This document shows positions 1-64,000 of a DNA stretch of 64,000 bases, piece after piece. The stretch is from a virus (lineage: Duplodnaviria; Caudoviricetes). Under the pieces are notes generated by a model. The model was not told where the DNA came from. It made no database searches and worked only from the letters and a program-made list of their open reading frames with translations. Within the stretch, counting starts at the first letter, position 1. Each line of letters begins with the position of its first letter. A program made the translations under genes and the position numbers. The DNA lies in IMG/VR virus record IMGVR_UViG_2690315754_000004, positions 1,612 to 65,611 of that record; one strand, written 5' to 3'.

Positions 1-458
1 GGCCGGGCCGCGTACCAGCGGCGCGCGCGGGAGACGACCCGCGACTTGCACGTGGCGCAAAACGGCGATTTCAGGCCCACCGGCGGCCGGTTGCATCCCG
101 GCACGGCGCACACCGCGCCCCGGGGCGGCAGATCGAACGGGAACCGGCCTCTTACCCTGGTCCGGATCGCCGCGTTGCCCGGCTTGGATCGGCCGGCGGC
201 AAGGGCCCTGGCGGCCGCCTCGTCCGGCCCGCGGCCGCCGTACATCAGGCGGCAGGCGTCGCACAACGCGTTGCCCTTGTCCTTGCCCGCCAGGGGACAG
301 GGGCGGCCCGTGTCCGGCCGGCACTTGCAAGGGCTGGCCAGGATGCCCGGCTCCAGGGGATTGACCCGCCGCGCGCAGCCCGCATCGTCCAGCAAGGGCG
401 CCGCATGGAACTGACCGGGGATATCGCCCGAGGACCTGCTCGATCGCAGCATGGCCAT
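1..458 (-). CDS. Cys-rich hypothetical phage protein, 3' partial (runs off the window)
   Basis: ATG at 458 with AAAGGA RBS. The frame is open to position 1 and has CKC, CDAC, CAVPGC and CATC motifs. Confidence 0.6.
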   Translation of the reverse strand, partial: MAMLRSSRSSGDIPGQFHAAPLLDDAGCARRVNPLEPGILASPCKCRPDTGRPCPLAGKDKGNALCDACRLMYGGRGPDEAAARALAAGRSKPGNAAIRTRVRGRFPFDLPPRGAVCAVPGCNRPPVGLKSPFCATCKSRVVSRARRWYAAR

Positions 459-666
459 CTATCCTTTCGCCACCGGCGTGCCGGGCAGGTGTTCAGCCCC
501 GGCCGGCGCCCGGCAACTCATCGCCAGCAAGCCACCGGAAACGACAGCCTTTCCCCTGCGGCGATAAACGTTGGACATTTTTTCCCACTTCATGTACATA
601 GCCACATTTGTTTCCATATTAAAACGGCACGTTAGAAAATCTTTCCACTTCAAGCGCGGAGGTGTC

Positions 667-2001
667 ATGCGAAAGTTCTCCTGGTCCAACCTGTTGATCC
701 TGGTACTGGTGGCCGTGCTGTGTGCCTGTTCGGGCGGCGGAAGTGATGACGGGAACGAAAACGGTGGCGACATTGTCCGTTCCTGGGGAACGGCCGAGAC
801 GCTTGAAACCAGCAGCCAGGACGCGGAAGCTCCGCAGATCGCCATGAGCGACGACGGCACGGCCATCGCCGTGTGGCGCCAGTTCGACGGCACGCAATAC
901 GACATCTGGGCCAACCGCTATGACGGCAGCTCCTGGGGCACGGCCGAACTGATCGAAAGCGATGACACAGGCGACGCGGAATTTCCGCAGGTCGCCATGG
1001 ACGTTGACGGCGGCGCTATCGCCGTGTGGGGCCAATTCGACGGCACGCTTACCAACATCTGGGCCAACCGGTTCGACGGCAGCGCCTGGGGCACCGCCGA
1101 GCTGATCGAGCACGACGACACCAACAACGCGGCATTTCCGCAGGTCGCCGTGGACGCCGACGGTGGCGCCATCGCCGTATGGGAGCAATACGACGGCACG
1201 CGCTTCAGCATCTGGGCCAACCGCTTCGATGGCAGCGCCTGGGAAGGGGCCGGGCTGATCGAAACCGACAATGCCGGCGACGCATCTAAGCCTCAGGTCG
1301 CCATGAACGAAAGCGGCCAGGCCATGGCCGTGTGGAAGCAATCCGACGGCACCCGGAACAACATCTGGGCCAGCCGGTTCAACGGCAGCACCTGGGACAC
1401 CGCCGCAATGATCGAGGACGAAAATCTGGGCAGTGTGAACAGTCCCCAAATCGCCATGAGCGCCGACGGCCGGGCCATCGCCGTGTGGGACCAGAACGAC
1501 GGGTTCCGGGACAACATCTGGGCCAACCGGTTCAACGGCAGCGCCTGGGGCACGGCCGAAAAGATCGAGGACGAAGACCTGGGCCATGCGAGAGACCCCC
1601 AGATCGCCATGAGCACCGACGGCGACGCCATCGCCGTCTGGCATCAATACGACGGCTTCCGGTTCAGCATCCGGTCCAACCGGTTCGACGGCGGCGCCTG
1701 GGGCACTGCCGTGCTGATCGAAGACGACGACACCGGCCACGCGACTTTTCCGCAGGTCGCCATGGATGCCGACGGGTGCGCCATCGCCGTTTGGTATCAG
1801 TATGACGGCCTCTGGCACAACATCCAGGCCAACCGCTTCGATGGCGCAACCTGGACCGGGGCCGAAATGATCGAAGACGACGACACCGAAAACGCATATG
1901 ATCCGCAAATCGCCATGACCGCCGACGGCAACGCCATTGCCGTATGGCAACAAACCGCCGACGGCAACCACGACGACATCTGGTCCAACCGCTACGAATA
2001 A
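667..2001 (+). CDS. Repeat lipoprotein (about 8 x 51-aa repeats, probable beta-propeller), moron
   Basis: GGAGG RBS. Signal peptide MRKFSWSNLLILVLVAVLCAC with lipobox. Repeats WGTAELIE..DA..PQ(I/V)AM..DG.AIAVW.Q.DG...IWANRF. Confidence 0.85.
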   Translation: MRKFSWSNLLILVLVAVLCACSGGGSDDGNENGGDIVRSWGTAETLETSSQDAEAPQIAMSDDGTAIAVWRQFDGTQYDIWANRYDGSSWGTAELIESDDTGDAEFPQVAMDVDGGAIAVWGQFDGTLTNIWANRFDGSAWGTAELIEHDDTNNAAFPQVAVDADGGAIAVWEQYDGTRFSIWANRFDGSAWEGAGLIETDNAGDASKPQVAMNESGQAMAVWKQSDGTRNNIWASRFNGSTWDTAAMIEDENLGSVNSPQIAMSADGRAIAVWDQNDGFRDNIWANRFNGSAWGTAEKIEDEDLGHARDPQIAMSTDGDAIAVWHQYDGFRFSIRSNRFDGGAWGTAVLIEDDDTGHATFPQVAMDADGCAIAVWYQYDGLWHNIQANRFDGATWTGAEMIEDDDTENAYDPQIAMTADGNAIAVWQQTADGNHDDIWSNRYE

Positions 2002-2063
2002 CGCAGCGGCCACCGGCGCCGGCGCGCCCGGCGCACACCCGAACCAAGCGAGCGGGAAGATTC

Positions 2064-2258
2064 TCATGGCCAGATGCCCCTGTCCCGGGCCAGCCACTCG
2101 GGGATTTGCATGATGCAGTCCACATTGTTTGGCAGCATGCGCAGGTCCTTGACCAGGCTCTTGGGGATCCTCACCGTGCTCTCCCCGTCGTAGACGAACC
2201 AGCACGCATCCGTTTCGCCCTGCAGCTCGCCGCAAAACTCCACCGTCTTCACGTCCAT
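2064..2258 (-). CDS. Small phage early protein (MDVKTVEF...QIPEWLARDRGI)
   Basis: AGGAG RBS; part of a chain of overlapping small ORFs downstream of cro. Confidence 0.6.
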   Translation of the reverse strand: MDVKTVEFCGELQGETDACWFVYDGESTVRIPKSLVKDLRMLPNNVDCIMQIPEWLARDRGIWP

Positions 2259-2458
2259 GGCCGGGCTCCTTTCGCAGGGGGGATCGCCTTGGCCGCGTTT
2301 GTCCGGGCCGGGCAGCGGGGCGGCGCATCGGGCCGAAGATCGCAACTGTCCCGGCACCAGCGCGAGCCCGACTCCACGCACGCTGCGCAAAAGGCCGCGT
2401 GCAGGGCCCTTTTCCGGGCGAGCTCGGCCACTTCCTCGGGGAACAGAACGTGTCTCAT
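2249..2458 (-). CDS. Small Cys-rich phage protein
   Basis: AGGAG RBS; the start overlaps the stop of the upstream ORF (ATGA). Confidence 0.45.
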   Translation of the reverse strand: MRHVLFPEEVAELARKRALHAAFCAACVESGSRWCRDSCDLRPDAPPRCPARTNAAKAIPPAKGARPWT

Positions 2459-2703
2459 GGCGCCATCTCCTTTAAAGGGTGGACCCGGGCGGCCATGGAG
2501 GCCCGCCCGGGCGGGGGATAAGGAGGGGCCGATACTGGCGCCTCGGACCCGGGCGCTGGGGCGGCGGCAAAGCACGAGAGGGTGGCGGTCTCGCGCCTGG
2601 CGGCCGGTGGAAGATTGGCGATGGAGAACAGCAGATAGGCGATGCAGCCCAGAACGAGGATGAGAACGGCGGCCTGCCGGACGATGGCCTCAACCCTTGC
2701 CAT
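2455..2703 (-). CDS. Small membrane-anchored phage protein
   Basis: AGGAGG RBS; N-terminal hydrophobic helix. Confidence 0.5.
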   Translation of the reverse strand: MARVEAIVRQAAVLILVLGCIAYLLFSIANLPPAARRETATLSCFAAAPAPGSEAPVSAPPYPPPGRASMAARVHPLKEMAP

Positions 2704-2892
2704 GGCACCGCCTCCTTAATTCCTGGAAAAAATCATAATTGACCCAGATGCCGAACGACGCGCGGTCGCCGAGCCGCCGGTTGAACGCGTTCTGCTCGTC
2801 GTAGGTCATTTGCAGGTAGGCCAGCGGGCCCTCGCCGCTGCGGCCCATGCGGTAGAGCACGCACAAGTGCCTGTCCGGACCTGTGCACGGCG

Positions 2893-3375
2893 TCATGGCT
2901 CCCTCCGCGTGCCCGCGTCCAGGAGCTGATCGAGCTCGTGGCGGGCCTTGTCGTGGGCGTTTCGAATGCGGATCAGCTCGGTCGTCTCCAGCCGGCCGTC
3001 CTTTCGCGCCTCGCGGATCCGGGCGCCCAGCTCGCCGATGGCCACGGCCAGGTCGGCCAGCTCCAGGTCCGGGCACCCCTTGTCCGACGTGGCCGTGCCG
3101 TCTTTTTCCACCACCGCCAGGCCCAGGGGGGCGGCCAGAAGATCCAGGGCCGCGTGGGCCACGTCCCTGCGGCCGTGATCGTCCAGGGCGTCTAAAAACA
3201 GCGCCACCTGGTCGAGCACGTTTCGGCGCGTCACCCCGCAGTGGCGCGGATCGGCCGCCCACATCTGCATGTAGCGGGTCGTTCGGCCGAAAATCTCGTG
3301 CATCCGGCCGTCGGAAAGGGTTTTGCGGGCGATGTGGAAAATCTGATGGCTCTGGTATTGGTACCGGTACCGCAT
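2893..3375 (-). CDS. Phage regulatory CII-like protein
   Basis: Directly downstream of cro. Helical C-terminus ADLAVAIGEL...EARKDGRLETTEL resembles P2/186 CII-like proteins. Confidence 0.6.
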   Translation of the reverse strand: MRYRYQYQSHQIFHIARKTLSDGRMHEIFGRTTRYMQMWAADPRHCGVTRRNVLDQVALFLDALDDHGRRDVAHAALDLLAAPLGLAVVEKDGTATSDKGCPDLELADLAVAIGELGARIREARKDGRLETTELIRIRNAHDKARHELDQLLDAGTRREP

Positions 3376-3376
3376 C

Positions 3377-3631
3377 TCATCCCCCTTGGCCTGGGGTTCG
3401 TTTTGCGCCTGTTTCGAACTTTTCTGGGCAACAAGCCCCCCGGTAAAGATCTGAAAGAGCGGCCCTGATCTCATCGGGCGTGCCGTCGAGCCAGAGCTGC
3501 GGTTCAGTGCAGGTCACCTGGGCCAGGCGTTTGGCAAGCTTCCAGGATGGTCGGCGACGCCCATTCAGAATGTTTGAAATGTACGGCTGTGTGGTGCCTG
3601 CGGCCTGGGCTACTTGGTTTTGTGTTTTCAT
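3377..3631 (-). CDS. cro: Cro-like XRE HTH regulator
   Basis: TQNQVAQAAGTTQPYISNILNGRRRPS HTH; divergent from the repressor. Confidence 0.8.
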   Translation of the reverse strand: MKTQNQVAQAAGTTQPYISNILNGRRRPSWKLAKRLAQVTCTEPQLWLDGTPDEIRAALSDLYRGACCPEKFETGAKRTPGQGG

Positions 3632-3644
3632 ACCTCGTTGAAAT

Positions 3645-3718
3645 ATTACGTGACGTAATGCAAGTCAAGCGAAAAATTACACCATGAAATGATTAACTGT
3701 GATATTTCACCTTGGAAT
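3645..3718. promoter_or_regulatory. Three operator-like 15-bp palindromes between cro and cI (OR-like switch)
   Basis: ATTACG-TGA-CGTAAT (3645-3659), ATTACA-CCA-TGAAAT (3676-3690), ATTTCA-CCT-TGGAAT (3704-3718). Confidence 0.7.
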
Positions 3719-4292
3719 GAATACTGATATCAAAAAATATAAGAAAAACTTCTGCTTAGCCGTTAAGAACTGGTTTTTTACCAAATATAACCCAGTTAAA
3801 AGAGGCGATGTAACTGCGGCTGCGGAATATTTAGAAATAAGCCAGCCTCTGATGTCGCTTATTCTGGCTGGCGAAAAATGGTGTGGGGAGGAAACTAAGC
3901 GCCGTGAAATCGCCCAAAAAATCGGCATCCCCTACGAAGAAATGATCGGCCTGAAAGCCGGAGGCAACGATCAGACGCCCTGCCCAACGGAAAGCACCTG
4001 CCCATCTGAACAAAACGAAAAGACCGTCGATGAATCGATGGCTGAATTGATGAAATTGCCCCCAAAGAAGAGGGGGATCGAAATCGTCATGCTCGCCGCC
4101 GCCAGCAACATGATCACGGACGTCCAGGTGTCGCATGGCGACCGCGAACGCAGCGACAAGTATTTCGGCCCCCTGAAACGCTATTGGGATGGCGAAATCA
4201 CCGAACAAGAACTATATGACGAGTCCTACCAATTCTTTAAAAGAATCAGGGAAAAAGCGGATAAACTGCTCAAGGAACATGGTCTGAAGTAG
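3717..4292 (+). CDS. CI-like repressor (HTH, no S24 peptidase domain evident)
   Basis: VTAAAEYLEISQPLMSLILAGEK HTH; divergent from cro and followed by an ImmA-like protease. Confidence 0.65.
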   Translation: MNTDIKKYKKNFCLAVKNWFFTKYNPVKRGDVTAAAEYLEISQPLMSLILAGEKWCGEETKRREIAQKIGIPYEEMIGLKAGGNDQTPCPTESTCPSEQNEKTVDESMAELMKLPPKKRGIEIVMLAAASNMITDVQVSHGDRERSDKYFGPLKRYWDGEITEQELYDESYQFFKRIREKADKLLKEHGLK

Positions 4293-4335
4293 GGACGTTT
4301 AAGATGCAAGCCGGTAATCATTCTTAGGGGTGGGA

Positions 4336-4890
4336 ATGATCTACACTGCTATCAAAACGCTTGAAAAGCGCTGGCCACTGTTCAACCGGGAACCTCTCAC
4401 AAAAGCGCACTGCCTCAAATTGCTCGAAGAGATGGGCGTCATCGCGCTTGAGGACAGGCAGGTGCCGGAAGCGATGGCCTTGTGGTACCAAAAAAAGGCC
4501 TTCGTGATCTACAATCCCCATCTGAGCGACAGCGACCTTGTGCTGAACATCGGGCATGAGCTCGGCCACTTCGCTCTCGGCCACATCAAATCCACCCGCC
4601 TGCCGATACTATCGCGCATATTCAGCAAAACCATAGAAGAAAAAGATGCCGGCATCATCGGATTTCTCATGTGGGCGCCGACCGCCGAGCTTTGCCGGAT
4701 GTACGACAAGGGGCGGCTCAATATCGAGGAGCTCTACCGTTACGTCAAATTCAGGGACGGTGACATCGAGGAGGACAAGGCGCTACGGCTGTGCCACAGC
4801 CGTATCCGGATTTTCAACGGATTGCAGCGAACCCTCCGGCAGCTCAGGATGCCGGTGCAATTCCGCGTGCCGCCGTATTTTGGGATCTAA
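4336..4890 (+). CDS. ImmA/IrrE family Zn metallopeptidase (antirepressor)
   Basis: HExxH motif (IGHELGH) with downstream EEKDA; adjacent to the repressor. Confidence 0.8.
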   Translation: MIYTAIKTLEKRWPLFNREPLTKAHCLKLLEEMGVIALEDRQVPEAMALWYQKKAFVIYNPHLSDSDLVLNIGHELGHFALGHIKSTRLPILSRIFSKTIEEKDAGIIGFLMWAPTAELCRMYDKGRLNIEELYRYVKFRDGDIEEDKALRLCHSRIRIFNGLQRTLRQLRMPVQFRVPPYFGI

Positions 4891-4935
4891 GCGGGGGGTG
4901 CTATGCGATCTGGGAACAGAAGACCCCTTTTTTAA

Positions 4936-6027
4936 TTATTTTATATATGTTGTTAAAATTTCAAGAATTTTGTCAGCATGTTGATAAATATCAACGGTTG
5001 ACTCGATCGGGATTCTTGTTTCAACTTTGTTAACATCGAAAACGCCGAGATATTTGTTTTTGCTGTTAAACCACAATCGACAAATTGGCTTCCTGTTATT
5101 ATCGTCAAGCAGAATGCCCATATAGGATTTGGTGTCTCTGTGCATGATTCGTGAGGGAACAACTTTTTTTGCGCAGATTGCCCTCACTATATTCCAGCCA
5201 TCCAGTTCTTCATCAGTAGTAACTATGTCATTTCGTGTCGATTCCTGGCCTGATTCAGAAGCTACCTCTGGAACGTTTTCAGTTGTTACATTTTCATTTT
5301 CCAGAGCGTAACGGAGTCGGTCGCTTACCTTATCGCTAAGAAACTGATGAAAAGCCTTTGCCACCAACGGGGTAAATAGTTCTCTGTAAGTGGATGTAAA
5401 TCTGCTGCTTGGAATTACCCGCTGAAAAAAGAACCTTACAAACTCTTCATCGGGGGACTCTGATTGAATTTGAATAACCTTTTTAATCTCGGAGGTATAT
5501 TTGAGCTCACTTGCAGTACTGAGCATGCGATCAAGGTCAAAATCCTCTTTTGCCATTTTTTTGACCTCGAACAGGGCATTAGATTTTGGGTTGGAAAGGT
5601 CAAGTTCTAAAAATGGCTTGTTATCCATCCTATTAGTTTCTTCTAGATCAGAAAAAAATTTGTATTGGATTCCATTCGTTAAAATGGCAATGCGCGCTTT
5701 TGTTACGCTAAAGTAACGATAAAGCTGGCTCATGCATTCTTGGGAAAGGTCACTATTTGCCTTTTTGCATTCGAATAATATGATGGTCTCTCCATCTCGC
5801 ATTATTGCATAATCAACTTTTTCCCCCCTTTTAGTACCAATATCAGCAGTGAATTCTGGAACGACCTCCTTGGGATTAAAAACATCATAGCCAAGGGCAG
5901 CAATGAAGGGCATGACAAGAGCGTTCTTGGTGGCTTCTTCAGTCTGTAGGTGGTCTGTCAATTTTGGAAGCCTCTGGATCAATGCTGCAATTTTTTCATC
6001 GAAGCTCATGTTTAATCCTCCATTCAT
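4936..6027 (-). CDS. HsdR N-terminal-like PD-(D/E)xK restriction endonuclease-like protein
   Basis: TEEATKNALVMPF..LGYDVF, EVVPEF, KVDYAI, FECK and AILTNG motifs. The start may be 6009. Confidence 0.8.
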   Translation of the reverse strand: MNGGLNMSFDEKIAALIQRLPKLTDHLQTEEATKNALVMPFIAALGYDVFNPKEVVPEFTADIGTKRGEKVDYAIMRDGETIILFECKKANSDLSQECMSQLYRYFSVTKARIAILTNGIQYKFFSDLEETNRMDNKPFLELDLSNPKSNALFEVKKMAKEDFDLDRMLSTASELKYTSEIKKVIQIQSESPDEEFVRFFFQRVIPSSRFTSTYRELFTPLVAKAFHQFLSDKVSDRLRYALENENVTTENVPEVASESGQESTRNDIVTTDEELDGWNIVRAICAKKVVPSRIMHRDTKSYMGILLDDNNRKPICRLWFNSKNKYLGVFDVNKVETRIPIESTVDIYQHADKILEILTTYIK

Positions 6028-6051
6028 TCATAGCGCTCATTTTTCTTTTGG

Positions 6052-6112
6052 AGCTAACGACAAGCTGTCGGGCGGCATGGCCCTCGCCGTACCGACCAGC
6101 GTCAGGTTAGGC
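6052..6112 (-). other. attC: attC site 1
   Basis: Minus strand: R'' GCCTAAC, L'' GCTGGTCG (extra base), L' CGACAGC, R' GTTAGCT. The gene stop TAA lies inside R''. Confidence 0.9.
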
Positions 6113-6817
6113 ATTTTTTGGTATCCAGTTTAGCTGATTAGCATGAAGGAACTCTAACGTATTGTTATATTTCGTTCTATTTTTTTCGTCAGCCTTACGC
6201 TTCATTGCCTCTAGTGGCCTGATGAATACACTTTGTCCGTTTATTTGCCCGTTGTTGAAAGCAAAGGCATAGACTGGGCCGCTCAATTCTGAATTAATAA
6301 TCCCATCGCCAGGTATCATCCTGTAGACTAAGCGTTCATGAGCTGGCAAGCCTATTCGATCTAGTTGCTTGATTGCGGACGGAGTAAGAACGAACCCTAA
6401 CCAATTTTGGCCTTCTCCATATCGGTAGGCCTCAATGAGTGCTGGGCCTATAAATACGTTGCGTTCAAGTTGAGTGTACAAATCACCGCAAGAGATGGCT
6501 CCACGAACTGGGATTTGATTCATAATCAATTTTTGAAAGAAAAGGCGACCGGCTTGCTCAACTAAAGCGAATTCTTGTGCGGAATTCGACTGTGAAAAGA
6601 TTATAAAAGTGTCAGAAAACCACGAAAACGAAATACCATGTTTTCCTTTATCGTTACGCGAAATATCTATGCTATCGAGCGCTTTCTCGTATAGAGGAAG
6701 TATCTGGTTAATGCTTTTAGTTTCGACTTGTCGTGCGAATCCAAGTAAATCTAAATAGCAAAACCATCTAGATCGATATCTTAATTCTTTCGGTAAATTT
6801 ATCTTCATCGCGTCCAC
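6107..6817 (-). CDS. Class III nucleotidyl cyclase-like protein (cassette)
   Basis: YLDLLGF, FSDT, VRGAI and GPALIEAY..E motifs match the adenylate/guanylate cyclase fold. Confidence 0.65.
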   Translation of the reverse strand: MDAMKINLPKELRYRSRWFCYLDLLGFARQVETKSINQILPLYEKALDSIDISRNDKGKHGISFSWFSDTFIIFSQSNSAQEFALVEQAGRLFFQKLIMNQIPVRGAISCGDLYTQLERNVFIGPALIEAYRYGEGQNWLGFVLTPSAIKQLDRIGLPAHERLVYRMIPGDGIINSELSGPVYAFAFNNGQINGQSVFIRPLEAMKRKADEKNRTKYNNTLEFLHANQLNWIPKNA

Positions 6818-6818
6818 T

Positions 6819-6883
6819 GCCTAACGTCGTCTTCAGGGGCTGCAACGGCCTATCAGCAGTCCGACTGAAAGATATGGTTAGAG
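6819..6883 (-). other. attC: attC site 2
   Basis: R'' CTCTAAC ... TTTCAGTC / CCCTGAA ... R' GTTAGGC, with inner hairpin CTGC/GCAG. Confidence 0.85.
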
Positions 6884-7831
6884 GTTCTCGTTCGATTTTA
6901 CTTTTCGCTGTATTTCTACAACCATGCTTCTAAAGTCCTTTTGATCTTCGGAAAAAATAATGTCCATCACATAATCGATTGGAACAATTTTGGTGATGCC
7001 TGTATTTTCAATCAACAGAAGCTTTTCGTGCTGTTGCTCCTGATCAGTTTTTACTTTGTCCATTCTTAATGGGCTTGGTACAAATTCAGTAACAATTCCT
7101 AACAATCCAAATCTCCACCCTGCAAGCAATGGCCCTTTTTCCGAACGCTCTATAAGAACATACGCTGGACCGCCGCTGTTACCACCAAATGCCTGACAGT
7201 CAATGAAATATGCTTTTTGCTTTCCTCCAGGAAGCATTATCTCGCTTTCAGGAATTAATGATATAGTCCCGAATCTAGAAAGAACCATATTTGGTCCTTC
7301 CTCAGCAAATATGTATGGAACCAATCCTAAGGTAAATACCTGGTCTCCTTGTGCCACTTTGTATTTCTTTAGCCACTCAGAAGATGCAATAAACTCATCA
7401 TCAGATGTTTCAATGGGCTTTACCCCAATATCTAATCTATCCATAATATTAAAAATATTTAATAGGGCAACCGCAAGATCGATCGACTCGTTTGGGTGCT
7501 CTATCCATCTTTTTCCCTTAATAGTATAGGTGGGGAAATTGATTATTTCTGCCCCTATTTTTTCTTTCAAATTGAATCTAATTGAAAGAGGGGTCGATGG
7601 ATTTTCAAGAACTGGTTTGATTACATGTTTGGCAGATATTAAGTAGCAGAAATAGTTATTGTCTTGCTTCATAAAGAGCAAGAAACCTGTACCTACAGGT
7701 TTCCTATTTTTCATAACGAAGACGCAGGAATTTCTTACCCATTCTGGGATTGTAAATACCCCAGCTATAGTGGTTTGACAGAGCGTAAACAATAGAACAA
7801 ACGTAATCGTAACCATCTTTACAATACGCAT
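6878..7831 (-). CDS. Secreted trypsin-like serine protease (cassette)
   Basis: Signal peptide; GTGF, SAKHV (His), IDLA (Asp) and GGNSGGP (Ser) catalytic triad. Confidence 0.85.
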   Translation of the reverse strand: MRIVKMVTITFVLLFTLCQTTIAGVFTIPEWVRNSCVFVMKNRKPVGTGFLLFMKQDNNYFCYLISAKHVIKPVLENPSTPLSIRFNLKEKIGAEIINFPTYTIKGKRWIEHPNESIDLAVALLNIFNIMDRLDIGVKPIETSDDEFIASSEWLKKYKVAQGDQVFTLGLVPYIFAEEGPNMVLSRFGTISLIPESEIMLPGGKQKAYFIDCQAFGGNSGGPAYVLIERSEKGPLLAGWRFGLLGIVTEFVPSPLRMDKVKTDQEQQHEKLLLIENTGITKIVPIDYVMDIIFSEDQKDFRSMVVEIQRKVKSNENL

Positions 7832-7839
7832 ATGCTCTC

Positions 7840-7900
7840 CTTTAACGTCTTTCTTTGGGGCGGCATGATCCTCGCCGTCCCCAACAGAAAAATGCTATGT
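7840..7900 (-). other. attC: attC site 3
   Basis: R'' ACATAGC (variant containing the TAG stop) and R' GTTAAAG. Shares the GGGCGGCATG..CTCGCCGTCCC core (plus strand). Confidence 0.8.
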
Positions 7901-8767
7901 GCGCATTTTATAAAGGTTTTCATTAATTTCAAAGATCGCTGCCTTAAGGACCTGCAAACATATCTTAGCTGTATGCTCTCTTGGATTAAAACCTGAACTC
8001 ATCTGCTCGAACGGATGTATATAATTCCTGAAATCCCTTAATGAGTGACTAAATTTTTGAGTATCATGTTGTATAAGGCCAAGATCTCTTGCTACATCGA
8101 TAAAAGCGCTAAGGCTCCAATCATGGAACTGCTTAACTTTTCCGTTTCCATCTTTGGGTGATGATTTGGCCATATTGAAATTTTTTGGATACTGAATGGC
8201 AAGACCCAAAAAAATACCTTCAAGGGTACTACCTGCAAGAAGAATAACTGCTAAAGGCGATCCAGATGAGAAGCATTTTTCAATCTCTTTTATTCTATAT
8301 TGCAAAACATCTGAAACAACACCTTCAAGCCCTATACCTTTAACATTCACGTCATTGAATTCTCGATTGAGAAAATCATTCTCTGTTTCTTCAGCAATGT
8401 CGCAATCATCAATTTCAACTTTATCCAGTTTTTGAAATATGATATCTGCGCCATTCCGTACAACCTTCCATTTATCAAAGGCCAAGAATTGGTTAAAATC
8501 TTTTATATATGAGTCCAGCGCACCATACTGGCCGATAAAATTGACTGGTGCAAATACATTCTTTATACATTTATCTAATTCTGGAGTGCCATTAATCACC
8601 TCTAATTTTTGATCCGTGAAATACCAACGCGAGGGAAAACCTTGTCCATAAGAATCATTAAAACCCAATTCATTAAAAAATTGAACAATCTTAGGTCCAG
8701 ATCTGTATTCCGTCTCCTCATTTATTAGCTGTCTGAGTTTTTCTAATGTCTTCTTACTAAGAATCAT
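7895..8767 (-). CDS. AbiJ-NTD-like plus HEPN (RNase) protein, abortive-infection-like (cassette)
   Basis: C-terminal HEPN Rx4H motif RNYIH and AVILLAGSTLEG helix; N-terminal YRSGPK..FF..GF.D.YGQGFPSRW. Confidence 0.65.
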   Translation of the reverse strand: MILSKKTLEKLRQLINEETEYRSGPKIVQFFNELGFNDSYGQGFPSRWYFTDQKLEVINGTPELDKCIKNVFAPVNFIGQYGALDSYIKDFNQFLAFDKWKVVRNGADIIFQKLDKVEIDDCDIAEETENDFLNREFNDVNVKGIGLEGVVSDVLQYRIKEIEKCFSSGSPLAVILLAGSTLEGIFLGLAIQYPKNFNMAKSSPKDGNGKVKQFHDWSLSAFIDVARDLGLIQHDTQKFSHSLRDFRNYIHPFEQMSSGFNPREHTAKICLQVLKAAIFEINENLYKMRT

Positions 8768-8802
8768 TGTATTACTCTAATTTCACATGCATTAGTGCAT
8801 TA

Positions 8803-8959
8803 GGGGACATACATGAAAGTATAAAAAAACATGGACGGTGTACAGGGTGTACAGGGACGCCTTCAGATTTGTACATTTGCAATCCATTTTCTGCAATATA
8901 GCTCGGGTAATGTAAAAATCCGAAGGGCGTCCCTTAAATCCACGTCCCTTAAATCCCCC
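8803..8959. repeat. REP/MITE-like element, copy A
   Basis: GGGACGCC..TTC / GAAGGGCGTCCC inverted repeat (8854-8933) with stuttered terminal copies; similar to copies B and C. Confidence 0.7.
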
Positions 8960-9014
8960 AAAATTATAAAGCCAGAGATTTTTAAAATTTTTTAATTTAA
9001 ATCTTCGTTAAAAA

Positions 9015-9076
9015 GTATAACGGCATTGTCACGGGCGGCATGCGCCGCTGCCTTCCCGTTGACATTTTGGTTCGAT
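9015..9076 (-). other. attC: attC site 4
   Basis: R'' ATCGAAC, ATGTCAAC/GTGACAA boxes, R' GTTATAC. Confidence 0.85.
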
Positions 9077-9081
9077 GATTC

Positions 9082-11460
9082 CTATGGAGCTATATCAAGT
9101 GCACGATGGAATGCAGGATGCACATAAAATGCTTTCTTTGAACTTTCTATATTTGGTAAATAAATTTTTAATTTTTCAATATCATATGCCAATTCGAATG
9201 AATATTTAACTTCATCACCAAATTTCACGCCTAAAAACGAAAACCATAGCAAAATATCTATAATCTCATCTATATTTTCAGACTGCACATTCGAGTCCAG
9301 AAAAATTAACTCTATGTCATCTCTAGAAATACTCGGTTCTTTTCCAATGAACAGCTGAATTAATTTAGGATATTTTGGGAAAACGTCTCTGATTTCATAC
9401 TTCAAGTTATTAAATTCATCTTCAGAGTAGCCTTTCTCCGCAAATAATATATCATCTTCAGTAACCCGATTATGCTCTCTGCTAATTGCCGTTTGAATAC
9501 ATTTTGTTATGAAATTAAGAACAGACCTTGGATGGTAAAATGACCTTTCCAGAATATATCTAAAAGATTCCATTCCTCCAACATGAACCTCAAATAATTT
9601 TTGCCAAATATCCCTAAAATTTGTATCTATTATTCCTTCCGTTGCAACAAACCTTTTTCGTACCAGCTCCTCAAGTAATATCTGATCAGACCAATCGAGG
9701 TTCGCAATTGATTCCTTACCTCTATCTGGCGTATGCTCAACCAAAAGATCACAAATATCTTTCCGCAGAAAAACTACACTATTAAAATTCACATCGTTTG
9801 ATTCTAATTGACGTTGTATTTTTCTAGTGGCATTTAATAAGCTTCTAACTATGGCTATATCTGCTTCTGTTGCCCCCTTCATAGACCAGCCCTTATCAAT
9901 ATTATCAAATAATAGCCAAACTTCTTCTTTGTCTTTTATGTGCCCAATCACCAAGTCATTTAATTCTTTTACCTCAGATTGATATATCATACGGGTTATG
10001 TCTGGGGACTTAAGTTTTCCCTGCAGTTCTTTAGGATATGCATTAACAATTTTTTCGACAAGTGCGAGAATGCGTTCAGAGAAATCCCCACCAGAATCAT
10101 ACTGATGCTTTTCAAATTCAAATTTCAAGTTATCGTAATTTTTTAAACTTCGCGGATCCTGCCATGCACTACCGCGTTTGTTTTCAAGAATCTTTTTTGA
10201 AAGCTCCAAAAGGATCAGATAGTTCCAGAACGATGTCAATGTGTGCAACTGCAATCCTTCGCTCAAATTATCAATTACAAACTCTTTGAGTTTCGTAAAA
10301 TGGTGTCCTTCTGGTTTTAAATCCAGAACTATTGCATTTTTATTGTTAAGGACATCATTTCTAACGCCATAAAATATGGCTGTTTTGCCAGATCCTTTTC
10401 GTCCTACAACTAATCTTGTATTTCCTGACCTAGTTTGAAGAAACTGTGGAGTTTTTACGAAATACTGCCTTAGCGACCTTATTTCATTTTCAGCTGCAAT
10501 ATTTCCTATATTTATTTTTTCTAAGAGTCCTTTTATTGGAGTACCCGTCAATTCAGGTTTATAATAAAGTGATTCTGAAACTTCTCTGACAAATTTGTTG
10601 ATAATATTAGGAATGGCATTATGATCCTGATAAATCACCATAACATCACGATAATCAATTGGCTGAATCGTATACCCTTCCTGCAACATAAGTACATGTT
10701 TACCTTTTGCCATCGCCAGTCCGCTAACAAAGGCGCACAAAGCGTTGTGTGTCTGAGCTCCGTCTCGATTTACGTCAATTAGATGCGCAATTACAGCTTT
10801 TGAATGGCTAACCTGTCTTATGGCTTCATATAAAGATAATCGCGTTGTCTCATTTGGGTCATAAGTTCGGAATCTAAATAAAGCAGATTTTTTTAGGGAA
10901 GAAATCAGTTTTACACTTCCATCAGAATTATAGGGGCTCCTTAGAAGGAAAGTAGGTTGGCTATCATCAATTGCGTGAGTGGATTCTTTTATGGGCGTAA
11001 ATGAATCTTTTCTAGTTACAATTTTCCGTAATTGTTGACTGTTTTGAAAATCTTCATATCCTAGTACGTCAAAAATTCCTAATTCTTCAAATATCTCTTT
11101 ATCCTTATTAAAAGAAGTATCTCTAACTGGAACTACGGGCTTACCCATGCCAATTGCATAGCCAATTTCAAATAAGACATTAAAATTTAAAGTCGTTATG
11201 TTTGCTACGACAAAATCTGAGCTATTGATTGCATCACAGATCTTGCAAAAAATTATTTGTCCAGTCGTTAGGAGGTCTTCCCAGGATTTCCAAGAAGCAG
11301 CTGATGAATGCTTTTGTAAATCTCGCACAGCTGATAAAACTGTTTGGGATAAGTGAGCTGGGGTGCTTGGATAGATAAAGAAACCGTTTAATGTCTGATT
11401 CTTAGGTAGTAAATCCTCACATTGGCCTTTCTTGTATTCGCAATACTTAGATACGACCAT
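9082..11460 (-). CDS. Tandem NDT/TIR-like domains plus P-loop ATPase (Sll1717-like), defence candidate (cassette)
   Basis: NFNVLFEIGYA nucleoside deoxyribosyltransferase-like motif and a second degenerate copy. Walker A GRKGSGKT, Walker B WLLFDNID. Confidence 0.7.
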   Translation of the reverse strand: MVVSKYCEYKKGQCEDLLPKNQTLNGFFIYPSTPAHLSQTVLSAVRDLQKHSSAASWKSWEDLLTTGQIIFCKICDAINSSDFVVANITTLNFNVLFEIGYAIGMGKPVVPVRDTSFNKDKEIFEELGIFDVLGYEDFQNSQQLRKIVTRKDSFTPIKESTHAIDDSQPTFLLRSPYNSDGSVKLISSLKKSALFRFRTYDPNETTRLSLYEAIRQVSHSKAVIAHLIDVNRDGAQTHNALCAFVSGLAMAKGKHVLMLQEGYTIQPIDYRDVMVIYQDHNAIPNIINKFVREVSESLYYKPELTGTPIKGLLEKINIGNIAAENEIRSLRQYFVKTPQFLQTRSGNTRLVVGRKGSGKTAIFYGVRNDVLNNKNAIVLDLKPEGHHFTKLKEFVIDNLSEGLQLHTLTSFWNYLILLELSKKILENKRGSAWQDPRSLKNYDNLKFEFEKHQYDSGGDFSERILALVEKIVNAYPKELQGKLKSPDITRMIYQSEVKELNDLVIGHIKDKEEVWLLFDNIDKGWSMKGATEADIAIVRSLLNATRKIQRQLESNDVNFNSVVFLRKDICDLLVEHTPDRGKESIANLDWSDQILLEELVRKRFVATEGIIDTNFRDIWQKLFEVHVGGMESFRYILERSFYHPRSVLNFITKCIQTAISREHNRVTEDDILFAEKGYSEDEFNNLKYEIRDVFPKYPKLIQLFIGKEPSISRDDIELIFLDSNVQSENIDEIIDILLWFSFLGVKFGDEVKYSFELAYDIEKLKIYLPNIESSKKAFYVHPAFHRALDIAP

Positions 11461-11482
11461 TGATGCTCTCCATTATATTAAA

Positions 11483-11544
11483 ATCGAAAGATGAGCTGTG
11501 GGGCGGCATGGCCCTCGCCGTCCCACACCAGCGAGTTGTTGGTG
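11483..11544 (-). other. attC: attC site 5 (R' G>T variant)
   Basis: R'' CACCAAC, core nearly identical to attC1, R' TTTCGAT. Confidence 0.8.
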
Positions 11545-11586
11545 TACCGGCTTTCGCTTATGTATATTCTTCAATTTGGCTAAGTT

Positions 11587-11707
11587 GGGGACGGGATACG
11601 GACGGGATACGGGACGCCCTTCATATTTGTATATTTGTAATATATTTTCGGACATATTATTTTAGTAATATGAACGGCGTGCCCTAAACCACGTCCCCTG
11701 AACCCCT
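11587..11707. repeat. REP/MITE-like element, copy B
   Basis: GGGACGCCCTTCATATTTGTA...TATGAACGGCGTGCCC with GGACGGGATAC tandem stutter. Confidence 0.65.
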
Positions 11708-11769
11708 AATTTTAATTCGGCCCTTTAATCCTCCGGTCAAGTTTAATTGGTTGTTCGGGATGACTTATG

Positions 11770-12192
11770 TCACCCAGTTATCCGCTTAACCAGCAAAATG
11801 AGTGAAACAAGCGCAACCGCGAATTGCATCGTAACGATATAATTGGTAGTGTTAAATCGACCAGTAATACCTTCTTTGGATTTCTTAAGCAAAGGCTCTA
11901 TTAATTCATAAAGACCGAGCTCTTTCTCGTAAGCTTTAATTATTTCAAACTTTTCTTTTTGTCGTCGTCTGTGATGCAGGGCTATAATCAGACCTGTAAT
12001 TGCAGTGCAAGATACGCCGATATAACCTACAACAAGGACAAAAGAGTCAACCCCTTTGATCTCTAAGCCAACAACACCGATGAAAAAAAGGATTGAGTAC
12101 TGAAGGACTTTCCATGTTTGGTCACGCATGTGGAAGTGATCCTGCCATTGAGTTTGTAGATCTTGAGAAATATTTTGCGGACTTGCGACCAT
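11770..12192 (-). CDS. Small multi-pass membrane protein (cassette)
   Basis: AAGGAG RBS and three hydrophobic segments. Flanked by R'-like GTTCGTG upstream and R''-like CCCGAAC downstream. Confidence 0.75.
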   Translation of the reverse strand: MVASPQNISQDLQTQWQDHFHMRDQTWKVLQYSILFFIGVVGLEIKGVDSFVLVVGYIGVSCTAITGLIIALHHRRRQKEKFEIIKAYEKELGLYELIEPLLKKSKEGITGRFNTTNYIVTMQFAVALVSLILLVKRITG

Positions 12193-12230
12193 TTTTATGT
12201 CTCCTTGACCAGCACGAACTGATTTGTGGT

Positions 12231-12347
12231 AGGGGCTTTAGGGGACGGGCGGTACCGGGACGCCCTGTATATTTGTAAATTTGCGATTCATTTTCTGCAA
12301 AATCGTTCGGGTAATGTATAAATGTGAAGGACGTTGCTTCACGTCCC
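12231..12347. repeat. REP/MITE-like element, copy C (abuts attC6)
   Basis: GGGACGCCC...ATTTGTA.ATTTGC.AT.CATTTTCTGCAA.AT.G.TCGGGTAATGTA shared with copy A. Confidence 0.7.
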
Positions 12348-12404
12348 AACGTGCTGCTTTGGGGCGGCATGCCCCTTGCCGTCCCCAACAGCAGGTGGTT
12401 GGGC
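12344..12404 (-). other. attC: attC site 6
   Basis: R'' GCCCAAC, CTGTTGGGGACGGC / GCCGCCCCAAAG stem, R' GTTGGGA. Confidence 0.85.
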
Positions 12405-12534
12405 CTCTCATTACATTAGTTCACAAGCCCAGAGCCAAGCTTACCAACTGTTAAGTAAGGGCAGCGGTGCAATAGTTCTGCTAAAGCGATAAGGTCGGAA
12501 GTCCTTTTTTCGCTCGGCGGCATGCCATATCCAT

Positions 12535-12651
12535 TATTTATTCTCATTGTTTTTGTCAGTTAAAAATTTAACACGATACTTGAGCAAAATAAAATATAGA
12601 AGACTTCCACCTACCCCTAATATTATGGAGATTATAAATATTGTTTTCATC
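12535..12651 (-). CDS. Possible 38-aa single-TM peptide (MKTIFIISIILGVGG...)
   Basis: AAGGAGG upstream and a hydrophobic helix; below the ORF-track cutoff. Confidence 0.4.
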
Positions 12652-13359
12652 TTTCCGTGCCTCCTTATCTTTAGATTCCCGACCTTATATATATCAAAGC
12701 ACACACCCTCGATTGTCTATAGCAGTCCAGCGTAAATTCATACGTATCTCTCCGGCTGCCCAACTTTAATATTAGTCGTCACGATCGTTTATAATACAAT
12801 CATATATTATCCATCAGGCATGCCTGTGGTCTGGGCGAATGACAATTATTCAGCAAATTGATTGAAACAAAAGCAAACATTATAAAAATATCGCCTAAAA
12901 CCATTTCGATGCACTTAGGTTCGATTGTCGATCTGTGATGGCCCCCGCCTCCAAATGAAAAGAAATCGTAAACATTCACTGTATAGTGGACAGCTAGAAT
13001 TTTTATCGCAGAGCATAATTGTTTGGCCCGATAGACCTGATGAAATAGAATTGGGGCCTTACCTGGGCCTTATCAGCACGCCCCTAATCCTTTGATTTAA
13101 TAACCCAGTATCAAAAAAGACATAGGCCAATGAAAAAAAAGACGCCGCTTCATCCTTTATCATCTATTATATTGCCATGAATATGGAGCAGGGATCGCCT
13201 GGTACCTATCGCCATGGCTTTCTTATGTCAATGAAATTATTGAAAAAGACATTATAACAAAATGTTAGAAGGACAATGAAGGCTGGATTGACGGGCCGGT
13301 GCCAATCAGGCTATCGATGGGACAAAGAGGGGGATTTGTTTTATCAGAGGTGACACACC

Positions 13360-14052
13360 ATGTGCGGCCGTTTCGTAGGATTTCGGAACCTTGAGCAGCT
13401 CAAGCCATATTTCCCCATCGATGAAGCCATCGGCGGGGAGGCGGTGGCCAACTACAATGTGGCGCCCACCCAGGAGATCCTGGCTATCGTCAGGCACGAC
13501 GGACGCAACATCCTGGACCGGTACCACTGGGGCCTGGTGCCCTTCTGGGCCAAGGACAAGTCCATCGGTTACAAGATGATCAACGCGCGGGTGGAAACCG
13601 TGGCCTCCAAGCCCAGCTTCCGGGAGGCCTTTAAAAAACGGCGCTGCCTGATCGTGGCCGACGGCTTTTACGAGTGGGCGGGCAAGAAGGGCAGCCGGCA
13701 GCCGATGTACATCACCCTGCCGGATGAAACGCCGTTTGCCTTTGCCGGGCTGTGGGAGATCTGGCACGACAGGGAAAAAGATGGGGAAGCCTATCGATCG
13801 TGCACGATCATCACCCGGCCGGCCGCGGGGGGCATAGAGCGGCTGCATGACCGCATGCCGGTGATACTGTCTGCCCAGGCCTACGATCCCTGGCTCGATC
13901 CCGGCAACCAGGATGCGGCGCTGCTGGGCCGGTTGCTGGAAGAAAAGGCGCTGACCGAATTGACGTTTCACCCCGTGACCCGGGAGGTGAACTCGGTCGG
14001 GCACAACGATCCTTCCAACCTTGCGCCGGTGCAGATGGAGTTCGGGTTTTAG
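13360..14052 (+). CDS. SOS response-associated peptidase (SRAP/HMCES/YedK family)
   Basis: N-terminal MCGRF, YNVAP, WGLVP, INARVET, GFYEW and HDRMP. Confidence 0.95.
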   Translation: MCGRFVGFRNLEQLKPYFPIDEAIGGEAVANYNVAPTQEILAIVRHDGRNILDRYHWGLVPFWAKDKSIGYKMINARVETVASKPSFREAFKKRRCLIVADGFYEWAGKKGSRQPMYITLPDETPFAFAGLWEIWHDREKDGEAYRSCTIITRPAAGGIERLHDRMPVILSAQAYDPWLDPGNQDAALLGRLLEEKALTELTFHPVTREVNSVGHNDPSNLAPVQMEFGF

Positions 14053-14169
14053 CGCGATGGCCCGCCGTTCCAACCACTTTTTACTTGAACCGCTTGCAAT
14101 TCAGGCATGATGATTCTAAATGATTCAATCATTCGCAGCCCATTTTCATGTGTTTCGGGAAGATAAACG

Positions 14170-14376
14170 ATGAGAGAGTTCAGCGTGATCATCGAAAAGG
14201 ACGAGGATGGCTACTTTGTAGGCACCGTTCCGGCGCTCCGGGGTTGCCACACCCAGGCAAGGTCGCTGGATGTCCTGATGAAGCGGATCAAGGAGGCGAT
14301 CGAGCTTTGCCTGGAGCTGCAAGAACCGGTTTCAAACGAGTTCATCGGCGTTCAAAAGGTGGCGGTCAATTCGTGA
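14170..14376 (+). CDS. hicB: HicB-like antitoxin (short form)
   Basis: FSVIIEKDEDGYFVGTVPALRGCHTQA...IKEAIELCLE. Confidence 0.9.
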   Translation: MREFSVIIEKDEDGYFVGTVPALRGCHTQARSLDVLMKRIKEAIELCLELQEPVSNEFIGVQKVAVNS

Positions 14377-14597
14377 CCACAGTCCCATCGAGTACCGGCA
14401 GCCGGCTTGTCCGGGACTTGCGCAAATTCGGATTTGAAGTGGTGCGCGCCAAGGGCAGCCAGCATTTCCTTCAACACGCAGACGGCCGGTGCACGGTCGT
14501 TCCCATCCATAAAGGCGAGACCATCGGGCGTGGACTTCTTGCGCAAATATTGCGCGATTGCGACCTGGATGGAGAAGAGCTCCAAAAGAAATTATAA
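14373..14597 (+). CDS. hicA: HicA-like toxin (GSH motif reads GSQ)
   Basis: LRKFGFEVVRAKGSQH...VVPIH..TIGRGLLAQIL; GTGA overlap with hicB. Confidence 0.85.
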   Translation: MTTVPSSTGSRLVRDLRKFGFEVVRAKGSQHFLQHADGRCTVVPIHKGETIGRGLLAQILRDCDLDGEELQKKL

Positions 14598-14653
14598 AAG
14601 GGCGGCAAGATCATGCCGCCCAGGAGTATTCCGCGTATTTCAAATCCCGCCGA

Positions 14654-14845
14654 TTAACCTGTCTCCACCTCATTCAAAGCCGCCCGCCGCTCCTCCTCCA
14701 GGATCTTCGATCGCACTTCCTCATCGGCGATGGCCGCGTCCAGGTCGGCCACGGTGACCCTGCGGCCGGTGGCCAGGGCGAGCACGTCGGTGAGCAGTTT
14801 GAGGCCCGCGGCCCACAGGGCGGCCTCTTCCTTGGTCATTGCCAT
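14654..14845 (-). CDS. Small phage protein at the end of the late operon
   Basis: AAAGGAG RBS and phage-like codon usage. Confidence 0.55.
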   Translation of the reverse strand: MAMTKEEAALWAAGLKLLTDVLALATGRRVTVADLDAAIADEEVRSKILEEERRAALNEVETG

Positions 14846-14867
14846 GGGGGTTCTCCTTTCGATGGGG

Positions 14868-15566
14868 TTAGTTTTGGGTCAGCAGCACGAAGCCCGCGTC
14901 GATGAGCTGGTTTTTGGCCTTGCGGAACGCTTCCCGTTCGAACGTGTCGACGCGGCTCAGGGCCAGGGTGGCGCCCCAAAGATCCAGCGCCCGGCCCACG
15001 TCGTCGAGCAGGGCGTTGAACCGGCGGCGCTGATCGATGGCAAGGGACGCCTGGCTGTCGATGAAGCCTTGCTGGGCCTGGTTGTACCAGGTGCGCGCAT
15101 CCAGGTAGACGGCTTTGGCTATAGCGTGGGGGTGGGAGGTTTCGCTCATGATCTGGGAGGTTGCGGTCTGGTTGGGGGCGCAACCGCAAAACGAGAGGGC
15201 CACGGCGCCGGCCACGAGCAGGGCGAGCACCAGGGGCAGGGCGATCGCTCCGGCCTGGCCGGTTTTTTTGGCTTTGGCCTTCTGGCGGTACTTGCTCACG
15301 ATGGCCATGAGCACGCCGGCGGCGGCCAGGACGGATTCCACGGCGCCGAAGGCGGCCTGCTGGTCGTCGGGGCCGAACTCGATGCCCCGGCCCTGGAGGA
15401 TGAAGGCGGTGAGCACCAGGGCGGTGCCGCCGATGCGGCCCCACAGCACGCTGCCGATCCATGGGTCAGTTTTTTGGGGGTCTGTTTTAGGGGGATCGGT
15501 TTTTGGGAGATCTGTTTTTACGGGATCTGGTTGGGCAAGATTGGATTTCAGCGGTGCGGTTTTCAT
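14868..15566 (-). CDS. Holin-like membrane protein with internal lipobox (lysis module candidate)
   Basis: AAAGGAG RBS, two TM helices, then a signal-like segment ending LSFCGC. N-terminal KTDP repeats. Confidence 0.5.
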   Translation of the reverse strand: MKTAPLKSNLAQPDPVKTDLPKTDPPKTDPQKTDPWIGSVLWGRIGGTALVLTAFILQGRGIEFGPDDQQAAFGAVESVLAAAGVLMAIVSKYRQKAKAKKTGQAGAIALPLVLALLVAGAVALSFCGCAPNQTATSQIMSETSHPHAIAKAVYLDARTWYNQAQQGFIDSQASLAIDQRRRFNALLDDVGRALDLWGATLALSRVDTFEREAFRKAKNQLIDAGFVLLTQN

Positions 15567-15862
15567 GGCTTGGGCTTCTCCTTTGACGGGCTGCGGGTTG
15601 AAGGGTTTGACCGGCCGTTAACACCTGGGGGCCCGGCCGGGTAAAGTTCGTTATTTTTCCTGGGGCGAACCTGCCCGGGCCCGCCGCAGGGCCCTGTCCT
15701 TGGCCGATGCGATCTTGCGCAGGACGGCCGGGTCCATGTCGAAGGCGATGTGGCACCGGGCGCACAGGCAGGTCTTGGCCTGGATGCGGACGCCGCAGTA
15801 GGGGCAGATGCCGGTGATAGACTCGCCCCGGGGGCCTTTCATGGCGCTGTCCGGGACGGGTC

Positions 15863-16204
15863 TCATTGTTTCACCCCGGCATCGACGTTGAGCATCTTCA
15901 AGGCGAAGCGGATGCCGATCCACAGGAGGGTGCCGAAGCCCCCGGCGATGGAGACGGCGATGAAGCACGCCACCGCCCCGCCGATCTTTTCTCCCCGGCG
16001 CCGGATTTTGATCCAGGCCTTGATCGCGTCGCTGGCCTCCTCGATGCCCTTGTTCAGGTTGCCGTCGCCCATGTCGCGGAACCGGCCGACGAGGTGGCCC
16101 ATCTCGGCCTGGGAGGATGCGGCCAGGCCGCACATGCAGCTTCCCTGCATGGTCTTTTCGATGATCCGCGCGATCTCTTTTTTGTCGTCATCGGACAAGG
16201 CCAT
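15863..16204 (-). CDS. C-terminally anchored membrane protein (holin/antiholin-like)
   Basis: GAGGAG RBS and a single C-terminal TM; follows the tail genes. Confidence 0.55.
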   Translation of the reverse strand: MALSDDDKKEIARIIEKTMQGSCMCGLAASSQAEMGHLVGRFRDMGDGNLNKGIEEASDAIKAWIKIRRRGEKIGGAVACFIAVSIAGGFGTLLWIGIRFALKMLNVDAGVKQ

Positions 16205-16335
16205 GGGCCTTTACTCCTCGCTTCTGCTTATAGATGGATCATCCGCCATAGACGGCGATGGCAAGCGCCATGGCCAGGTCGACCAGCACCAGGATCAGCA
16301 GCGCCAGGCGCACCCGCGTGATCATGGCGGGCGCC

Positions 16336-16818
16336 TCAGCTCCAGGCGGCGACGGCCGCCCGCACCCAGGTATCGGCGGCCACGCAGAGGTAAAGATAGC
16401 CGGCGTCAAAGGCCATCTGGCCCGGGATGCCCGGATCGGCGGCCGACGCGGGCGGGTCCACCCATTGGGGCCGGCTGACCAGTTCCCAGGAGGATGGGCC
16501 GCGCACGGCCTCGGCGTTTTGATCCTGCACCCAGGCCCGCCAGCCGAAAGAGGGCGTGTGGTACTCCCAGGCGCCCGCCACGCGCACGGCGATCTCTCCC
16601 GCGTGGGCGGACCAGTCGCCGGTGGCGCCTGCGGGGATGATGTAGCGGTCGCCGTTGGCGGGCGAGGCCGGCGGGGCGGCGGTCTCCATGCTGATCACCG
16701 ACAGGTGGACGACGGCGCCGAGTTTCTTTAGATTGGCGTCCATGCCGGCCTTCCAGCCGGATTCGCGGAAGTCCCAGCCGTAAAAAAGGTTCAGGTTCGG
16801 GTCGTTTTGTGCGGCCAT
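16336..16818 (-). CDS. DUF2793-like tail fibre/tip accessory protein
   Basis: APPASPANGDRYIIPAGATGDW.AHAGEIA....GAW....P..GW.AWV motif. Confidence 0.75.
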   Translation of the reverse strand: MAAQNDPNLNLFYGWDFRESGWKAGMDANLKKLGAVVHLSVISMETAAPPASPANGDRYIIPAGATGDWSAHAGEIAVRVAGAWEYHTPSFGWRAWVQDQNAEAVRGPSSWELVSRPQWVDPPASAADPGIPGQMAFDAGYLYLCVAADTWVRAAVAAWS

Positions 16819-16823
16819 GGTTT

Positions 16824-19052
16824 TTACTCTCCGTAGTGGTCGCCGTAGAACATGCCGTAGCCCCGGCACTCGGCGATGGTGTGGTCGTGGGTCTGCCAGC
16901 TGTTCCAGCCCCCGCGCTGGGCGTCGAGCACGAAGCGAAGCGATTCGTTGGGACGGCCCAGGGCGCCGCTGTCGGCGATCTCCTGGGCGATGGTATAAAG
17001 CTGGGAGGTGCCGACGATCCCGGTATAGGTGCGAAGCAGGGCGCCGGTCTCGCCATAGATCCTTAAGCGGTAGGTGACCCCCGGCTCGGGGCCGATGTTG
17101 CCCTCGTCCTGCTCCACGATGTAGGCGGTCTGCTGGATGCGGTCGCGGTGGGCCCAGGTGAGGGACAGGGCCCCGGCGATGGCAACCGGATAGGGCTCGG
17201 CGTTGACCTGGACGTTTCCCGGCGGATAGGGGCGGATGGCCCGGGCGCCGTAGGTCATGGTGTCCGTGGGGGCGGCGGCGATGTCAAGCTCGCCCTTGCC
17301 GGTGATCGGGCACCCCCGGGTCGTGGCCACATCACCCGATTCGAGCACCCGGGCGTCGGTGCCGTGGCGGCCGTCGGCGAACCAGATCCGCGTGCCGGCC
17401 GCGTGATCGGCGGGCACGGTGTCGAGCACGCCCCGGGCGATGGCGCACACGCCGGAGACCGGGTTGACGGTGAGCATCTTGACGAGCTCGTCTCCGATAT
17501 AGGCGTAAGAGTCTTCTGCCACCAGGTCCACGTCGAGCATGTTCTCGAGCCGGATCTCGCCGTCCGTCTTGCCGATGGGATCGACCAGCAGGGCCGAGGG
17601 GGCAAAGGCGAAGGTGCCCCGGTCCATGTAGGTGGGGATGAGCGACCGGCCATAGGGCTGAAGGGTCCACAGGCGGTAGGAAAAGGCATCGTCCGTGGGC
17701 TTGACATAGAGCGTACCCACGATGCCGGACGTCTCCTCGAACCCGTCCCAGAACGTGGTGCTCTCGCCATAGAGGCGCACCAAAGAATAATAGGGAATCT
17801 CGACCAGGCGGCGGTAGGGCGACGGGGCGGGCAGGTTGACCGGATCGACCCAGCCGCTTTGGGGAACCTCCACGTAGCTGGCCTCCGGGGTGGCGTAGAT
17901 GTCCTGCATGGCGGTGACGCGCACCTTGCCGGAAGACAGCGTGCCCCAGTCGATGGTGACCACTCGCATGACTTCTTGCTGTATGCCGTACTTGGGCCAG
18001 GAAAAGACAAAGGGCGAGCCCTCGCGCAGGCCCTGCACGGCGCCCACGGGCAGGGCCACGAGGGTGGCCGACGACAGATCGCTCGACGCGCTTTTAAGCT
18101 CCCTTGCGGCGACCTTGGCGGCCAGGGCCGCGCGGGAAATGCCGTGGTAGTTGATCGCCTTGTGGATGGTCTGGCCCAACCTCTGGATCATGGCCGTGTG
18201 GTGCACGGTGATCGACTCTTCCCGGTCGCCGGTCGCCGTGTGCTTCTGGTATTTTAACACCACGGCGTTGATCATCTCGGCCTGGGTGAGGCGCTTGTAG
18301 CTCTCCACCGATACGATGTTGGACGGATCGAGCACGGGCAGGTTTTCGATGTCGTAGTCGTCTCGAAGCAGGTGAAGCTCCCATTTGCCGGTGGTGCGCT
18401 CGACATACAGCACGGCATCGATGTGGCGCTTGATCTCGTCGATGAAGTCCTCGATGGAGATCGCCCGGTCCCAGATCATCGACAGGCCGAAGCCCTCGGC
18501 ATACAGGGTTTGGGCCGCGGCGGAAAACGACGCGTCGTCCACGTCGCTTTCTAAGTACCCCATGCCCCATACCGTGTTAACGATGCAGGCCCGGATCATG
18601 TGGGCCGGGTTGGCGTCGCCCGAGATATTGGCGTTGCCCGGGTTCCAGCCCGGGGCCAGGCGGGCGCAGTTTCTCACCCGAAACGACCAGGGCTTAAGAT
18701 AATGGCTGTCGCCCAGGTAGCAGCGGCGCAGCACGAACTGGAGCACGCCCCGGAAGGCGGGCGTCACCGGTCCGAACCGGGAAGTCAGGTAGCTGTTCTG
18801 GCCCTGGTCCGCGTCGCCGAACTCGATGTCGATGTCTCCGACCACGCCGCCCTCCTTGCTCGATCCGCCGTACAGCTCGGGCTGGTTGACGTGGATTTGG
18901 GAAGTAGAAGAAACGGCGCCGCTCCATACGATGTAGTCGTCGGTGCGCATGCCCAGCACCGCGTCCACCGGGCCGTGGCAGGCCACCATCTGGATGCCCA
19001 GGGAGTACTTGTAGCCGACGACATAGGTGACGCACTCGCTCTTGCTACCCAT
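16824..19052 (-). CDS. Tail tip/hub protein (D3112/JBD-like)
   Basis: CHGPVD, EGGVVG, PAFRG, ANPAHMI and ARGVLDTVP motifs. Confidence 0.8.
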   Translation of the reverse strand: MGSKSECVTYVVGYKYSLGIQMVACHGPVDAVLGMRTDDYIVWSGAVSSTSQIHVNQPELYGGSSKEGGVVGDIDIEFGDADQGQNSYLTSRFGPVTPAFRGVLQFVLRRCYLGDSHYLKPWSFRVRNCARLAPGWNPGNANISGDANPAHMIRACIVNTVWGMGYLESDVDDASFSAAAQTLYAEGFGLSMIWDRAISIEDFIDEIKRHIDAVLYVERTTGKWELHLLRDDYDIENLPVLDPSNIVSVESYKRLTQAEMINAVVLKYQKHTATGDREESITVHHTAMIQRLGQTIHKAINYHGISRAALAAKVAARELKSASSDLSSATLVALPVGAVQGLREGSPFVFSWPKYGIQQEVMRVVTIDWGTLSSGKVRVTAMQDIYATPEASYVEVPQSGWVDPVNLPAPSPYRRLVEIPYYSLVRLYGESTTFWDGFEETSGIVGTLYVKPTDDAFSYRLWTLQPYGRSLIPTYMDRGTFAFAPSALLVDPIGKTDGEIRLENMLDVDLVAEDSYAYIGDELVKMLTVNPVSGVCAIARGVLDTVPADHAAGTRIWFADGRHGTDARVLESGDVATTRGCPITGKGELDIAAAPTDTMTYGARAIRPYPPGNVQVNAEPYPVAIAGALSLTWAHRDRIQQTAYIVEQDEGNIGPEPGVTYRLRIYGETGALLRTYTGIVGTSQLYTIAQEIADSGALGRPNESLRFVLDAQRGGWNSWQTHDHTIAECRGYGMFYGDHYGE

Positions 19053-19251
19053 GGCGCACCGCCTTCAATAACCGCCGGCACATGGCGTCGTCGATGCCTT
19101 CCAGCCGGGCGGCCTCGATGCCGTTTTTGACAAAATCGTTCCAATCGATGCCCCGGGCCGCGGCCCAGCGCCGCACCCCGCCGTGGCAGTAGCGCATGCG
19201 GCGGATGTCGCTCAGATAGATTCTGTCGGCCGAACGGTCGATCATGTGCAT
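19045..19251 (-). CDS. Small tail assembly protein
   Basis: YCHGGVRRWAAARGIDW.DFVKNGI motif within the tail-tip cluster. Confidence 0.7.
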   Translation of the reverse strand: MHMIDRSADRIYLSDIRRMRYCHGGVRRWAAARGIDWNDFVKNGIEAARLEGIDDAMCRRLLKAVRHG

Positions 19252-19610
19252 GTCTTTTCCTTCTTTTCTTCCACCCGCAGGTGGCCGTACCACACCACGT
19301 TGGGCGAATCGATCCAGCGGGTGCCGAACACCACGGGGATCTCCCGGCCGGCGGAGGCCGTGGGCACCTTGAACTCGTCGATGCCGTAGGGGTCCGGCGC
19401 CTCGGGGGTGGTGGGCTTGGGCTTGGGGATGAGCACGTAGCTCAAGATGGCGATCACAAGGAAGATGATGATCTCGGCGGCCAGGCCCAGGACCCCGGCC
19501 AGGTGGATATCGGGATTGCCGGCGGCCATGATGCCGGAAAAGGCCCAGCCGATGGCCACGATGGCCACCAGGAACACGATGCGAAGCATTTTTGGATCAA
19601 AATTGCGCAT
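19242..19610 (-). CDS. Tail assembly protein
   Basis: PTASAGREIPVVFGT...SPNVVWYG motif. Confidence 0.7.
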   Translation of the reverse strand: MRNFDPKMLRIVFLVAIVAIGWAFSGIMAAGNPDIHLAGVLGLAAEIIIFLVIAILSYVLIPKPKPTTPEAPDPYGIDEFKVPTASAGREIPVVFGTRWIDSPNVVWYGHLRVEEKKEKTCT

Positions 19611-20385
19611 GGGGCGAAGCATTGGGGCCGGAGATGAACGCCTGGCCGCCGGAAAAGGGTGTCCTTCCCGGTGTCATGGGAAAGCCGCCGTAGTTTAAGA
19701 TGTTGTCGAACTTGGCATGGCACGTTGCCATCCAATGATCGCAGCCCGGATAGAGGTACGCCTGGCCGTAGCCGGTGACGCGCCGGTCGGTGACGAGCGT
19801 CTCTGCCGCGTGGGTGGCGATCATTATATATTGGCCCTGGTAGACGAGATAGCCGTTGTCGAAGTAGCCGTCGGCAAAGCCGGCCGCGGCCGGGACGGTG
19901 AGCGTGTGGCCGTCGTAGGCGGTGATGGCGGCGGTGACGCGCCAAGCCTCGGCGGACAGATTGCACCCCGGCTGATATAGGCCGTGGCGGCAGATGATCT
20001 GGTACATGGCCCGCAGGCCGGGCCGGCCAAGAGAAGTGAAGATCGACTCGCAGGCGATGGCGGCCGTGCTGTCCTTCAGCCCCACGCCCACGATGCGGCC
20101 CTTCCAGATCAGGTTGACTTCCGTTACCGGATAATCTGCTTCGAAGATCGACGCCGATACGATGGACTCGGGCCGCGTGCCCATAAACAACGCCACCAGG
20201 TCGTTGTCGCGCGGGGCGGTGATCTCGAGATCCGCCTTGTGGATCGATCCCATGGAGCGCAGATTGCCCCGCGACAGGCCCGGCACGGCGATGTAGGTGT
20301 TGGGGCCGTGGACGATGTTGCGGTCCGCCGACGTGTAGCGCCAGTTCTCGGATGCGGACTGAAAATGGTAGAGTTCAACTTTCAT
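19597..20385 (-). CDS. DUF2163/BR0599-like tail tip protein
   Basis: C.H.LY..GC and PGCD....C..KF.N..NYGGFP Cys motifs. Confidence 0.8.
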   Translation of the reverse strand: MKVELYHFQSASENWRYTSADRNIVHGPNTYIAVPGLSRGNLRSMGSIHKADLEITAPRDNDLVALFMGTRPESIVSASIFEADYPVTEVNLIWKGRIVGVGLKDSTAAIACESIFTSLGRPGLRAMYQIICRHGLYQPGCNLSAEAWRVTAAITAYDGHTLTVPAAAGFADGYFDNGYLVYQGQYIMIATHAAETLVTDRRVTGYGQAYLYPGCDHWMATCHAKFDNILNYGGFPMTPGRTPFSGGQAFISGPNASPHAQF

Positions 20386-22042
20386 GGTCCGGGTCCAATC
20401 CGGTCAATCCGATGGAAGATGCGCCGCACCCCACGCGGGCCCACTCGATCTCCACGCGGTCGGCGGACAGGCGGCACAGGGGCATGAAGCTGATGCGGTC
20501 AAAGTCGGCGCCCGTGCCGTCGAACCCCAGGGCCGCGTCGAGGGTGAGCCATTCGGCGGCGGTCACCTCCTGGGCGTTTGCGATCTGCCGCAAGAGGACC
20601 TCGCCGGTGGTCCGGAACAGCGCCAGGTGCCGGAACTGGGGATTGACAAAGAGCATCTGGGTGTAACGGATGGGGGATATGACCAGCACGGTGTCGGCGG
20701 CGGCAAAGGGCTCGATGATCTCGATGTCCCGCTCGAAGGTGGGCACCCATACGGGCCGCAGGCGGCCGGCCCGGCGGTGGAGCCATTGGCGGTACTGCCA
20801 GGCCCCGGCCTTGGACCGAGTTTTAAAATGGGCCTCCTCAAAGGCCAGGCGGCCCCAGTCACCCCGGGGATCGACCAGGACCTTGCCGGTCTGGCCGTCG
20901 ATGGTCTCGGCCGGCCGGATCACCTGGCGGGCGGAAAGCTGGCCCGGGGCGCCGTAGGGGGTAAGCCACGTATCGAACCCCAGGTACTGGGTGGCCGACG
21001 GTTCGGCCTCGAGCGGGTCGTTGTCCTCCACGGCAAAGCCCAGGTCCGCCTCGGTGTAGGCGGCGGCCTCGGTGTATTTGGGCGTGCCGTCCATGCGGGC
21101 GATGCGCACGGGCATGATCGAGGCCCGGGGGTAGGCGTTGTCCACGGGCAGCATGAGGGTGATCCCATCCGGCTGGATGTCCAGGATCGCCCGCAGTTCG
21201 CCCTGGCCCCAGGCGCCGCCCGCGATGTAGCAGTAGCCGCCCGCCTTGTACGAGGCATGGTCGGTATCGAAGCCGATCCACTGCTGGCCGGCGGCGATGG
21301 CCCCGATGTAGGCGGCCTCGATCCACACCGGGTAGCCGAAGTAGCGCATCTGCCAGCCGGTGGCGATGGCCTTGAGTGTCGCCCGGCCGGCGGCGGTGCC
21401 GATGCGATACTGGGCGTGAAAGGACTGGCGGGGGGCGATGCGAAGCTGTTCGCGCGTCTCGGGGCCGTCGTAGGCCTCGTTGACGTCGGTGAGCCAGGCG
21501 AGGACCTCTTTTAGGCCGGACCGGGGCCTAAAGGGAAAGGGGATGGAGCGGGTGCCCGTGCAGGTAAGATTTGGAACCTGGGCGCTGTCGAACACCAGAT
21601 CGAACCGGGCATCGATGCCGGGCGGGCCGGCCATTTCGGTGACCAGGGTGGCCACGGCGTCTTTCATCGGTTCGATGGCAAGGGGCAGTGCGCCGGCGGT
21701 CAGCAGCATGCCCGCTGCGTTGACCGGATCGACGGACAAAAGCGTGCGCTCATCGGTCAGATGGGCATTGCAGACCAGGATCGTGTCCTCGCGACGGGCG
21801 AGCAGAAAACCGAAGTCCAGGGCGTCTGGCACCAGGTGCACCCATCCGAAGTACAGATCGCCCCAGGAGGCGGCCCGCAGGCCGGTCTTGCTCAATCCGG
21901 GTTCGGTGACCGGCTGGGTGTCGGTCTTTGCCCCGGCGCCGGGGGATGCGGCCGCAGGGGCCGACTGCGGCAGGGGGGCAATCGCCTCCCAGGCCGGAAA
22001 GTCGCGGTAGTACGCGAGTATGGGTTCGGCTAAAAGGCTCAT
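20375..22042 (-). CDS. Distal-tail/virion structural protein
   Basis: E.L.WLTDV...E.R..LR..PR and RAGRLRPVWVPT motifs. Confidence 0.7.
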   Translation of the reverse strand: MSLLAEPILAYYRDFPAWEAIAPLPQSAPAAASPGAGAKTDTQPVTEPGLSKTGLRAASWGDLYFGWVHLVPDALDFGFLLARREDTILVCNAHLTDERTLLSVDPVNAAGMLLTAGALPLAIEPMKDAVATLVTEMAGPPGIDARFDLVFDSAQVPNLTCTGTRSIPFPFRPRSGLKEVLAWLTDVNEAYDGPETREQLRIAPRQSFHAQYRIGTAAGRATLKAIATGWQMRYFGYPVWIEAAYIGAIAAGQQWIGFDTDHASYKAGGYCYIAGGAWGQGELRAILDIQPDGITLMLPVDNAYPRASIMPVRIARMDGTPKYTEAAAYTEADLGFAVEDNDPLEAEPSATQYLGFDTWLTPYGAPGQLSARQVIRPAETIDGQTGKVLVDPRGDWGRLAFEEAHFKTRSKAGAWQYRQWLHRRAGRLRPVWVPTFERDIEIIEPFAAADTVLVISPIRYTQMLFVNPQFRHLALFRTTGEVLLRQIANAQEVTAAEWLTLDAALGFDGTGADFDRISFMPLCRLSADRVEIEWARVGCGASSIGLTGLDPDHES

Positions 22043-23034
22043 GCGCCGGTCACCCTGATGGCGATGCCGTATGGGTAGGCCGCGTCGGCCCGGTTGCACG
22101 GCAGCACCACGAAGTCCTCGCCGCCCACGGCGATCTGCTGGCCCACGGCAAAGCCGCCCATGTGCGTGACGCGCGCCAGGGCAAAATGGCCGATGGGCAG
22201 CCGGTAGCCGGAGTACTCCACGCCGATCTGGGCGGGCAGCAGCGGGGCGAGCCCGCCGATATCGGCCGGCATGGATGACAGCAGCCCGTGCATGTAACCC
22301 CAATAGGAAGAGCTTTCGGAGGATATCGCGTATCCCTGCCCCAGCGACGAGATGGGGTGGATCACGAGGCCGACCGGCGATCCGCCGCTGTAGGCCCAGG
22401 CGTCGGCGAACCGCACGGTGCAGTTGGGGTAGTAGGAGTTGATCTGGTTGTGGGCAAAAATCCGCCGCATGTCGGCCGGGCCCAGGCCGTTGCCGCCCAC
22501 GCCGAGGCTCGCGCATAAATAAAAGCCGTTGGGGGCCGCGCCGATCGCGCCATAGGGGGCAAGCGTGCCGAAGGCGACCCACCGGAAATCGCCCGCCGCT
22601 ATCTCCATGGCGCAGATGAAGTTGTCGCCGTCGGCCGCCATGTGGTAGCTGGCCACCGCGCCGGTCATGTCCGCCACGGCGCAGGCAAAGATGTTGTCGG
22701 CATAGGCCATCAGGCCCGTGCTGCCGCGCGAAAACGCGCCGGGCATGTTCTTCCAGGCCTTGGCGCCCGTGGGCGATGCGCTATAGCCCGTGGAGGGCGA
22801 AAAGGCGATGCCGCTCATGCGGTAGGTGGTGCTGGTCCACGCGTTGGTGGTGATGGGGTCGGACTCGATGGTGGAGAAAAGGTTCACGCAGATCGCGCCC
22901 ATTGAAAGATGCAGGCGGTGGCCGTAGGTCTCGGTGACAAAGCCGTTCTGGGTCCAGCCGTTTGCGACCAGGAAAAGCCGGATCTTTTCCAGCATGTCGT
23001 GGGCGTCCGTGGCCGATCCGATCTCGTAGTCCAT
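22039..23034 (-). CDS. Virion structural protein (D3112-like)
   Basis: Paralogous N-terminus (GSATD..D.L...R.F..ANGW) shared with 23044-23979. Confidence 0.65.
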   Translation of the reverse strand: MDYEIGSATDAHDMLEKIRLFLVANGWTQNGFVTETYGHRLHLSMGAICVNLFSTIESDPITTNAWTSTTYRMSGIAFSPSTGYSASPTGAKAWKNMPGAFSRGSTGLMAYADNIFACAVADMTGAVASYHMAADGDNFICAMEIAAGDFRWVAFGTLAPYGAIGAAPNGFYLCASLGVGGNGLGPADMRRIFAHNQINSYYPNCTVRFADAWAYSGGSPVGLVIHPISSLGQGYAISSESSSYWGYMHGLLSSMPADIGGLAPLLPAQIGVEYSGYRLPIGHFALARVTHMGGFAVGQQIAVGGEDFVVLPCNRADAAYPYGIAIRVTGA

Positions 23035-23043
23035 CTTTGCTTC

Positions 23044-23979
23044 CTATGCGAGTTTGACGGCGCAGTAGTCGCCGATGGTGTTGCGGTAGACGTTTTGCAC
23101 CACCAGGTAGCTGTCCGCGCCGATGGTGACGATGTTCTCCACCGCGTTAGAAAACCCGGACACGTGATGGATCCCGGCCAGCTCGCCGAACACACACCTG
23201 GACGGCGAAGTGAAGTCGATGATCACCGGGGTGAGCACGTAGCCGTCGTCGTTGGGGTTGGTGCGCATTTGCGAGTAGTGGTAGCCGCCGTTGGTGGCAT
23301 AGGGCCAGATGTGCTTCCAGCGCGTGGCATTGGACAGCGAGCTGTTGTAGTAGTTCTGAACGCCGTGCCACTCGCCGAACCAGAACCGGGCGGACGATCG
23401 GGGGTTGGTCAAAATGGTGTTCTCCGTGCTCGATCCGTTGGCGCACACCGGCTGCATGACGCCGAACGAGTGGGTGTCGTGCACCGTGCTCCAGCGGCTG
23501 CCGTTGGATGCCGTGGAGGTGCCCGCGACGAGCAGGGGATAGGGCATGTTGGTGGCCGGAAGGTACGGGTTGATCCACCCCAGGTAGGCCAGTTGATAGA
23601 TGGTGGAGATCTTGGCCACCACGACCACACGCCGGGGATTGACCACGAACCAGTAGGGGATCGCGCTGTTCCACAGGTGCAGCCGGGGAAAATGGGGCGC
23701 CGCGCTGTAACCGATGTTGCCCGGCTGGGCGGCGAAGGCCTGGCCCGCCTCGAACCCGGTCATACCGTTTAACTGCCAGTTGAACCAGTCCGCGCCGGCA
23801 TCCGCTTCGGCCTTGATGCCGACAAAGATCGAATCCGTTCCGCCCAGGCCCTCGCCCTCGGCGATCAGCTCGGACCCGCCGTCGAAGCGCAACGACGCCC
23901 AGCCGTTGGCCAGCATGAAGGTGCGCAGCCGGTCGAGCAGATCGAGGTAGTCGGTGGCGGTGCCGATGGAAACGGCCAT
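23044..23979 (-). CDS. Virion structural protein (D3112-like)
   Basis: IPYWF..N.RR, YPLLVAG, FGEL.G...VSGF.NAVEN and YLVVQNVYR motifs. Confidence 0.7.
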   Translation of the reverse strand: MAVSIGTATDYLDLLDRLRTFMLANGWASLRFDGGSELIAEGEGLGGTDSIFVGIKAEADAGADWFNWQLNGMTGFEAGQAFAAQPGNIGYSAAPHFPRLHLWNSAIPYWFVVNPRRVVVVAKISTIYQLAYLGWINPYLPATNMPYPLLVAGTSTASNGSRWSTVHDTHSFGVMQPVCANGSSTENTILTNPRSSARFWFGEWHGVQNYYNSSLSNATRWKHIWPYATNGGYHYSQMRTNPNDDGYVLTPVIIDFTSPSRCVFGELAGIHHVSGFSNAVENIVTIGADSYLVVQNVYRNTIGDYCAVKLA

Positions 23980-23980
23980 G

Positions 23981-25916
23981 TCACTGGTTCCTTCTCATGA
24001 CGTTTTAAGATCACTCGCTCGCCGGACGGCGAGTTGGCCCACTCCTCGACGACGGACGGGTCCAGCACGTTGATGTTGCGCAGGTGGACCGCCACGCCCT
24101 GGCCGCCCTCCTTTAGCGGTTCGACGTACCCGCCCTGGTTGCCGCCCATCATCAAATACTGCTTGCCGCCGGTGCGCAGGATTTCGGGCACGCCGATCTC
24201 GTACAAGCCGCCGGGGGCGACGGGCCCGCCGGAATCGCGCGAGGCTGCGGCCACCACCAGGTTGACCAGGGACCCGACCCAGCCGTAGTTGCCCCCACCG
24301 CCGCCACCCCCCGAACTGCCGGAACTGCTGGCCGCCTGGCCGATGGCCTGCTGGATCAGGATCTGGGAGAGGGCTTCTGCGGCCATCTTCGCCATGGATT
24401 TCCAGAAGGCGGCCCAGTAGTCCTCGAAGCTCTTTAACTCGCCGGTGATGGCGTCGAAGAAAAAGTCGCTCAAGGCGCTTTGCATCTGCTCGGCGGTGTA
24501 CTGGGTGATCTTGAGCAGCTCGTCGTTGCCCTTTTGCATCAGGGCGTTGCGCTTCTTGATCATCTCCTCGATGTCGCGGTAGCTGCGTTCGGCTGTATCG
24601 TCGGGCAGGTTGAGACTGACCATGTCGGCGATGTCGATGCCCAAGTCCTTGTCGGAGATGCGGATTTGAGCTGCGATCATCTGGCGGTAGTTTTCGATGG
24701 CGGCATCCAGCTCGGCCTGGAAGATCCGGGCGCTGTTGTCGAAGGGGACCGGTGCGGGTGGCGGCGTGGGGGTTGGGCTTGGCGCCGGGGCGGCTTTGGC
24801 CCTGCCGGCTTCGGCGCTGGCAAAATCCTCGGCCGAATAGCCCGGGATGGCGTTGATCCTGGCCTGCTTGGCCAGGATGTCGTCGACCATGCGCTGGCGT
24901 TCCAAAAAGCTTGCGTCGGCAAAGGCCTTCAGATCGATCAGGCCCTTCTTTGCAAGTCCAACGCCCTGGTCCCAAGTGGTGAGCACGCTGCGCAGGCCGG
25001 CGTATTTGGCAATGCCGGCCAGGGCATCGAGCACGGCCACGGCGGCGCCGGCGAGGGCGTTTAAATTTTCCGCAAAGTTGGATACCCAGGCGGCCATGTC
25101 CTGAGCCAGTAGATCGCCGTTGCGCTCGATCCACTCGTTGATCTTGGTGATCAGGGCGGTCTTGGCGGGGATCAGGTGCTTGCCGATCTTGGCCCGCAGG
25201 TCTTCCATGCGGCCCCCGAGCTCGCGCTGCTGGTTGGCGAGCCCCCCGCTGGTGCGGGCGTAGTCGCCGGCGGCCACTCCCGCCTCGCGGGTGATCACGG
25301 CCACGGCGGCCATGGTTTTGTCCAGTTGTGTCAGCTCGTCCTTGCTCTTTTTGCCTGTGCGGGCCAGGGCCTCGAGCTCGACGGCCGCCGCGTTGATGGT
25401 GCCGATGTACTTCTGGATGGGGTCGTATTCTCCCCGGAAGGCGCTATGCATGTCGGCGAGCACCTGGTTGGCGCCGCCGGCCACGTTGTTGAACGAGGCG
25501 ATGTCGGCGGACAGCTGCACCAGGCGCTGGCTGGTGCCCACGGCCTGGCCGCTGTTGGCCCCGATCTGCTGGAACATGTAGCCCAGGGTGCCGGCGGCCT
25601 CCAGGGCCTGCCGCTTGGCCAGGCCCATGGCGTCGGCCGCCCCTTCGGCCCAGCGGTCGAGGGTGACGGATAGATCCTGCCCGAACACTTCGCGCACCTT
25701 GTTGGCCGTCTCTTCAAGGTCGCTGGCCGAATCGGTCAGACTGTTGAATCCCCGCACGATGCCGGCGATGGAGGCGCCGGCCAAGGCGCCGGCCAGGGCC
25801 CCCTTGAGCAGGGTGGAGGCCTTGGTCAGGCCGCTGATCTGGCTTTTGACCTGGTTGAAGGCCGCGTCGGCCATGTTCTTTGCGGCGAGCAGGATTTCAA
25901 GCTTGGCGTCGGCCAT
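23981..25916 (-). CDS. Tape measure protein (one extra A near 24005 shifts the last codons)
   Basis: Ala-rich helical protein following the chaperones and neck gene. Removing one A gives ...VILNVMRRNQ* just before the next start. Confidence 0.85.
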
Positions 25917-25919
25917 GGG

Positions 25920-26582
25920 TCAGATATATTCTCCGCGCATCTTGCGCCGGGTGTTGACCAGTATGTTGCGAATGGCGGCCGCCCGGTTCGCCCGCCAGAA
26001 CGGCTCGATCATGGGCCGGGCCGGGGTGCGCAGCGTCGTGGTGCTTGCCCGCAGGAAAAACACCTTGCGCCGCAGGGTCTTTGTGCCGCCGTAGATCTTG
26101 TAGTTGACCTTGGCGCCCTCGCGCGCGAAAAGCTCGCGGATGGTCACGTTGCGCCGCGTTCTTCTGAAATAGGGCGCATCGGCGCTGGTGGTAAAGCCGC
26201 GCTGGTGCTTTTGGGCCATCTTGCGCCAGGTGGAAGAAGAGGCCGGGCCGACGAATCCGATCTTCAGGACATAGGGGGATTTGTCCAGGACCTCGTAGCC
26301 GATTCTCGATCCGAACCGGTAAAGGGGATTGTTCGCGCGCAGGTTGCCGACCTCATCCCATCTTTTGTAAATGCCCATCATGGTGCGCTGAATGATCGAC
26401 AGCGGGGCAAAGCGCTGCCCGCCCGGGGCGCCGGCCCGGATCTCTTCGCGAAGCTTACGCATCAGGCGGAAGCCTTCAACGCGGACGGCGGTATTTTGGG
26501 CCTTGAGCATGCGCTCCTTGGCTTTCATCAAGCCATTGACCGCTCCTTTCGCGCCCTTGATCGTCGCCTCGACCGATATCAT
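25920..26582 (-). CDS. Neck/tail completion protein
   Basis: Basic protein with TPARPMIEPF; homologous to 53792-54352. Confidence 0.65.
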   Translation of the reverse strand: MISVEATIKGAKGAVNGLMKAKERMLKAQNTAVRVEGFRLMRKLREEIRAGAPGGQRFAPLSIIQRTMMGIYKRWDEVGNLRANNPLYRFGSRIGYEVLDKSPYVLKIGFVGPASSSTWRKMAQKHQRGFTTSADAPYFRRTRRNVTIRELFAREGAKVNYKIYGGTKTLRRKVFFLRASTTTLRTPARPMIEPFWRANRAAAIRNILVNTRRKMRGEYI

Positions 26583-26920
26583 CGCTTTTTTCCTCCCGCT
26601 CCATCTGGAACCGTTCCAGGGCCAGCATCTTGCGCCACAGGCCGGCGGTCCACCTGACGCCCAGGTCGCGCGCGATGGCCCGCACGGCGCAGTAGTCCAG
26701 ACCGATAAGCGCAAAGCCAGCCGCCCGCCATTGCGTGTTGACGTGCAGCCATAAATCCAGGGCCTCCCGATTGGCCGGCCATAGCGGCGTGGCGGATGTC
26801 GTCCACGCACACGAGGAGCACGGCACCGGACGGCCTTCCTGTTTTGCGGATGCTACGCATGTTCGGCAGTACTCCCTTCGGGTGCGGTCTGATCGCTCGG
26901 ACCAGACCGCGGTGAGTTTT
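26476..26920 (-). CDS. Tail assembly chaperone -1 frameshift extension (gpGT, DUF1799-like)
   Basis: -1 frame after G GAA AAA AAC; TQWR....IGLDY motif. Confidence 0.7.
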
Positions 26921-27176
26921 TTTCCTCTTCCTCGCTGGAAAAGCTTTCCTTGATGATCTGATTGAAAATTTTGAGCAGGTCGGCATTTTCCAGGTCCTGG
27001 TCCTTGAACTGGGTGTCGACCACGGCATCGATGGCTTCTTCTTTTTGATCTTCGGGCAGATCGAAGATATTGCAGCGCATGTATCCGATGCCATACTTGG
27101 AAAGCGATTTGATCTCGCTGCGGCGCAGGCCGCGCACGGTGACCATTTCTCCGGTGGATAATACTACTTCCCGCAT
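26853..27176 (-). CDS. Tail assembly chaperone (gpG-like)
   Basis: Follows the tube gene; slippery GAGGAAAAAAACTC at 26914-26927. Confidence 0.75.
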   Translation of the reverse strand: MREVVLSTGEMVTVRGLRRSEIKSLSKYGIGYMRCNIFDLPEDQKEEAIDAVVDTQFKDQDLENADLLKIFNQIIKESFSSEEEEKNSPRSGPSDQTAPEGSTAEHA

Positions 27177-27188
27177 GATCTCTCCTTG

Positions 27189-28136
27189 TTAGGCGTGGGC
27201 GTCGGCGTTGGTCAGCCGGGCCACGATGGCCGAGCCGGCCGCGCCGTCGTCGTGGTAGGCCTGAAAATCGAGGGTCACGCGCAGGCCCTGGGGGCCGGGC
27301 ACCTCGGGGCCGTTGACGGCATAGTTGATCTCGGGCATCTCCAGCTCGAAGATGCTGCTGGCATTGCCGGTGACGGTGATTTTCAAGGCGCTCTCGGCGC
27401 TGTCAATGGCCTTGACCAGCAGGGTGTCGTCTTTAAAGAGCGTGGTGACCGATCCGCCGACGGAAAGAATGCCTTCGTTGATGTCGCCGCGCACGCCGCC
27501 CCCGCCGATGACAAAGGTGTCGGCATCCAGGCCCATGTCGATGTTGAGCTCGATCTGGGGGGAGTTGGAAAGCGTTGCACCCCCTTCGGTGACCGCGGCC
27601 TGGAAGTTGTGGACCCGGGAGAGGCCAATGGGCGTGGGCGAGGCCGCAAAGGAGCTGGCGGCGATCTCAAAATCCGCGCCCACCACGGTCAGGGTCATGA
27701 TCAGCTCACCGTCTCCGCCCACGGTGATGGCGGCGGTCGAGATCTTGCACCCCTTGTAGCGGATGTAGCGCGGGGCGGCGAGGCTGCCCATCTGCTCTTC
27801 GATGGTGAGCGACGGCTGGAGCTCCGGGACGGTGAAGGTGTGAAGATACGGGGCGGCACTGCCGGTGGTGACGGGCAGGCCGAACATGGCCCGCAGCCAG
27901 TACCACATGGCGCGGGTGTCGACCGGGATAACGATCTGGCCGCCCACGTCCTTGTTGCCCCGGAAGGGCTGGACCGGGTTGCGGGTGCCGGTGAGGGTGG
28001 CGGCCGCGTTGATGGCCTGGGCGGGCTTTAAGGTGGTGCTGTTGATCGGCAGGATGAAGCCCTCTGTGGGGGGCGTGGCGAAGGTCTCCTCGAAGCCGAC
28101 CACGATCTTGACGGTTGCGCCGCGTTGTTGTGCCAT
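27189..28136 (-). CDS. Major tail tube protein
   Basis: 315 aa; TLTGTRNP..P.RGN..V.G motif; homologous to 52250-53197. Confidence 0.85.
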   Translation of the reverse strand: MAQQRGATVKIVVGFEETFATPPTEGFILPINSTTLKPAQAINAAATLTGTRNPVQPFRGNKDVGGQIVIPVDTRAMWYWLRAMFGLPVTTGSAAPYLHTFTVPELQPSLTIEEQMGSLAAPRYIRYKGCKISTAAITVGGDGELIMTLTVVGADFEIAASSFAASPTPIGLSRVHNFQAAVTEGGATLSNSPQIELNIDMGLDADTFVIGGGGVRGDINEGILSVGGSVTTLFKDDTLLVKAIDSAESALKITVTGNASSIFELEMPEINYAVNGPEVPGPQGLRVTLDFQAYHDDGAAGSAIVARLTNADAHA

Positions 28137-28176
28137 GGTCTGTATCCTTACTTAAAAAGGGTTTGCTCCTCGGTTT

Positions 28177-28653
28177 TTAATCGAGCGGGTCCTGGCCGAT
28201 GGTCAGCCGCTCGAGCAGGCCGGCCTGGAAATAGCCGTGCACCTGGTCGCCGGCGCCCAGGGTGTCGGCCGCGGTCTCGAAGTTTGAAAGCACGATGTCG
28301 CCGGGCAGCGCCGCGCAGATGGCGTCGCGCACCAGGGTCAGGGCCTGGGCGATCTGCTCGATGCCGGCCGGCTCGATGACGTTGGGGAGCGAATCGGCGC
28401 GCATCCGGCCGCACGACAGGCCGATCCAACCGGAGAGCTCGTAGTCGATGGTGCTGTCTTCCATGCCCCGGCGGTCGGCCGGATCGCCGAGCACCACGAA
28501 GGGTCCGTCGTCGTCGGGATAGGGCATGCGGCTGCCGGAAAGGCCGGCGAACACGGTCACGTTTTTGGAGAATCGGGCGGCGGCCCAGGCGGCAAGCTGC
28601 GCGTCCTGGGCCACGCCGTCGCGGATGGCCGAATAAAGAGCGTAAAGGTTCAT
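28177..28653 (-). CDS. Tail terminator-like protein
   Basis: Precedes the tube gene; ends IGQDPLD, like LGSDPLE in 51767-52234. Confidence 0.6.
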   Translation of the reverse strand: MNLYALYSAIRDGVAQDAQLAAWAAARFSKNVTVFAGLSGSRMPYPDDDGPFVVLGDPADRRGMEDSTIDYELSGWIGLSCGRMRADSLPNVIEPAGIEQIAQALTLVRDAICAALPGDIVLSNFETAADTLGAGDQVHGYFQAGLLERLTIGQDPLD

Positions 28654-28669
28654 GTGCGGTCGGCTCCTT

Positions 28670-29065
28670 TTAGGCCGGGATGACGTACTCCAGGGCCACA
28701 ACGATCTTGCCGGCGGTGATGGCCGCCACCGACGGAGTGAAGATCAGGGTGGTCAGGTTGGCGGTCAGGCGGATCCAGGTGGCGGCGGTCTGGGGCACCG
28801 GGACCACGGCCCGCAGAGCGTTTTCGGTCAGGTTGGCGACTTCGGTGGCCGCCAGGATGTCGCCGGCGCCAACAGCCCGCACGGCCATGAAGCCGCCCGA
28901 GCCGGCCAGGCCCTTTTTGACGTAGACCATTCCACCGGTGATGACCGCGCCGGCGGGCAGGGCCTCGCCGCCTACGGGGATGTCGCCGATGAGGCCGCCG
29001 TGCTTCTCAAAGTCCCATTCGAAGTAGGCGACGTTTTTGTATGACTCCAGTCCGGATGCTTGCAT
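28670..29065 (-). CDS. Capsid decoration/cement-like protein
   Basis: Directly after the capsid gene; beta-rich with LPAGAVIT. Confidence 0.5.
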   Translation of the reverse strand: MQASGLESYKNVAYFEWDFEKHGGLIGDIPVGGEALPAGAVITGGMVYVKKGLAGSGGFMAVRAVGAGDILAATEVANLTENALRAVVPVPQTAATWIRLTANLTTLIFTPSVAAITAGKIVVALEYVIPA

Positions 29066-29133
29066 GGTGTGTCTCCTTCGTATGCTTCAAGGGGGGCGGG
29101 CCCGGGGGTGGACCCGCCCGGTGGATTTAGGGC

Positions 29134-31242
29134 CTATGCGCCGTTGTTCCTGAACAGCCCGCGCCAGTCCATGGCCTTGGCGCCGGCATCGATGCGCACC
29201 TTGTACTCCACGCCGTCCACGGTCCAGCCGGCCTGCATCTCCATGTAGGGCTGCTGCACGCCGTCGAGGAAAAAGACGGTGACCGTGCGCCGGCGCCCCT
29301 TTTCGGCGGCGGCGTACCAGGCGGTCTCGCTGTCGTCGTCCAGGCGGCCGTCGTAGACGCGCTGGAAGGTGTCGCCCGAGTAGATGTTGCGCCGGGTGGC
29401 GGCGAGCGAACTGTCGGTGGCTTCCGCCACGGAATCCGCATAGCGCTCGCTCTGGAAAAAGACTTCCGAGGTGCCTTTAAGGGCCATTGGCTGGATGATA
29501 TAGCGGGGCTTGATGTTCAGGCGGCGCTTTCCGCGCAGATCCTTCTGGGTGCCCATCTTCCGATCGCACTCGGCCATGGTCTCCATGGCCGGGGCCCCGG
29601 CTGCGGACGCCTGGTTGAAGTGCTTGGCGGCATCGAACAGGGCCACGCCGTCGCCCATGGCGGCGTTGCCGGTGAGCACGGCATAGGGCAGGTCGCCCAC
29701 CTTGCGGGCGGCCATCTCGCCGTGGCTGCGGGGGATGACCACCAGGGCGTCTAAGTCGTCGTTGATGATGGTGTGGCGGGTGATGGCCTCGATCTTGCCG
29801 TAGGTGGCGATGGAGTAGGTCTCCTGGGTCTCGGTGCGCTCGCCGTACTTGTACTTGCCTTTGTCCGGGATCTGATCCAGGTCGTCGCCTTCGGACAGGC
29901 GCGGGGAGTGGTGGGTCTTAAAATCGCTCACCGACCCCACGTCGCACCAGATGCGCCAGGTCTCGTCGGCCCCTTCCCAGCCGTCAAACAGGGATTTGTT
30001 GGCCACGTTGGCCAGAATGAAGGGCAGGTCCGAGGTGGTCAGGGCACGGCCCACCATCTCCATGGCATGGCCCCGGTCCGATACCCCGGCATTGCGCAGG
30101 CAGTGGCGGGCGAGCTCGCGAAGCGAATAGCCGCGCAGCTCGTCGGTGCCCGGGGCGGGTTCGGAGATGATCACCCCGCCGCGCAGCAGCATAGCATGGC
30201 CGGCCGCGGACCGGAACTTGTCGCGGGAGTCGGCGCCGAGCTCCACGGGGGTGCGGTGGCCGTAGCCGCCGCCGTTTTCGATGGAGGACAGCACGCGCTC
30301 TATCACCTCTTCGCGCACCTGGTCGACGGGGGTGCCCTCGGCGATAAAGCTGCGGGCCAGCTCTTCGCACCCGGCCCGCTGGCAGATGGCGTCGATGCTC
30401 ACGATGCGCTCGCGCTCGGCGCCCACGGCCTGGCGGCGCAGCTGGTCGACGTCGACGTCGGGATCGGCGCCCGGATCGGCCGGGGGCGGTTGGGCGGCGC
30501 GCGCCTGGGCAGCGGCCGCGTCGTCGGTTCGCAGTTGATCGAAAAAGGCCCAGGCCGCCGCTTCGTCGGCATCCTTGGCCAGTCCTCGGGACTCCAGATA
30601 GGCTCTCAATCGAGGGTCCATGGTCTTTTGCTCCTTGTGGTTGGGAGAATTGGGGGGTTGTTTGCTTCTGGCCTTGGCCGCCTCGTCGGCCCCGATGGGG
30701 CAGATGGAAAGCTCCTTGACCCGCCAGCGGGTGGTGACGCGCACCGGGCCTTCGAAGACCCGGCCCCGGATGGTGGCCTTCTGGCCCTTGTCCACCCACT
30801 GGCTTTCGATGACGCGGTACCCGACGCTGAAATCGGTCAGGTGGCCCTCGCGGGCCTTGGTAAAGGGGCTTTCGGCCTCGGCCGTATGGGAAAAGAATAC
30901 GCGCCCCACAAGCTGGCCCTTATCGACGCTCATCTGTCGGTAGGACCCCAATACGCTGGCGGTATCCCAACGGTTGTGCGTGTCCAGCAGCGGCACCTGG
31001 CGGTTGCCGGGCATCTCGCAGCCGTCCATGAGAAGGATCTCGGGCACGACTTCGTAGCGATCGTAGTCAAACACCTCGACGGGCGCCTCGGTGGCCCCGA
31101 CCACCTCGAACGAGCGGCTCTCGGCATCGAGGCTGGCCGGCGTGCCGTCGCCTGAAAGACGCAGGCTCATGGTGCGGTAGGCCATGTCCCGGGGTTGCGG
31201 CGGGGTGCGCATGGTCAGCGGTGAAAAGAGGGAAGGGGTCAT
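29134..31242 (-). CDS. Prohead protease-major capsid protein fusion
   Basis: N-terminal VPLLDTH...FSVGYRV...ELSICPIGAD protease. C-terminal TSDLP.IL, TYG....ITR..IINDDL capsid (Mu gpT-like). Confidence 0.85.
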   Translation of the reverse strand: MTPSLFSPLTMRTPPQPRDMAYRTMSLRLSGDGTPASLDAESRSFEVVGATEAPVEVFDYDRYEVVPEILLMDGCEMPGNRQVPLLDTHNRWDTASVLGSYRQMSVDKGQLVGRVFFSHTAEAESPFTKAREGHLTDFSVGYRVIESQWVDKGQKATIRGRVFEGPVRVTTRWRVKELSICPIGADEAAKARSKQPPNSPNHKEQKTMDPRLRAYLESRGLAKDADEAAAWAFFDQLRTDDAAAAQARAAQPPPADPGADPDVDVDQLRRQAVGAERERIVSIDAICQRAGCEELARSFIAEGTPVDQVREEVIERVLSSIENGGGYGHRTPVELGADSRDKFRSAAGHAMLLRGGVIISEPAPGTDELRGYSLRELARHCLRNAGVSDRGHAMEMVGRALTTSDLPFILANVANKSLFDGWEGADETWRIWCDVGSVSDFKTHHSPRLSEGDDLDQIPDKGKYKYGERTETQETYSIATYGKIEAITRHTIINDDLDALVVIPRSHGEMAARKVGDLPYAVLTGNAAMGDGVALFDAAKHFNQASAAGAPAMETMAECDRKMGTQKDLRGKRRLNIKPRYIIQPMALKGTSEVFFQSERYADSVAEATDSSLAATRRNIYSGDTFQRVYDGRLDDDSETAWYAAAEKGRRRTVTVFFLDGVQQPYMEMQAGWTVDGVEYKVRIDAGAKAMDWRGLFRNNGA

Positions 31243-32774
31243 GACGATGCCTCCTGTGCGGCCGTCTGGGCCGGTTGCTTGGCGGTGGATGCCGTCTGGG
31301 CGGCGGCGGGCAGGCCGAGCTCTTCGGCCAGGGCGTTGGCGTCGGCGATCTCCCGGTAGACGTCTTCGAGCTCCCGGCCCCGGCCGCGCACGATCTCCTG
31401 GGGAGAGCGCAAGAGGCTTGCCACCGCCTCGGCCTGGGCCTTGCCCTCGCGCTGGGGATCGAGCGACTCCATGCCCGGGGGCTGCCACTCGCTTCGAAAA
31501 TAGCGCTGGGGATCGGACGCAAAGCCGGGCAGGGCAAGGCGGCCGGCGAGCCAGGCCTCGCCGATGACATTGCGCACGATGGGCTGGGCGAACTGCAGCA
31601 CGTGGCGCCGGCACACCGGGCGCAGCTGGTGGGAGAAGTCGTTTCTGATGGTGCGGGCCGTGGAGTAGTTGATGTCCTCGTAGTTGCCGGACAAAAGCTC
31701 GTAGGGGATGCCGGCCGTGACGGCCAGCATGCACAGCACCAGGCGCACGAACGGCGGAAAGTTGTCCCCGGGCCGCGGGTTCTGGGCGAAGGTGACCTCT
31801 TCTCCGGGCCGCAGGTACTGGATGATGGCGTTTTCCAGCTCCTCGATCTTCTTGTTGGTCTCCTTGTCCAGGGCCGCGCCCACCCCGGCCTGAAAGGTCA
31901 TGGGGGTGGGGGTCTTGATCAGGGCCAGATACTTTGAGGCCATCTTGGCGGCATCGATCTCGGCCTCCATGTACTCGCGCAGGCTGTGGGCCACGAGCAC
32001 CGCGGGGGCCAGCGGCGAGATGCCGCGCAGCTGGCCGGGCCGCAGCATGTCAAAGCCGTGGATCACTTTATCGGCCGGGATGCGCCGGGTTTTGCCCCAG
32101 CTGTCCGGATCGGTGAAATGAAAGGCCGCCACCCGGCCGGTGGCGGCGTTGAACTCGATGCCTTGCTCCACTTCGTTGCCGGCGGAAACGTCGCGCAGGG
32201 TGTTGGAAGAGAGCCAGTCGGCCTCGTAGGCCTGCAGGCAAAAGGGAAGAAATCGCCTGCGGTCGTCCGAGCGGGTCTTGACCAGCAGAAACTCGCCGCT
32301 TTCCACGTCCTGGCGCTTGGCAAGGCGCATCAGCTCGTAAAAGTGCAGCTTGCCTGAGATGTCCGCCTCGTCGGCCCAGCGGGCAAAGACGTCTTCGATG
32401 CGCTGGTTGGTCTTGCGGTCGAGCTTGCCCGATCCGTCCTGGACCCGGGCCTGGTAGACGATGCCGGCGCCCACCACATAGTCCACGATGATGTTCACGG
32501 CCCGGGCAAAGTAGGGAAAGTCGCGCACCAGCTGGCGCACCCGCGCCCGTACGGTGGAAGAAGATGCCCCGATGATGTCGTTGACATTGGTGTTGCCGGG
32601 CGACCAGGGCCCGACCAGGCGGTTGCTTTTGGCCGCGGCATAGGTCTCGCGCCGGATCCGGTCAAGGCGCCGGGCACGGCCCATCACCTCCCGGGCCAGC
32701 ATGCGCCGAACGCCGCGCTCGGGCGAAATGAGCCCGATCAGGGCGTCGATGCCCCGTGGCAGGGACGTGATCAC
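31239..32774 (-). CDS. Lambda-family portal protein
   Basis: R.R.R.LVR, RPGQLRGIS, NYST.R and DP.RE motifs. Confidence 0.9.
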   Translation of the reverse strand: MITSLPRGIDALIGLISPERGVRRMLAREVMGRARRLDRIRRETYAAAKSNRLVGPWSPGNTNVNDIIGASSSTVRARVRQLVRDFPYFARAVNIIVDYVVGAGIVYQARVQDGSGKLDRKTNQRIEDVFARWADEADISGKLHFYELMRLAKRQDVESGEFLLVKTRSDDRRRFLPFCLQAYEADWLSSNTLRDVSAGNEVEQGIEFNAATGRVAAFHFTDPDSWGKTRRIPADKVIHGFDMLRPGQLRGISPLAPAVLVAHSLREYMEAEIDAAKMASKYLALIKTPTPMTFQAGVGAALDKETNKKIEELENAIIQYLRPGEEVTFAQNPRPGDNFPPFVRLVLCMLAVTAGIPYELLSGNYEDINYSTARTIRNDFSHQLRPVCRRHVLQFAQPIVRNVIGEAWLAGRLALPGFASDPQRYFRSEWQPPGMESLDPQREGKAQAEAVASLLRSPQEIVRGRGRELEDVYREIADANALAEELGLPAAAQTASTAKQPAQTAAQEASS

Positions 32775-32986
32775 GAGGCGGCTCCCGCGTTTTTGGCGTA
32801 GGTGCGCAGGCACGCCGTGCCCAGCTCGGTCTCGGCCGCGGCGATGGCCGCATCCAGGTCGGCGATCTTGACGGCTTGGAACTCAAGGGTCTTTCCCGCC
32901 ACTTCCGAACGGACCACGCGCTTGCCCTGGAGCAAAGACATCTTCATCGCGTGGAGGGTGGTCAGGTCTTCCTGGGTGTATGCCAT
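32771..32986 (-). CDS. gpW-like head completion protein
   Basis: 71 aa upstream of the portal; GKRVVRSEVAGKTLEF. Confidence 0.7.
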   Translation of the reverse strand: MAYTQEDLTTLHAMKMSLLQGKRVVRSEVAGKTLEFQAVKIADLDAAIAAAETELGTACLRTYAKNAGAAS

Positions 32987-33058
32987 TTAAAAACCCCATG
33001 TGTGGTGTGGTGGATGTTACAGGGCCACGGTAACATGGGGTTTTGGGGGGTCGGGGTG

Positions 33059-33116
33059 TTTAGGGGTATTTAGGGTTTTTTGTGCCCTATTTAGGGTTAT
33101 TTAGGGATATTTAGGG
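33059..33116. promoter_or_regulatory. 10-bp-phased TTTAGGG direct repeats upstream of the head operon
   Basis: TTTAGGG at 33059, 33069, 33090, 33100 and 33110. Confidence 0.6.
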
Positions 33117-33178
33117 TTTTATAAGGTTGACAGGGGTCTTTGGCATCTGAATGGAAGGCAGGGATCGAGATCGGATTC

Positions 33179-33266
33179 TGCTAAGGCTATAAAACACCCG
33201 CGGTGAAAAGCAGAGCGAGGAACGGGCGCCGCTTTTCACCGCTCGAGTGCATTTATCTTGTTAGGT
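33179..33266 (-). other. attC: attC site 7 (R' degenerate)
   Basis: R'' ACCTAAC 2 nt after the stop codon, AATGCACT / GGTGTTT boxes, stem GCGGTGAAAAGC/GCTTTTCACCGC, R' CTTAGCA. Confidence 0.8.
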
Positions 33267-33268
33267 AA

Positions 33269-33856
33269 TTATTCGATTGTTGCCCATTTAAGCTCTTCGC
33301 CTGTTTGCGGATCATAGTTATAGTAACTGGGCCAAACACGTTTGGTCGTGGGGTTGAGTCTTACTTCGCCTACGTCATCCGAAAAAACCACTTTATTAAC
33401 ATACTTACCCTCCCGGGTATGCCAATGAAACTTAAGGCTTGTAATTTCATTGGTAAGTGGATTTATTTTATCTCCGGCAATTTCTTCCATGCCATTTTTG
33501 ACAATCACAATAAAATTTTTTCCATTCCTGAGCTTGATATCAAAGTGATATTCCTTGCATCCGTAATACACACTGGTTGAACAGCCATCACGATGGTGAA
33601 CTTTTACAATTGTCATTTCCTGAATATCACTGACCGGCACTTTCAATTTTTCACCTTTGAGATGAACCTCAAGGAGGTCTCTGTTTTTAGCGACGTTGTA
33701 TCCCGGGGCAGAAGTAACAGAGATAAATTTGCTGGTCGAACCATCACTAAAATAGAGGGTTGCCCCAAAACCCTTTATGTCTTTTGCCTGAACTGACGGC
33801 ACTAACAGTGCAGCAAGGACCAATATCGGCAGCATGCCCAGACTTGCTTTACTCAT
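33269..33856 (-). CDS. Secreted hypothetical protein (AT-rich, cassette-like)
   Basis: AAGGAG RBS and signal peptide (VQA/K); followed by attC. Confidence 0.75.
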   Translation of the reverse strand: MSKASLGMLPILVLAALLVPSVQAKDIKGFGATLYFSDGSTSKFISVTSAPGYNVAKNRDLLEVHLKGEKLKVPVSDIQEMTIVKVHHRDGCSTSVYYGCKEYHFDIKLRNGKNFIVIVKNGMEEIAGDKINPLTNEITSLKFHWHTREGKYVNKVVFSDDVGEVRLNPTTKRVWPSYYNYDPQTGEELKWATIE

Positions 33857-33928
33857 TATGAATGTCTCCTTTTATTTGCCCTACGTCGAGGGTTGAATGC
33901 AGAACCAGTCAAAAGTCGGTCCCATATT

Positions 33929-35509
33929 TCATCTGCATATTGAAGAAATTGGTCTGCGCCCGAACACAACATCCTCGACGCGATCCGAGATGTCCCACTT
34001 TTTTCTTTCGTATACGCTGCACACCCTTGTTAGTTTGGATGCTCTTGAATACTTTGTGGCTATAGCGGAATATGGATCTTCGGTCTCTATCGATGCAATA
34101 ATTGAGTCGTTCAACACGGCAAGTGCATACAACGAATCACTTGTCGAAAGTACAAAATTTTCTATGTCGGACATGGCTCTATAATATTCTTTATATCTTC
34201 TGAGCTTGAATAATACCACATGGGTGTAGGCTGGCCCGCCACTGTTAGGCGTCACATGGCCAATTTGATAATAATCAATAACGCCCCGATTGCCTCCATT
34301 GTACTTGTTAGCGCTATGGTTGTATGGCGACGTTCTGTTGCTGCTATTGTCGCGCACAATTTCCCAATCATGATCAACTCTATTAGATTGTTTTTTAGAG
34401 ATAACTCTTTCATTCGAATTATGATTGTCTATCTTAGCTAACGCGGGCTTTGTGTCATAATATTGGAGGACAAGTTCATGGTGTTGCCCATTGTCTGCAA
34501 AAAATTTCACGACGCCGCTGGATCTCTTAATTGAACTGCTATATTGTGCAAATTTTGCTGGAATGCGATTCATGGCAGACTTTTCGGAAAAATATTCGTC
34601 GTTGCTTTTCAGGCTAATTATAAATTCATTGCTTTTCTTTCCTTCCACCACATGGAAAGTATCAGAATTGGCGGGGCGAAACTTGATATGATCCAAACGC
34701 TTTTTTTGCATATCATTTCTTACGAAATGAGGATAATTTTTAAGAATAGTCGCGACAATCTTTCTTCTTTTTGTATCATCCATTAATGTCTTAAAACGTT
34801 CCTTTTTGGATTTACCGAATAAGTTTAAATACATATCTTCTGTTTGATGTTCTGGATCACCATCCTTATAAAGATTGTAATTTCTGCCATTGCGTCTGAT
34901 ATATGGAGTATAAGAAGCACTTCCAGGAAGTCCCTCACTGAATTCGTATTCATTAGCATCATATAAATCAAACCCCAAGAGACCTTCACATAGTTGAGCA
35001 TCTGATCTCTTCCAAGACCAAGACCATCCAAAGCTGATAATTAGCCTCGGTTGTGACAATTCGGGTTTGTCAATTTCTTTGCCTATATACTGAAAGTATA
35101 CACCGGATACATTTTTAGGCAACTCGGCAGTATAAGTCGGCGGTAAATAGACATAATCCATGTCGCTTAAATCAAATGTTTTAGGTTCTCTTCTATAGAA
35201 ATAAAAGGTACTAATATGTTGTCTTCTGTAATAGACTTCTCTAAAGGCAATCTCTCCTTCCGAAATAGTTTCAAAGGCATGAAGTACAGTTTTAAAACGA
35301 GTATCAGAAACTTGTTTTAGTGTGGATTCAATGGATTGTTCAACTTTTTTAATTGGAAAGGACTCAATTCTATCTGAAATCACTGTTGGGTCTTTAGTAT
35401 CATTCCGTATTCCTTTTAATCCACAGGATTGTAGAATAGGTAACAATAAAACCAAAGTGAGCGCCATGAGCCATTTCTTCGCTGAAATTTGGGAGCTTTT
35501 ACCTAACAT
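33929..35509 (-). CDS. Hypothetical lipoprotein (AT-rich cargo)
   Basis: AAAGGA RBS, lipobox LQSC and 526 open codons. Confidence 0.75.
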   Translation of the reverse strand: MLGKSSQISAKKWLMALTLVLLLPILQSCGLKGIRNDTKDPTVISDRIESFPIKKVEQSIESTLKQVSDTRFKTVLHAFETISEGEIAFREVYYRRQHISTFYFYRREPKTFDLSDMDYVYLPPTYTAELPKNVSGVYFQYIGKEIDKPELSQPRLIISFGWSWSWKRSDAQLCEGLLGFDLYDANEYEFSEGLPGSASYTPYIRRNGRNYNLYKDGDPEHQTEDMYLNLFGKSKKERFKTLMDDTKRRKIVATILKNYPHFVRNDMQKKRLDHIKFRPANSDTFHVVEGKKSNEFIISLKSNDEYFSEKSAMNRIPAKFAQYSSSIKRSSGVVKFFADNGQHHELVLQYYDTKPALAKIDNHNSNERVISKKQSNRVDHDWEIVRDNSSNRTSPYNHSANKYNGGNRGVIDYYQIGHVTPNSGGPAYTHVVLFKLRRYKEYYRAMSDIENFVLSTSDSLYALAVLNDSIIASIETEDPYSAIATKYSRASKLTRVCSVYERKKWDISDRVEDVVFGRRPISSICR

Positions 35510-35805
35510 AAGTAATCCTTTCTACTCTACATGAAAACATCTGGTCGCAAATCCATCCCGGTTCCGTGGAAGGGCCACCTCGCAAACTCCTCCGCACACT
35601 TGGACGAGCTTTTTTCGTTTATCATTCATCTCCCATTGAGCCAACCTTAAAATTACCCAGTTATCCACCAAACCCAATCGATAAAAAAGTGCGGCCTGCT
35701 TGGACTGTGTTTGACATAGGCGGTCGGTATCATTCTAAATCCAGGATTGACCATCATTTTAATTGTTCAAGGAGGAAATAGGGGATGAAGCAATTGCCAG
35801 TTATT

Positions 35806-36051
35806 TTAGGTCGATAATTTTCTAAGATGGTTTTTTGCTTCGGCATATGCCTCAAGATTATCAGTGACAAAGTAACTCCACCAGTGGACCATTTCCTCGC
35901 GCATAGTAGTCCATTGGCCCTTGATTTTCCGCATCGGCATGGATGGGAACTCGCGCTTCCATTTCAGGATCGTACTTTCGCTGGCGCCGCCCAGTACCGG
36001 TTGAATCTCCTTGATGCCAATCAAAATATCATCGTTAATTTGTTTTGCCAT
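35806..36051 (-). CDS. Small MerR/Xis-like HTH protein downstream of terL
   Basis: LIGIKEI...GASESTILKW....PMRKIKGQW. Confidence 0.65.
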   Translation of the reverse strand: MAKQINDDILIGIKEIQPVLGGASESTILKWKREFPSMPMRKIKGQWTTMREEMVHWWSYFVTDNLEAYAEAKNHLRKLST

Positions 36052-36053
36052 TT

Positions 36054-38016
36054 TCACCACATCCTTGCCTTTTCAGGTTTATCGTCAAGCTGGCGCTTCC
36101 GGGTCTCAGTTTGCTGAGCTTCCGCACCGTCCGGCCGCGGCCAGAACTTCACGCCCAGGATCTCACGGGCGGCCATGATCAGCACCGAACAGTCCCAGCC
36201 GTGATTCGCCCGCCCGGCAGTGATCGGCTCCCATAGCCCTTTTTCGTTGATGCCTTCGGCTACCATGTGGCGGGCCCACTCGATGCTAAGCTCCGCGTGG
36301 AAGTGCCAGGCGCCGGGATCCCCGGCCTTGATCTTGAGTTTCCCGTCGAGCTGGTTTTTAAAGTAGTTTGTGTCCACCTTGACCAGTTGCAGGCCGCCGG
36401 GGATGGGAACGCGGCGCCCCTTGGCATCCGGTGGAAAATATTCCAATGTGGTGAACGAGACCGGCACGGCCTGGCGCACCTTGCCCTGGGAGGGCAGAAT
36501 TCGGCCGCGGTGGCCCATGCAGAAGGTATAGACATCGGCCGTGCGGTGGCCCATGGCGTCCTGGATGGCCAAGTGCACGGGGTAGGGGGTGCCGGCTGAG
36601 TCGGTATACACATCCTGCCACAGGACCCGCTCCAGGACCTCGAAGCTCTGGACAAACCCGCAGCGCACCCCCCAGGAGTCCCACGATTCAAGGCCGTAGC
36701 CCACGGCCCGGATCTCGAACCAGAACCCGTCGTCCTGGGTGTCGATGCCGGCAAGCAGACACGCAACCTCGCCGCTTCCGGGCACGCTGCCCTCGGGCCG
36801 ATCGTCGCACAGCTCGAGGGATGGTATTCTCCGCGCGGTCCGAAGCGGTCGCCCGCCAAGGCCTGGCCGCAAAGCCGTTGTTAAAGTCGCGCAGCTTGAT
36901 CAGATAATCGGGCTGCCCTTTCTGGGCCTTTAAAAAAGCCGCCGCGCACTCCCACATGTCGACAAACGGCGATACCCAGGCCGGGGCATGAAAGCCGATC
37001 CTGAGCGGCCGCACGGCCTCCAGGGCCTCCTGGACCGGGCGCCGTTTCTTGCGGTCCCGCCACTGGCCGGCCCGCACGGCCTTTTTGCGCTGGCCGTCGT
37101 CCCATTTGCTTTTACAATGGATGCACTCGTACCAGACATCGCGCGTGGCCTCGATGACCATGGGATGGCGCACGCCGGCGCTCCACTTGATCTGTTCGAA
37201 GGCCATCAGCTGCTCGTGGCCGCAATGGGGGCAGACGGCATAATAGTCGAAGATCAGGTGGCAGTTGTTCAGCGCCACCCAGATGGCGCCGTCCTCGACC
37301 GTGGGGGTGCTCGCCCGAAACATCTTTCGCATGTGCTTGTAGGTGCGCATGCGCTTTTCAGCCAGGGCATGGGGAGAGGACTCCTTTTTGCCCACCGTGG
37401 GCGGGTACTTGTCCTCTTCGTCCAGGAACACATAGGGCAGGGGACGGTTGGCCAGGCGGGCGGCAGACGTTGCCCAGGCCATGGTGATGCGCATATGCTG
37501 CAGGGTGATCTTGATCCCGGTCTCGTCGTCGGCATAGCCGGTGCGGTACGATTTGAGCCGCGGCGAGTCGTTGAACATGGGGGTGATGCGGTCGCCGGCA
37601 TTGTCCTTGGCGTCGATCTCGTTGGGAAAGACTACCAGCCAGTTACCGGGCTTTCTGTCCGCCGTGTAGCCCATGCAGGTGTAGACGATCTCGGTCTTGG
37701 CGCCCTGGGGGGCAAAGCACAGCACGATCTCCTGCACTGAGGGGTAAAAGGCCGCGTCCATAATGGCCGGCGCATAGGGCACGGTGCTGTTTTTCCAGCG
37801 GCCGGGGACCGCGGCATCCCGGGGAAGATAGCGGTGCTTTTCTGCCCACACGCTGGGGGCGATTTTTTTGCGCTTGCGAAGCACCCGCTTTTCCTGGCGG
37901 GAGAATTTGATCCGGGCGGTGCCGCCCCCAGGGCCGATGGGGTAGCGGGTCAGGGCCTCGAGGTCGCCGATGGCCAGCAGCCATTTGGGATCGATAGGCA
38001 GGGGTTGGGGGATCAT
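36054..38016 (-). CDS. terL: Terminase large subunit, GpA family (apparent frameshift at ~36819)
   Basis: AQ-type Walker A APQGAKTE, FLDEED, STPT, CPHC; nuclease GIDTQDD and NHGWDC in the second frame. Confidence 0.9.
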
Positions 38017-38019
38017 TGG

Positions 38020-38763
38020 CTATCGCTCCGGCCCGGCCGGCTGCAGTGCGATCTGCAGCTCGTCGAAGTTGCAAAACTCATTCATCAAGGCGTCAATCTC
38101 TTCGAAAATGGTGCCTTGCAGGTCTTCGGAGAGCTTGGGATCCCCGCCCACCGACTCGATCCACTCCACCAGGTTGACGGCGATCAGGTTCTTGACGCCG
38201 GCCTCGATGGCCCCCAGTTTCATGGCCAGCTCGGCCCGCACGTCGGCCTTGGGCAGGTAAAGCCCCATCTCGCGCTCGTGCTCGAAGCGCAGCTTGGCCT
38301 CACGGGCCCGCAACAGGTCCAGCTCGGCCGAGGCCTTGTCGGCAAAGATTCGATCGTCGACCTTTGTGCTTTTTTCCGGGGTCTTTTCAAGGCCGGCCCG
38401 GACCGCATAGGCAAGCACATCGCTTTCGAGCACGCTGCGGTCCTCCTGGACGGCCAGGATCCCGCGCTGGGCGTCGGCGTACATCTTGGACTTGGCGATC
38501 TTGTAGCCCTGCGCCTTTAGGAACTCGAGGGCCTCCTTGACGTTGGCAAAGGACTGCGGTTTTCCGAAGTGCCTGGACTCAAGGTCGGAGAGCATTTGAT
38601 CCAGGGCCGATGAGGCGGCCTGGTGGTCGCGCAGCCTGGCCGCCGAATTGTCCGCCTTGTAGGCGGCCAGGGTATCGGCGGCGGCTTTCTGCAGCGTCGA
38701 AAGGATCTCTTTCTGGTCGTCGCCGACCACGGCGAACAGTTTTTCGATTCTGGAAGCGGTCAC
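38020..38763 (-). CDS. Terminase small subunit-like protein
   Basis: Directly upstream of terL; HTH plus coiled coil ending GLYLPKADV. Confidence 0.65.
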   Translation of the reverse strand: MTASRIEKLFAVVGDDQKEILSTLQKAAADTLAAYKADNSAARLRDHQAASSALDQMLSDLESRHFGKPQSFANVKEALEFLKAQGYKIAKSKMYADAQRGILAVQEDRSVLESDVLAYAVRAGLEKTPEKSTKVDDRIFADKASAELDLLRAREAKLRFEHEREMGLYLPKADVRAELAMKLGAIEAGVKNLIAVNLVEWIESVGGDPKLSEDLQGTIFEEIDALMNEFCNFDELQIALQPAGPER

Positions 38764-40496
38764 GCCAGGATCTCCGCGGGCACCTTGCCGGTCAGGTCGA
38801 TGCCGGATTGTAAAAAGACCTTCATCAGCTCGGCCTTTTTGAGCTGGTGGAAGTTTGTATGGCCGTGGGCGGCCACGGTGTAGTTCATCACCTGGTCGTC
38901 TTCAAAGATCTCCAGGTCCTTGCCCATGGCCAGCATCTCGGCGATGGTTTTCTTTTTGAGATACGCTTCGGTGACGGCCCACTCGGCGGCCAGATCGATG
39001 CCGATCCGGTCGGCCAGGGCCCGGCGGATCACAGGAGAGGCATGCTTCATCACGATATCGATGGCGAGCTCGTGAAGGAGCTTATCGGCCTGCTCGTCAT
39101 TCAAGGCAAAGACTTTTTCCATTAACTTGTCGGTGTTCCAAAGGTCTTCCGTTTCGCTCAGGCCGAGGCGCTTGCGGATCCAGTCGTTTGCGCCGTAGTG
39201 AACGACGCTAAAGGCGATAATGGTGGCCTGGAGCACGGCCAGGTGGCCCGAGATCAGGTCCATGAACTTTTTTGGCAGGGCCTCGGCGTAAAACAGCTCC
39301 CTGAACTCGGTGCCGTGATTGGCGGCCCGGGTCTCGGCCTTGGCCTGGGCGGCGTTTTGCGGATCGGCATCGTCTTCGCCTGAGGTTGACTTCGCTCGGT
39401 AGATGCCTTTGAGGCATGCCTTGTCGCCGGTGCACACGCGCTTTCTGTGGGATTGCACGCTGCCGTCAATCTCGACGACGGTCACCAGGTGGGGGCATTT
39501 TTTGCAGGCCGCCCGGATTTTGGCATCGATCCGCTCGTAATCGTTCCAGCTGATATTCGACTCGAAGACAAAGCCGTTGGTGCCGTACTGGGGCTTAAAC
39601 TCTTCATCCCAGTGGGCGAGCAGGTGGTTGTTCACCTGCTGCTTGTAGCATTTGAGATTGAGGCATTTAAGATCGTCATCCTCGTCGGAAGCAAAGAGTT
39701 TTTTCTGCACGCTGCTGTTGCTGTAGCACTGCCGGCAGCCGGCCTGCTTCTGATCGAAGATTGTCTCCTTGAGACTGGGCGACTCCATATCGATATCGTG
39801 CTTGAGCTCGCGCACGGTCATGGCACCTTCCCACCCATCGGTGTCGGACGCGCGGTGGACGATCTGGGCGACAAAGCGGGCGATCTGCTTTTTGTCCTTG
39901 AGCCGTCGCAGCTGCTCCAGGTGCCCGTAGGTCATCTGGCCCCGCTGCCAGGCCTTTAGCGCCGGTTGCGGAAGGTCCAACACGGCCACGCGCCGGCGGA
40001 TGTACGATTCGCTCACACCGATGCGGTCGGCCAGGTCGGCCGCGGCATCGTCGCCGCGTTTTTGCAAAAATTGCTTGAATGACTGGGCCTCTTCCAGGGG
40101 GTTTAGATCCTGGCGCTGCAGGTTTTCGATGATGGTCAGGTCGAAGGCCTCGTCATCGGTCAGGCGACGGACCAGGGAAAGAATCGTATTCTTCGCCGGC
40201 CCGCCGTTTTTATTGGCGATGGCAAGGCAGGCTTTGAAGCGCCGCTCGCCGCACACGATCTCATGGTCCACGCCGTTGTTTTCTTCCACCGGCCGCACCA
40301 CCACGGGCTGGATCAGGCCCTTTTTCTCGATGGAGGCGACCAGCTCCTCGAACTCCCGGCCGCAGTAGCGGGACCGGGATTTGGTGTTCCAGGGGTTGGG
40401 CTTGATCCTGGACAGCGCCATGGCCGTCAGCTTGTCGCCGGCGGCGCTATTGGTTTTGCGTGATGCGGTTAGTTTGATCAGGCTCTGTTTACCCAT
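38760..40496 (-). CDS. ParB/Spo0J-family protein
   Basis: GLIQPVVVR, EIVCGERRFKA, IENLQRQDLNPLEEA and an HTH. Confidence 0.9.
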   Translation of the reverse strand: MGKQSLIKLTASRKTNSAAGDKLTAMALSRIKPNPWNTKSRSRYCGREFEELVASIEKKGLIQPVVVRPVEENNGVDHEIVCGERRFKACLAIANKNGGPAKNTILSLVRRLTDDEAFDLTIIENLQRQDLNPLEEAQSFKQFLQKRGDDAAADLADRIGVSESYIRRRVAVLDLPQPALKAWQRGQMTYGHLEQLRRLKDKKQIARFVAQIVHRASDTDGWEGAMTVRELKHDIDMESPSLKETIFDQKQAGCRQCYSNSSVQKKLFASDEDDDLKCLNLKCYKQQVNNHLLAHWDEEFKPQYGTNGFVFESNISWNDYERIDAKIRAACKKCPHLVTVVEIDGSVQSHRKRVCTGDKACLKGIYRAKSTSGEDDADPQNAAQAKAETRAANHGTEFRELFYAEALPKKFMDLISGHLAVLQATIIAFSVVHYGANDWIRKRLGLSETEDLWNTDKLMEKVFALNDEQADKLLHELAIDIVMKHASPVIRRALADRIGIDLAAEWAVTEAYLKKKTIAEMLAMGKDLEIFEDDQVMNYTVAAHGHTNFHQLKKAELMKVFLQSGIDLTGKVPAEILA

Positions 40497-42006
40497 GTTG
40501 GTTCCCTCCTTGATTTGCGGTGTTCGGCGCCAGGGATCCGCCGATGAGATAGTTGTGGCCGTGGACCAGCTCTTCCGGATGATTGAACAGGTGCGCCCGG
40601 CAGTCCGGATCGAAAAAGACCAGGGTTGATATGCGTTTTTCTGCGGCATCGTTTCTGAACTGGCTTGGCTTTTCGATGGCGGTGCGCTTTTCGGTGTTGA
40701 TGATCCGGACCGGGTACCGCCGCAGCAGGTCGCCCAGCTCGATGACGGTTGCGGCAAGGCCGCGGCCCTGGGGCTGCGCCGGCGGCGGCTCGGGGGCCGG
40801 GACAGGGACGCTTTGCGGTGCCGGTGGTGGCGGTTCCGGATCCGGATCAGGGGCAGGCGCGTTTTGCGATTGTGGCGGCGCCTGGGCTTCGGCTCGTTTG
40901 AGGCCCTGGGCCGCAAACGGCGATATTTGGACATGCCAGGCGGGCGGCAGGCCGGCCAGCACCCAGGCCCGGATGTCCACGCCGGCACGGCAGGCGTCGC
41001 CGGGGTCTTTGCCGACCGGTACCGGCCAGCGCTCGGCCTGGGGATAGGCCGCCTGCCACTTGGGCCAGGCCTTGCCCCCGGCCTGGTCAAAATCAAGGGC
41101 GTTTAAGATCACCAGGGCCTCGGCAAGGTGCTGGTGGCAGTAGTCGTCGGGCATGTTGGACGCAGCGCCCAGCGACAACACGCCCACCAGGTCGCAGGCC
41201 TCCTGGTCGACCAGCAGGCCGTCGAGCTCGGTTTCGATCACGATGTAGGCCCGGCGCTTTTCCCCGATCAGCCAGGGCATGCCCGAGGAACCAGGGAGCA
41301 TGTAGTAGCGCGGGTCCTTTTCGCTTCGCAGGTGCTCTTTTGGCCGGCGGATCCGGATGCGCTGGAGCACGCCATCCCGTCGGTAGGGGATCACCAGGCC
41401 CCGGGGGATCCACAGCTTCTTTTTCTTGCCGTCCTTTTCGACGATCTCAAGGCCCCAGGCCTCCCGAGCCCGGAACAGGTCCTTGCCGTCGTTGCCGGGG
41501 TTATAGCCCAGGCCCCAGCGCAGCACGGTGGACGGATCGATGCCCCGGCCGGCAAGGTAGCGCATCTGATCCGGGTGGTGTTCGACGAGCTGCTCATGGG
41601 CCCAGGCGGCGAACTTTTCGGCATGCTCGCGCCACTTGTCGGCCGGTTCCTGGTAGGTAGAGGCCGGCCGGTCGGGCGATGGGCGGTGCCGGCCGGAGGA
41701 TCGAGGCTTGATGGGAACGGATGGCGCTTCGGGCCTGTCGACGCCCAGGGCCGCGCAGGCCTCCTTGTAGGACAAACCGTCCATGGCCATCACCAGGGCG
41801 ATGCGGTCGCCGCCCTTGTTTTCAACACGGCACCACCAGGATCCCTTGCCCTCATTTTGTGCCGGCCAGATATGGAATCGGTCCGACGCGGCGCCCTTGC
41901 CCCCGTCGCCGCAGATCGGGCAGCTGCTGTGCCACTCGCCGCCCTTGGCCGAGGATGCCCGCCGGGGTTCGATGCCTTTTCTGCGCACCAGGTCGATGAC
42001 GTTCAT
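40489..42006 (-). CDS. DNA primase (Zn-binding plus TOPRIM)
   Basis: SCPICG...DRF....WWCR, VIETELDG, ALDFDQAG and GKDPGD. Confidence 0.85.
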   Translation of the reverse strand: MNVIDLVRRKGIEPRRASSAKGGEWHSSCPICGDGGKGAASDRFHIWPAQNEGKGSWWCRVENKGGDRIALVMAMDGLSYKEACAALGVDRPEAPSVPIKPRSSGRHRPSPDRPASTYQEPADKWREHAEKFAAWAHEQLVEHHPDQMRYLAGRGIDPSTVLRWGLGYNPGNDGKDLFRAREAWGLEIVEKDGKKKKLWIPRGLVIPYRRDGVLQRIRIRRPKEHLRSEKDPRYYMLPGSSGMPWLIGEKRRAYIVIETELDGLLVDQEACDLVGVLSLGAASNMPDDYCHQHLAEALVILNALDFDQAGGKAWPKWQAAYPQAERWPVPVGKDPGDACRAGVDIRAWVLAGLPPAWHVQISPFAAQGLKRAEAQAPPQSQNAPAPDPDPEPPPPAPQSVPVPAPEPPPAQPQGRGLAATVIELGDLLRRYPVRIINTEKRTAIEKPSQFRNDAAEKRISTLVFFDPDCRAHLFNHPEELVHGHNYLIGGSLAPNTANQGGNQHG

Positions 42007-42023
42007 GGTGTTTTGGCCTTATC

Positions 42024-42316
42024 AGGACCATTGGGCGATTTTGGGGACCATTTCGGCAATGGTCCAGCAATGGTCCTGCCAGGTTAAGAAGCTGTTATCT
42101 ATTATTATTTTATATTTTTAGGACCATAGGACCATCACTACATAAAAAAGAAAAACATTAGTACCCTCAAAACATTTGAAAATTTGGTGAGAAATGGTCC
42201 TATGGTCCTGCGCAGCTGTGCCGCGCTTAATTTTTTGTAACGTTTCAGCCGGTTAAAAGGCCGGCCGCCTCTGGACGAACATCAGGACCATCCGTCCAAT
42301 GGTCCCAATGGTCCTG
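42024..42316. repeat. Iteron origin of element 1
   Basis: About 11 GGACCAT/ATGGTCC copies in both orientations around an AT-rich core. Confidence 0.75.
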
Positions 42317-43978
42317 TTATGGATCGTCTATGGTGGAGAGCAGGCCGACGCCGTAATAGCGATAGATGCCGCCGACCTTCTCGCTGCGGAAGCGCTTGCG
42401 CATGGCCTGGCCGAACTTCTTTTGTTTCATCGGGTAGTTGGACACGAACTTTTTCCACCAGGCCTCGAAGGCCTCGTAGAGCTGAGTTGCGCCGGCGTGC
42501 ATCTGGTCGTTGTCTGGATCGACCACACAGCAGTGATCTATAAAAGCGCCCACGTTATCTTCGTCGGCCTGGTACTGGGCGTTGGCCTCCAGCACCTGGG
42601 GCGGCGGCTTGAGCCCGATCTGCTGCCACTGCAAACACCCGCGCAACAGCCAGGCGAGGATGCCGGAGTCTTCTTTCAGCAGACGGGATTCAAGATCCGG
42701 ATCCGCCATGCGCTCATTGTCGCGCTGCGGTTCGCGCTTGACGAAAGACAGCCGGAACGGCACCAGGTGCATGCGCTGCCAGAAGGCAAAGTCCTCGGCT
42801 GGCGCGATCGGCTTGCTGTTGGTCATTAAAAACAGGCTGTGGGTGGGGTGCCAGCTCACCTCGTACTTGTCGTGGGGGCTGCGGCCGGTGAGCTCGTCGC
42901 CGCCGGTCATCCACTTGACCCGGGAGGCCGACACCCGGCAGCCCTCGTCCGTCTCCGAGGCAAAGGCCACGCGAAGGCCGCGCAAGGCCATGATGTCCGG
43001 CGTGGGCCCGGCAGATGAGATGTTCCTGGATTGATCGAGCAGCATCTCGGATCGGACCGGCCCGGCCAGGTTGCCCAGGACGTGGATCAAAATGCGTTGG
43101 ATGGTGCCCTTTCCGTTTCGGCCGGCGCCCTCGAACACGGCAAAGATGTGCTCGGCCGTCTCCCCCACGATGGCCTGGCCGAGCAGCCGCTGCATGAACT
43201 CACACATGGGCCGGCCCTCTTTGGGATCCAGGTGGTCTTCTTCCAGGATCTGGGCGAGGAACCGTTCCCACTCGGGGCATGGCTCGTCGATCCCTTTCCA
43301 CTCGGCCGCGGCGTGCTTGTGCAAAAAGTCCTCGGGCCGACCGTCGCGGGACTTTCCGGTGCGCAGGTCGACCACGGCGTTTTTGCAGGCGAGAAGCCAG
43401 GGCTTGCGGTCGATCTCCTCGCCATGGATGGCGATGGCTTCCTCGCAGGTGTGGGCCATGCCCAGGCAGTTGTTGCGCCGGCGGGTGGTGCGCAGGGCCG
43501 AAATGCGCTGGTTGAGGGCATCGCGCAGGGCCCCCAGCGACCGCTCCCGGGCCGCGTCCTTGCCGTCAAGCTCCCGGATCTCGGCGCACACCCGCACCAC
43601 CTCCCGGATGTACTTGGCCACCACGTTTTCAACCGACATCTTGGCAAGCTCCATGGTGTCGATGTCCCAATAGTGGCCGGCCCAGATCATCCAGGCGTCC
43701 ATGGCCTTGTTGAAGATGAACTTGCCCCGGTGCAACTCTCGGAACAGGATCCCGTCTCCGAGCTCGTTCATTTTCAGGCAGTCCCGGACGAATGCGCTCG
43801 AGACATCGTCGCCCCCGTCGTCACCGCCGCCGTACTTTTCGGCCTCCTCGGCTTTTCTCGCCTCGACCTGGTCGCGGATTTCTGCCACCTTTTCCTTGCC
43901 GGCTGCCCGTTCGGCCAGCGGGATCACATTGCTCTCCATCGATACCCCCTTGTCCTGATCGCCCCGATCGTCAGCCAT
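42317..43978 (-). CDS. P4/D5-family SF3 helicase
   Basis: Walker A GAGRNGKG, FASE, KWMTGGD and AFWQR. Confidence 0.9.
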   Translation of the reverse strand: MADDRGDQDKGVSMESNVIPLAERAAGKEKVAEIRDQVEARKAEEAEKYGGGDDGGDDVSSAFVRDCLKMNELGDGILFRELHRGKFIFNKAMDAWMIWAGHYWDIDTMELAKMSVENVVAKYIREVVRVCAEIRELDGKDAARERSLGALRDALNQRISALRTTRRRNNCLGMAHTCEEAIAIHGEEIDRKPWLLACKNAVVDLRTGKSRDGRPEDFLHKHAAAEWKGIDEPCPEWERFLAQILEEDHLDPKEGRPMCEFMQRLLGQAIVGETAEHIFAVFEGAGRNGKGTIQRILIHVLGNLAGPVRSEMLLDQSRNISSAGPTPDIMALRGLRVAFASETDEGCRVSASRVKWMTGGDELTGRSPHDKYEVSWHPTHSLFLMTNSKPIAPAEDFAFWQRMHLVPFRLSFVKREPQRDNERMADPDLESRLLKEDSGILAWLLRGCLQWQQIGLKPPPQVLEANAQYQADEDNVGAFIDHCCVVDPDNDQMHAGATQLYEAFEAWWKKFVSNYPMKQKKFGQAMRKRFRSEKVGGIYRYYGVGLLSTIDDP

Positions 43979-44061
43979 CGAGCGTCAACCCCGTCAAAAA
44001 CGGCCACGTTTCCACGGCCATTCCATTTTCCGCGCCGAATTTATTTTTCACCTGGACGCAC

Positions 44062-44108
44062 CGGGGGCGAGATGTGAAACCGCTCCTGGAAATCACCAGG
44101 AAGGACCC
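44062..44108 (-). other. cos-like packaging site (cosQ GGGTCCT)
   Basis: GGGTCCTTCCTGGTGAT resembles lambda GGGTCCTTTCCGGTGAT; the terminase is GpA-type. Confidence 0.65.
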
Positions 44109-44449
44109 GCGACCCCTGTAGGCCATCGGACCATTGGCCTGTTTTTCTTTTGGCGGGGGTGCGGGGACGCGGCGACGGCGGTCGGGCACAAAAAAAAGCC
44201 GCGGGCGGCCGTCTCGAGCGACCGTCAACGCGGCGATGCGTCAAGGGCAACGATGTAAAAGGAATGCTGTCGATTTGATGGTGGGCGGTATCGCATTCCG
44301 CGGCATCAAATAATGACATGGGGGTTGATTGCGATCGGTGAGCGCAGGGCACAAAAAAGGAAGGTGGCCCACTTGGATGCCGTCCAGGGGGATAGGTTCG
44401 ATCATCCTGAACGTCAAAGTGCTGGCGAGTGGCGGCCCCAGGCCATTGA

Positions 44450-44471
44450 TTTTGGACTCGTTTTGGACTCG
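44450..44471. repeat. Arm-type integrase binding sites of element 1
   Basis: Perfect tandem TTTTGGACTCG x2, 72 bp from the att core. Confidence 0.6.
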
Positions 44472-44543
44472 CTATTTGCTTGCCTAAAGGTACCGGAGGG
44501 TGATAGAAGTATGCGAATTTACAAGGTGTGGGGAGGGGATAAG

Positions 44544-44569
44544 TGGCGGAAGTGCATGGGAATCGAACC
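44544..44569 (-). tRNA. selC: 3' fragment of tRNA-Sec (att site duplication, not a full gene)
   Basis: Minus strand GGTTCGATTCCCATGCACTTCCGCCA: T-loop, long acceptor strand ending CTTCC-GCCA as in selC. No 5' half is adjacent. Confidence 0.8.
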
Positions 44570-44638
44570 GGCCAAAACCCCATTTTTAGGCAAAAAAAAG
44601 TATAACAATATCATGGTGATAAATATTAATGAAATCAA

Positions 44639-44661
44639 GGTGTAAAATTCTATTTTACACC
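44639..44661. promoter_or_regulatory. Palindrome GTGTAAA-N7-TTTACAC, copy 1
   Basis: GGTGTAAAAT-TCT-ATTTTACACC. Confidence 0.55.
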
Positions 44662-44712
44662 CTTTTTGTAACACAGATAAACACAGATAAAAGTAGGCAT
44701 AGATATAAGATT

Positions 44713-44734
44713 TGTTGACCAAATGTTGACCAAA
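44713..44734 (+). repeat. Arm-type sites of element 2 (left)
   Basis: TGTTGACCAAA x2; matches 63967-63988. Confidence 0.75.
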
Positions 44735-44964
44735 AAGTGCATGGGATAAAATCCTATTAATAGACTGGACAGTTGACCATCGAATACCCAAAGAGCTGAT
44801 TTAACCCGTACGCACTATAAACAAAAGAAGGCCGGTCACTTGAATGTGATTGGCTCTTTTTTTTGATAACAGCTTGACATAATTAAATCAAAAATACTAA
44901 TCGATAGTCTGTCCATCAACAAATTTGGAATTTCGGTTCTCTATCTGAACCCATTGGAGACATC

Positions 44965-45495
44965 ATGGATTGTCCTAATTGCGGTTTAGCGAACTCTGAA
45001 TCAGCCCTTAGGTGTGATTGTGGATATGACTTTCAATCTGGCCAGATTGCAGAACCATATTTAAATAATCCAACAGAAAGACTGAATAGTATCGGTGGCT
45101 GGTTAATTTTACCAGCCGCTGGTTTAATTATTGGACCGATTATCACAGTCATTAAATTAATCCCGTTTCTAAAAATCTTGCCGGATGTAATCGGGGAAGA
45201 CATTGCTGTCCCCTTTGCGTTTATTTTAATACTGCTGCTTAGCGGCGTTATATTTATGATTTATACTGCAACTTTATTTTTTCGCAAAAAGAGAAAAACG
45301 CCTCGCATCTTTATCAATATGTTAATTTTCATTCTTTGTATAATTTTTATTGAATTGGCAATTCTATACATTATCGGAGATAAGTGGTCCTTAGCAGATT
45401 TTGGTCGAGACATGATTGGATCAATAATCGGAACTATAATTTGGATACGATATTTTCAGGTATCAAAACGCGTGAAGGCTACATTTATAAATTAA
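44965..45495 (+). CDS. Zn-ribbon plus DUF2569-like membrane protein
   Basis: CPNC...CDCG, IGGWLIL and WIRYF..SKRVKATF. Confidence 0.75.
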   Translation: MDCPNCGLANSESALRCDCGYDFQSGQIAEPYLNNPTERLNSIGGWLILPAAGLIIGPIITVIKLIPFLKILPDVIGEDIAVPFAFILILLLSGVIFMIYTATLFFRKKRKTPRIFINMLIFILCIIFIELAILYIIGDKWSLADFGRDMIGSIIGTIIWIRYFQVSKRVKATFIN

Positions 45496-45703
45496 ATATC
45501 AGGAATTAAAGATTTTGAATAATTTGGTTAAAAATTTTTCGAGGTTTAACTTTATAAAAGTCAATGATGCAAAAGAACAAACATAAGGGTGTAAAACTTT
45601 GTACAAAGTAGATTTAAATAGATATTAAATAAATATGTTATGGTTTATTTTTGTACAAGAATAGTGCAAGGACTTCTTTTATTGATTTTGGAGCCGGTGG
45701 GAT

Positions 45704-46669
45704 ATGGTGATTAAGAAGCAGAGTAAAAAGCCAAATACCAAAACGAACGAAGGGTCTGAGTTACTAAACGCCATAAAAAACTATCCAATAAAGGTTAAAA
45801 TATTAAATCGACAGCGCCTCGCATTATGGGTATCTATCTTTTCAGTCATTATTGCATTAGGATCTTTTATAGTAGTTATTTACAAGGAATTTCTTCAGAC
45901 GTATGATATTGCTGCGAATTACTCCCAGATCATCATGGCGAAATTGCCGGAGGGTAACAGGCAAAAAATAATAAAAGACCATTTTGTCAATATACTTCTT
46001 TTTGGAGATGACTCGGAGAAACAAAATGCTAGAAACAATATCAGATTAGAAGATTTGAAGCAGTTTCCTGATTTCTTTAAAGCGATTGAACGGAAGGACA
46101 AGGATAGATTAAACGAAATTTTTGAAAATATGAAGGTACAGAATTATAAACTGCCAGATGAAATTATAAAAAAATATATCGGATCTCAAGCTTTCTCGCC
46201 TACGTTTTGTATTCCCTTGGTCATTTCGAATAAAGGCAGCAAGTTCGCGCATATTTCTTTAATTTATTTAATTTCCCGCGATGCTAAAAATACAAAAAAA
46301 AGATGGCTATTCAAATGTATGACCGAAATGAATACGGAAAGTATAGTCCACCGAGAGAATACAACCGATGCTTCCAGGATTAGTGATATTTTCCCTGGAA
46401 CTTCGGTAGGACCTAAAGAAAGATTAAATATTTATCCCTATTTTTTTCCTATATGGGAATACGAGAACCAATCAATAGCCACTAATTCTATGGTGCCTGG
46501 TGAATATTTCATTCACCTTGAAGGATTAGGGCCAGATGGAGAACCAGTTTTCATCACAAAAACAGAAAAACTGGTTATTAAGGAAGAGAGCTTAGTCAAA
46601 ATGTTTAAGGGGACCGACATGGCGCAGTATATAGAGCACGATTCATTTATGAAGGAATTTATTAAATAA
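45704..46669 (+). CDS. Membrane-anchored hypothetical protein (AT-rich cargo)
   Basis: 321 open codons with one N-terminal TM. Confidence 0.75.
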   Translation: MVIKKQSKKPNTKTNEGSELLNAIKNYPIKVKILNRQRLALWVSIFSVIIALGSFIVVIYKEFLQTYDIAANYSQIIMAKLPEGNRQKIIKDHFVNILLFGDDSEKQNARNNIRLEDLKQFPDFFKAIERKDKDRLNEIFENMKVQNYKLPDEIIKKYIGSQAFSPTFCIPLVISNKGSKFAHISLIYLISRDAKNTKKRWLFKCMTEMNTESIVHRENTTDASRISDIFPGTSVGPKERLNIYPYFFPIWEYENQSIATNSMVPGEYFIHLEGLGPDGEPVFITKTEKLVIKEESLVKMFKGTDMAQYIEHDSFMKEFIK

Positions 46670-46699
46670 TCATTTATGTTCATTGGATATTCGGCGATT

Positions 46700-46740
46700 A
46701 AAGGCCGACCACAAATTACATAATGTGGGCGGCCTTTTTT
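46700..46740 (+). terminator. Rho-independent terminator
   Basis: AAAGGCCG.CCACA / TGTGG.CGGCCTTT stem followed by a T tract. Confidence 0.7.
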
Positions 46741-46745
46741 GTTTC

Positions 46746-46874
46746 TTACCCGATCAGCTTCTTCAACCTCTCATACCTTTCACGATCCGCTTTTGACCTA
46801 TCCTTGTTTTTGACCACCTCAATCGCCAAATTCATCAATTCTGAAATTTCATCGACCCGATTCCCGTCATCCAT
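46746..46874 (-). CDS. Possible 42-aa protein divergent from the head operon
   Basis: MDDGNRVDEISELMNLAIEVVKNKDRSKADRERYERLKKLIG; AAAGGGA RBS. Confidence 0.4.
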   Translation of the reverse strand: MDDGNRVDEISELMNLAIEVVKNKDRSKADRERYERLKKLIG

Positions 46875-47071
46875 TTTTTATCCCTTTCGTTGGAAGTATT
46901 GATTGAAAATTTATTCACCTTGACCACCACCAAAAGGGGATTGCAAACAAAAAACGCGAATTATCACTACCGGTAATAATTGATCGGTAAAAGCGACAAT
47001 TTTCTTACCTTCAGTAATGTTATTTCCTGCCATTTTTAGGTGTCACCAAGCCAAGGTGACAAAAAAAACTT

Positions 47072-47100
47072 GCCGAATAAGCCGAATAAGCCCGATTAGG
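47072..47100 (+). promoter_or_regulatory. Direct repeats upstream of the element 2 head operon
   Basis: GCCGAATAA x2 plus degenerate CCCGATTAG. Confidence 0.5.
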
Positions 47101-47212
47101 CCCCTTCTCTTTTTTTAAATCTCATGCAAATGCTAGTATCGGTTCGGATATTTGGCCCCTTGTCGGGCAAGGCTGTGTCGAGCCGGCCTTGCCCGACGCC
47201 CTTCCATGAAAG

Positions 47213-47500
47213 ATGAATTTTATGGCTTTCAATCATGACGATGGCCTTTTTATAGCAACCGATTTTCGCAGTGCAGCATTAGAAGAGCGTGCCGAGGCCA
47301 TTCATGGCGCCATTGCCGAATTGCTTGCTGGCCAACGTGTCACCAGATTGACCATAGCGGGCAAGAGCATTGAATACGGCCAGGCCGACCTGGTAGCACT
47401 TCAAAAATTAGAGGCCGACACGCTCGCTGAACTGCGAAGATATCAGGGCTTGTATCCAAGCTATAAATGCTTGAGGGCTTCGACCAGCAAGGGTTTTTGA
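47213..47500 (+). CDS. gpW-like head completion protein
   Basis: LLAGQRVTRLTIAGKSIEY..ADL..L; upstream of the portal. Confidence 0.75.
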   Translation: MNFMAFNHDDGLFIATDFRSAALEERAEAIHGAIAELLAGQRVTRLTIAGKSIEYGQADLVALQKLEADTLAELRRYQGLYPSYKCLRASTSKGF

Positions 47501-47505
47501 TCAAT

Positions 47506-48984
47506 ATGGCCTACCTGAAAATTTTAGACCCACACGGCAACAGGATCAAAGCACAAAGCAGCACCTATGAGGCCGCAGGCTTCACCAGGCGCCTGAACCT
47601 GTGGGGCACTTCAACCCTGGGGCCTGACGCTTCGCTCTATGGCAGCCTGGCGACCCTTCGCGCGCGATCCCGTGAGCTTGTACGCAACGATCCTCTGGCC
47701 GGCGCCGGTCTTGACACCCTGGTGTCAAACCTGGTCGGCAGCGGCATATCGCCACGATGGCAGCTATCCGATGCCACATTGAAGGCACAGCTTCAACAGC
47801 TGTGGGCCGACTGGGCCATGCAGTGCGATCATGACGGCATCGCCGACTTTTACGGCATGCAGGCGCTTGCGGCACGCTCCATGATCGAATCAGGCGAAGT
47901 GCTCATTCGCTTCTTACCTCAGCGGCCGGGGCGCATGGCCGTGCCTCTTAAAATCCAGATAATCGAGGCCGACCACCTGGACGAAACCTACTCGACCACA
48001 CTGGACAACGGCCGAGAGATCCGTATGGGCATCGAGTTCGACGCATCCGGCCGGCGTGTTGCTTATCACCTGTTTAAAGACCATCCAGGCGAGGCTTTTA
48101 TAACGGCCGACACCGTGACCCGCGTTCGAATCCCGGCAAGCGAGATCCTTCACGTCTACCGGCCTTTACGACCCGGCCAGAAACGCGGCCGGCCGTGGTT
48201 ATCTGCCGTCATCACCACACTGCATGAGCTGAATAAATACCTCGATGCGGAGCAGGTGCGTAAGTCTTCGACGGCGATGTTCGGCGGATTCGTGACCGTA
48301 CCGCCTGAGGGCATCGACAGCGTTCCTGACATCCTGGGGCAGTCTGGCATAGACGCCACAGGGCAAGAGGTCTTGGCCCTTGAACCGGGCAGCTTTCCCA
48401 CATTACCGCCGGGCATGGACGTGAAATTTTCAGAACCCGCCGACGTAGGCGGCAGCTATGAGGCGTTCGTCAAACACATGGAACGGCGCATAGCGCGCGG
48501 CTTCGGCGGCCTGACCTATGAAAAATTGTCCGGCGATCTTTCCGGCGTGAACTACTCTTCGATCCGTGCCGGAAACCTGGAATTTCAACGCTTTTGCCTT
48601 CAAATCATCGGCAATGTGCTGGCCTTTCAACTCTGTCAGCCTGTGGCGCGCTACTGGATCGACCAGGCTGTGCTATCGGGCGCTGTCAAAATCATCGATT
48701 TTATCGAGCACCGTCAGCAGTATTACCGCATCAAGTGGTGCCCTGACGGCTGGCCCTGGGTAGATCCCGAAAAGGACCTGAAAGCCGAACAGATGGCCAT
48801 TCGCAGCGGCTTGAAATCCCGTGCCGAGGCAGTGGCCGAGCGAGGCCGCGACGTCGAAGAGGTTGACATGGAGCAGGCCGAAGACAATTGGCGCACCGAT
48901 GCCCTGGGCCTTTCCTATGACAGCGACGGCCGGCGCGCCAAGGATGCCGGCATCCCCACACAGGAACCGAGCAACAATGAATGA
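47506..48984 (+). CDS. Lambda-family portal protein
   Basis: LRARSRELVRNDP, RPGQKRG, GDLSGVNYSSIRAG and WVDPEKD. Confidence 0.95.
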   Translation: MAYLKILDPHGNRIKAQSSTYEAAGFTRRLNLWGTSTLGPDASLYGSLATLRARSRELVRNDPLAGAGLDTLVSNLVGSGISPRWQLSDATLKAQLQQLWADWAMQCDHDGIADFYGMQALAARSMIESGEVLIRFLPQRPGRMAVPLKIQIIEADHLDETYSTTLDNGREIRMGIEFDASGRRVAYHLFKDHPGEAFITADTVTRVRIPASEILHVYRPLRPGQKRGRPWLSAVITTLHELNKYLDAEQVRKSSTAMFGGFVTVPPEGIDSVPDILGQSGIDATGQEVLALEPGSFPTLPPGMDVKFSEPADVGGSYEAFVKHMERRIARGFGGLTYEKLSGDLSGVNYSSIRAGNLEFQRFCLQIIGNVLAFQLCQPVARYWIDQAVLSGAVKIIDFIEHRQQYYRIKWCPDGWPWVDPEKDLKAEQMAIRSGLKSRAEAVAERGRDVEEVDMEQAEDNWRTDALGLSYDSDGRRAKDAGIPTQEPSNNE

Positions 48985-50065
48985 TTTAATGATCGATCCG
49001 ATTTTTTTAGCTTCCCCATACCGCCAGGGCGCAGCATTGGAAAAATCTTTCACCACACATTCCAAAGCCCTGGCGGTCATATCCATCCATGGGCCGCTAT
49101 CGCACCGGGCGCAGGGGGGCTTCTTGTCGATGCTGTTCGGCGACACGGCCACATATGACCAGATCCGAGCGGCCTTTCAATCCGCCCTGGCCGACGATGC
49201 CGTGGGCGCTATCGTCTTTGACATCGACAGCGCCGGGGGCGAGGTGGCCGGGTGCTTCGATCTGGTGGATGAGATCTACCAGGCGCGCGGCACAAAGCCC
49301 ATCTACGCGATAGCCAATGAGGCCGCCTTATCGGCCGCCTACGCGATTGCGAGCGCAGCGGATAGAGTCTACCTGACCCGAACGGCTGCGGTCGGCAGCG
49401 TGGGCGTCATGGCGGTTCATGTGGATCAATCCGGCCTGGATGCAAAGACCGGCCTCAAGTATACCGCGATCCATGCCGGCAGTAAAAAGACCGACGGCAA
49501 CCCACACGAAGCCTTGAGCAAAGAGGCCGCCGACGCCATCCAGGCGCGCGTCAATGCCACCTATGATCTGTTTTGCGCCACCGTGGCCCGCAACCGTGGC
49601 CTTTCCGAGCAGACCGTCAAGGTAACAGAGGCGGCCATCTACACAGGCGCCGACGCAGTGGCGGCCGGCCTGGCCGATGCCGTCCAATCATATGAGCAGT
49701 TCATTCAAACCATCATCGAGGGTAACAACATGACTTTAAAAACCGATCTACGGGCACTTATCGCAGGCAAAAAGCCCGAAGAGATTGCCGAGGCCATGGC
49801 GGCCTGTGGCTTCATGCCGGCCGATCATAAGCCGGTCGAAGGCATTCTTGAACTGTGTGACATGATGGGCGTCTCCGACGTCGGCTTCATCAAGGCCGTG
49901 GTCAAAGACGGCCTGAACGTCGAGCAGGTCAAGGCGGCGATCCTTGCGGCCAGGGCCGAAAATTCAAAAACTATCTTTTCTACCGTCTCAGCGACCGGCA
50001 CAGGTGAAGTCAATCCCCTGCTTGCCGACGCCAAGCGCCGGGCCGGCATCAATGGAGGTGCATAA
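48977..50065 (+). CDS. S49 prohead protease/scaffold (lambda gpC-like)
   Basis: DIDSAGGEVAG, ALSAAYAIAS and GSVGV. Confidence 0.9.
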   Translation: MNDLMIDPIFLASPYRQGAALEKSFTTHSKALAVISIHGPLSHRAQGGFLSMLFGDTATYDQIRAAFQSALADDAVGAIVFDIDSAGGEVAGCFDLVDEIYQARGTKPIYAIANEAALSAAYAIASAADRVYLTRTAAVGSVGVMAVHVDQSGLDAKTGLKYTAIHAGSKKTDGNPHEALSKEAADAIQARVNATYDLFCATVARNRGLSEQTVKVTEAAIYTGADAVAAGLADAVQSYEQFIQTIIEGNNMTLKTDLRALIAGKKPEEIAEAMAACGFMPADHKPVEGILELCDMMGVSDVGFIKAVVKDGLNVEQVKAAILAARAENSKTIFSTVSATGTGEVNPLLADAKRRAGINGGA

Positions 50066-50067
50066 TC

Positions 50068-50442
50068 ATGGCCATTACCGAGGGCAACTACAATTCTGAT
50101 TGGTTGGCTTGGGAACAGGATAACGACTACAGCCGGAAAAAGGTCACCATCGCCGAGTCGCAGACCATCACCAAGGGCGAAGTGCTGGGCGTCGTGACCG
50201 CTTCCGGTCAATACGCGGCTTTCAACCAGGACGGCGATGACGGCACCGAGTCGGCCGCCGGCATCTCTTTGGGCGACTACGCCACAGCCGCAAGTGAAAC
50301 CGCCTCAGGCGTGGCCCTGGTGCGCGACGCCATCGTCATCGAAGACAATTTGACCTTTCCCAGTGATATTACTTCAGGCGAACAGGCCACTGCCATGGCC
50401 AGTCTTCTGGCCCTGGGCATCATCACGAAAACGGAGGCTTAA
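50068..50442 (+). CDS. Head decoration protein (gpD-like)
   Basis: YSRKKVTI, GEVLG and DGTESAAGI. Confidence 0.8.
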   Translation: MAITEGNYNSDWLAWEQDNDYSRKKVTIAESQTITKGEVLGVVTASGQYAAFNQDGDDGTESAAGISLGDYATAASETASGVALVRDAIVIEDNLTFPSDITSGEQATAMASLLALGIITKTEA

Positions 50443-50445
50443 TCC

Positions 50446-51456
50446 ATGCTGAACCCATTTGAAACCAACGACGCCTTTTCCATGGTGTCTTTGACCAAGG
50501 CTATCAACCTGCTTCCGAACAACTACGGCCGCTTGAAGCAGATGAACCTCATGCCGGGCAAGGGCGTTCGGACCCGCTCCATTGTGGTCGAAGAGCGTGC
50601 CGGGGTGCTGACCCTGCTTCCCACACAGCCTGTGGGCGCGCCTGGCCTGCAAAACGCCATGGGCAAGCGAACCGTTCGAACCTTTGTCATCCCGCATATC
50701 CCGCTCGATGACACCATCTTGCCCGATGAGTACCAGGGCATCCGGGCCTTTGGCCAGGAAGACGGCACGGCCGCCTTGGCGCAAGTGGTCAATGATCACC
50801 TGCAAACCATGCGCAACAAGCACGCCATCACCTTGGAGCACCTTCGCATGGGCGCCTTGAAGGGCATCATCTACGATGCCGACGGCTCAACCGTGCTTTA
50901 CAATCTTTATACCGAGTTCGGCATTACGGCCAAAACCATTGACTTTGTGCTTGATAACTCTGCCACCAATGTGGGCGGCAAGTGCCGGGAGTCCGTGCGT
51001 CACATCGAGGACAACCTCAAGGGCGACGTGATGAGTGGCGTGCACTGCCTGTGTGACGAAAATTTCTTCGATGCGCTTGTCAGCCATGACAACGTGAAAG
51101 AAGCCTATATGTATCACTCAGAGGCTTCCCAACGCCTGGGCGAAGACAATCGAAAGGGTTTTCGCTTCAACGGCATCACCTTTGAAGAGTATCGCGCAAG
51201 CGCCACAGGCAGCGCCGGCAGCACCGTAGCATTTATTCCGGCCAATACGGGCTACATTTTTCCCGTGGGCGGGCAGAGCACCTTCGAAACGTTATTTGCC
51301 CCTGCCGACTTCACCGAGACGGCCAATACCCTTGGCCTTGAGCTGTACGCCAAACAGGAACCGCGCAAGTTCAACCGTGGCGTTGACCTTCACACGCAGA
51401 GCAACCCCTTGCCGATCTGCTACCGGCCGGGTGTGATTGTGACAGCGACCATCTAA
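50446..51456 (+). CDS. Major capsid protein E (lambda-like)
   Basis: FSMVSLTKAIN, TLEHLRMGALKG and QSNPLPIC.RP. Confidence 0.9.
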   Translation: MLNPFETNDAFSMVSLTKAINLLPNNYGRLKQMNLMPGKGVRTRSIVVEERAGVLTLLPTQPVGAPGLQNAMGKRTVRTFVIPHIPLDDTILPDEYQGIRAFGQEDGTAALAQVVNDHLQTMRNKHAITLEHLRMGALKGIIYDADGSTVLYNLYTEFGITAKTIDFVLDNSATNVGGKCRESVRHIEDNLKGDVMSGVHCLCDENFFDALVSHDNVKEAYMYHSEASQRLGEDNRKGFRFNGITFEEYRASATGSAGSTVAFIPANTGYIFPVGGQSTFETLFAPADFTETANTLGLELYAKQEPRKFNRGVDLHTQSNPLPICYRPGVIVTATI

Positions 51457-51770
51457 TGAACCTTGACGATGCCAAATCGGCCGCCCTGGCGGTCTGGTTC
51501 GATACCGGTATCGCCGAATCGATCACTTACAACGGTTCGGCAATACCGGGGCATATCTCTTATAGTGAACCGGGCAAGGCGGCCTATGCCAACCATGCCG
51601 TGCTTACCGTGAGGCGCAGCGACGTGCCGGCGCCGGCCTACCGCGACACGGTAGTCATCGACGGGGCGACGTGGCGAGTCTACCAGGATGACGGCCAGGC
51701 GCCGATCTGTGGCGGCGATGAACTGACGTGGGATATCCCCATCATGCGAGGGGAAAGGCGCGCCATATGA
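51456..51770 (+). CDS. Head-tail joining protein (gpFII-like)
   Basis: Follows the capsid gene; SDVPAP...DTVVIDG..W.V. Confidence 0.65.
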   Translation: MNLDDAKSAALAVWFDTGIAESITYNGSAIPGHISYSEPGKAAYANHAVLTVRRSDVPAPAYRDTVVIDGATWRVYQDDGQAPICGGDELTWDIPIMRGERRAI

Positions 51771-52234
51771 ATATCAACACACTACTTGGCAACCTGGCGA
51801 CAGCCATCAGCACCAACGCGGCACTTACCACATGGTGCAACACGACCTATGGCCATGCGCACAAGGTCTTTGTCAACCTGGATCACCGCAACCCGCCAGG
51901 TGACAGCGATTGCCCCTTTGTGACGCTCTATCCGATCAGCAAGAGCGCCGGCCTGGGGGTGAGCACCAAGCGCCACGCCTTCGAAGTGGATTGCTGCATT
52001 TATGACGACACCACACGCACCACCGGCCAGGTGCTCGAATACAATTCGATCCGGCGTGTCGAAGAGTTCAGGAAATTGATTGAATCGGCCATCATGGGCA
52101 TCGATACGGGCAACGCTCTGATTGAGACGGTCGAAATTGAGTACAGCGTGGTCGAGGCTTTCCCCTTTGCCTGGGCCGGCATGGTCATCGAAATAAACGA
52201 GCACTTCATTTTGGGGTCAGATCCCCTTGAATAA
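51767..52234 (+). CDS. Tail terminator-like protein
   Basis: Precedes the tube gene; homologous to 28177-28653. Confidence 0.6.
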   Translation: MNINTLLGNLATAISTNAALTTWCNTTYGHAHKVFVNLDHRNPPGDSDCPFVTLYPISKSAGLGVSTKRHAFEVDCCIYDDTTRTTGQVLEYNSIRRVEEFRKLIESAIMGIDTGNALIETVEIEYSVVEAFPFAWAGMVIEINEHFILGSDPLE

Positions 52235-52249
52235 TACGAGGTAAAAAAA

Positions 52250-53197
52250 ATGGCACAAGTACTAGGTTACAAATCCCGCCTGGTAGCCGACTTTGAAACC
52301 ACTTGGGGTCAAGACCCGGCATCACCGGCCGGCATCGTACTGCCGATCAACCGTTATTCATTGGCAGCACGCCAGAATAAAATTCATGCCCAGACCTTGA
52401 ACGGCAGCCGGAACCCTGTCAAGCCGATCAACGGCAATTTGGAAGTATCAGGCGAGGCGATAGTGCCCCTTTGTGTGAACAGCATAGGCTATTGGTTCAA
52501 GGCCATGTTTGGCGCACCGACCACCACCGGGGTGGGGCCATATCAGCATGTTTTCAAAGTCGGCGATGGCCAGCTGTCCATGGTCAATGACTTGCGCTAT
52601 GCCAATGCCGCGACCGTGGTCACCTATGCGAAGTATTCGGGCGTCAAAACGTCGGGCTTTTCGATGGATCTGAGCGACGGTGATACTGAATTGATGGCCA
52701 AGATCGGGCTTGAGGCCGCAAACGAAACGCTCTCGACCAGTGCATACGGCGGCACACTCACAACGCCTTCACTGCTCGCATTGAGTAACTTTGATGCAAC
52801 CATCGAAGAGGGCGGCAGCACACTGGCGAAGTGCACGGCCATCGATTTTTCGATAAATTTTAATCTGCTCAGCTACTACGCGGTCGGCAGCGGCATCCGG
52901 GCAGGTATCAGTGAAGGTATCCTGGGTGTTTCGGGCAACGTAACTACAATTTTTGAAGACTTGACCCTGCTCAACAAGGCGATCAATAGCACCGAAAGCA
53001 GTATCGTGATTGAGTTTGCTTCGGGCACCAATGTGCTTGAAATAGCATTTAACGAAGTGATTTTTGAGCGCAACACGCCGGGCATCGAGGGGCCACAGGG
53101 GATTTTGATCAGTCTGCCCTTTGTTGCCTATACCGATGACGATGCGGCTGCATCATGTGTGGTGGCCACACTGACAAATGGCGTCGCAAGCTATTAA
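52250..53197 (+). CDS. Major tail tube protein
   Basis: 315 aa, colinear with 27189-28136 (LPIN, RNPV.P..GN, YW..AMFG.P.TTG, GPQG). Confidence 0.85.
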   Translation: MAQVLGYKSRLVADFETTWGQDPASPAGIVLPINRYSLAARQNKIHAQTLNGSRNPVKPINGNLEVSGEAIVPLCVNSIGYWFKAMFGAPTTTGVGPYQHVFKVGDGQLSMVNDLRYANAATVVTYAKYSGVKTSGFSMDLSDGDTELMAKIGLEAANETLSTSAYGGTLTTPSLLALSNFDATIEEGGSTLAKCTAIDFSINFNLLSYYAVGSGIRAGISEGILGVSGNVTTIFEDLTLLNKAINSTESSIVIEFASGTNVLEIAFNEVIFERNTPGIEGPQGILISLPFVAYTDDDAAASCVVATLTNGVASY

Positions 53198-53218
53198 AAA
53201 ATCGTAGCGGGGTAAAAA

Positions 53219-53488
53219 ATGCGCGAAGTCAAATTGACCGATAGTAAAATCATCGAAGTCCATGCCCTGACCCGTGGCCAGGTCAAAGACCTTCGCCGTC
53301 AGGGCTTCAACCTCATGGCACTGACCAAAGACCAGGCAGAGGAAGCGATGGACGCGGCCTTTGCCATGGTCTTGGCGCCTGAAGAGATCGAAGAGCTAAA
53401 CGGCCTGGCCTATCCCGTGGCTCTTGCTGTCTGGCGGGCGATCCTGGCCGAAACCTATGGAGCGCCGGGCGAGGAAAAAAACTCTTAG
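53219..53488 (+). CDS. Tail assembly chaperone (gpG-like)
   Basis: MREV.L N-terminus; slippery GAGGAAAAAAACTC at 53471-53484. Confidence 0.8.
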   Translation: MREVKLTDSKIIEVHALTRGQVKDLRRQGFNLMALTKDQAEEAMDAAFAMVLAPEEIEELNGLAYPVALAVWRAILAETYGAPGEEKNS

Positions 53489-53889
53489 AGGTCTGGCGGT
53501 CCCTGGCCGACGCGCAGCGCCGGCAATACTGCCAGACCTGCTTCAAAGCCAACAGCGGCAACCCGCCATGCGAGGATTGCGAGTGGCAACCACCTGCCTT
53601 ACTGCCCGAAAATCAAGACGCTTTAGAATTGTGGCTTGCCGTGCAGACGCAGTGGCGGGCCGGTCCGATGGGTGTCATCGGCCTGGACTACAACGTCTTG
53701 TATCAAGAGGCCATACGCCTGGGAATAGATCTGTCACCGGGCGTCATGAAAAAGATCCGGACCTTAGAGGCGGCCACACTGGAAAAGGTCTATGGAAGTC
53801 ACACTAAAGGGCGCGCCGGAACTTCAACGAGCACTCAAGTCACACCAGGCGAACGCCATCAAGGCCCTGCAAACGGCGCTCAAAGTTGA
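53479..53889 (+). CDS. Tail assembly chaperone -1 frameshift extension (DUF1799-like)
   Basis: -1 frame LLEVW..YCQTC..PCEDC..TQWRAGPMGVIGLDY. Confidence 0.7.
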   Translation, partial: KLLEVWRSLADAQRRQYCQTCFKANSGNPPCEDCEWQPPALLPENQDALELWLAVQTQWRAGPMGVIGLDYNVLYQEAIRLGIDLSPGVMKKIRTLEAATLEKVYGSHTKGRAGTSTSTQVTPGERHQGPANGAQS

Positions 53890-54352
53890 AGCCTTCAGGC
53901 TATCTAAAGAGCTAAAGGCAGAGATCCGGGCCGGCGACCGCTTCGCACCTCTAACCTTCCTGGCACGTCGCCGAAATAAATCCACACGACCAAATAGGCC
54001 ACTTCAACGCCTGGCGATCCCGATCCGCTATCACATGGTCGATGATATGACCGTGGCCATCGGTTGGACCGGACCGAAGGTGTCGGCATCTTGGAAGCGC
54101 ATCGCGCAGCGGCAGCAAGAGGGCTTCACATCGCAGGTGACCGAACGGCGCCGGCGCTTTTTTCGGCACAAGGCCGACAATTTGAGCGAGCGTTCGGCAA
54201 ATCGAAAGTTTCTCTTTTTGCGCGACACCACACGTGCCTTGAAGACACCGGCGCGGCCGATCATCGATCCCTTTTATGAGCGCCACCACATCCAGGCATG
54301 GCGCAATATCCAGGCAAACTTCCGGCGAAAATTGGCGGGTGAAAGAATATGA
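53792..54352 (+). CDS. Neck/tail completion protein
   Basis: VEAFRL...L..EIRAG and TPARPIIDPF; homologous to 25920-26582. Confidence 0.7.
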   Translation: MEVTLKGAPELQRALKSHQANAIKALQTALKVEAFRLSKELKAEIRAGDRFAPLTFLARRRNKSTRPNRPLQRLAIPIRYHMVDDMTVAIGWTGPKVSASWKRIAQRQQEGFTSQVTERRRRFFRHKADNLSERSANRKFLFLRDTTRALKTPARPIIDPFYERHHIQAWRNIQANFRRKLAGERI

Positions 54353-56316
54353 CCGATCACAAACTTGAAATCATCCTATCTGCAAAAAATATGGCCACCG
54401 GGGCCTTTGACAGTATCGGGGCGCAGGTCACCAACTTGACCAGGACCTTTTCAGGATTGCAGGGCGCCATGGCAGCGGCGGCCGGCGTGGCGGGCTTCGG
54501 GCTTCTGGTCAAGGGCGCCATCGACTCGACGGCCGAGATCAAGCGCAACGCAGAGATGGCCGGCGTGAGTGCCGAAGCCTACCAGGAATTGACCTATGCG
54601 GCGAAGCAATACCAGGTGACGGCCGACGCCTTGACCGATGGCTTGAAAGAATTGAACTTGCGTGCCGATGAGTTCGCAGTGACCGGCGCCGGCAGTGCTG
54701 CCGAAGCCTTTCAACGCCTGGGCTACACACAAGAAGAGGTCAACGCCAAGCTATCCGATACACCAGGATTGCTTCTTGAGATCACCGACCGCATCCAGGG
54801 CCTTGGCCGGGCCGCTCAGATACGCATCGCCGATGAATTATTCGGCGGGCAGGGCGGCGAGCAGTTCGTGGCGATGCTTCGGGCCGGTTCGGGCGAAATC
54901 GAGCGACTACGCGACCGCGCGCGATCACTGGGATTAGTTTTAGACAGCCACCTGGTGGACCAGGCGGCCGAGGCCAAGGCAAAACTTGACACACTCGTGG
55001 ATGTGCTTGGCGTGCAATTCAAAGGCGTGCTTGTGACCTTGGCGCCATCGATCACGAATGTGGCCGACCGCTTCACCACCTGGATCGAAGAAAATCAGAA
55101 CTTGATCGATCAGAATTTGCCCCAGTACATCGAAAGCCTTGGCAGTGCCCTTGAAGGTGCAGCCGGCGTGGCGGCACGCCTGGCGGGCTATATTGCCAAG
55201 ATTGCCTCTGTGGGGGCGCAGTTCGAAGAGTTTCACGGCATCATGGAGCGGGCCGGCGAGTATGCAAGGCGGGGCCTGTTTGACTTTTCACAGCTGGCCG
55301 GCCTGGATACCGACGCGGCACTTGCAAAGACCCGTGAGATTGTCGAAATGCTCGACCGCACCGTTCGCATCACGGAAAACGGCGAGATCCGCTATAAGAT
55401 AGGCGTGCACACCGAGGGCTTCGAAAAGTTCAAGGCCGACTATGAGCAGTGGATTGCTTCACTTCATACGACAGACAAGACAAAGCCTGTGGCGCCTCTG
55501 CCCTTGGTGCCGGCATTGCCCACACCACCACCGGTCAACGTGAGTTCAAATACTGCCGATTGGGTATCTATCAATACGCCAGGCGATGAGGCCGACCAGG
55601 GCTACAGCGAGATTGAAGAGCTACTGAGCAAGCGCAACGAGCTTTTCCAGACTAAAAACGATGAGCTTACCGGCATGACAGAGCGTACCGCCTGGGCGAT
55701 GCAGGAAAATTTTTCGAATCTATTCTATGACGCGATGACCGGCAAGCTTGATTCGTTCGAAGACTATGCCAGTTCAATATTCGACTCAATCGTTCGGGCT
55801 TGGTCGGATATGATTGGCCAGATGGCAGCCAAGGCCATCGCCAACAATATCATCGGCGGCATGTTTTCCACAAATAGTACAAGCGTATCACTTGGCACAA
55901 ACAGCCAAACAGGTGCCCTGGCGAATTGGGGCGCCAAGGGCCTGGTCTATGATCGGCACGGCATCAAGTGGCATGCTTCGGGCGATATACTTTCAAGCCC
56001 GACAGTATTCCCACTCACAAACGGCCAGTGGATTGGCGCCGGTGAGGCCGGAACCGAGGCCATCATGCCCTTGCGTCGTGGCGCGGACGGCCGCCTGGGT
56101 GTGGAAGCAAATGGTAGTAAAAACAACACAGTAGTAAATGTGTATAACTCTTCGGGGGTGGAAGCACGGACAGAAGAGCGAGACGGGCCCGGAGGCCTGG
56201 AAATAGATGTGATCATCGATAGGGCCTTCGCGCAAAAAATCGCACAGAGGGGCAGCGTCACCGAAAAAACGCTTAGAATGCAGACCAACTATCGCAAGCC
56301 CTTGACATTACGATAA
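54349..56316 (+). CDS. Tape measure protein
   Basis: 655 aa; C-terminal GEAGTEAIMPLRRGADGRLGV. Confidence 0.9.
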   Translation: MTDHKLEIILSAKNMATGAFDSIGAQVTNLTRTFSGLQGAMAAAAGVAGFGLLVKGAIDSTAEIKRNAEMAGVSAEAYQELTYAAKQYQVTADALTDGLKELNLRADEFAVTGAGSAAEAFQRLGYTQEEVNAKLSDTPGLLLEITDRIQGLGRAAQIRIADELFGGQGGEQFVAMLRAGSGEIERLRDRARSLGLVLDSHLVDQAAEAKAKLDTLVDVLGVQFKGVLVTLAPSITNVADRFTTWIEENQNLIDQNLPQYIESLGSALEGAAGVAARLAGYIAKIASVGAQFEEFHGIMERAGEYARRGLFDFSQLAGLDTDAALAKTREIVEMLDRTVRITENGEIRYKIGVHTEGFEKFKADYEQWIASLHTTDKTKPVAPLPLVPALPTPPPVNVSSNTADWVSINTPGDEADQGYSEIEELLSKRNELFQTKNDELTGMTERTAWAMQENFSNLFYDAMTGKLDSFEDYASSIFDSIVRAWSDMIGQMAAKAIANNIIGGMFSTNSTSVSLGTNSQTGALANWGAKGLVYDRHGIKWHASGDILSSPTVFPLTNGQWIGAGEAGTEAIMPLRRGADGRLGVEANGSKNNTVVNVYNSSGVEARTEERDGPGGLEIDVIIDRAFAQKIAQRGSVTEKTLRMQTNYRKPLTLR

Positions 56317-56342
56317 AAAAACAAAATCCCTGCCTTTTTAAA

Positions 56343-56363
56343 GTGTAAAATCCCGCTTTACAC
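56343..56363. promoter_or_regulatory. Palindrome GTGTAAA-N7-TTTACAC, copy 2
   Basis: GTGTAAA-ATCCCGC-TTTACAC upstream of the regulator/replication operon. Confidence 0.55.
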
Positions 56364-56501
56364 ACTGAAATAATTTAAAAAAAATCAAAAAATGACCTTG
56401 TTCGAGGCCAAAAATTGAATTATATGGAATCCAGCTTAATGCAGTAAAGACCCAAAAGACAGGGTTTAACAAGATTAACAACCCACACATGGAGCATCAA
56501 A

Positions 56502-56924
56502 ATGAACCGAACATTTACCAACCGCGATCTTGCCTTCATTACCGGTAAAAGCATAGGCACCATTAGGGCCTTGCCATCGACCACACTGTGCTTGCCCAGT
56601 TATCCGCCAAGAGAGCCCGACTTCATTACTCGCTGGTCATTCGATGACCTGGTGGGGGTTTATCTCTTTTTCACAATTGTTCAAGGCGGCATTTCACGCG
56701 AATACGCAGGCGAGGCCATTAACGGCACGGATGTCATCAAAGCGTTTCAAATAGATAGCCCCCCTGATTTTGTAATATTTATTGAAAAAGATGGCGGCGA
56801 GTGGGCGCCAAGGGTAACTGCCGAAGGCATGGCCCTGCTTTCCAAATTTCAATATGCTCAAGCCAGGGTGTTCAATTTAAAGTACTACAAACAGGCATTC
56901 GAAGAGCGTATCGCCAAACTATAA
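56502..56924 (+). CDS. MerR-like HTH regulator candidate
   Basis: FTNRDLAFITGKSIGTIR...RWSFDDLV. Confidence 0.55.
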   Translation: MNRTFTNRDLAFITGKSIGTIRALPSTTLCLPSYPPREPDFITRWSFDDLVGVYLFFTIVQGGISREYAGEAINGTDVIKAFQIDSPPDFVIFIEKDGGEWAPRVTAEGMALLSKFQYAQARVFNLKYYKQAFEERIAKL

Positions 56925-56938
56925 TTAGAGGTGCAACA

Positions 56939-57190
56939 ATGAATATCCGACCAGAAAACCCTATAGATCACGCTTTAGCCGAAGCATTACTGATTTTTAT
57001 CCAGTCAACCGGTCCGACTGAATATCATCGATTAGCAGAAGTTCTATGTTGCAAATCATCGACAGCTAAAAGGATGACGGTCGATGAGTTGAAAAGGGCA
57101 CTCAATATCCTTGCGGCAAATGGCTTGATAAATCTCAAGCCACTAAGCAACGCGGGTATATTGATCGACGTTCAGCGGGGGGTGGCTTGA
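56939..57190 (+). CDS. Small wHTH-like hypothetical protein
   Basis: GAGGTG RBS; overlaps the primase start. Confidence 0.55.
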   Translation: MNIRPENPIDHALAEALLIFIQSTGPTEYHRLAEVLCCKSSTAKRMTVDELKRALNILAANGLINLKPLSNAGILIDVQRGVA

Positions 57191-59598
57191 TCGGTGAATT
57201 TTTTGCAACGTTCTTTAGCCACAAAGAGGAATGCCTCTATTTTCACCTGTGGCGAAGCCGTAGCAAAATATCCACATGGTTCACCGATCCGGCCGATGCA
57301 GCCGCATCGGTCAAGGCCGATGATACCAACGTATATTTCGGAATGGGGCTATCAAGAAAAGACCTTGGACCCCACAAGAGATTGACCGCTGACACCACAG
57401 CTGGGATAGTCGGCCTGGGCATCGATCTTGATATCGCCGGGCCGGGCCATCAGAAGAAAAACCTGCCACCTGATATCAATGCTGCCCGAAAGATTATCGA
57501 TGGGTTTCCTCTACGGCCTACCATGATCATTCATTCAGGACATGGCCTGCAAGCCTTCTGGATTTTTAAAGAGCCATGGATTTTTGAGTCTGAAAATGAA
57601 CGTGAACAGGCCCAAATCTTAGCGCGTCGGTTCAACGGCACCTTTCAAAAAAAGTACAACCTGAAATATGAAATCGACAGCACCTTCGACCTAAGTCGGG
57701 TTTATCGTGTGGCCGGCACGATCAACAGCAAGCCCGGATGCCCGGATGTAAGGGCAGAAATTGTCGAGGTCAACGACTACTATTATAATATAGATAGCTT
57801 CGAAGCATTTCTGCTTCCCATCGATCAGATCGAAAATAGGCCGTCCGGCAAAGCCGATTGCAAGCCTGTCACAATCGATCCGAATCAAGTGGTCGATCCC
57901 GGTTTGACCGAACTGCTTTCACAGGCTTCTGACAAATTCCAGGCGACTTGGAATCATCAACGTCCTGACCTACCATCGCCGAGCGAGTATGATCTTGCGC
58001 TTGCATCACAGGCGATTAATTGCGGCATCGACGAAGAGAATATTGGCCCGTTAATTCTTGCATTCAGGCGAAAGCATCATTTAGAGCCTCAAAAGGCGCT
58101 TCGTGTGGATTATATCCAGCGCACCATTGCCAGGGCAAAGCAGAGCATTGCCAACGGCCAGACATTAAAGAGCTATCCCCTGACCGATACCGGGTTAGCT
58201 GAACGCTTCGCAGAACAGTACCGCGATCAAGTGAGATACTGTCACACTATGGGCAAGTGGTTCATATGGAACGGCCGGCAATGGGCACCTGACAATGGTG
58301 GAAAAATAAAAAGCCTTGCAAAAAATGTTGTCAGAAAAATCTATGGTGAAGCACAATCGGAAAACGATCCTGACCAAAGAAAGAAAATCGTGCAATTTGC
58401 TGTGAAAAGTGAATCCAAAAGAGCACGAAATGACATGATCGATCTGGCGCAGAGTGAAGACGGGGTGCCGGTTCGGGCAGAAGAGCTTGACGCTAACCCG
58501 TGGCTGCTCAATTTGAAAAACGGTACGCTCAATTTAAAGACCGATGTGCTTCAATTACACAATCCGGGTGACATGATCACAAAAATGGCGCCCGTGGCCT
58601 ATGATCCGAGCGCCACAGCGCCGACCTGGATCAAGTATCTATCCGATGTGTTGGCGCCAGAAGATGCAGCTTTTGTTCAACGGGCGGCCGGATACAGCCT
58701 GACCGGGGACACTTCCGAGCAGTGCCTTTTCTTTCTTTATGGCGATGGAAGCAACGGCAAGAGCGTCTTTGTCAACACATTGCGCAAAATTTTGGGCGAT
58801 TTAGCTATCCAATCGGACTTTGGCGCATTTTTGGTCAAAAGAGGATCGAGCGTCCCAAATGACATTGCCAGATTGGCGGGCGCCCGAATGGTAATTGCCA
58901 ACGAACTGGCAGAGGGTGAGCAGTTGAACGAGGTGTTCGTAAAAACCGTCACCGGAAATGACACAATTGCAGCCAGGTTTCTGCATCAAGAATTTTTTGA
59001 ATTCGAACCGCTTTGTAAAATCCTGCTTGTCGGCAACCACCTGCCGAGAATCACCGGCACTGACCATGCAATCTGGCGACGCATCAAATTGGTCAATTTT
59101 CCGAACCGCATTGCCGACCACATGCAGGACAAGCGCCTTGAACAGAAGCTAAGCCGCGAATTGCCCGGCATATTGAATTGGGCGCTTGAGGGCTTGCGGC
59201 AGTGGCGGAAAAGCGGCCTGCAACCGCCTCAGAGCGTTCAGGTTAACACAGATCAGTATCGGGCTATCAGCGATTCGGTTCAGCTGTTCATCAATGAGCA
59301 GTGCGCCCTTAGCCAAGGGGCCTGGGTCGTAAAGGCCGACTTGTATGCAGCCTATTCAAAGTGGTGTCAGGACAGCGAGATTGAATGCCTATCTGATAAT
59401 TTGTTCAGCCGTAGGGTGAAAAATTGTGGTGTGTCCGATAGTCACTCGCGCGTCAATGGCACACCTAAACGAATTTGGACCGGAATAGAGCTTTCCGATG
59501 AAGATGGCAAAAATGCGTTAACAAAAACCAAATGCGTTAACAAATGCGTAACAGCGGAAGTTATTGAATTAAAATCAAAAATGACACAGTTCGACTGA
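57187..59598 (+). CDS. Primase (AEP/RepB-like)-D5 helicase fusion
   Basis: IDLD, HSGHGLQAFW, RVAGT.N.K, Walker A GDGSNGKS and AIWRRI. Confidence 0.9.
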   Translation: MIGEFFATFFSHKEECLYFHLWRSRSKISTWFTDPADAAASVKADDTNVYFGMGLSRKDLGPHKRLTADTTAGIVGLGIDLDIAGPGHQKKNLPPDINAARKIIDGFPLRPTMIIHSGHGLQAFWIFKEPWIFESENEREQAQILARRFNGTFQKKYNLKYEIDSTFDLSRVYRVAGTINSKPGCPDVRAEIVEVNDYYYNIDSFEAFLLPIDQIENRPSGKADCKPVTIDPNQVVDPGLTELLSQASDKFQATWNHQRPDLPSPSEYDLALASQAINCGIDEENIGPLILAFRRKHHLEPQKALRVDYIQRTIARAKQSIANGQTLKSYPLTDTGLAERFAEQYRDQVRYCHTMGKWFIWNGRQWAPDNGGKIKSLAKNVVRKIYGEAQSENDPDQRKKIVQFAVKSESKRARNDMIDLAQSEDGVPVRAEELDANPWLLNLKNGTLNLKTDVLQLHNPGDMITKMAPVAYDPSATAPTWIKYLSDVLAPEDAAFVQRAAGYSLTGDTSEQCLFFLYGDGSNGKSVFVNTLRKILGDLAIQSDFGAFLVKRGSSVPNDIARLAGARMVIANELAEGEQLNEVFVKTVTGNDTIAARFLHQEFFEFEPLCKILLVGNHLPRITGTDHAIWRRIKLVNFPNRIADHMQDKRLEQKLSRELPGILNWALEGLRQWRKSGLQPPQSVQVNTDQYRAISDSVQLFINEQCALSQGAWVVKADLYAAYSKWCQDSEIECLSDNLFSRRVKNCGVSDSHSRVNGTPKRIWTGIELSDEDGKNALTKTKCVNKCVTAEVIELKSKMTQFD

Positions 59599-59760
59599 TT
59601 TGTTACGCGTTACGCTTTTTTCGGAGTTTAGTCCTAGGAAAAAACATATGTAAAGGTAGTTTCAAAATATGCGTAACCGTTAACAAATTGAGATAACATA
59701 TTGAAAATTATAAAAATAAATGCGTAACACAATTAAAAAAATGCGTAACAATGCGTTAAC
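59511..59760. repeat. Iteron origin of element 2
   Basis: About 9 TGCGT(T)AAC/GTTACGC copies in both orientations in AT-rich DNA. Confidence 0.75.
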
Positions 59761-60000
59761 AGCCTGATAACACACTGAAAATAAATATAAAAACATAAAA
59801 ACGCGTGTTCTGTGGTAGGCACTGTGAAAGGCGGCAGTTGTGCACAAAAAGATACAGGGCCAAATAGAGCAAGTCCAGCAGATCGCCGAGCAACTTCTGT
59901 GGGTACAACGCCAGATCCCGAAGCGGTCACCTGCCCGGAAACGATCCGAAGCAGCTGTGTTCGAACTCGTTCAGCTGATGGCCGAATTAGAGCGCCAGTT

Positions 60001-60046
60001 GGGTCCTTCCGGGCCGAAGAGCTATCGAGGTCGCGCCCAGCCCGAT
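60001..60046 (+). other. cos-like packaging site
   Basis: GGGTCCTTCCGG (cosQ-like) then AGGTCGCGCCC, about 60-100 bp upstream of terS. Confidence 0.7.
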
Positions 60047-60101
60047 AGCCATCCAGGAATAGGGGCCAAAAACCTATAAAGATATCAGGAAGATAGCTAA
60101 T

Positions 60102-60575
60102 ATGAACGCAGCAAATTACGCAAAGCACCGCCAGGTGACCCCATCGCAGGTTACAGCATGGATCAAAAAGGGCCTGCTTGGCAACGCCTGCCAAAAAGTG
60201 GGCGCGCGCTACGTCATAGACCCTGTGGCAGCCGACGCGGCCTTAGAGGGCGGCCTGCATCCGTCATACGATCCAGGCGATACCGGTCCATCCTTCGCCG
60301 AGGCCAGGCGCCAAAAAGAGCACCACCTGGCAGAGCTTCGACGGCTGGAACTGGAAGAAAAAAAGGGCATGCTCGTGCCGGCCGCAGAGGTGCAGGGCCT
60401 GCTTGAAAAACTCATCATGCAGGCGCGCACCAGACTGCTTGGCATCAAGGCGCAGGTGGCCCCACTGGTGCATGAGGCCATCGCCGACGCGGCACAGCGT
60501 GAGCGCCTGCTTTTCACTGTGGAAGAGATCATCGAGGGAACTCTGAAAGATTTGAGCGATGCAAAAATTCAGTAG
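60102..60575 (+). CDS. terS: Terminase small subunit (Nu1-like)
   Basis: N-terminal HTH (YAKHRQVTPSQVTAWIKKG) and coiled coil ..KGMLVPA.EV. Confidence 0.8.
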   Translation: MNAANYAKHRQVTPSQVTAWIKKGLLGNACQKVGARYVIDPVAADAALEGGLHPSYDPGDTGPSFAEARRQKEHHLAELRRLELEEKKGMLVPAAEVQGLLEKLIMQARTRLLGIKAQVAPLVHEAIADAAQRERLLFTVEEIIEGTLKDLSDAKIQ

Positions 60576-62433
60576 TGCGGCCATCGATATATGGAACCAA
60601 GCCATCACCGCATGGCGGCCACCGCCTAAAATGACGCTCAGCCAGTGGGCCGACACGTACGCGTATCTATCCCCGGAATCGAGCGCAGAGGCCGGAAAAT
60701 GGCGCTCCTTGCCTTACCAGGCGGGCATTATGGATGCCATCACCGACCCCTGTGTGGAGCGCATCACCATCATGAAATCCGCTCGTGTGGGATACACAAA
60801 AATAATCAACCACACCATCGGCTATCACGTGCACCAGGACCCGGCACCGATCCTTGTGGTGCAACCGACCATCGAGGATGCCGAGGGGTATTCCAAAGAC
60901 GAAATCGCTCCAATGTTGCGCGATACGCCATGCCTGGCCGGCCTGGTGGCCGATGCCAGAACGCGCTACTCAAACAACACCATCCTGAAAAAATCTTTTC
61001 CAGGTGGCACGCTCATCATGGTGGGCGCCAACAGCCCGCGTGGTTTCCGGCGCATATCGGCACGCGTCGTGCTCTTCGATGAGACAGACGGTTACCCGCC
61101 AGGTGGCGCCGGCGCAGAGGGCGATCAGATCATGCTTGGCATCCGGCGCACTGAATATTTTTGGAATCGAAAAATCGTGCTTGGATCGACGCCAACCATC
61201 AGCGGTCTAAGTCGCATCGAGGACAGCTTCAACCAAAGCGATCAGCGGCGCTACTTTGTACCATGCCCGCACTGTGGCCACATGCAGGTGCTTAAGTGGC
61301 AACGCCTGACCTGGCCGAAGGGGCAACCCGAACAGGCGGCCTACCAGTGCGAGTCATGCGAAAAACTCATTGCACACAGTCACAAGCGATGGATGATTGA
61401 ACGCGGAGAATGGCGGGCGACAAAGCCCTTCAACGGCCATGCCGGTTTCCACATTTGGGCCGCGTACAGCTACAGCCCAAATGCCACCTGGGCCAAACTG
61501 GCCGAAGAGCGCGAATCCATCGGCAAAAATCGCGACAAGTTAAAGACCTTCATCAATACCGTGCTGGGTGAGTGCTGGGAGGATCGAGGCAGCCAACCCG
61601 CCTGGGAAAACCTACACACACGCTGCGAACCATATCCGTTCATGGAAGTGCCGGCCGGCGCCTACCTGCTTACCTGTGGCACCGATGTGCAACACGACCG
61701 CCTTGCCGTGGTCATTCGGGCCTGGGGCCGTGGCGAGGCGTCATACCTGGTGTTCTGGGGCGAGCTATACGGCGACACCTCACAGCCCGAAGTGTGGGGG
61801 CAGCTGGATCAATTATTAAATCGAAATTACCGACACGCATCGGGCGCCGATCTGCAAATAGTCAGTGCTGCTATCGACAGCGGCGACGGCAACCGAACGC
61901 AGGTGGTCTATAACTTTGTCCGAACGCGCGGGCCGCGATGTTTTGCGGTCAAGGGCCAGTCGCAACCGGGCAAGCCGATCATCGGCCGGCCGCATGCTGT
62001 GGACGTGAGTTATCGAGGCACCACCATCAAGGCCGGCGTGCAAGTCTGGCCTGTGGGCAGCGACACAGGCAAATCAACGATTTACTCCCGCCTGCAGCAG
62101 ACCAATGGGCAAGGCGTCTACCATTGGCCGATCGGCCTGGATGCCGACTACTTTCAACAGCTGACAGCCGAAAAACAGATCACAAAATATCACAAGGGCT
62201 ATCCGGTCCTTGAGTGGCAAAAAATCCGCAGCAAAAACGAGGCGCTCGACTGTGAGGTATACGCCTACGCGGCAGCGATCCGGGCGGGGCTTCAAAGGAT
62301 CAATTTTGAGCAATTAGAGCAACAGACCAGGGCCACAAAAACCACCACCACCAACACGGCACCATCGCGCCAGGCGCAGAGCACCAGATCTGCCCGGCCG
62401 GCAGTTTCTAGATCAAATTGGATGCAGAGGTAA
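60559..62433 (+). CDS. terL: Terminase large subunit, GpA family
   Basis: KSARVGYTK, LFDE.D.Y, GSTPT, GTDVQ.DR and NEALDC.VY. Confidence 0.95.
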   Translation: MQKFSSAAIDIWNQAITAWRPPPKMTLSQWADTYAYLSPESSAEAGKWRSLPYQAGIMDAITDPCVERITIMKSARVGYTKIINHTIGYHVHQDPAPILVVQPTIEDAEGYSKDEIAPMLRDTPCLAGLVADARTRYSNNTILKKSFPGGTLIMVGANSPRGFRRISARVVLFDETDGYPPGGAGAEGDQIMLGIRRTEYFWNRKIVLGSTPTISGLSRIEDSFNQSDQRRYFVPCPHCGHMQVLKWQRLTWPKGQPEQAAYQCESCEKLIAHSHKRWMIERGEWRATKPFNGHAGFHIWAAYSYSPNATWAKLAEERESIGKNRDKLKTFINTVLGECWEDRGSQPAWENLHTRCEPYPFMEVPAGAYLLTCGTDVQHDRLAVVIRAWGRGEASYLVFWGELYGDTSQPEVWGQLDQLLNRNYRHASGADLQIVSAAIDSGDGNRTQVVYNFVRTRGPRCFAVKGQSQPGKPIIGRPHAVDVSYRGTTIKAGVQVWPVGSDTGKSTIYSRLQQTNGQGVYHWPIGLDADYFQQLTAEKQITKYHKGYPVLEWQKIRSKNEALDCEVYAYAAAIRAGLQRINFEQLEQQTRATKTTTTNTAPSRQAQSTRSARPAVSRSNWMQR

Positions 62434-62437
62434 AATA

Positions 62438-62638
62438 ATGAAAGAAAGGCAGCAATATATACAGGTTTCGAAAGCTGCAAAAATGCTTGATTGCAGCGCC
62501 GAGTATGTCCACAAACTGATTGCAGACCGGCACCTGACAGCCATCAATGTTGGGGCTCGTATGACGCGCGTCAGTGTTGAGTCTCTAATGAATTTTATCA
62601 GGCGGTCAAGGGTCGATCCGGATAGCTATGCTCAGTGA
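62438..62638 (+). CDS. Excisionase-like HTH protein
   Basis: VSKAAKMLDCSAEYVHKLI...L.AI; upstream of int. Confidence 0.75.
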   Translation: MKERQQYIQVSKAAKMLDCSAEYVHKLIADRHLTAINVGARMTRVSVESLMNFIRRSRVDPDSYAQ

Positions 62639-62782
62639 TCAAAGATGCCAGGTATTGCCATAAACAATCAAATCGGGATACAAAGTGACACCCACAGGAT
62701 AGGGTCGCTCCCGAAAAGCCGGAAACCCTTTGCCGGCCTGCCTGTGGGCATATTCAAAGGGGCAGCCAAAAAGGGGGCTAAG

Positions 62783-64000
62783 ATGGCAATTTTACAAGAA
62801 TGTCCGGCCTGCAAGCGCAAACAATCCGTGAAAAAAAAGCGATGTGTTTCTTGTGGCCTGGAATTGGATGAGTTAAAAAAATCCCGACTGGTCAAATACT
62901 GGATTGATTTTAGATATCGCGATCCAAAGACCGGCAAGACCGTACAACGACGTGAGAGCGTCGAGGCCATGGAGGGGCTTCAAGGAAATTCCATTGCCGA
63001 TGCACGCACAGCCCTTGCAAAGCGGTCGGTTCAGAAAGCAGAAAACCGGGTGCTCGATATCCTGCCTGAACACAAACTCACATTTTCAGAACTGGCCGAT
63101 TGGTACTTGGCGTTAGAGTCTGTAAAAACACTAAAATCATACAAAACGGTAAAGGGATACATTAACAAATTCAAAGAGGCTTACGGGCAACGAATTGTGG
63201 CCGATATTTTACCGGCTGACCTTGAGGATTTGCAAGCCAAGCGCCTGGGGCAAAATTTAAAATTAAAAACCATTGACGATGAAATAAATTACGTCAAAAC
63301 GATGGTCATCAAGGGCTTCGATAACGGCAAGGTCGGGGGTGATGCCCTTCGCTCTTTCCGGCGCGTCAAAAAATTGTTAAAGGGTCATGCCAATGCTCGA
63401 GACAGATATTTGACCATCGATGAATTTGCCCGGCTTCTTGAGGCCAGTCCGAACCATCTTAAAAATATTTTGACGATCGGGTATTGGTCCGGTATGCGCA
63501 AAGGTGAAATTACGGCGTTGACCTGGGATAAAATCGATATGAAGGGCCGCATGATCCGGCTTGAGGCCGAAGACACCAAAGAGGGGAAGGCCAAGTCGAT
63601 CCCGATGGCAGAGGCCGTCTATCGGGTTATCCAGTCAATTCCAAGGTCTATTCACGATCCCCATGTGTTTCTCTATTACAGCAAGCCGATCACCAGGAAT
63701 TTTAGCCAGGGGCTTAAATCTGCCTGCAAAAATGCGGGCATTGCCTGGGGGCGTGACGTGAAAGGCGGCTTTATTTTCCATGATCTACGGCACACCTTCG
63801 TCACTGATATGAGGCGAGCAGGTGTTGACCGTACCGTTCGAATGGCGATCACCGGTCACGCCATCCACGATATGGATCAGCGGTATGATGTGGTCGAAGA
63901 GTCGGATAAACTGGAAGCGATCAGGCGGCTTGAAAAGTATCGTTCGAAGGTGGCCTGTTTAACGAATGTTGACCAAACGTTGACTAAATCGGGTTTTTAA
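62783..64000 (+). CDS. int: Tyrosine integrase (N-terminal Zn ribbon)
   Basis: GMRKGE (R), TKEG (K), FHDLRH, TGH and RY; TAA stop at 64000. Confidence 0.95.
   Translation: MAILQECPACKRKQSVKKKRCVSCGLELDELKKSRLVKYWIDFRYRDPKTGKTVQRRESVEAMEGLQGNSIADARTALAKRSVQKAENRVLDILPEHKLTFSELADWYLALESVKTLKSYKTVKGYINKFKEAYGQRIVADILPADLEDLQAKRLGQNLKLKTIDDEINYVKTMVIKGFDNGKVGGDALRSFRRVKKLLKGHANARDRYLTIDEFARLLEASPNHLKNILTIGYWSGMRKGEITALTWDKIDMKGRMIRLEAEDTKEGKAKSIPMAEAVYRVIQSIPRSIHDPHVFLYYSKPITRNFSQGLKSACKNAGIAWGRDVKGGFIFHDLRHTFVTDMRRAGVDRTVRMAITGHAIHDMDQRYDVVEESDKLEAIRRLEKYRSKVACLTNVDQTLTKSGF
63967..63988 (+). repeat. Arm-type sites of element 2 (right)
   Basis: TGTTGACCAAA-CGTTGACTAAA in the 3' end of int. Confidence 0.75.

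Follow-up and report, generated by a model that had tools for sequence, protein, structure and literature searches.

How an array of integron cassettes can come to lie within a temperate phage, and what maintains it there, is the question raised by a locus in a 64,000-nt stretch of viral DNA (the window). The locus is an array of seven co-oriented cassettes with six attC sites, an attI-like site and a truncated distal end (window 4936-13000; Table 1), and it is very probably a real attC array inside a prophage, to judge from its sequence and that of its flanks. The prophage, E1, is siphovirus-type and temperate, about 46 kb long and bounded by direct copies of the 3' end of tRNA-Sec; its host is sulfate-reducing and probably belongs to the genus Desulfatitalea.

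Table 1. Features of prophage E1 and its cassette array (positions in the window, negative values lying to its left; bit scores from covariance model R3).
Feature	Position	Strand	Remarks
E1 integrase	-1610 to -378		PF00589 match
Prophage E1, in-window part	1-44567		left end some 1.7 kb outside the window
CII-like regulator	2893-3474	-	last conserved backbone gene left of the cargo
Variable cargo region	3448-13191		immunity-type genes and integron platform
M78/IrrE-like peptidase ORF	4330-4890	+	abuts distal end of array; weak match
Last cassette	4936-6051	-	HSDR_N-domain ORF (4936-6027), PF04313 E 3e-14
attC F	6112-6052	-	R'' GCCTAAC, R' GTTAGCT; 64.9 bits
Cassette ORF, 236 aa	6107-6817	-	no family match
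attC E	6883-6819	-	R'' CTCTAAC, R' GTTAGGC; 28.9 bits
Cassette ORF, 317 aa	6878-7831	-	trypsin-like peptidase; PADLOC PDC-S45 E 1.3e-17
attC D	7901-7840	-	R' GTTAAAG, R'' degenerate (no AAC); 56.2 bits
Cassette ORF, 290 aa	7895-8767	-	sole match short and N-terminal (PADLOC Stk2 E 1.7e-9)
attC C	9076-9015	-	R'' ATCGAAC, R' GTTATAC; 34.6 bits
Cassette ORF, 792 aa	9082-11460	-	nucleoside 2-deoxyribosyltransferase-like N-terminus, Sll1717-family P-loop ATPase
attC B	11544-11483	-	R'' CACCAAC, R' TTTCGAT; 48.0 bits, several non-standard pairs
Cassette ORF, 140 aa	11770-12192	-	membrane protein; weak PF24838 (8xMP) match, E 0.001
attC A	12404-12344	-	R'' GCCCAAC, R' GTTGGGA; 68.4 bits
Cassette 0	12350-12763	-	small ORF within 12534-12704; overlooked by the sequence-only reading
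attI-like junction and intI-attI spacer remnant	12756-13000	-	intI absent; overlooked by the sequence-only reading
SRAP-type gene	13360-14052	+	first conserved right backbone gene; divergent from array
Partial tRNA-Sec 3' end	44541-44567	-	right att of E1, left att of neighbouring element E2

The six attC sites (A to F: 61, 62, 62, 62, 65 and 61 nt) lie on the minus strand where the sequence-only reading had placed them, and its array limits (6052 and 12404) proved exact. Each site is preceded by an ORF, and in three of the six (the ORFs of 236, 317 and 290 aa) the stop codon falls inside R'', as that reading had also stated. The ten-base core that it had seen in five sites is common to those five and absent from E, the central part of which is unlike that of the others. 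The R boxes are canonical in four of the six sites, whereas B, in whose R' the crossover base G is replaced by T, and D, whose R stem contains non-standard pairs in the R3 alignment, are damaged. The complementarity claimed earlier between the R' at the start of a cassette and the R'' at its end is exact for TTAGGC/GCCTAA and TTCGAT/ATCGAA, and extends to three of the four variable bases in TTAAAG/CTCTAA, described as having one mismatch; a fourth pair, exact and new to this analysis, is found in cassette 0, which starts at the G/TT junction of GTTGGGC (12764-12758) and ends at the exact complement of this box, the R'' of attC A. Over the four variable bases, read by eye, cognate start and end boxes pair perfectly in three of six cassettes and non-cognate boxes in none of 30 combinations. 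When folded, the bottom (+) strand shows an R stem and an L stem separated by an unpaired spacer, and some bases of the 3' arm stay unpaired; in the minimum-energy folds the ends pair in A, E and F and do not pair in B, C and D. Shuffle z-scores for folding range from -1.1 to -4.2, the energy alone being significant for A and D only, and covariation over the six sites gives 72% of cells paired, versus 62% in shuffles, with seven pairs changed on both sides.

The attC covariance models were home-made and not those of IntegronFinder: R1 derives from the six window sites, and R3 from 18 intI-adjacent host matches (16 sites and two opposite-strand echoes) with no window sequence, both R2 and R3 going back to hits found with a window-seeded model. 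At E≤0.01, R1 yielded 12 matches at four intI-adjacent loci, all on the strand directed away from intI (L009, 7/7 minus; L011, 4/4 plus; L010, 1/1 minus), and it gave two further matches in L013. R3 scored all six window sites at 28.9-68.4 bits, the minus strand always above the plus strand; at E≤1 its 13 matches in the 64-kb window were the six minus-strand sites, six weaker plus-strand echoes and one unrelated match (11.9 bits, E 0.89). The sequence-only reading had proposed looking for a host intI with the same attC family; sites of this family do stand beside the host's own intI genes, and on both models the window sites are real attC of the host's own family.

The array is AT-rich, with 35-42% GC as against 61-68% in the phage structural-gene region at 15-33 kb. 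The ORF of 792 aa matches PF05014 (E 1.7e-7) and NF047389 (323 bits against a cut-off of 75), and that of 317 aa matches Pfam Trypsin_2 under the cut-off (E 7.9e-4). Many of the family-matched cassette proteins, in the window and in related prophages of two other genomes (G002 and G004), resemble anti-phage defence proteins: a PDC-S45-like peptidase, a Sll1717-family ATPase with a deoxyribosyltransferase-like N-terminus and an HSDR_N protein in the window; an AAA_15/GajA/AbiL-like ATPase, NYN and GmrSD_N/NsnA in G002; and ParA-like with RiboL-PSP HEPN, and TIR/SpbK-like, in G004. Several of the defence family matches are weak, however, and for a number of cassettes there is none. The last cassette has no terminal attC in 4800-4940, by eye or by the covariance models, so the array is truncated there and, given the damage to B and D as well, may be decaying. 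No second copy of any window cassette occurs anywhere in the host genome, and hence no exchange between the host arrays and the phage array is documented.

A CALIN, as IntegronFinder defines it, is an attC cluster lacking an integron integrase, and the sequence-only reading had set the array beside this class. Like a CALIN, the array has two or more attC sites but lacks a nearby intI: the absence of intI noted earlier is borne out by the lack of any TIGR02249 (integron integrase) match in the window, and tblastn with four host IntI proteins found no intI remnant in 12400-17000. Unlike a CALIN, it has kept attI and part of the intI-attI spacer, and is more precisely called an integron with a deleted intI. 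Three collinear blocks match host contig C7 between the intI start codon (ATG) and the first cassette (13000-12958, 86%; 12880-12862, 89%; 12790-12756, 80%), the similarity stopping just past GTT, and the head of the array thus includes about 240 bp of spacer from between the intI and attI of a C7-type integron. The array is accordingly best classified, on sequence, as an integron platform without integrase and not as a bare attC cluster; the platform came from, or was, an integron, and the earlier picture of assembly cassette by cassette at a naive hotspot does not hold. The closest relatives of the window attC sites are in the C1 array (94% over 47 nt) and the C6 array (89% over 54 nt), whereas the attI is C7-like, which suggests that cassettes have moved between platforms.

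The ORF at 14730-15644 has a homologue in 3 of 100 relatives, all of the same genus, and in two prophages of other species in the genus an attC array occupies the matching backbone position and points the same way. The backbone is collinear with theirs on both sides, similarity ending at 3447 and restarting at 13192 (G002) or 13340 (G004); the flanking CII-like gene (PF06892 E 9.5e-4; phrog_101 E 6.5e-5) and SRAP-type gene (NF007413 E 1.6e-29) share 86% and 86-87% DNA identity, respectively, with L022 and L024. Over 100 kb (L022, L024, L023, L025 and L015), R3 gave 10 matches at E≤0.1, namely five sites and one echo in the L024 cargo and three sites and one echo in the L022 cargo, with none in 60 kb of backbone and host flank; all five L024 sites begin within 19 nt of the preceding ORF's stop. 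No cassette is common to the window and the two related prophages. The comparison across related prophages that the sequence-only reading had suggested thus revealed different cassettes at the same locus, and content turnover within the phage lineage is probable on this comparison. Temperate phages such as P2 and P4 have hotspots for defence genes and morons in which a fixed backbone position holds rapidly changing, low-GC, defence-like cargo; the E1 locus is similar in all these respects, but its cargo consists of integron cassettes with attI and attC, an organisation that offers a site-specific route of exchange.

The array heads of the related prophages differ from that of the window. The L024 head shares 78% identity over 189 bp with the attI region of host contig C5 and 75% with the integron of G002 itself, diverging just past GGTTAT, while the L022 head resembles the C1 spacer (82% over 55 bp by BLAST; several conserved blocks over about 390 nt by MAFFT). 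Three related prophages therefore have three different attI types at one phage locus, contrary to what single-cassette turnover predicts, and this points to whole-block replacement or capture no less than to the sampling of single cassettes.

The reading preferred here, at a probability of roughly 0.62, is that E1 carries as cargo an integrase-less integron platform, derived from a block or left by loss of intI, and renewed by IntI in trans. A chromosomal integron would have supplied the platform to the phage lineage as a block, or the phage would once have had an intI and lost it; the platform would then have been retained in the accessory region beside the immunity genes. Host IntI acting in trans could renew it by attC x attC excision and by attI x attC or attC x attC insertion, larger blocks may also be exchanged with chromosomal arrays, and a lysogen would gain defence genes that the phage could bring to new hosts. 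Such action in trans is plausible, considering the integrases encoded by the hosts: the window's host (G000) has four TIGR02249 intI loci, of which only that of C6, an uninterrupted full match (394.7 bits), looks intact, and G002, G004 and G010 each have TIGR02249 matches over the cut-off elsewhere in the genome. That IntI in trans is the main engine of content turnover is a more tentative proposition, falling a little short of even odds.

Static cargo is the strongest competitor, unlikely as it is judged to be: part of a chromosomal integron, comprising the spacer, attI and a few of its cassettes, would have been captured once or more by illegitimate or homologous recombination into the accessory region, and the differences among prophages would reflect whole-block replacement without IntI, as happens in moron regions of phages generally. 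The 240 bp or so of spacer lie on the intI side of the crossover, where IntI recombination cannot move them, and the three attI types, the distal end without attC and the damage to B and D fit this account, as does the state of the cognate-type intI of C7, broken by a TAA stop and a divergent C-terminus; the adjoining immunity-type genes also differ among the three prophages, as in ordinary mosaic exchange. Against it stand the canonical R boxes of four sites and the exact start and end complementarity of three cassettes, the combination of C1/C6-like attC with C7-like attI, the presence of integron integrases in all hosts, and the constant position and orientation of the three arrays.

That the array instead lies outside any prophage, as a chromosomal attC cluster between two integrated elements or as an assembly chimera, is very improbable. 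The site is a hotspot of tandem elements (an E0 remnant, E1 and E2), and the sharp GC contrast between array and flanks would also agree with such an origin; yet direct repeats of the tRNA-Sec 3' end are found at -1717, 44541 and 64026, an intact tRNA-SeC lies at about 64031-64128 (complement strand), and no further copy occurs between -1711 and 44545. These repeats enclose the array, and the synteny on both its sides extends to prophages of two other genomes, which have arrays there too, in agreement with the prophage location first proposed. A decayed paralogue (C3:369008-369552) joins window 4391 straight to 13599, so that both flanks belong to one element type, and contigs of two metagenome runs (12962-13224 and 12962-13304) bridge the platform head into the backbone. 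Among the E1 genes assigned by PHROGs are those for tail, tape measure, head-protease, portal, terminase, ParB-like and primase proteins. The array had been placed between immunity and lysis ends: the CII-like gene and the M78-like ORF (PF06114 E 0.0027; phrog_87 E 3.8e-5) uphold the former on one side; on the other, an SRAP-type (SOS-response-associated) peptidase, named from its MCGRF N-terminus, a HicA-domain protein and two ORFs without assignment precede the tail genes, and no lysis gene was identified.

It is extremely improbable that the palindromes are other repeats resembling attC, such as REP-like elements or terminators, as the weak shuffle z-scores of four folds (-1.1 to -2.1) and an Rfam search that matched the sites to no family (just two unrelated sub-threshold matches) might suggest, because sites of the same family are arrayed next to four TIGR02249 loci, in every case on the strand expected, an ORF precedes each site, the R boxes at the start and end of cassettes complement each other, and an attI-like junction heads the array.

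Integron elements are rare in phages, as the sequence-only reading held, though attC clusters and integrons carried by phages have been on record since 2023 (Qi et al., PMC9892861), and since single cases are already in print there, the addition of interest is the lineage-wide conservation. As that report describes it, prophage M16-3 of Shewanella sp. has a complete integron and, in addition, an attC cluster without integrase, an attI being present in both (PMC9892861). Both E1 and M16-3 are prophages in which an attI-headed attC cluster has tail, capsid and terminase genes on its flanks, and in both cases the host genus has chromosomal integrons. They differ in that M16-3, which is regarded as cryptic, has an intact intI (PMC9892861), whereas E1 has a spacer remnant only, and in that three related prophages from separate species have arrays at the E1 locus, their attI types not being the same. 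The temperate Vibrio anguillarum phage Va_90-11-286_p16, in the same account, carries a subset of a sedentary chromosomal integron and, like E1, has attC of its host's type; its integron is at the prophage edge, includes intI and has two attC as excision points, which looks like imprecise or IntI-related excision from a host array (PMC9892861). The E1 block, in contrast, is internal, the integrase, a 569-aa ORF and the CII-like gene separating it from the nearest att. Sedentary chromosomal integrons are reported to store anti-phage defence cassettes (bioRxiv 10.1101/2024.07.02.601686 and 10.1101/2024.07.02.601719), which, as there described, are like those found here in being small and mostly single-gene, with nuclease, ATPase, TIR-like and HEPN domains, whereas the putative store at this locus is on a phage and not on a chromosome or plasmid.

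The cassette array is real and the sequence-only reading of it largely right, except that the array is an intI-deleted integron platform and not a bare attC cluster. Reading of the minus strand and alignment of the sites bear out six sites with a core shared by five: the six imperfect palindromes (A to F) are 61-65 nt long, the range expected of attC sites being about 55-140 nt, and ten bases of core are common to 5/6 aligned sites. The invariant AAC and GTT of both outer boxes, R'' and R' (RYYYAAC / GTTRRRY), are present in four of the six sites (A, C, E and F). Folded as a single strand, the bottom (+) strand has an outer (R) stem separated by an unpaired spacer from a long inner (L) stem, whose 3' arm carries extrahelical bases. 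All six sites show the L stem with these unpaired bases; the minimum-energy fold includes the R stem only for A, E and F. Folding energy alone is insufficient for the attC case, because the shuffle z-scores are weak outside A and D (-4.2 for these two; -1.1 to -2.1 for B, C, E and F). When the six sites are set on a structure modelled on the fold of A, 72% of their cells pair, versus 62% in shuffles, and changes on both sides are found at 7 of 22 pairs. Every ORF of the array is encoded on the minus strand, and for three of the six the stop codon falls within R'', as had been read from the sequence. The R' at the start of a cassette is complementary to the R'' at its end exactly in 3/6 cassettes, at three of four variable bases in one, and at two of four in two; the complementarity claimed earlier for three named cassettes holds, exactly for two and with one mismatch for the third.

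Covariance models extend these observations to the host genome (5.6 Mb, 7 contigs), in which the integron integrase profile TIGR02249 identifies four loci. A model built from the six window sites (R1) finds nothing else in the window below an E-value of 0.26 besides an opposite-strand echo of A, and near the four intI genes it yields 12 matches at E<=0.01, all 12 on the strand directed away from intI. Another model (R3) was built, with window sequence excluded, from 18 matches at the four intI-adjacent loci only (16 sites and 2 echoes); on the minus strand it scores the window sites at 68.4, 64.9, 56.2, 48.0, 34.6 and 28.9 bits, with lower scores for the plus-strand echoes, and its single further match in the 64 kb reaches 11.9 bits (E 0.89). 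The R3 result may be taken as strong evidence of attC identity but not as a canonical test, since the choice of its 18 sites traces to a window-seeded model and it is a home-made model of the host family, not the standard IntegronFinder attc_4. Searching the genome with the six sites by nhmmer recovered the closest sequence relatives only, a limited reach that makes structure-aware models necessary; the genome-wide scans with R1 and a third home-made model, R2, scored 150 of about 2300-2500 candidates, short of a complete attC census. At the gathering threshold, Rfam matches in the window the int-alpA RNA at 62692-62761 alone, leaving the attC sites unmatched. Three of the four host intI loci look inactivated, each in a different way; in the translation of the fourth, on contig C6, are recognized what we take to be the catalytic motifs and the IntI-specific extra segment. 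The intI genes of C1 (C1:498558-499721) and C7 (C7:136729-137790) encode N-terminal extensions of about 110-125 residues ahead of the TIGR02249 match.

Sites, host integrase genes and cassette cargo of the window and of two related prophages (G002, G004)
Feature	Location	Strand	Description	Evidence or state
attC A	12404-12344	-	R'' and R' canonical	
attC B	11544-11483	-	T at crossover G of R' (TTT)	
attC C	9076-9015	-	R'' and R' canonical	
attC D	7901-7840	-	R'' without AAC	
attC E	6883-6819	-	R'' and R' canonical	
attC F	6112-6052	-	R'' and R' canonical	
intI, contig C6	C6:186999-187922		frame without stops	394.7 bits, cut-off 265
intI, contig C5			split between two frames	looks inactive
intI, contig C1			internal deletion	looks inactive
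intI, contig C7			TAA stop and divergent C-terminus	looks inactive
Window cargo			PDC-S45-like trypsin-type peptidase	family match
Window cargo			792 aa: deoxyribosyltransferase-like N-terminus and Sll1717-family P-loop ATPase	323 bits, cut-off 75
Window cargo			HSDR_N protein	family match
Window cargo			small membrane protein	
Window cargo			two ORFs without convincing match	
G002 cargo			AAA_15/GajA/AbiL-like ATPase, NYN nuclease, GmrSD_N/NsnA-like protein	
G004 cargo			ParA-like ATPase and RiboL-PSP HEPN partner in one cassette; TIR/SpbK-like protein	

The array block (about 4936 to 13000) has a GC content of 35-42%, versus 61-68% in the structural-gene region at 15-33 kb. Upstream of A on the minus strand, GTTGGGC at 12764-12758 complements the R'' of A at every base, so that 12763-12350 constitutes an additional cassette with a small ORF inside. 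Ahead of this GTT the window is collinear with the stretch of C7 between the intI ATG and the first cassette, in blocks of 86% (13000-12958), 89% (12880-12862) and 80% identity (12790-12756); in C7 itself a gap of 24 nt separates the first block from the intI ATG, and the similarity stops immediately past the GTT. Such a pattern would be the signature of an attI junction followed by different first cassettes, a putative attI recognized by similarity only. No remnant of intI was detected when the four host IntI proteins were compared by tblastn with window positions 12400-17000 (best E-values 0.009-0.03, at chance level). At the distal end, the cassette with the HSDR_N domain (4936-6027) has no attC and abuts a gene resembling M78. 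The unit is a putative attI with seven cassettes and six attC sites, distally truncated and without intI. With six attC sites and no intI nearby it falls within the definition of a CALIN (at least two attC sites, no intI nearby); of the features of a complete integron, the adjacent intI is missing and the attI at the head is present, by similarity only. TIGR02249 matches neither the window nor the adjoining 20 kb on the left, and its nearest match of any strength on the same contig, C3, is weak and about 290 kb away. The earlier description of an attC cluster lacking an integrase stands with respect to intI, but not with respect to the bareness of the cluster, as an attI-like junction and a remnant of the intI-attI spacer head the array.

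A promoter scan of the array was uninformative (28 sites versus 25.4 expected). Three cassettes contain a conserved non-coding element of about 110-140 nt on the minus strand (8817-8958, 11573-11709 and 12217-12347), of which the fourth and last copy in the genome is at C3:1981710-1981823; it has 10-bp inverted-repeat ends of the type GGGACGCCCT / AGGGCGTCCC with an AT-rich core between them, and could be a cassette-borne promoter/operator or a small mobile element. The arrays of the related prophages have no copy of it, and it has no Rfam match: at E<=1, positions 4800-13400 gave two sub-threshold chance matches, and neither this element nor the attC sites were matched.

That the array lies inside a prophage is confirmed by the surrounding genes and repeats. 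A 27-33-nt direct repeat, corresponding to the 3' end of tRNA-SeC, occurs at window positions -1717 (left of the window), 44541 and 64026, and the intact tRNA-SeC is located just to the right of the window. Between the first two repeats (element E1) are, in order, a tyrosine integrase gene, a CII-like gene, the cargo, which starts with the M78-like gene and contains the array, the gene of a SRAP-type peptidase (matching NF007413, and presumably of this type from its N-terminus), the gene of a HicA-domain protein, and a full minus-strand module encoding tail, tape-measure, head-protease, portal, large terminase, ParB-like and primase proteins. By its genes E1 is thus a prophage, a unit delimited at a tRNA by att repeats and containing an integrase as well as genes for the head, the tail and packaging; its tail protein shares about 41% identity with the tail proteins of YuA-like Pseudomonas siphoviruses.

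A search of 100 relatives for the ORF at 14730-15644 recovered homologues in three, all belonging to the same genus. Two of these genomes, G002 and G004, keep the phage backbone in the order of the window on either side of the cargo; at the DNA level the resemblance is lost at window position 3447 on the left and returns at 13192 (G002) or 13340 (G004) on the right. Between these limits each of the two has a low-GC stretch of 8-9.5 kb, in which only matches the size of attC sites persist. The comparison of the locus across related prophages that the sequence-only reading had proposed reveals arrays at the same position, with different cassettes in each. Applied to 100 kb comprising two cargo-bearing loci, two backbone loci and host flank, R3 gives 10 matches at E<=0.1, namely five sites and one echo in the G002 cargo and three sites and one echo in the G004 cargo, and none outside the two cargos. 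All five G002 sites have the orientation of the window's minus-strand sites, each no more than 19 nt after an ORF; one G004 site is strand-ambiguous for R3 (18.9 versus 18.6 bits) and is listed by R2 on the minus strand only. No intI is located beside either array, where only phage integrases match (about 27-30% identity over long matches); full-scoring intI genes are present elsewhere in both genomes. At the head of the G002 array, the 189 bp preceding the first cassette share 78% identity with the attI region of C5 in the window's genome and 75% with that of the integron of G002 itself, and the three sequences part from one another immediately after GGTTAT. In G004, the head of the array resembles the intI-attI spacer of C1, with 82% identity over 55 bp by BLAST and aligned blocks across about 390 nt by MAFFT. 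On these alignments, the three related phages carry integrase-less platforms at one locus and in one orientation, with three putative attI types. Scans of viral contigs with the ORFs at 2893-3474 and 14730-15644, capable of detecting close relatives only, found none; the sole relative among public contigs (7.6 kb, Desulfatitalea sp. UBA4791) breaks off ahead of the cargo and shows no match to attC.

Cassettes in all three arrays appear defence-like by family resemblance, as judged from profile matches of their proteins. As for their origin, the attC sites of the window have their nearest counterparts in the C1 (94% over 47 nt) and C6 (89% over 54 nt) arrays, and the attI is C7-like. Since IntI is unable to move the 240 bp that lie beyond the crossover toward intI, the platform would have entered the phage as a block, or else the phage would formerly have possessed intI; the three attI types at one locus indicate repeated block capture or replacement. 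Cassette-wise exchange by IntI acting in trans is plausible, given that the cell has an intact IntI and that four sites, along with three exact start/end pairs, are preserved. The genome contains no second copy of any window cassette, so no exchange has been caught in the act. A tentative reading, to which a probability of roughly 0.3 is assigned, is that the phage lineage keeps an integrase-less platform as a dedicated accessory locus, using the IntI of its current host to load and shuffle defence cassettes, probably under the SOS signal that also induces the phage, and then moving them between species; the coupling of integron and phage would then be a system and not an accident.

Integrons are usually regarded as chromosomal or plasmid-borne, and reports of phage-borne components are confined to scattered examples. 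The survey of 10,705 phage genomes by Qi et al. (2023) reports three complete integrons, 17 attC clusters lacking an integrase and one integrase with no cassettes; these include a Shewanella prophage in which structural genes flank an integron and an attI-headed cluster. Of six attC sites taken from virulent phages, five recombine with attI1 under IntI1 in the same study (PMC9892861). Nothing closer was found in the literature on phage-borne integrons; the 17 clusters might include related cases. A literature search for Desulfatitalea and integrons found nothing relevant. Defence cassettes of integrons are described in two 2024 preprints (bioRxiv 10.1101/2024.07.02.601686 and 10.1101/2024.07.02.601719). 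The kind of element is already known, and what is new is that the locus is conserved through a phage lineage as its attI types and defence-like cassettes change: one backbone position in three species holds an attI-headed array each time, with different cassettes. If host integrases work on these platforms, temperate phages would be a route by which cassettes, including anti-phage defence genes, pass between genomes, the superinfection-exclusion cargo of the phages could be renewed site-specifically, and the platforms would offer a tractable test of IntI acting in trans on an attI without its own intI.

A second element, E2 (44541-64056, 19.5 kb), lies in tandem with E1 at the tRNA, with its own integrase gene (62645-64000), which overlaps the int-alpA RNA motif (62692-62761), and with portal, protease, major head, minor tail, tape measure, primase and large terminase genes. 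It is probably a prophage remnant, because its gene order is rearranged and distal tail genes are missing. To the left of the first att copy, at -3500 to -1720 (about 16600-18281 of locus L015 on C3), is the remnant of a third element, with an ORF for a CHC2 zinc finger (primase N-terminus) and a 106-bp stretch 88% identical to 44176-44280 at the right end of E1. Two islands of low GC content (33-44%) lie between the E1 terminase and portal genes (33000-36100, ORFs of 195 and 526 aa) and between E1 and E2 (44600-47000, ORFs of 176 and 321 aa); neither island has an attC match or a PADLOC match, and the 195-aa and 526-aa ORFs have no PHROGs match either. A 569-aa ORF on the minus strand (619-2328) contains internal DNA repeats recurring about every 150 nt (self-matches at 70-78% identity) and matches no family.

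A segment elsewhere on the contig, C3:369008-369552, was considered as an empty site and rejected, being a decayed remnant that joins window position 4391 to 13599; its M78-like and SRAP genes are both truncated, so that the insertion point is not defined, and the SRAP part is frameshifted. The joint of this paralogue (4392|13599) is also found in one X1 metagenome contig. Among the sequencing runs listed as sharing words with the window, none is of RNA; three marine-sediment metagenome runs of one study have word shares of 0.12, 0.09 and 0.00 with the window, and their contigs cover the backbone flanks and leave the cassette interior almost uncovered, which is no evidence either way.

At C3:1386000-1401000 (L013), an array of the same attC family, with four minus-strand sites at L013 positions 5551-10677, sits immediately to the left of a generic tyrosine integrase gene, and a distantly related prophage is nearby at C3:1409548-1431422; together they would be a second phage-integron neighbourhood in this genome. 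At C3:1975000-1994999 (L028), a 240-bp remnant of an E1-type tail gene (C3:1986359-1986692, about 90% aa identity) is situated 30 nt from an attC match of 40.3 bits, and the locus resembles a second copy, now decayed, of an E1-like phage and its array.

Follow-up and report, generated by a model that had tools for sequence, protein, structure and literature searches.

A 19.5-kb chromosomal element with its own head and tail shaft: possible phage satellite with a chimeric tail, or prophage missing one gene block

Described satellites and the element under study

The cf-PICIs make their own heads, and PMC10085698 describes for them an integrase, an AlpA/MerR-type regulator, a primase-replicase, terS, terL, portal, protease, major capsid protein and head-tail adaptors, together with a lack of holin/lysis genes, integration at tRNA genes and a small size (median 14 kb). 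In the same paper, AlpA and MerR are PICI/cfPICI regulator profiles of the SatelliteFinder definition, and tail profiles are "forbidden components" of the cf-PICI model. The Vibrio cholerae PLEs (PLE11, PLE1 and PLE4; PMC12987554) assemble chimeric tails to which they contribute tape measure, chaperone and hub; they are described there as having no capsid or tube genes, some of them as adding a baseplate hub, and as parasitising a lytic myovirus. The Mycolicibacterium EPIPs (PMC12822802, preprint) are reported to produce particles whose tail lengths differ from that of the helper.

We analysed a window of 64,000 nucleotides (IMG/VR record IMGVR_UViG_2690315754_000004, positions 1,612 to 65,611), which contains a sharply bounded, 19.5-kb virus-like element of a bacterial chromosome, here called element 2. 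Two main readings are considered for it: a novel type of phage parasite, or a prophage from which one gene block is missing. Set against cf-PICIs and PLEs by their descriptions, element 2 shares the cf-PICI features listed above, and its backbone, consisting of an AlpA-type gene, an int-alpA RNA, a MerR-like regulator and a D5 primase, is PICI/cf-PICI-like. It differs from cf-PICIs, which as described have no tail genes by definition, in its tube, chaperone-like and tape measure genes, in its greater length, and in its gene order, with alpA-int between terL and gpW and all genes on one strand. A satellite-encoded tape measure and chaperone are common to the PLEs, for which combination with helper tail parts has been demonstrated, whereas the same mechanism in element 2 would be a prediction from its genes; compared with PLEs, element 2 would contribute head, tube and tape measure itself, the tip alone being borrowed. 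EPIPs are likewise reported to have small genomes with a major capsid protein, adaptor, stopper, terS and tape measure, but differ in their length of 11 kb, serine integrase and occurrence in Actinobacteria, the tape measure being the only tail protein reported and no tube gene, terL or primase being listed. If real, element 2 would be a new form between cf-PICIs and chimeric-tail PLEs. The initial annotation had placed it one step beyond cf-PICIs, a statement that needs updating, as the PLE work of 2026 (PMC12987554) demonstrated both tape measures encoded by satellites and chimeric tails.

Boundaries, integration and replication genes

Element 2 begins at a 29-bp repeat in the window whose exact counterpart, at the 3′ end of tRNA-SeC and 28 bp beyond the window end, closes it on the other side; its edges are now sharper than first annotated. 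The 29-mer occurs once in the window with up to 3 mismatches allowed (0 expected), and the tRNA-SeC gene, at L002 2710-2807 on the minus strand, is intact beside the element. Because element 2 ends at attR and tRNA-SeC, the absent genes are not located past 64000, and an extension that would carry them is ruled out. The element has its own integration module of att sites, arm repeats, AlpA-type gene, int-alpA RNA and integrase; the 22-nt arm-repeat unit is present in three copies, all within element 2, on either side of the att core.

44541..44569, no strand: attL, 29-bp copy of the tRNA-SeC 3′ end; exact 29-mer common to L002 2707-2735
44639..44661, no strand: palindrome GGTGTAAAAT..ATTTTACACC, a hairpin in the scan; possibly an operator
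44713..44734, +: arm-type repeats TGTTGACCAAA x2, repeat family D5; unit again at 63956-63988
44965..45495, +: cargo, DUF2569 membrane protein with N-terminal zinc ribbon; Pfam DUF2569 E 1.9e-22
45704..46669, +: cargo, 321-aa protein; one N-terminal hydrophobic segment, helical domain, Ig-like beta sandwich
56502..56924, +: MerR-like HTH regulator, a lead only; Atlas features score 0.94, structure TM 0.77
56936..57190, +: small ORF of ~84 aa from translation, no family match; start probably within a listed 129-aa ORF
57187..59598, +: D5/P4-type primase-helicase; Pfam D5_N E 1.6e-36, DUF5906, Pox_D5; phrog_6088 E 1.3e-129
59538..60101, no strand: non-coding stretch with three 16-nt repeats, AAATGCGTAACA core, repeat family D16; possibly ori and/or cos
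62438..62638, +: AlpA/Xis-type HTH protein; Pfam HTH_17, 27.5 bits (cut-off 27)
62645..64000, +: tyrosine integrase; Pfam Phage_integrase E 8.8e-23, phrog_1 E 2.6e-54
62692..62761, +: int-alpA RNA motif, Rfam RF02996; 57.4 bits (gathering score 35.8) over the full model, 1-71
Window-equivalent 64028-64056, no strand: attR, inside tRNA-SeC just beyond the window; exact match to attL

The AlpA/Xis-type gene lies directly upstream of the int-alpA RNA motif, and the true start of the integrase is probably M47 at 62783, 3′ of this motif; the final codon of the window is the integrase stop. For the ORF at 56502, annotated initially as HTH, the Atlas look-alike search points to a MerR-like protein (the resembling clusters carry PF13411 MerR_1), and Pfam and PHROGs gave no match. 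Behind the earlier label of ori and cos stand the three 16-nt repeats. A palindrome similar to that at 44639-44661 is seen in the sequence at 56343-56363.

The ~20 genes are all co-oriented and intact, and none, including the five or six tail genes, is truncated relative to its family profile or homologues. The gene order, coordinates and unbroken single-strand layout given initially are confirmed. The GC content of element 2 is 0.35-0.62, compared to about 0.65 for the host; the early/integration backbone (0.45-0.49) forms a composition class of its own beside the virion genes (0.53-0.62).

Genes for a tail tip, receptor binding, lysis or a cI-type repressor were not recognised in element 2 with Pfam, PHROGs, PADLOC and fold search, in agreement with the initial annotation. 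This screen covered all plus-strand ORFs called genes, the 59-aa ORF at 46723 being compared with PHROGs and PADLOC only, and two minus-strand ORFs with PHROGs only. The DUF2569 protein has three hydrophobic segments, and its gene has a GC content of 0.35. The 321-aa ORF, the only sizeable one left without a role, has 65 relatives at E <= 0.001 and no match in Pfam, PHROGs or PADLOC; its model (pLDDT 90.3) shows a membrane-anchored helical domain and an Ig-like sandwich, with AlkC, ApaG, RhoGDI and similar among the Foldseek matches listed. No phage tail protein is among these matches, and it is not recognisable as a tip protein; nor does any other leftover ORF resemble one.

Head, tail shaft and relatives

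By Pfam and PHROGs, the head gene set is complete and lambda-type, and element 2 has its own terminase.

47213..47500, +: gpW-like head-tail adaptor; phrog_75, head-tail adaptor Ad1, E 1.9e-06
47467..48984, +: portal, lambda family; Pfam Phage_portal_2 E 1.8e-110, profile 2-352/354
48821..50065, +: S49 head protease, start probably downstream of the listed GTG; Pfam Peptidase_S49 E 8.1e-32
50068..50442, +: head decoration protein, gpD type; Pfam HDPD E 4.3e-31
50446..51456, +: major capsid protein, gpE type; Pfam Phage_cap_E E 8.1e-113, profile 1-328/329
51456..51770, +: FII-like head-tail attachment protein; Pfam Phage_attach E 5.3e-08
51728..52234, +: 168-aa conserved shaft-module protein; phrog_17431 (unknown function) E 3.8e-13
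52250..53197, +: tail tube protein; Pfam Phage_tube_2 E 1.6e-45, profile 1-266/266
53219..53807, +: two overlapping small ORFs (89 aa and 127 aa) at the tail assembly chaperone position
53792..54352, +: 186-aa protein directly upstream of the tape measure; weak phrog_222 match, E 9.4e-05
54349..56316, +: tape measure protein, 655 aa, full length; phrog_10574 E 2.8e-66, weak in Pfam
56317..56501, +: AT-rich 185-bp tail/early-gene junction; sequence, palindrome, promoter-like sites at 56357 and 56475
60102..60575, +: small terminase subunit; phrog_57 E 8.7e-21
60559..62433, +: large terminase subunit, gpA type; Pfam GpA_ATPase E 6.3e-90 and GpA_nuclease E 1.6e-91, both full length

In the relative L095, the ORF at the gpW-like position matches Pfam gpW. 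The head-proximal and middle parts of the tail are the element's own: tube, two chaperone-like ORFs, two conserved shaft ORFs and tape measure. The tube protein also matches PDB 8xan_B "Major tail structural protein" (E 1.3e-16). The 168-aa protein shares 20-24% identity with the same-position ORFs of two other prophages in this genome, elements 1 and 3; its position would fit a tail terminator, as annotated initially, or a completion protein, and its sole match is the function-unknown PHROG. The chaperone role of the 89-aa and 127-aa ORFs, which have no family match in Pfam or PHROGs, is suggested by their position, and ORFs at this position are kept in relatives (107 aa in element 1, 126 aa with 41% identity in L015, 98 aa in element 3). 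For the 186-aa protein, labelled neck before, the structure model is too poor to classify; the protein is collinear with four homologues until the last residues and may serve in tail completion. To its last residue, the tape measure aligns collinearly with its closest homologue, P0002 (49% identity, 100% coverage). As claimed at the outset, its stop at 56316 is followed by the 185-bp intergenic region and then by replication genes; the junction has no trace of a tail gene, and the GC content is 0.28 in 56300-56399 versus 0.49-0.68 immediately upstream.

Lambda-like temperate Phage_tube_2 siphoviruses (L015, L009, and elements 1 and 3) share the order from portal to tape measure. Identity of element 2 to L015 is 64% for gpE and 57% for terL, and to the L015/L009-type shafts 41-42% for the tube and 46-53% for the tape measure. 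These phages differ in that none shows alpA-int behind terL or a tape measure followed by replication genes, and L015 and L009 have four to six tail ORFs past the tape measure, including one of 1088-1451 aa. In all seven relatives with this shaft and sequence past the tape measure, a tail-size ORF abuts or overlaps the stop; one is gpJ-like, with matches in 1748 phage records, another resembles a tail protein or fibre, and L014 matches the tip proteins of element 1. Tip and lysis genes after the tape measure of close relatives had been named initially as evidence against a satellite; tail-size ORFs are found there, although head and shaft have distant relatives at best, with 41-64% amino-acid identity.

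Elements of the same synteny, which the initial annotation proposed to look for, were found in no collection: neither a tape measure followed by replication genes nor terL followed by alpA-int occurs at a second locus among 65 genomes from the family, a sample of 401 from the order, genome_contigs, a JGI metagenome scan and five IMG/VR scans (80 + 22 + 80 + 67 loci), where no loci were obtained when the primase or the 56502 ORF served as the only query. Likewise, alpA-int lies between terL and gpW in none of 26 terL loci of at least 9 kb. The order of primase, terS/terL and portal is ordinary in phages, as seen at 12 of 80 IMG/VR loci with related primases. Among 5.8 billion proteins, the nearest primase has 40% identity and the nearest tape measure 49-53%. 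L091, which holds the full-length tape measure most similar to that of element 2 (49% identity), is a small island that bears an integrase and in which neither a tube nor a tip gene was recognised.

Exactly three Phage_tube_2 genes are present in the genome, in elements 1, 2 and 3. Element 1 is a 46-kb prophage in tandem with element 2 at the same tRNA, with a homologous tail shaft and a full tail tip, and element 3 is a third prophage with such a shaft, 258 kb away. Beyond the tape measure, element 1 encodes tail proteins by PHROG, and element 3 has further co-directional ORFs (198-553 aa), read as ORFs only. No lysis gene was recognised among the tested ORFs of element 1. To these candidate helpers 1 and 3, the identity of element 2 is 38% and 33% for the tube and 26% and 36% for the tape measure, the last 47 residues of which fail to align with element 3. 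With shafts so divergent, tip compatibility with element 2 can only be presumed.

Helper dependence, deletion or a composite unit

From its genes, element 2 may well be a helper-dependent integrative element, functionally a phage satellite, a prediction to which we give close to an even chance; a satellite with a chimeric tail is, in the same tentative sense, how we read it. The PICI-like backbone and the resident candidate helpers speak for this reading, as do the sharp att boundaries, the untruncated genes, the exact junction behind the tape measure, the lack of recognised tip, lysis and cI-type genes, the precedents of PLEs and cf-PICIs, and the L091 island. The singleton architecture, the tail ORFs of all seven relatives, the divergence of its shaft proteins from their counterparts in elements 1 and 3, and the lack of a recognised lysis gene among the tested ORFs of element 1 speak against it. 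After excision and replication, such an element would package its own DNA from cos into its own heads, most likely as a dimer of the 19.5 kb if the head has the usual size for the capsid family. Its tube and tape measure would polymerise on a tail-tip complex from a phage that shares the tube family and is either co-resident or infecting, for which elements 1 and 3 are candidate donors in this genome, and the donor phage would also supply lysis. The MerR-like and AlpA-type regulators would keep element 2 silent until a helper is active.

A single deletion would give the same map, because the head/shaft relatives carry tail genes directly after the tape measure. Element 2 would then be a recent defective prophage that lost, in one event between tape measure and early promoter, its tail tip, fibres, lysis and immunity; the shaft genes would be functionless leftovers, whole only because the event is young, and any mobility would be accidental complementation. 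This is a serious possibility, at somewhat less than even chance. The continuation past the tape measure in the seven readable shaft relatives and in elements 1 and 3, the lack of a second example in any collection searched, and the ordinary primase-terminase-portal order are consistent with it, and exact att repeats with a composition far from that of the host fit a young element. However, a deletion would need two non-coding end points, and the left one would have to be placed only a few bases from the stop of the tape measure gene, where the relatives have no intergenic space; this clean junction is weak evidence against deletion because one could arise by chance among the many windows scanned. 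Moreover, an element without an immunity region should be derepressed, yet element 2 is intact with whole genes, and alpA-int sits away from the supposed deletion, in a placing that none of the 26 terL loci shares.

Readings other than satellite and deletion are improbable even taken together. A still smaller chance belongs to the case that element 2 is not helper-dependent as proposed, either through hidden tip and lysis genes or as part of a composite unit with element 1. Its two role-less membrane proteins would allow hidden functions, but the role-less coding space consists of five ORFs (176, 321, 59, 140 and about 84 aa), which is too little for a distal tail protein, hub and receptor-binding protein, and the listed fold matches of the 321-aa protein again weigh against it. 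In the composite version, elements 1 and 2 would be excised and expressed together, the former providing tips and the latter its intact gpA-type terminase. They are adjacent and have att cores in common, a third copy of which, with 1 mismatch in 22 nt, lies 1.7 kb outside the window on its left side, and the large terminase of element 1, split across two reading frames, could be defective, although the split may be an assembly error. Against a composite unit, the two elements have different integrases, arm repeats and head types and lie in opposite orientation, and their terminases are 28% identical over the ATPase domain.

Gene content and boundaries of element 2

The window corresponds to G000:C3:1102679-1166678, and the tip-less element studied here (element 2) carries ~20 ORFs between 44965 and 64000, all in one orientation and covering 90% of the DNA. 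Its head and packaging genes encode a lambda-family portal, an S49 protease, gpD, gpE, an FII-like protein, terS and a gpA-type terL in which both domains are complete, together with a gpW-like adaptor that matches phrog_75. A Phage_tube_2 tube and a full-length tape measure both lie within the att-bounded element (Pfam; PHROG), and the tube also matches the solved 'major tail structural protein' 8xan_B (PDB sequence search, E 1.3e-16). Two ORFs of 89 and 127 aa are putative tail assembly chaperones, judging from their position and conservation. The backbone consists of a D5-type primase-helicase (D5_N), an HTH_17 protein and a tyrosine integrase (Phage_integrase); the HTH_17 match of this AlpA-type gene is at the cut-off. 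Matches to profiles and homologues run over their full length, with no gene truncated or frameshifted, and the gene map proposed for 44570-64000 in the initial annotation is correct on these Pfam and PHROG matches. ORFs without an assigned role encode a DUF2569 membrane protein and proteins of 321, 59, 140 and ~84 aa. For the 140-aa ORF (56502), an Atlas search gave a lead to a MerR-like regulator, which might serve as a repressor. No defence family was found by PADLOC in seven ORFs.

The features that delimit and characterize the element outside its virion genes are as follows.
44541-44569: exact 29-bp repeat of the tRNA-SeC 3' end, a single copy in the window at <=3 mismatches
44965-46669: two cargo-like genes with a GC of 0.35, for a zinc-ribbon DUF2569 protein and a 321-aa protein that has a membrane anchor and an Ig-like domain
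62692-62761: int-alpA RNA motif (Rfam; 57.4 bits, gathering score 35.8), located after the HTH_17 gene and before the probable integrase start

The window ends with the stop codon of the integrase gene, and the tRNA-SeC begins 30 nt later on the minus strand. From the pair of 29-bp repeats and the integrase stop, it could be deduced that element 2 extends from 44541 to window-equivalent 64056 (~19.5 kb) and ends there. A continuation past 64000 carrying the missing genes, which the initial annotation had considered, is thus excluded, as attR lies in the tRNA-SeC just beyond the window end. The att repeats are identical (29/29), and arm-type repeats (TGTTGACCAAA) on either side of the att core were found in element 2 only. 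The predicted int-alpA motif marks an AlpA-type integration module, and M47 (62783) is the probable start of the integrase, listed as a 451-aa ORF. The Rfam scan of the element returned int-alpA only, with no P4-type immunity RNA. The broken genes and degraded att sites of a decayed cryptic prophage are absent from element 2; a very recent single deletion would leave the same picture. The GC of the backbone is 0.45-0.49, compared to 0.53-0.62 in the virion genes. This split does not discriminate between a satellite and a remnant because the arms of lambda differ likewise, the left being GC-rich and the right AT-rich.

Missing functions and the tape measure junction

The searched ORFs of element 2 (Pfam, PHROGs, PADLOC) gave no tail-tip, hub, fibre, receptor-binding, lysis or cI-type family, which bears out the lack of tip, lysis and cI genes claimed from the sequence. 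The predicted gene content includes neither the tip or receptor-binding protein nor the lysis cassette and repressor of an autonomous temperate siphovirus. The only membrane proteins are the DUF2569 protein and the 321-aa ORF (45704), the model of which (pLDDT 90.3) has a membrane-anchored helical domain and an Ig-like sandwich. In a Foldseek search with the 321-aa model, which had been suggested as a check for tip folds, the matches listed were AlkC, ApaG, RhoGDI and similar proteins, with no phage tail protein among them. This protein has 65 relatives at E <= 0.001. Both genes look like cargo, and the predicted proteins might have a role at the surface of the cell, such as exclusion. The 186-aa ORF (53792) gave a poor model (pLDDT 60.5) and no fold match at E <= 0.001, and PDB sequence searches with ORFs 51728, 53792 and 56502 and with two tail ORFs of the IMG/VR contig L015 were empty or at chance level (E > 0.05).

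Downstream of the tape measure stop (56316) lie 185 bp of non-coding, AT-rich sequence (28-39% GC) that contain a palindrome and promoter-like sites. A different arrangement is seen in the IMG/VR phage contigs that share the shaft, that is, the tube, chaperone-like ORFs, tape measure and head-proximal tail ORFs; L015 shares the head too (terL 57%, gpE 64%, tape measure 53%). All same-shaft loci that extend past the tape measure (7/7; L009-L012, L014-L016) have a co-directional ORF adjoining or overlapping its stop codon, and large tail ORFs come after it. Among these ORFs, a 1339-aa protein of L009 is gpJ-like, one of L015 (1088 aa) resembles tail or fibre proteins, and the ORFs of L014 match the tip proteins of element 1, the 46-kb prophage next to element 2; the post-tape-measure ORFs of L011, L012, L014, L016 and element 3, a third prophage of this genome, were judged by size, position and BLAST only. 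Tip and lysis genes after the tape measure of close relatives had been named in the initial annotation as a sign of a simple deletion remnant; the seven loci, with tail-size ORFs at this place, are distant relatives (41-64% amino-acid identity).

On its predicted proteins, element 2 is a mosaic without close kin. Among 5.8 billion proteins, the nearest tape measures are 49% (full length) and 53% (75% coverage) identical and the nearest primase 40%, and the nearest relatives overall, at 41-64% amino-acid identity, are saturated for dN/dS. Relatives of the head genes mostly have other tails. Related primases stand just before terL and portal in 12/80 IMG/VR loci, which are ordinary phage contigs. 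The terL relatives in IMG/VR run directly into the portal, with an integrase after terL in 0/26 loci of at least 9 kb. On a MAG contig (L095; terL 57%, portal 60%), the gap between terL and gpW (2343-6869) holds a weak AlpA-like ORF and an AAA-ATPase/S8 subtilase pair, possibly defence cargo, suggesting that this gap is a cargo hotspot in the lineage, as in elements 1 and 2.

The search for the same synteny (tape measure followed by primase, terL followed by xis-int) yielded no second locus, and no tape measure followed by replication genes was present in any collection searched. Tape measure queries covered the family, the order, genome contigs, IMG/VR (alignment A1) and JGI metagenomes (alignment A2), giving 50 pattern matches and no relatives in genome contigs and two loci in JGI metagenomes. 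The other queries were the primase (alignment A5 in IMG/VR; family), the capsid (IMG/VR) and terL (genome contigs, IMG/VR). Used as single queries in IMG/VR, the primase and ORF 56502 found no loci.

Candidate helpers and the status of element 2

A third copy of the att core, with one mismatch in 22 nt, lies at G000:C3:1100970-1100991, 1.7 kb left of the window, indicating that the 46 kb between it and 44541 form a separate element, element 1, in tandem at the tRNA-SeC. Element 1 has its own integrase adjoining the left att copy, a protease-capsid fusion, a Phage_tube_2 tube of 315 aa and a tape measure. Behind the tape measure come a 735-aa 'tail assembly protein', a hub in which BR0599 and gp84_N domains are present and a tail protein of 742 aa (phrog_1101, 6.7e-263), a predicted full set of tail-tip proteins. 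No lysis genes were recognised in the tested parts of element 1. Its gpA-type terminase lies in two reading frames (window 36135-38016, minus strand): residues 16-400 of the element 3 terL align in frame -3, and residues 379-612 in frame -1. Either a frameshift or an error in the assembly explains the split; a genuine one might prevent packaging by element 1. Element 3 (G000:C3:1409500-1430000, L089/L090) shares the module of tube, chaperone and tape measure, after which come co-directional ORFs of 198, 207, 531 and 553 aa. The genome contains exactly three Phage_tube_2 genes, one in each element.

Identity of tubes and tape measures among the three elements
Tube: element 2 vs 1, 38%; element 2 vs 3, 33%; element 1 vs 3, 46%
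Tape measure: element 2 vs 1, 26%; element 2 vs 3, 36% (48% over residues 231-608); element 1 vs 3, 40%

Within this genome, the tape measure nearest to that of element 2 is the one in element 3. At 26-38% identity, compatibility of the element 2 shaft with these local helpers is doubtful. A gpJ query of the L009 type had no match in the genome, which as a single query shows little. A separate low-GC island (L284, G000:C3:592700-607000; GC 0.30-0.52) carries an integrase and two D5-type primase/helicase genes, one of them 41% identical to the helicase part of the element 2 primase; none of the virion proteins of element 1 or 2 has a match in this island.

Several known satellites resemble element 2 in part. 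Capsid-forming PICIs (cf-PICIs; PMC10085698) carry an integrase, a regulator of the AlpA, MerR or Stl type and a primase-replicase, plus terS, terL, portal, protease and capsid genes of their own and a head-tail adaptor or connector, and element 2 has genes of every one of these kinds. They have no holin or lysis genes, and none was found in the searched ORFs of element 2, although an unrecognised holin might be present. They also lack tail genes, which are forbidden components in the SatelliteFinder cf-PICI model, whereas element 2 carries a tube and a tape measure. Element 2 has every positive cf-PICI marker and would work like a cf-PICI, its tail genes placing it outside the class. PLEs (PMC12987554) form chimeric tails in which the satellite's tape measure, chaperone and hub replace those of the phage, with no PLE capsid or tube; in element 2, the full-length tape measure and the putative chaperones would have to combine with helper tail parts in a similar way. 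EPIPs are reported with a capsid protein and tape measure and no other tail proteins (PMC12822802), and MulchRoom and MiniFlayer encode heads (PMC10690885). A literature search found no satellite described with both tube and tape measure.

These data fit both a helper-dependent element with a chimeric tail and a prophage that lost its tip and lysis genes in a single deletion, and do not tell the two apart. The former is our tentative preference, held with somewhat less than even confidence. It is favoured by the exact boundaries with all genes whole, the exact join at the tape measure stop, a place where a spacer is lacking in relatives, a backbone of PICI type that forms a composition class of its own and the stable integration of an element without lysis and immunity genes. 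Further arguments for it are two resident phages that share the tube family and have tail-size ORFs after their tape measures (PHROG tail proteins in element 1; by size, position and BLAST in element 3) and the published precedents of cf-PICIs and PLE chimeric tails. The single-deletion remnant is a serious possibility, short of probable: every related shaft continues into tail genes, one deletion accounts for the map, the architecture is a singleton so far, and a clean junction can arise by chance among the very many windows scanned. An explanation outside these two is unlikely. The satellite interpretation in the initial annotation is partly supported: the boundaries, whole genes and missing tip and lysis functions stand, whereas a second locus was lacking and the relatives have tail genes after the tape measure.

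As a helper-dependent element with a chimeric tail, element 2 would supply the head, tube, chaperones, tape measure and head-proximal tail parts, and a helper of the same tube family would supply the tail-tip/adsorption device and lysis. The 19.5-kb genome would be packaged as a dimer; lambda-type terminases skip a cos site in an underfilled head. That element 2 is the first satellite to build its own capsid and tail shaft, borrow only the tip/adsorption device and lysis from a same-tube-family helper and package its genome in this way is a serious possibility, somewhat less likely than not. A working satellite of this kind would stand between cf-PICIs, which make their own heads and take whole tails, and autonomous phages, filling a gap, and host range, set by the tip, could be borrowed separately from tail length and head-tail fit. 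The chimeric-tail principle, shown in 2026 for PLEs of a myovirus (PMC12987554), would then extend to siphovirus tails and a capsid-forming element. Such elements would be filed as prophages and be invisible to current satellite finders because models of the SatelliteFinder type forbid tail genes (PMC10085698). A deletion remnant would be ordinary, yet a natural test case for complementation of a tip-less prophage by its neighbours.

Environmental traces and other small tape-measure islands

Two marine-sediment metagenome runs from one study contain 5-7% of the sampled element words, and no RNA run was listed as containing them. At 80% likeness, they gave only contigs of ~150-570 nt over head, tail and primase genes, some identical to element 2 and some 3-14% different. 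No piece among those shown spans an att site or the junction of the tape measure with the early genes, and the pieces say nothing on excision, linkage or habitat of the element. A long 'joint' from 1583 to 15301 in the sediment reads was discarded, one side being only 21 nt.

Many tape-measure relatives are on Logan contigs of 17-19 kb (P0003, on 19,107 nt; P0013, P0017, P0028). The closest full-length relative (P0002, 49%) is in a ~10-kb island (L091 5950-15900) of a 195-kb JGI metagenome contig, between dnaX and two tRNA-Ser genes, which it shares with an integrase, a RovC-like regulator and small ORFs, and a protease-like gene comes next to it on the downstream side. No tube, capsid or tip gene was recognisable in this island, which may be another tape-measure-bearing satellite, or a remnant. 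Many more-distant relatives are in alphaproteobacterial predicted proviruses of about 15-21 kb (L037-L088). Gene content was read in one of these UViGs, the 17.2-kb L078 from IMG/VR, in which a single contig combines a gene for an RcGTA-like capsid, a terL that immediately precedes the tape measure and an integrase. Together with the L091 island, this indicates that element 2 is not the only small integrative element to have a tape measure and no tip.
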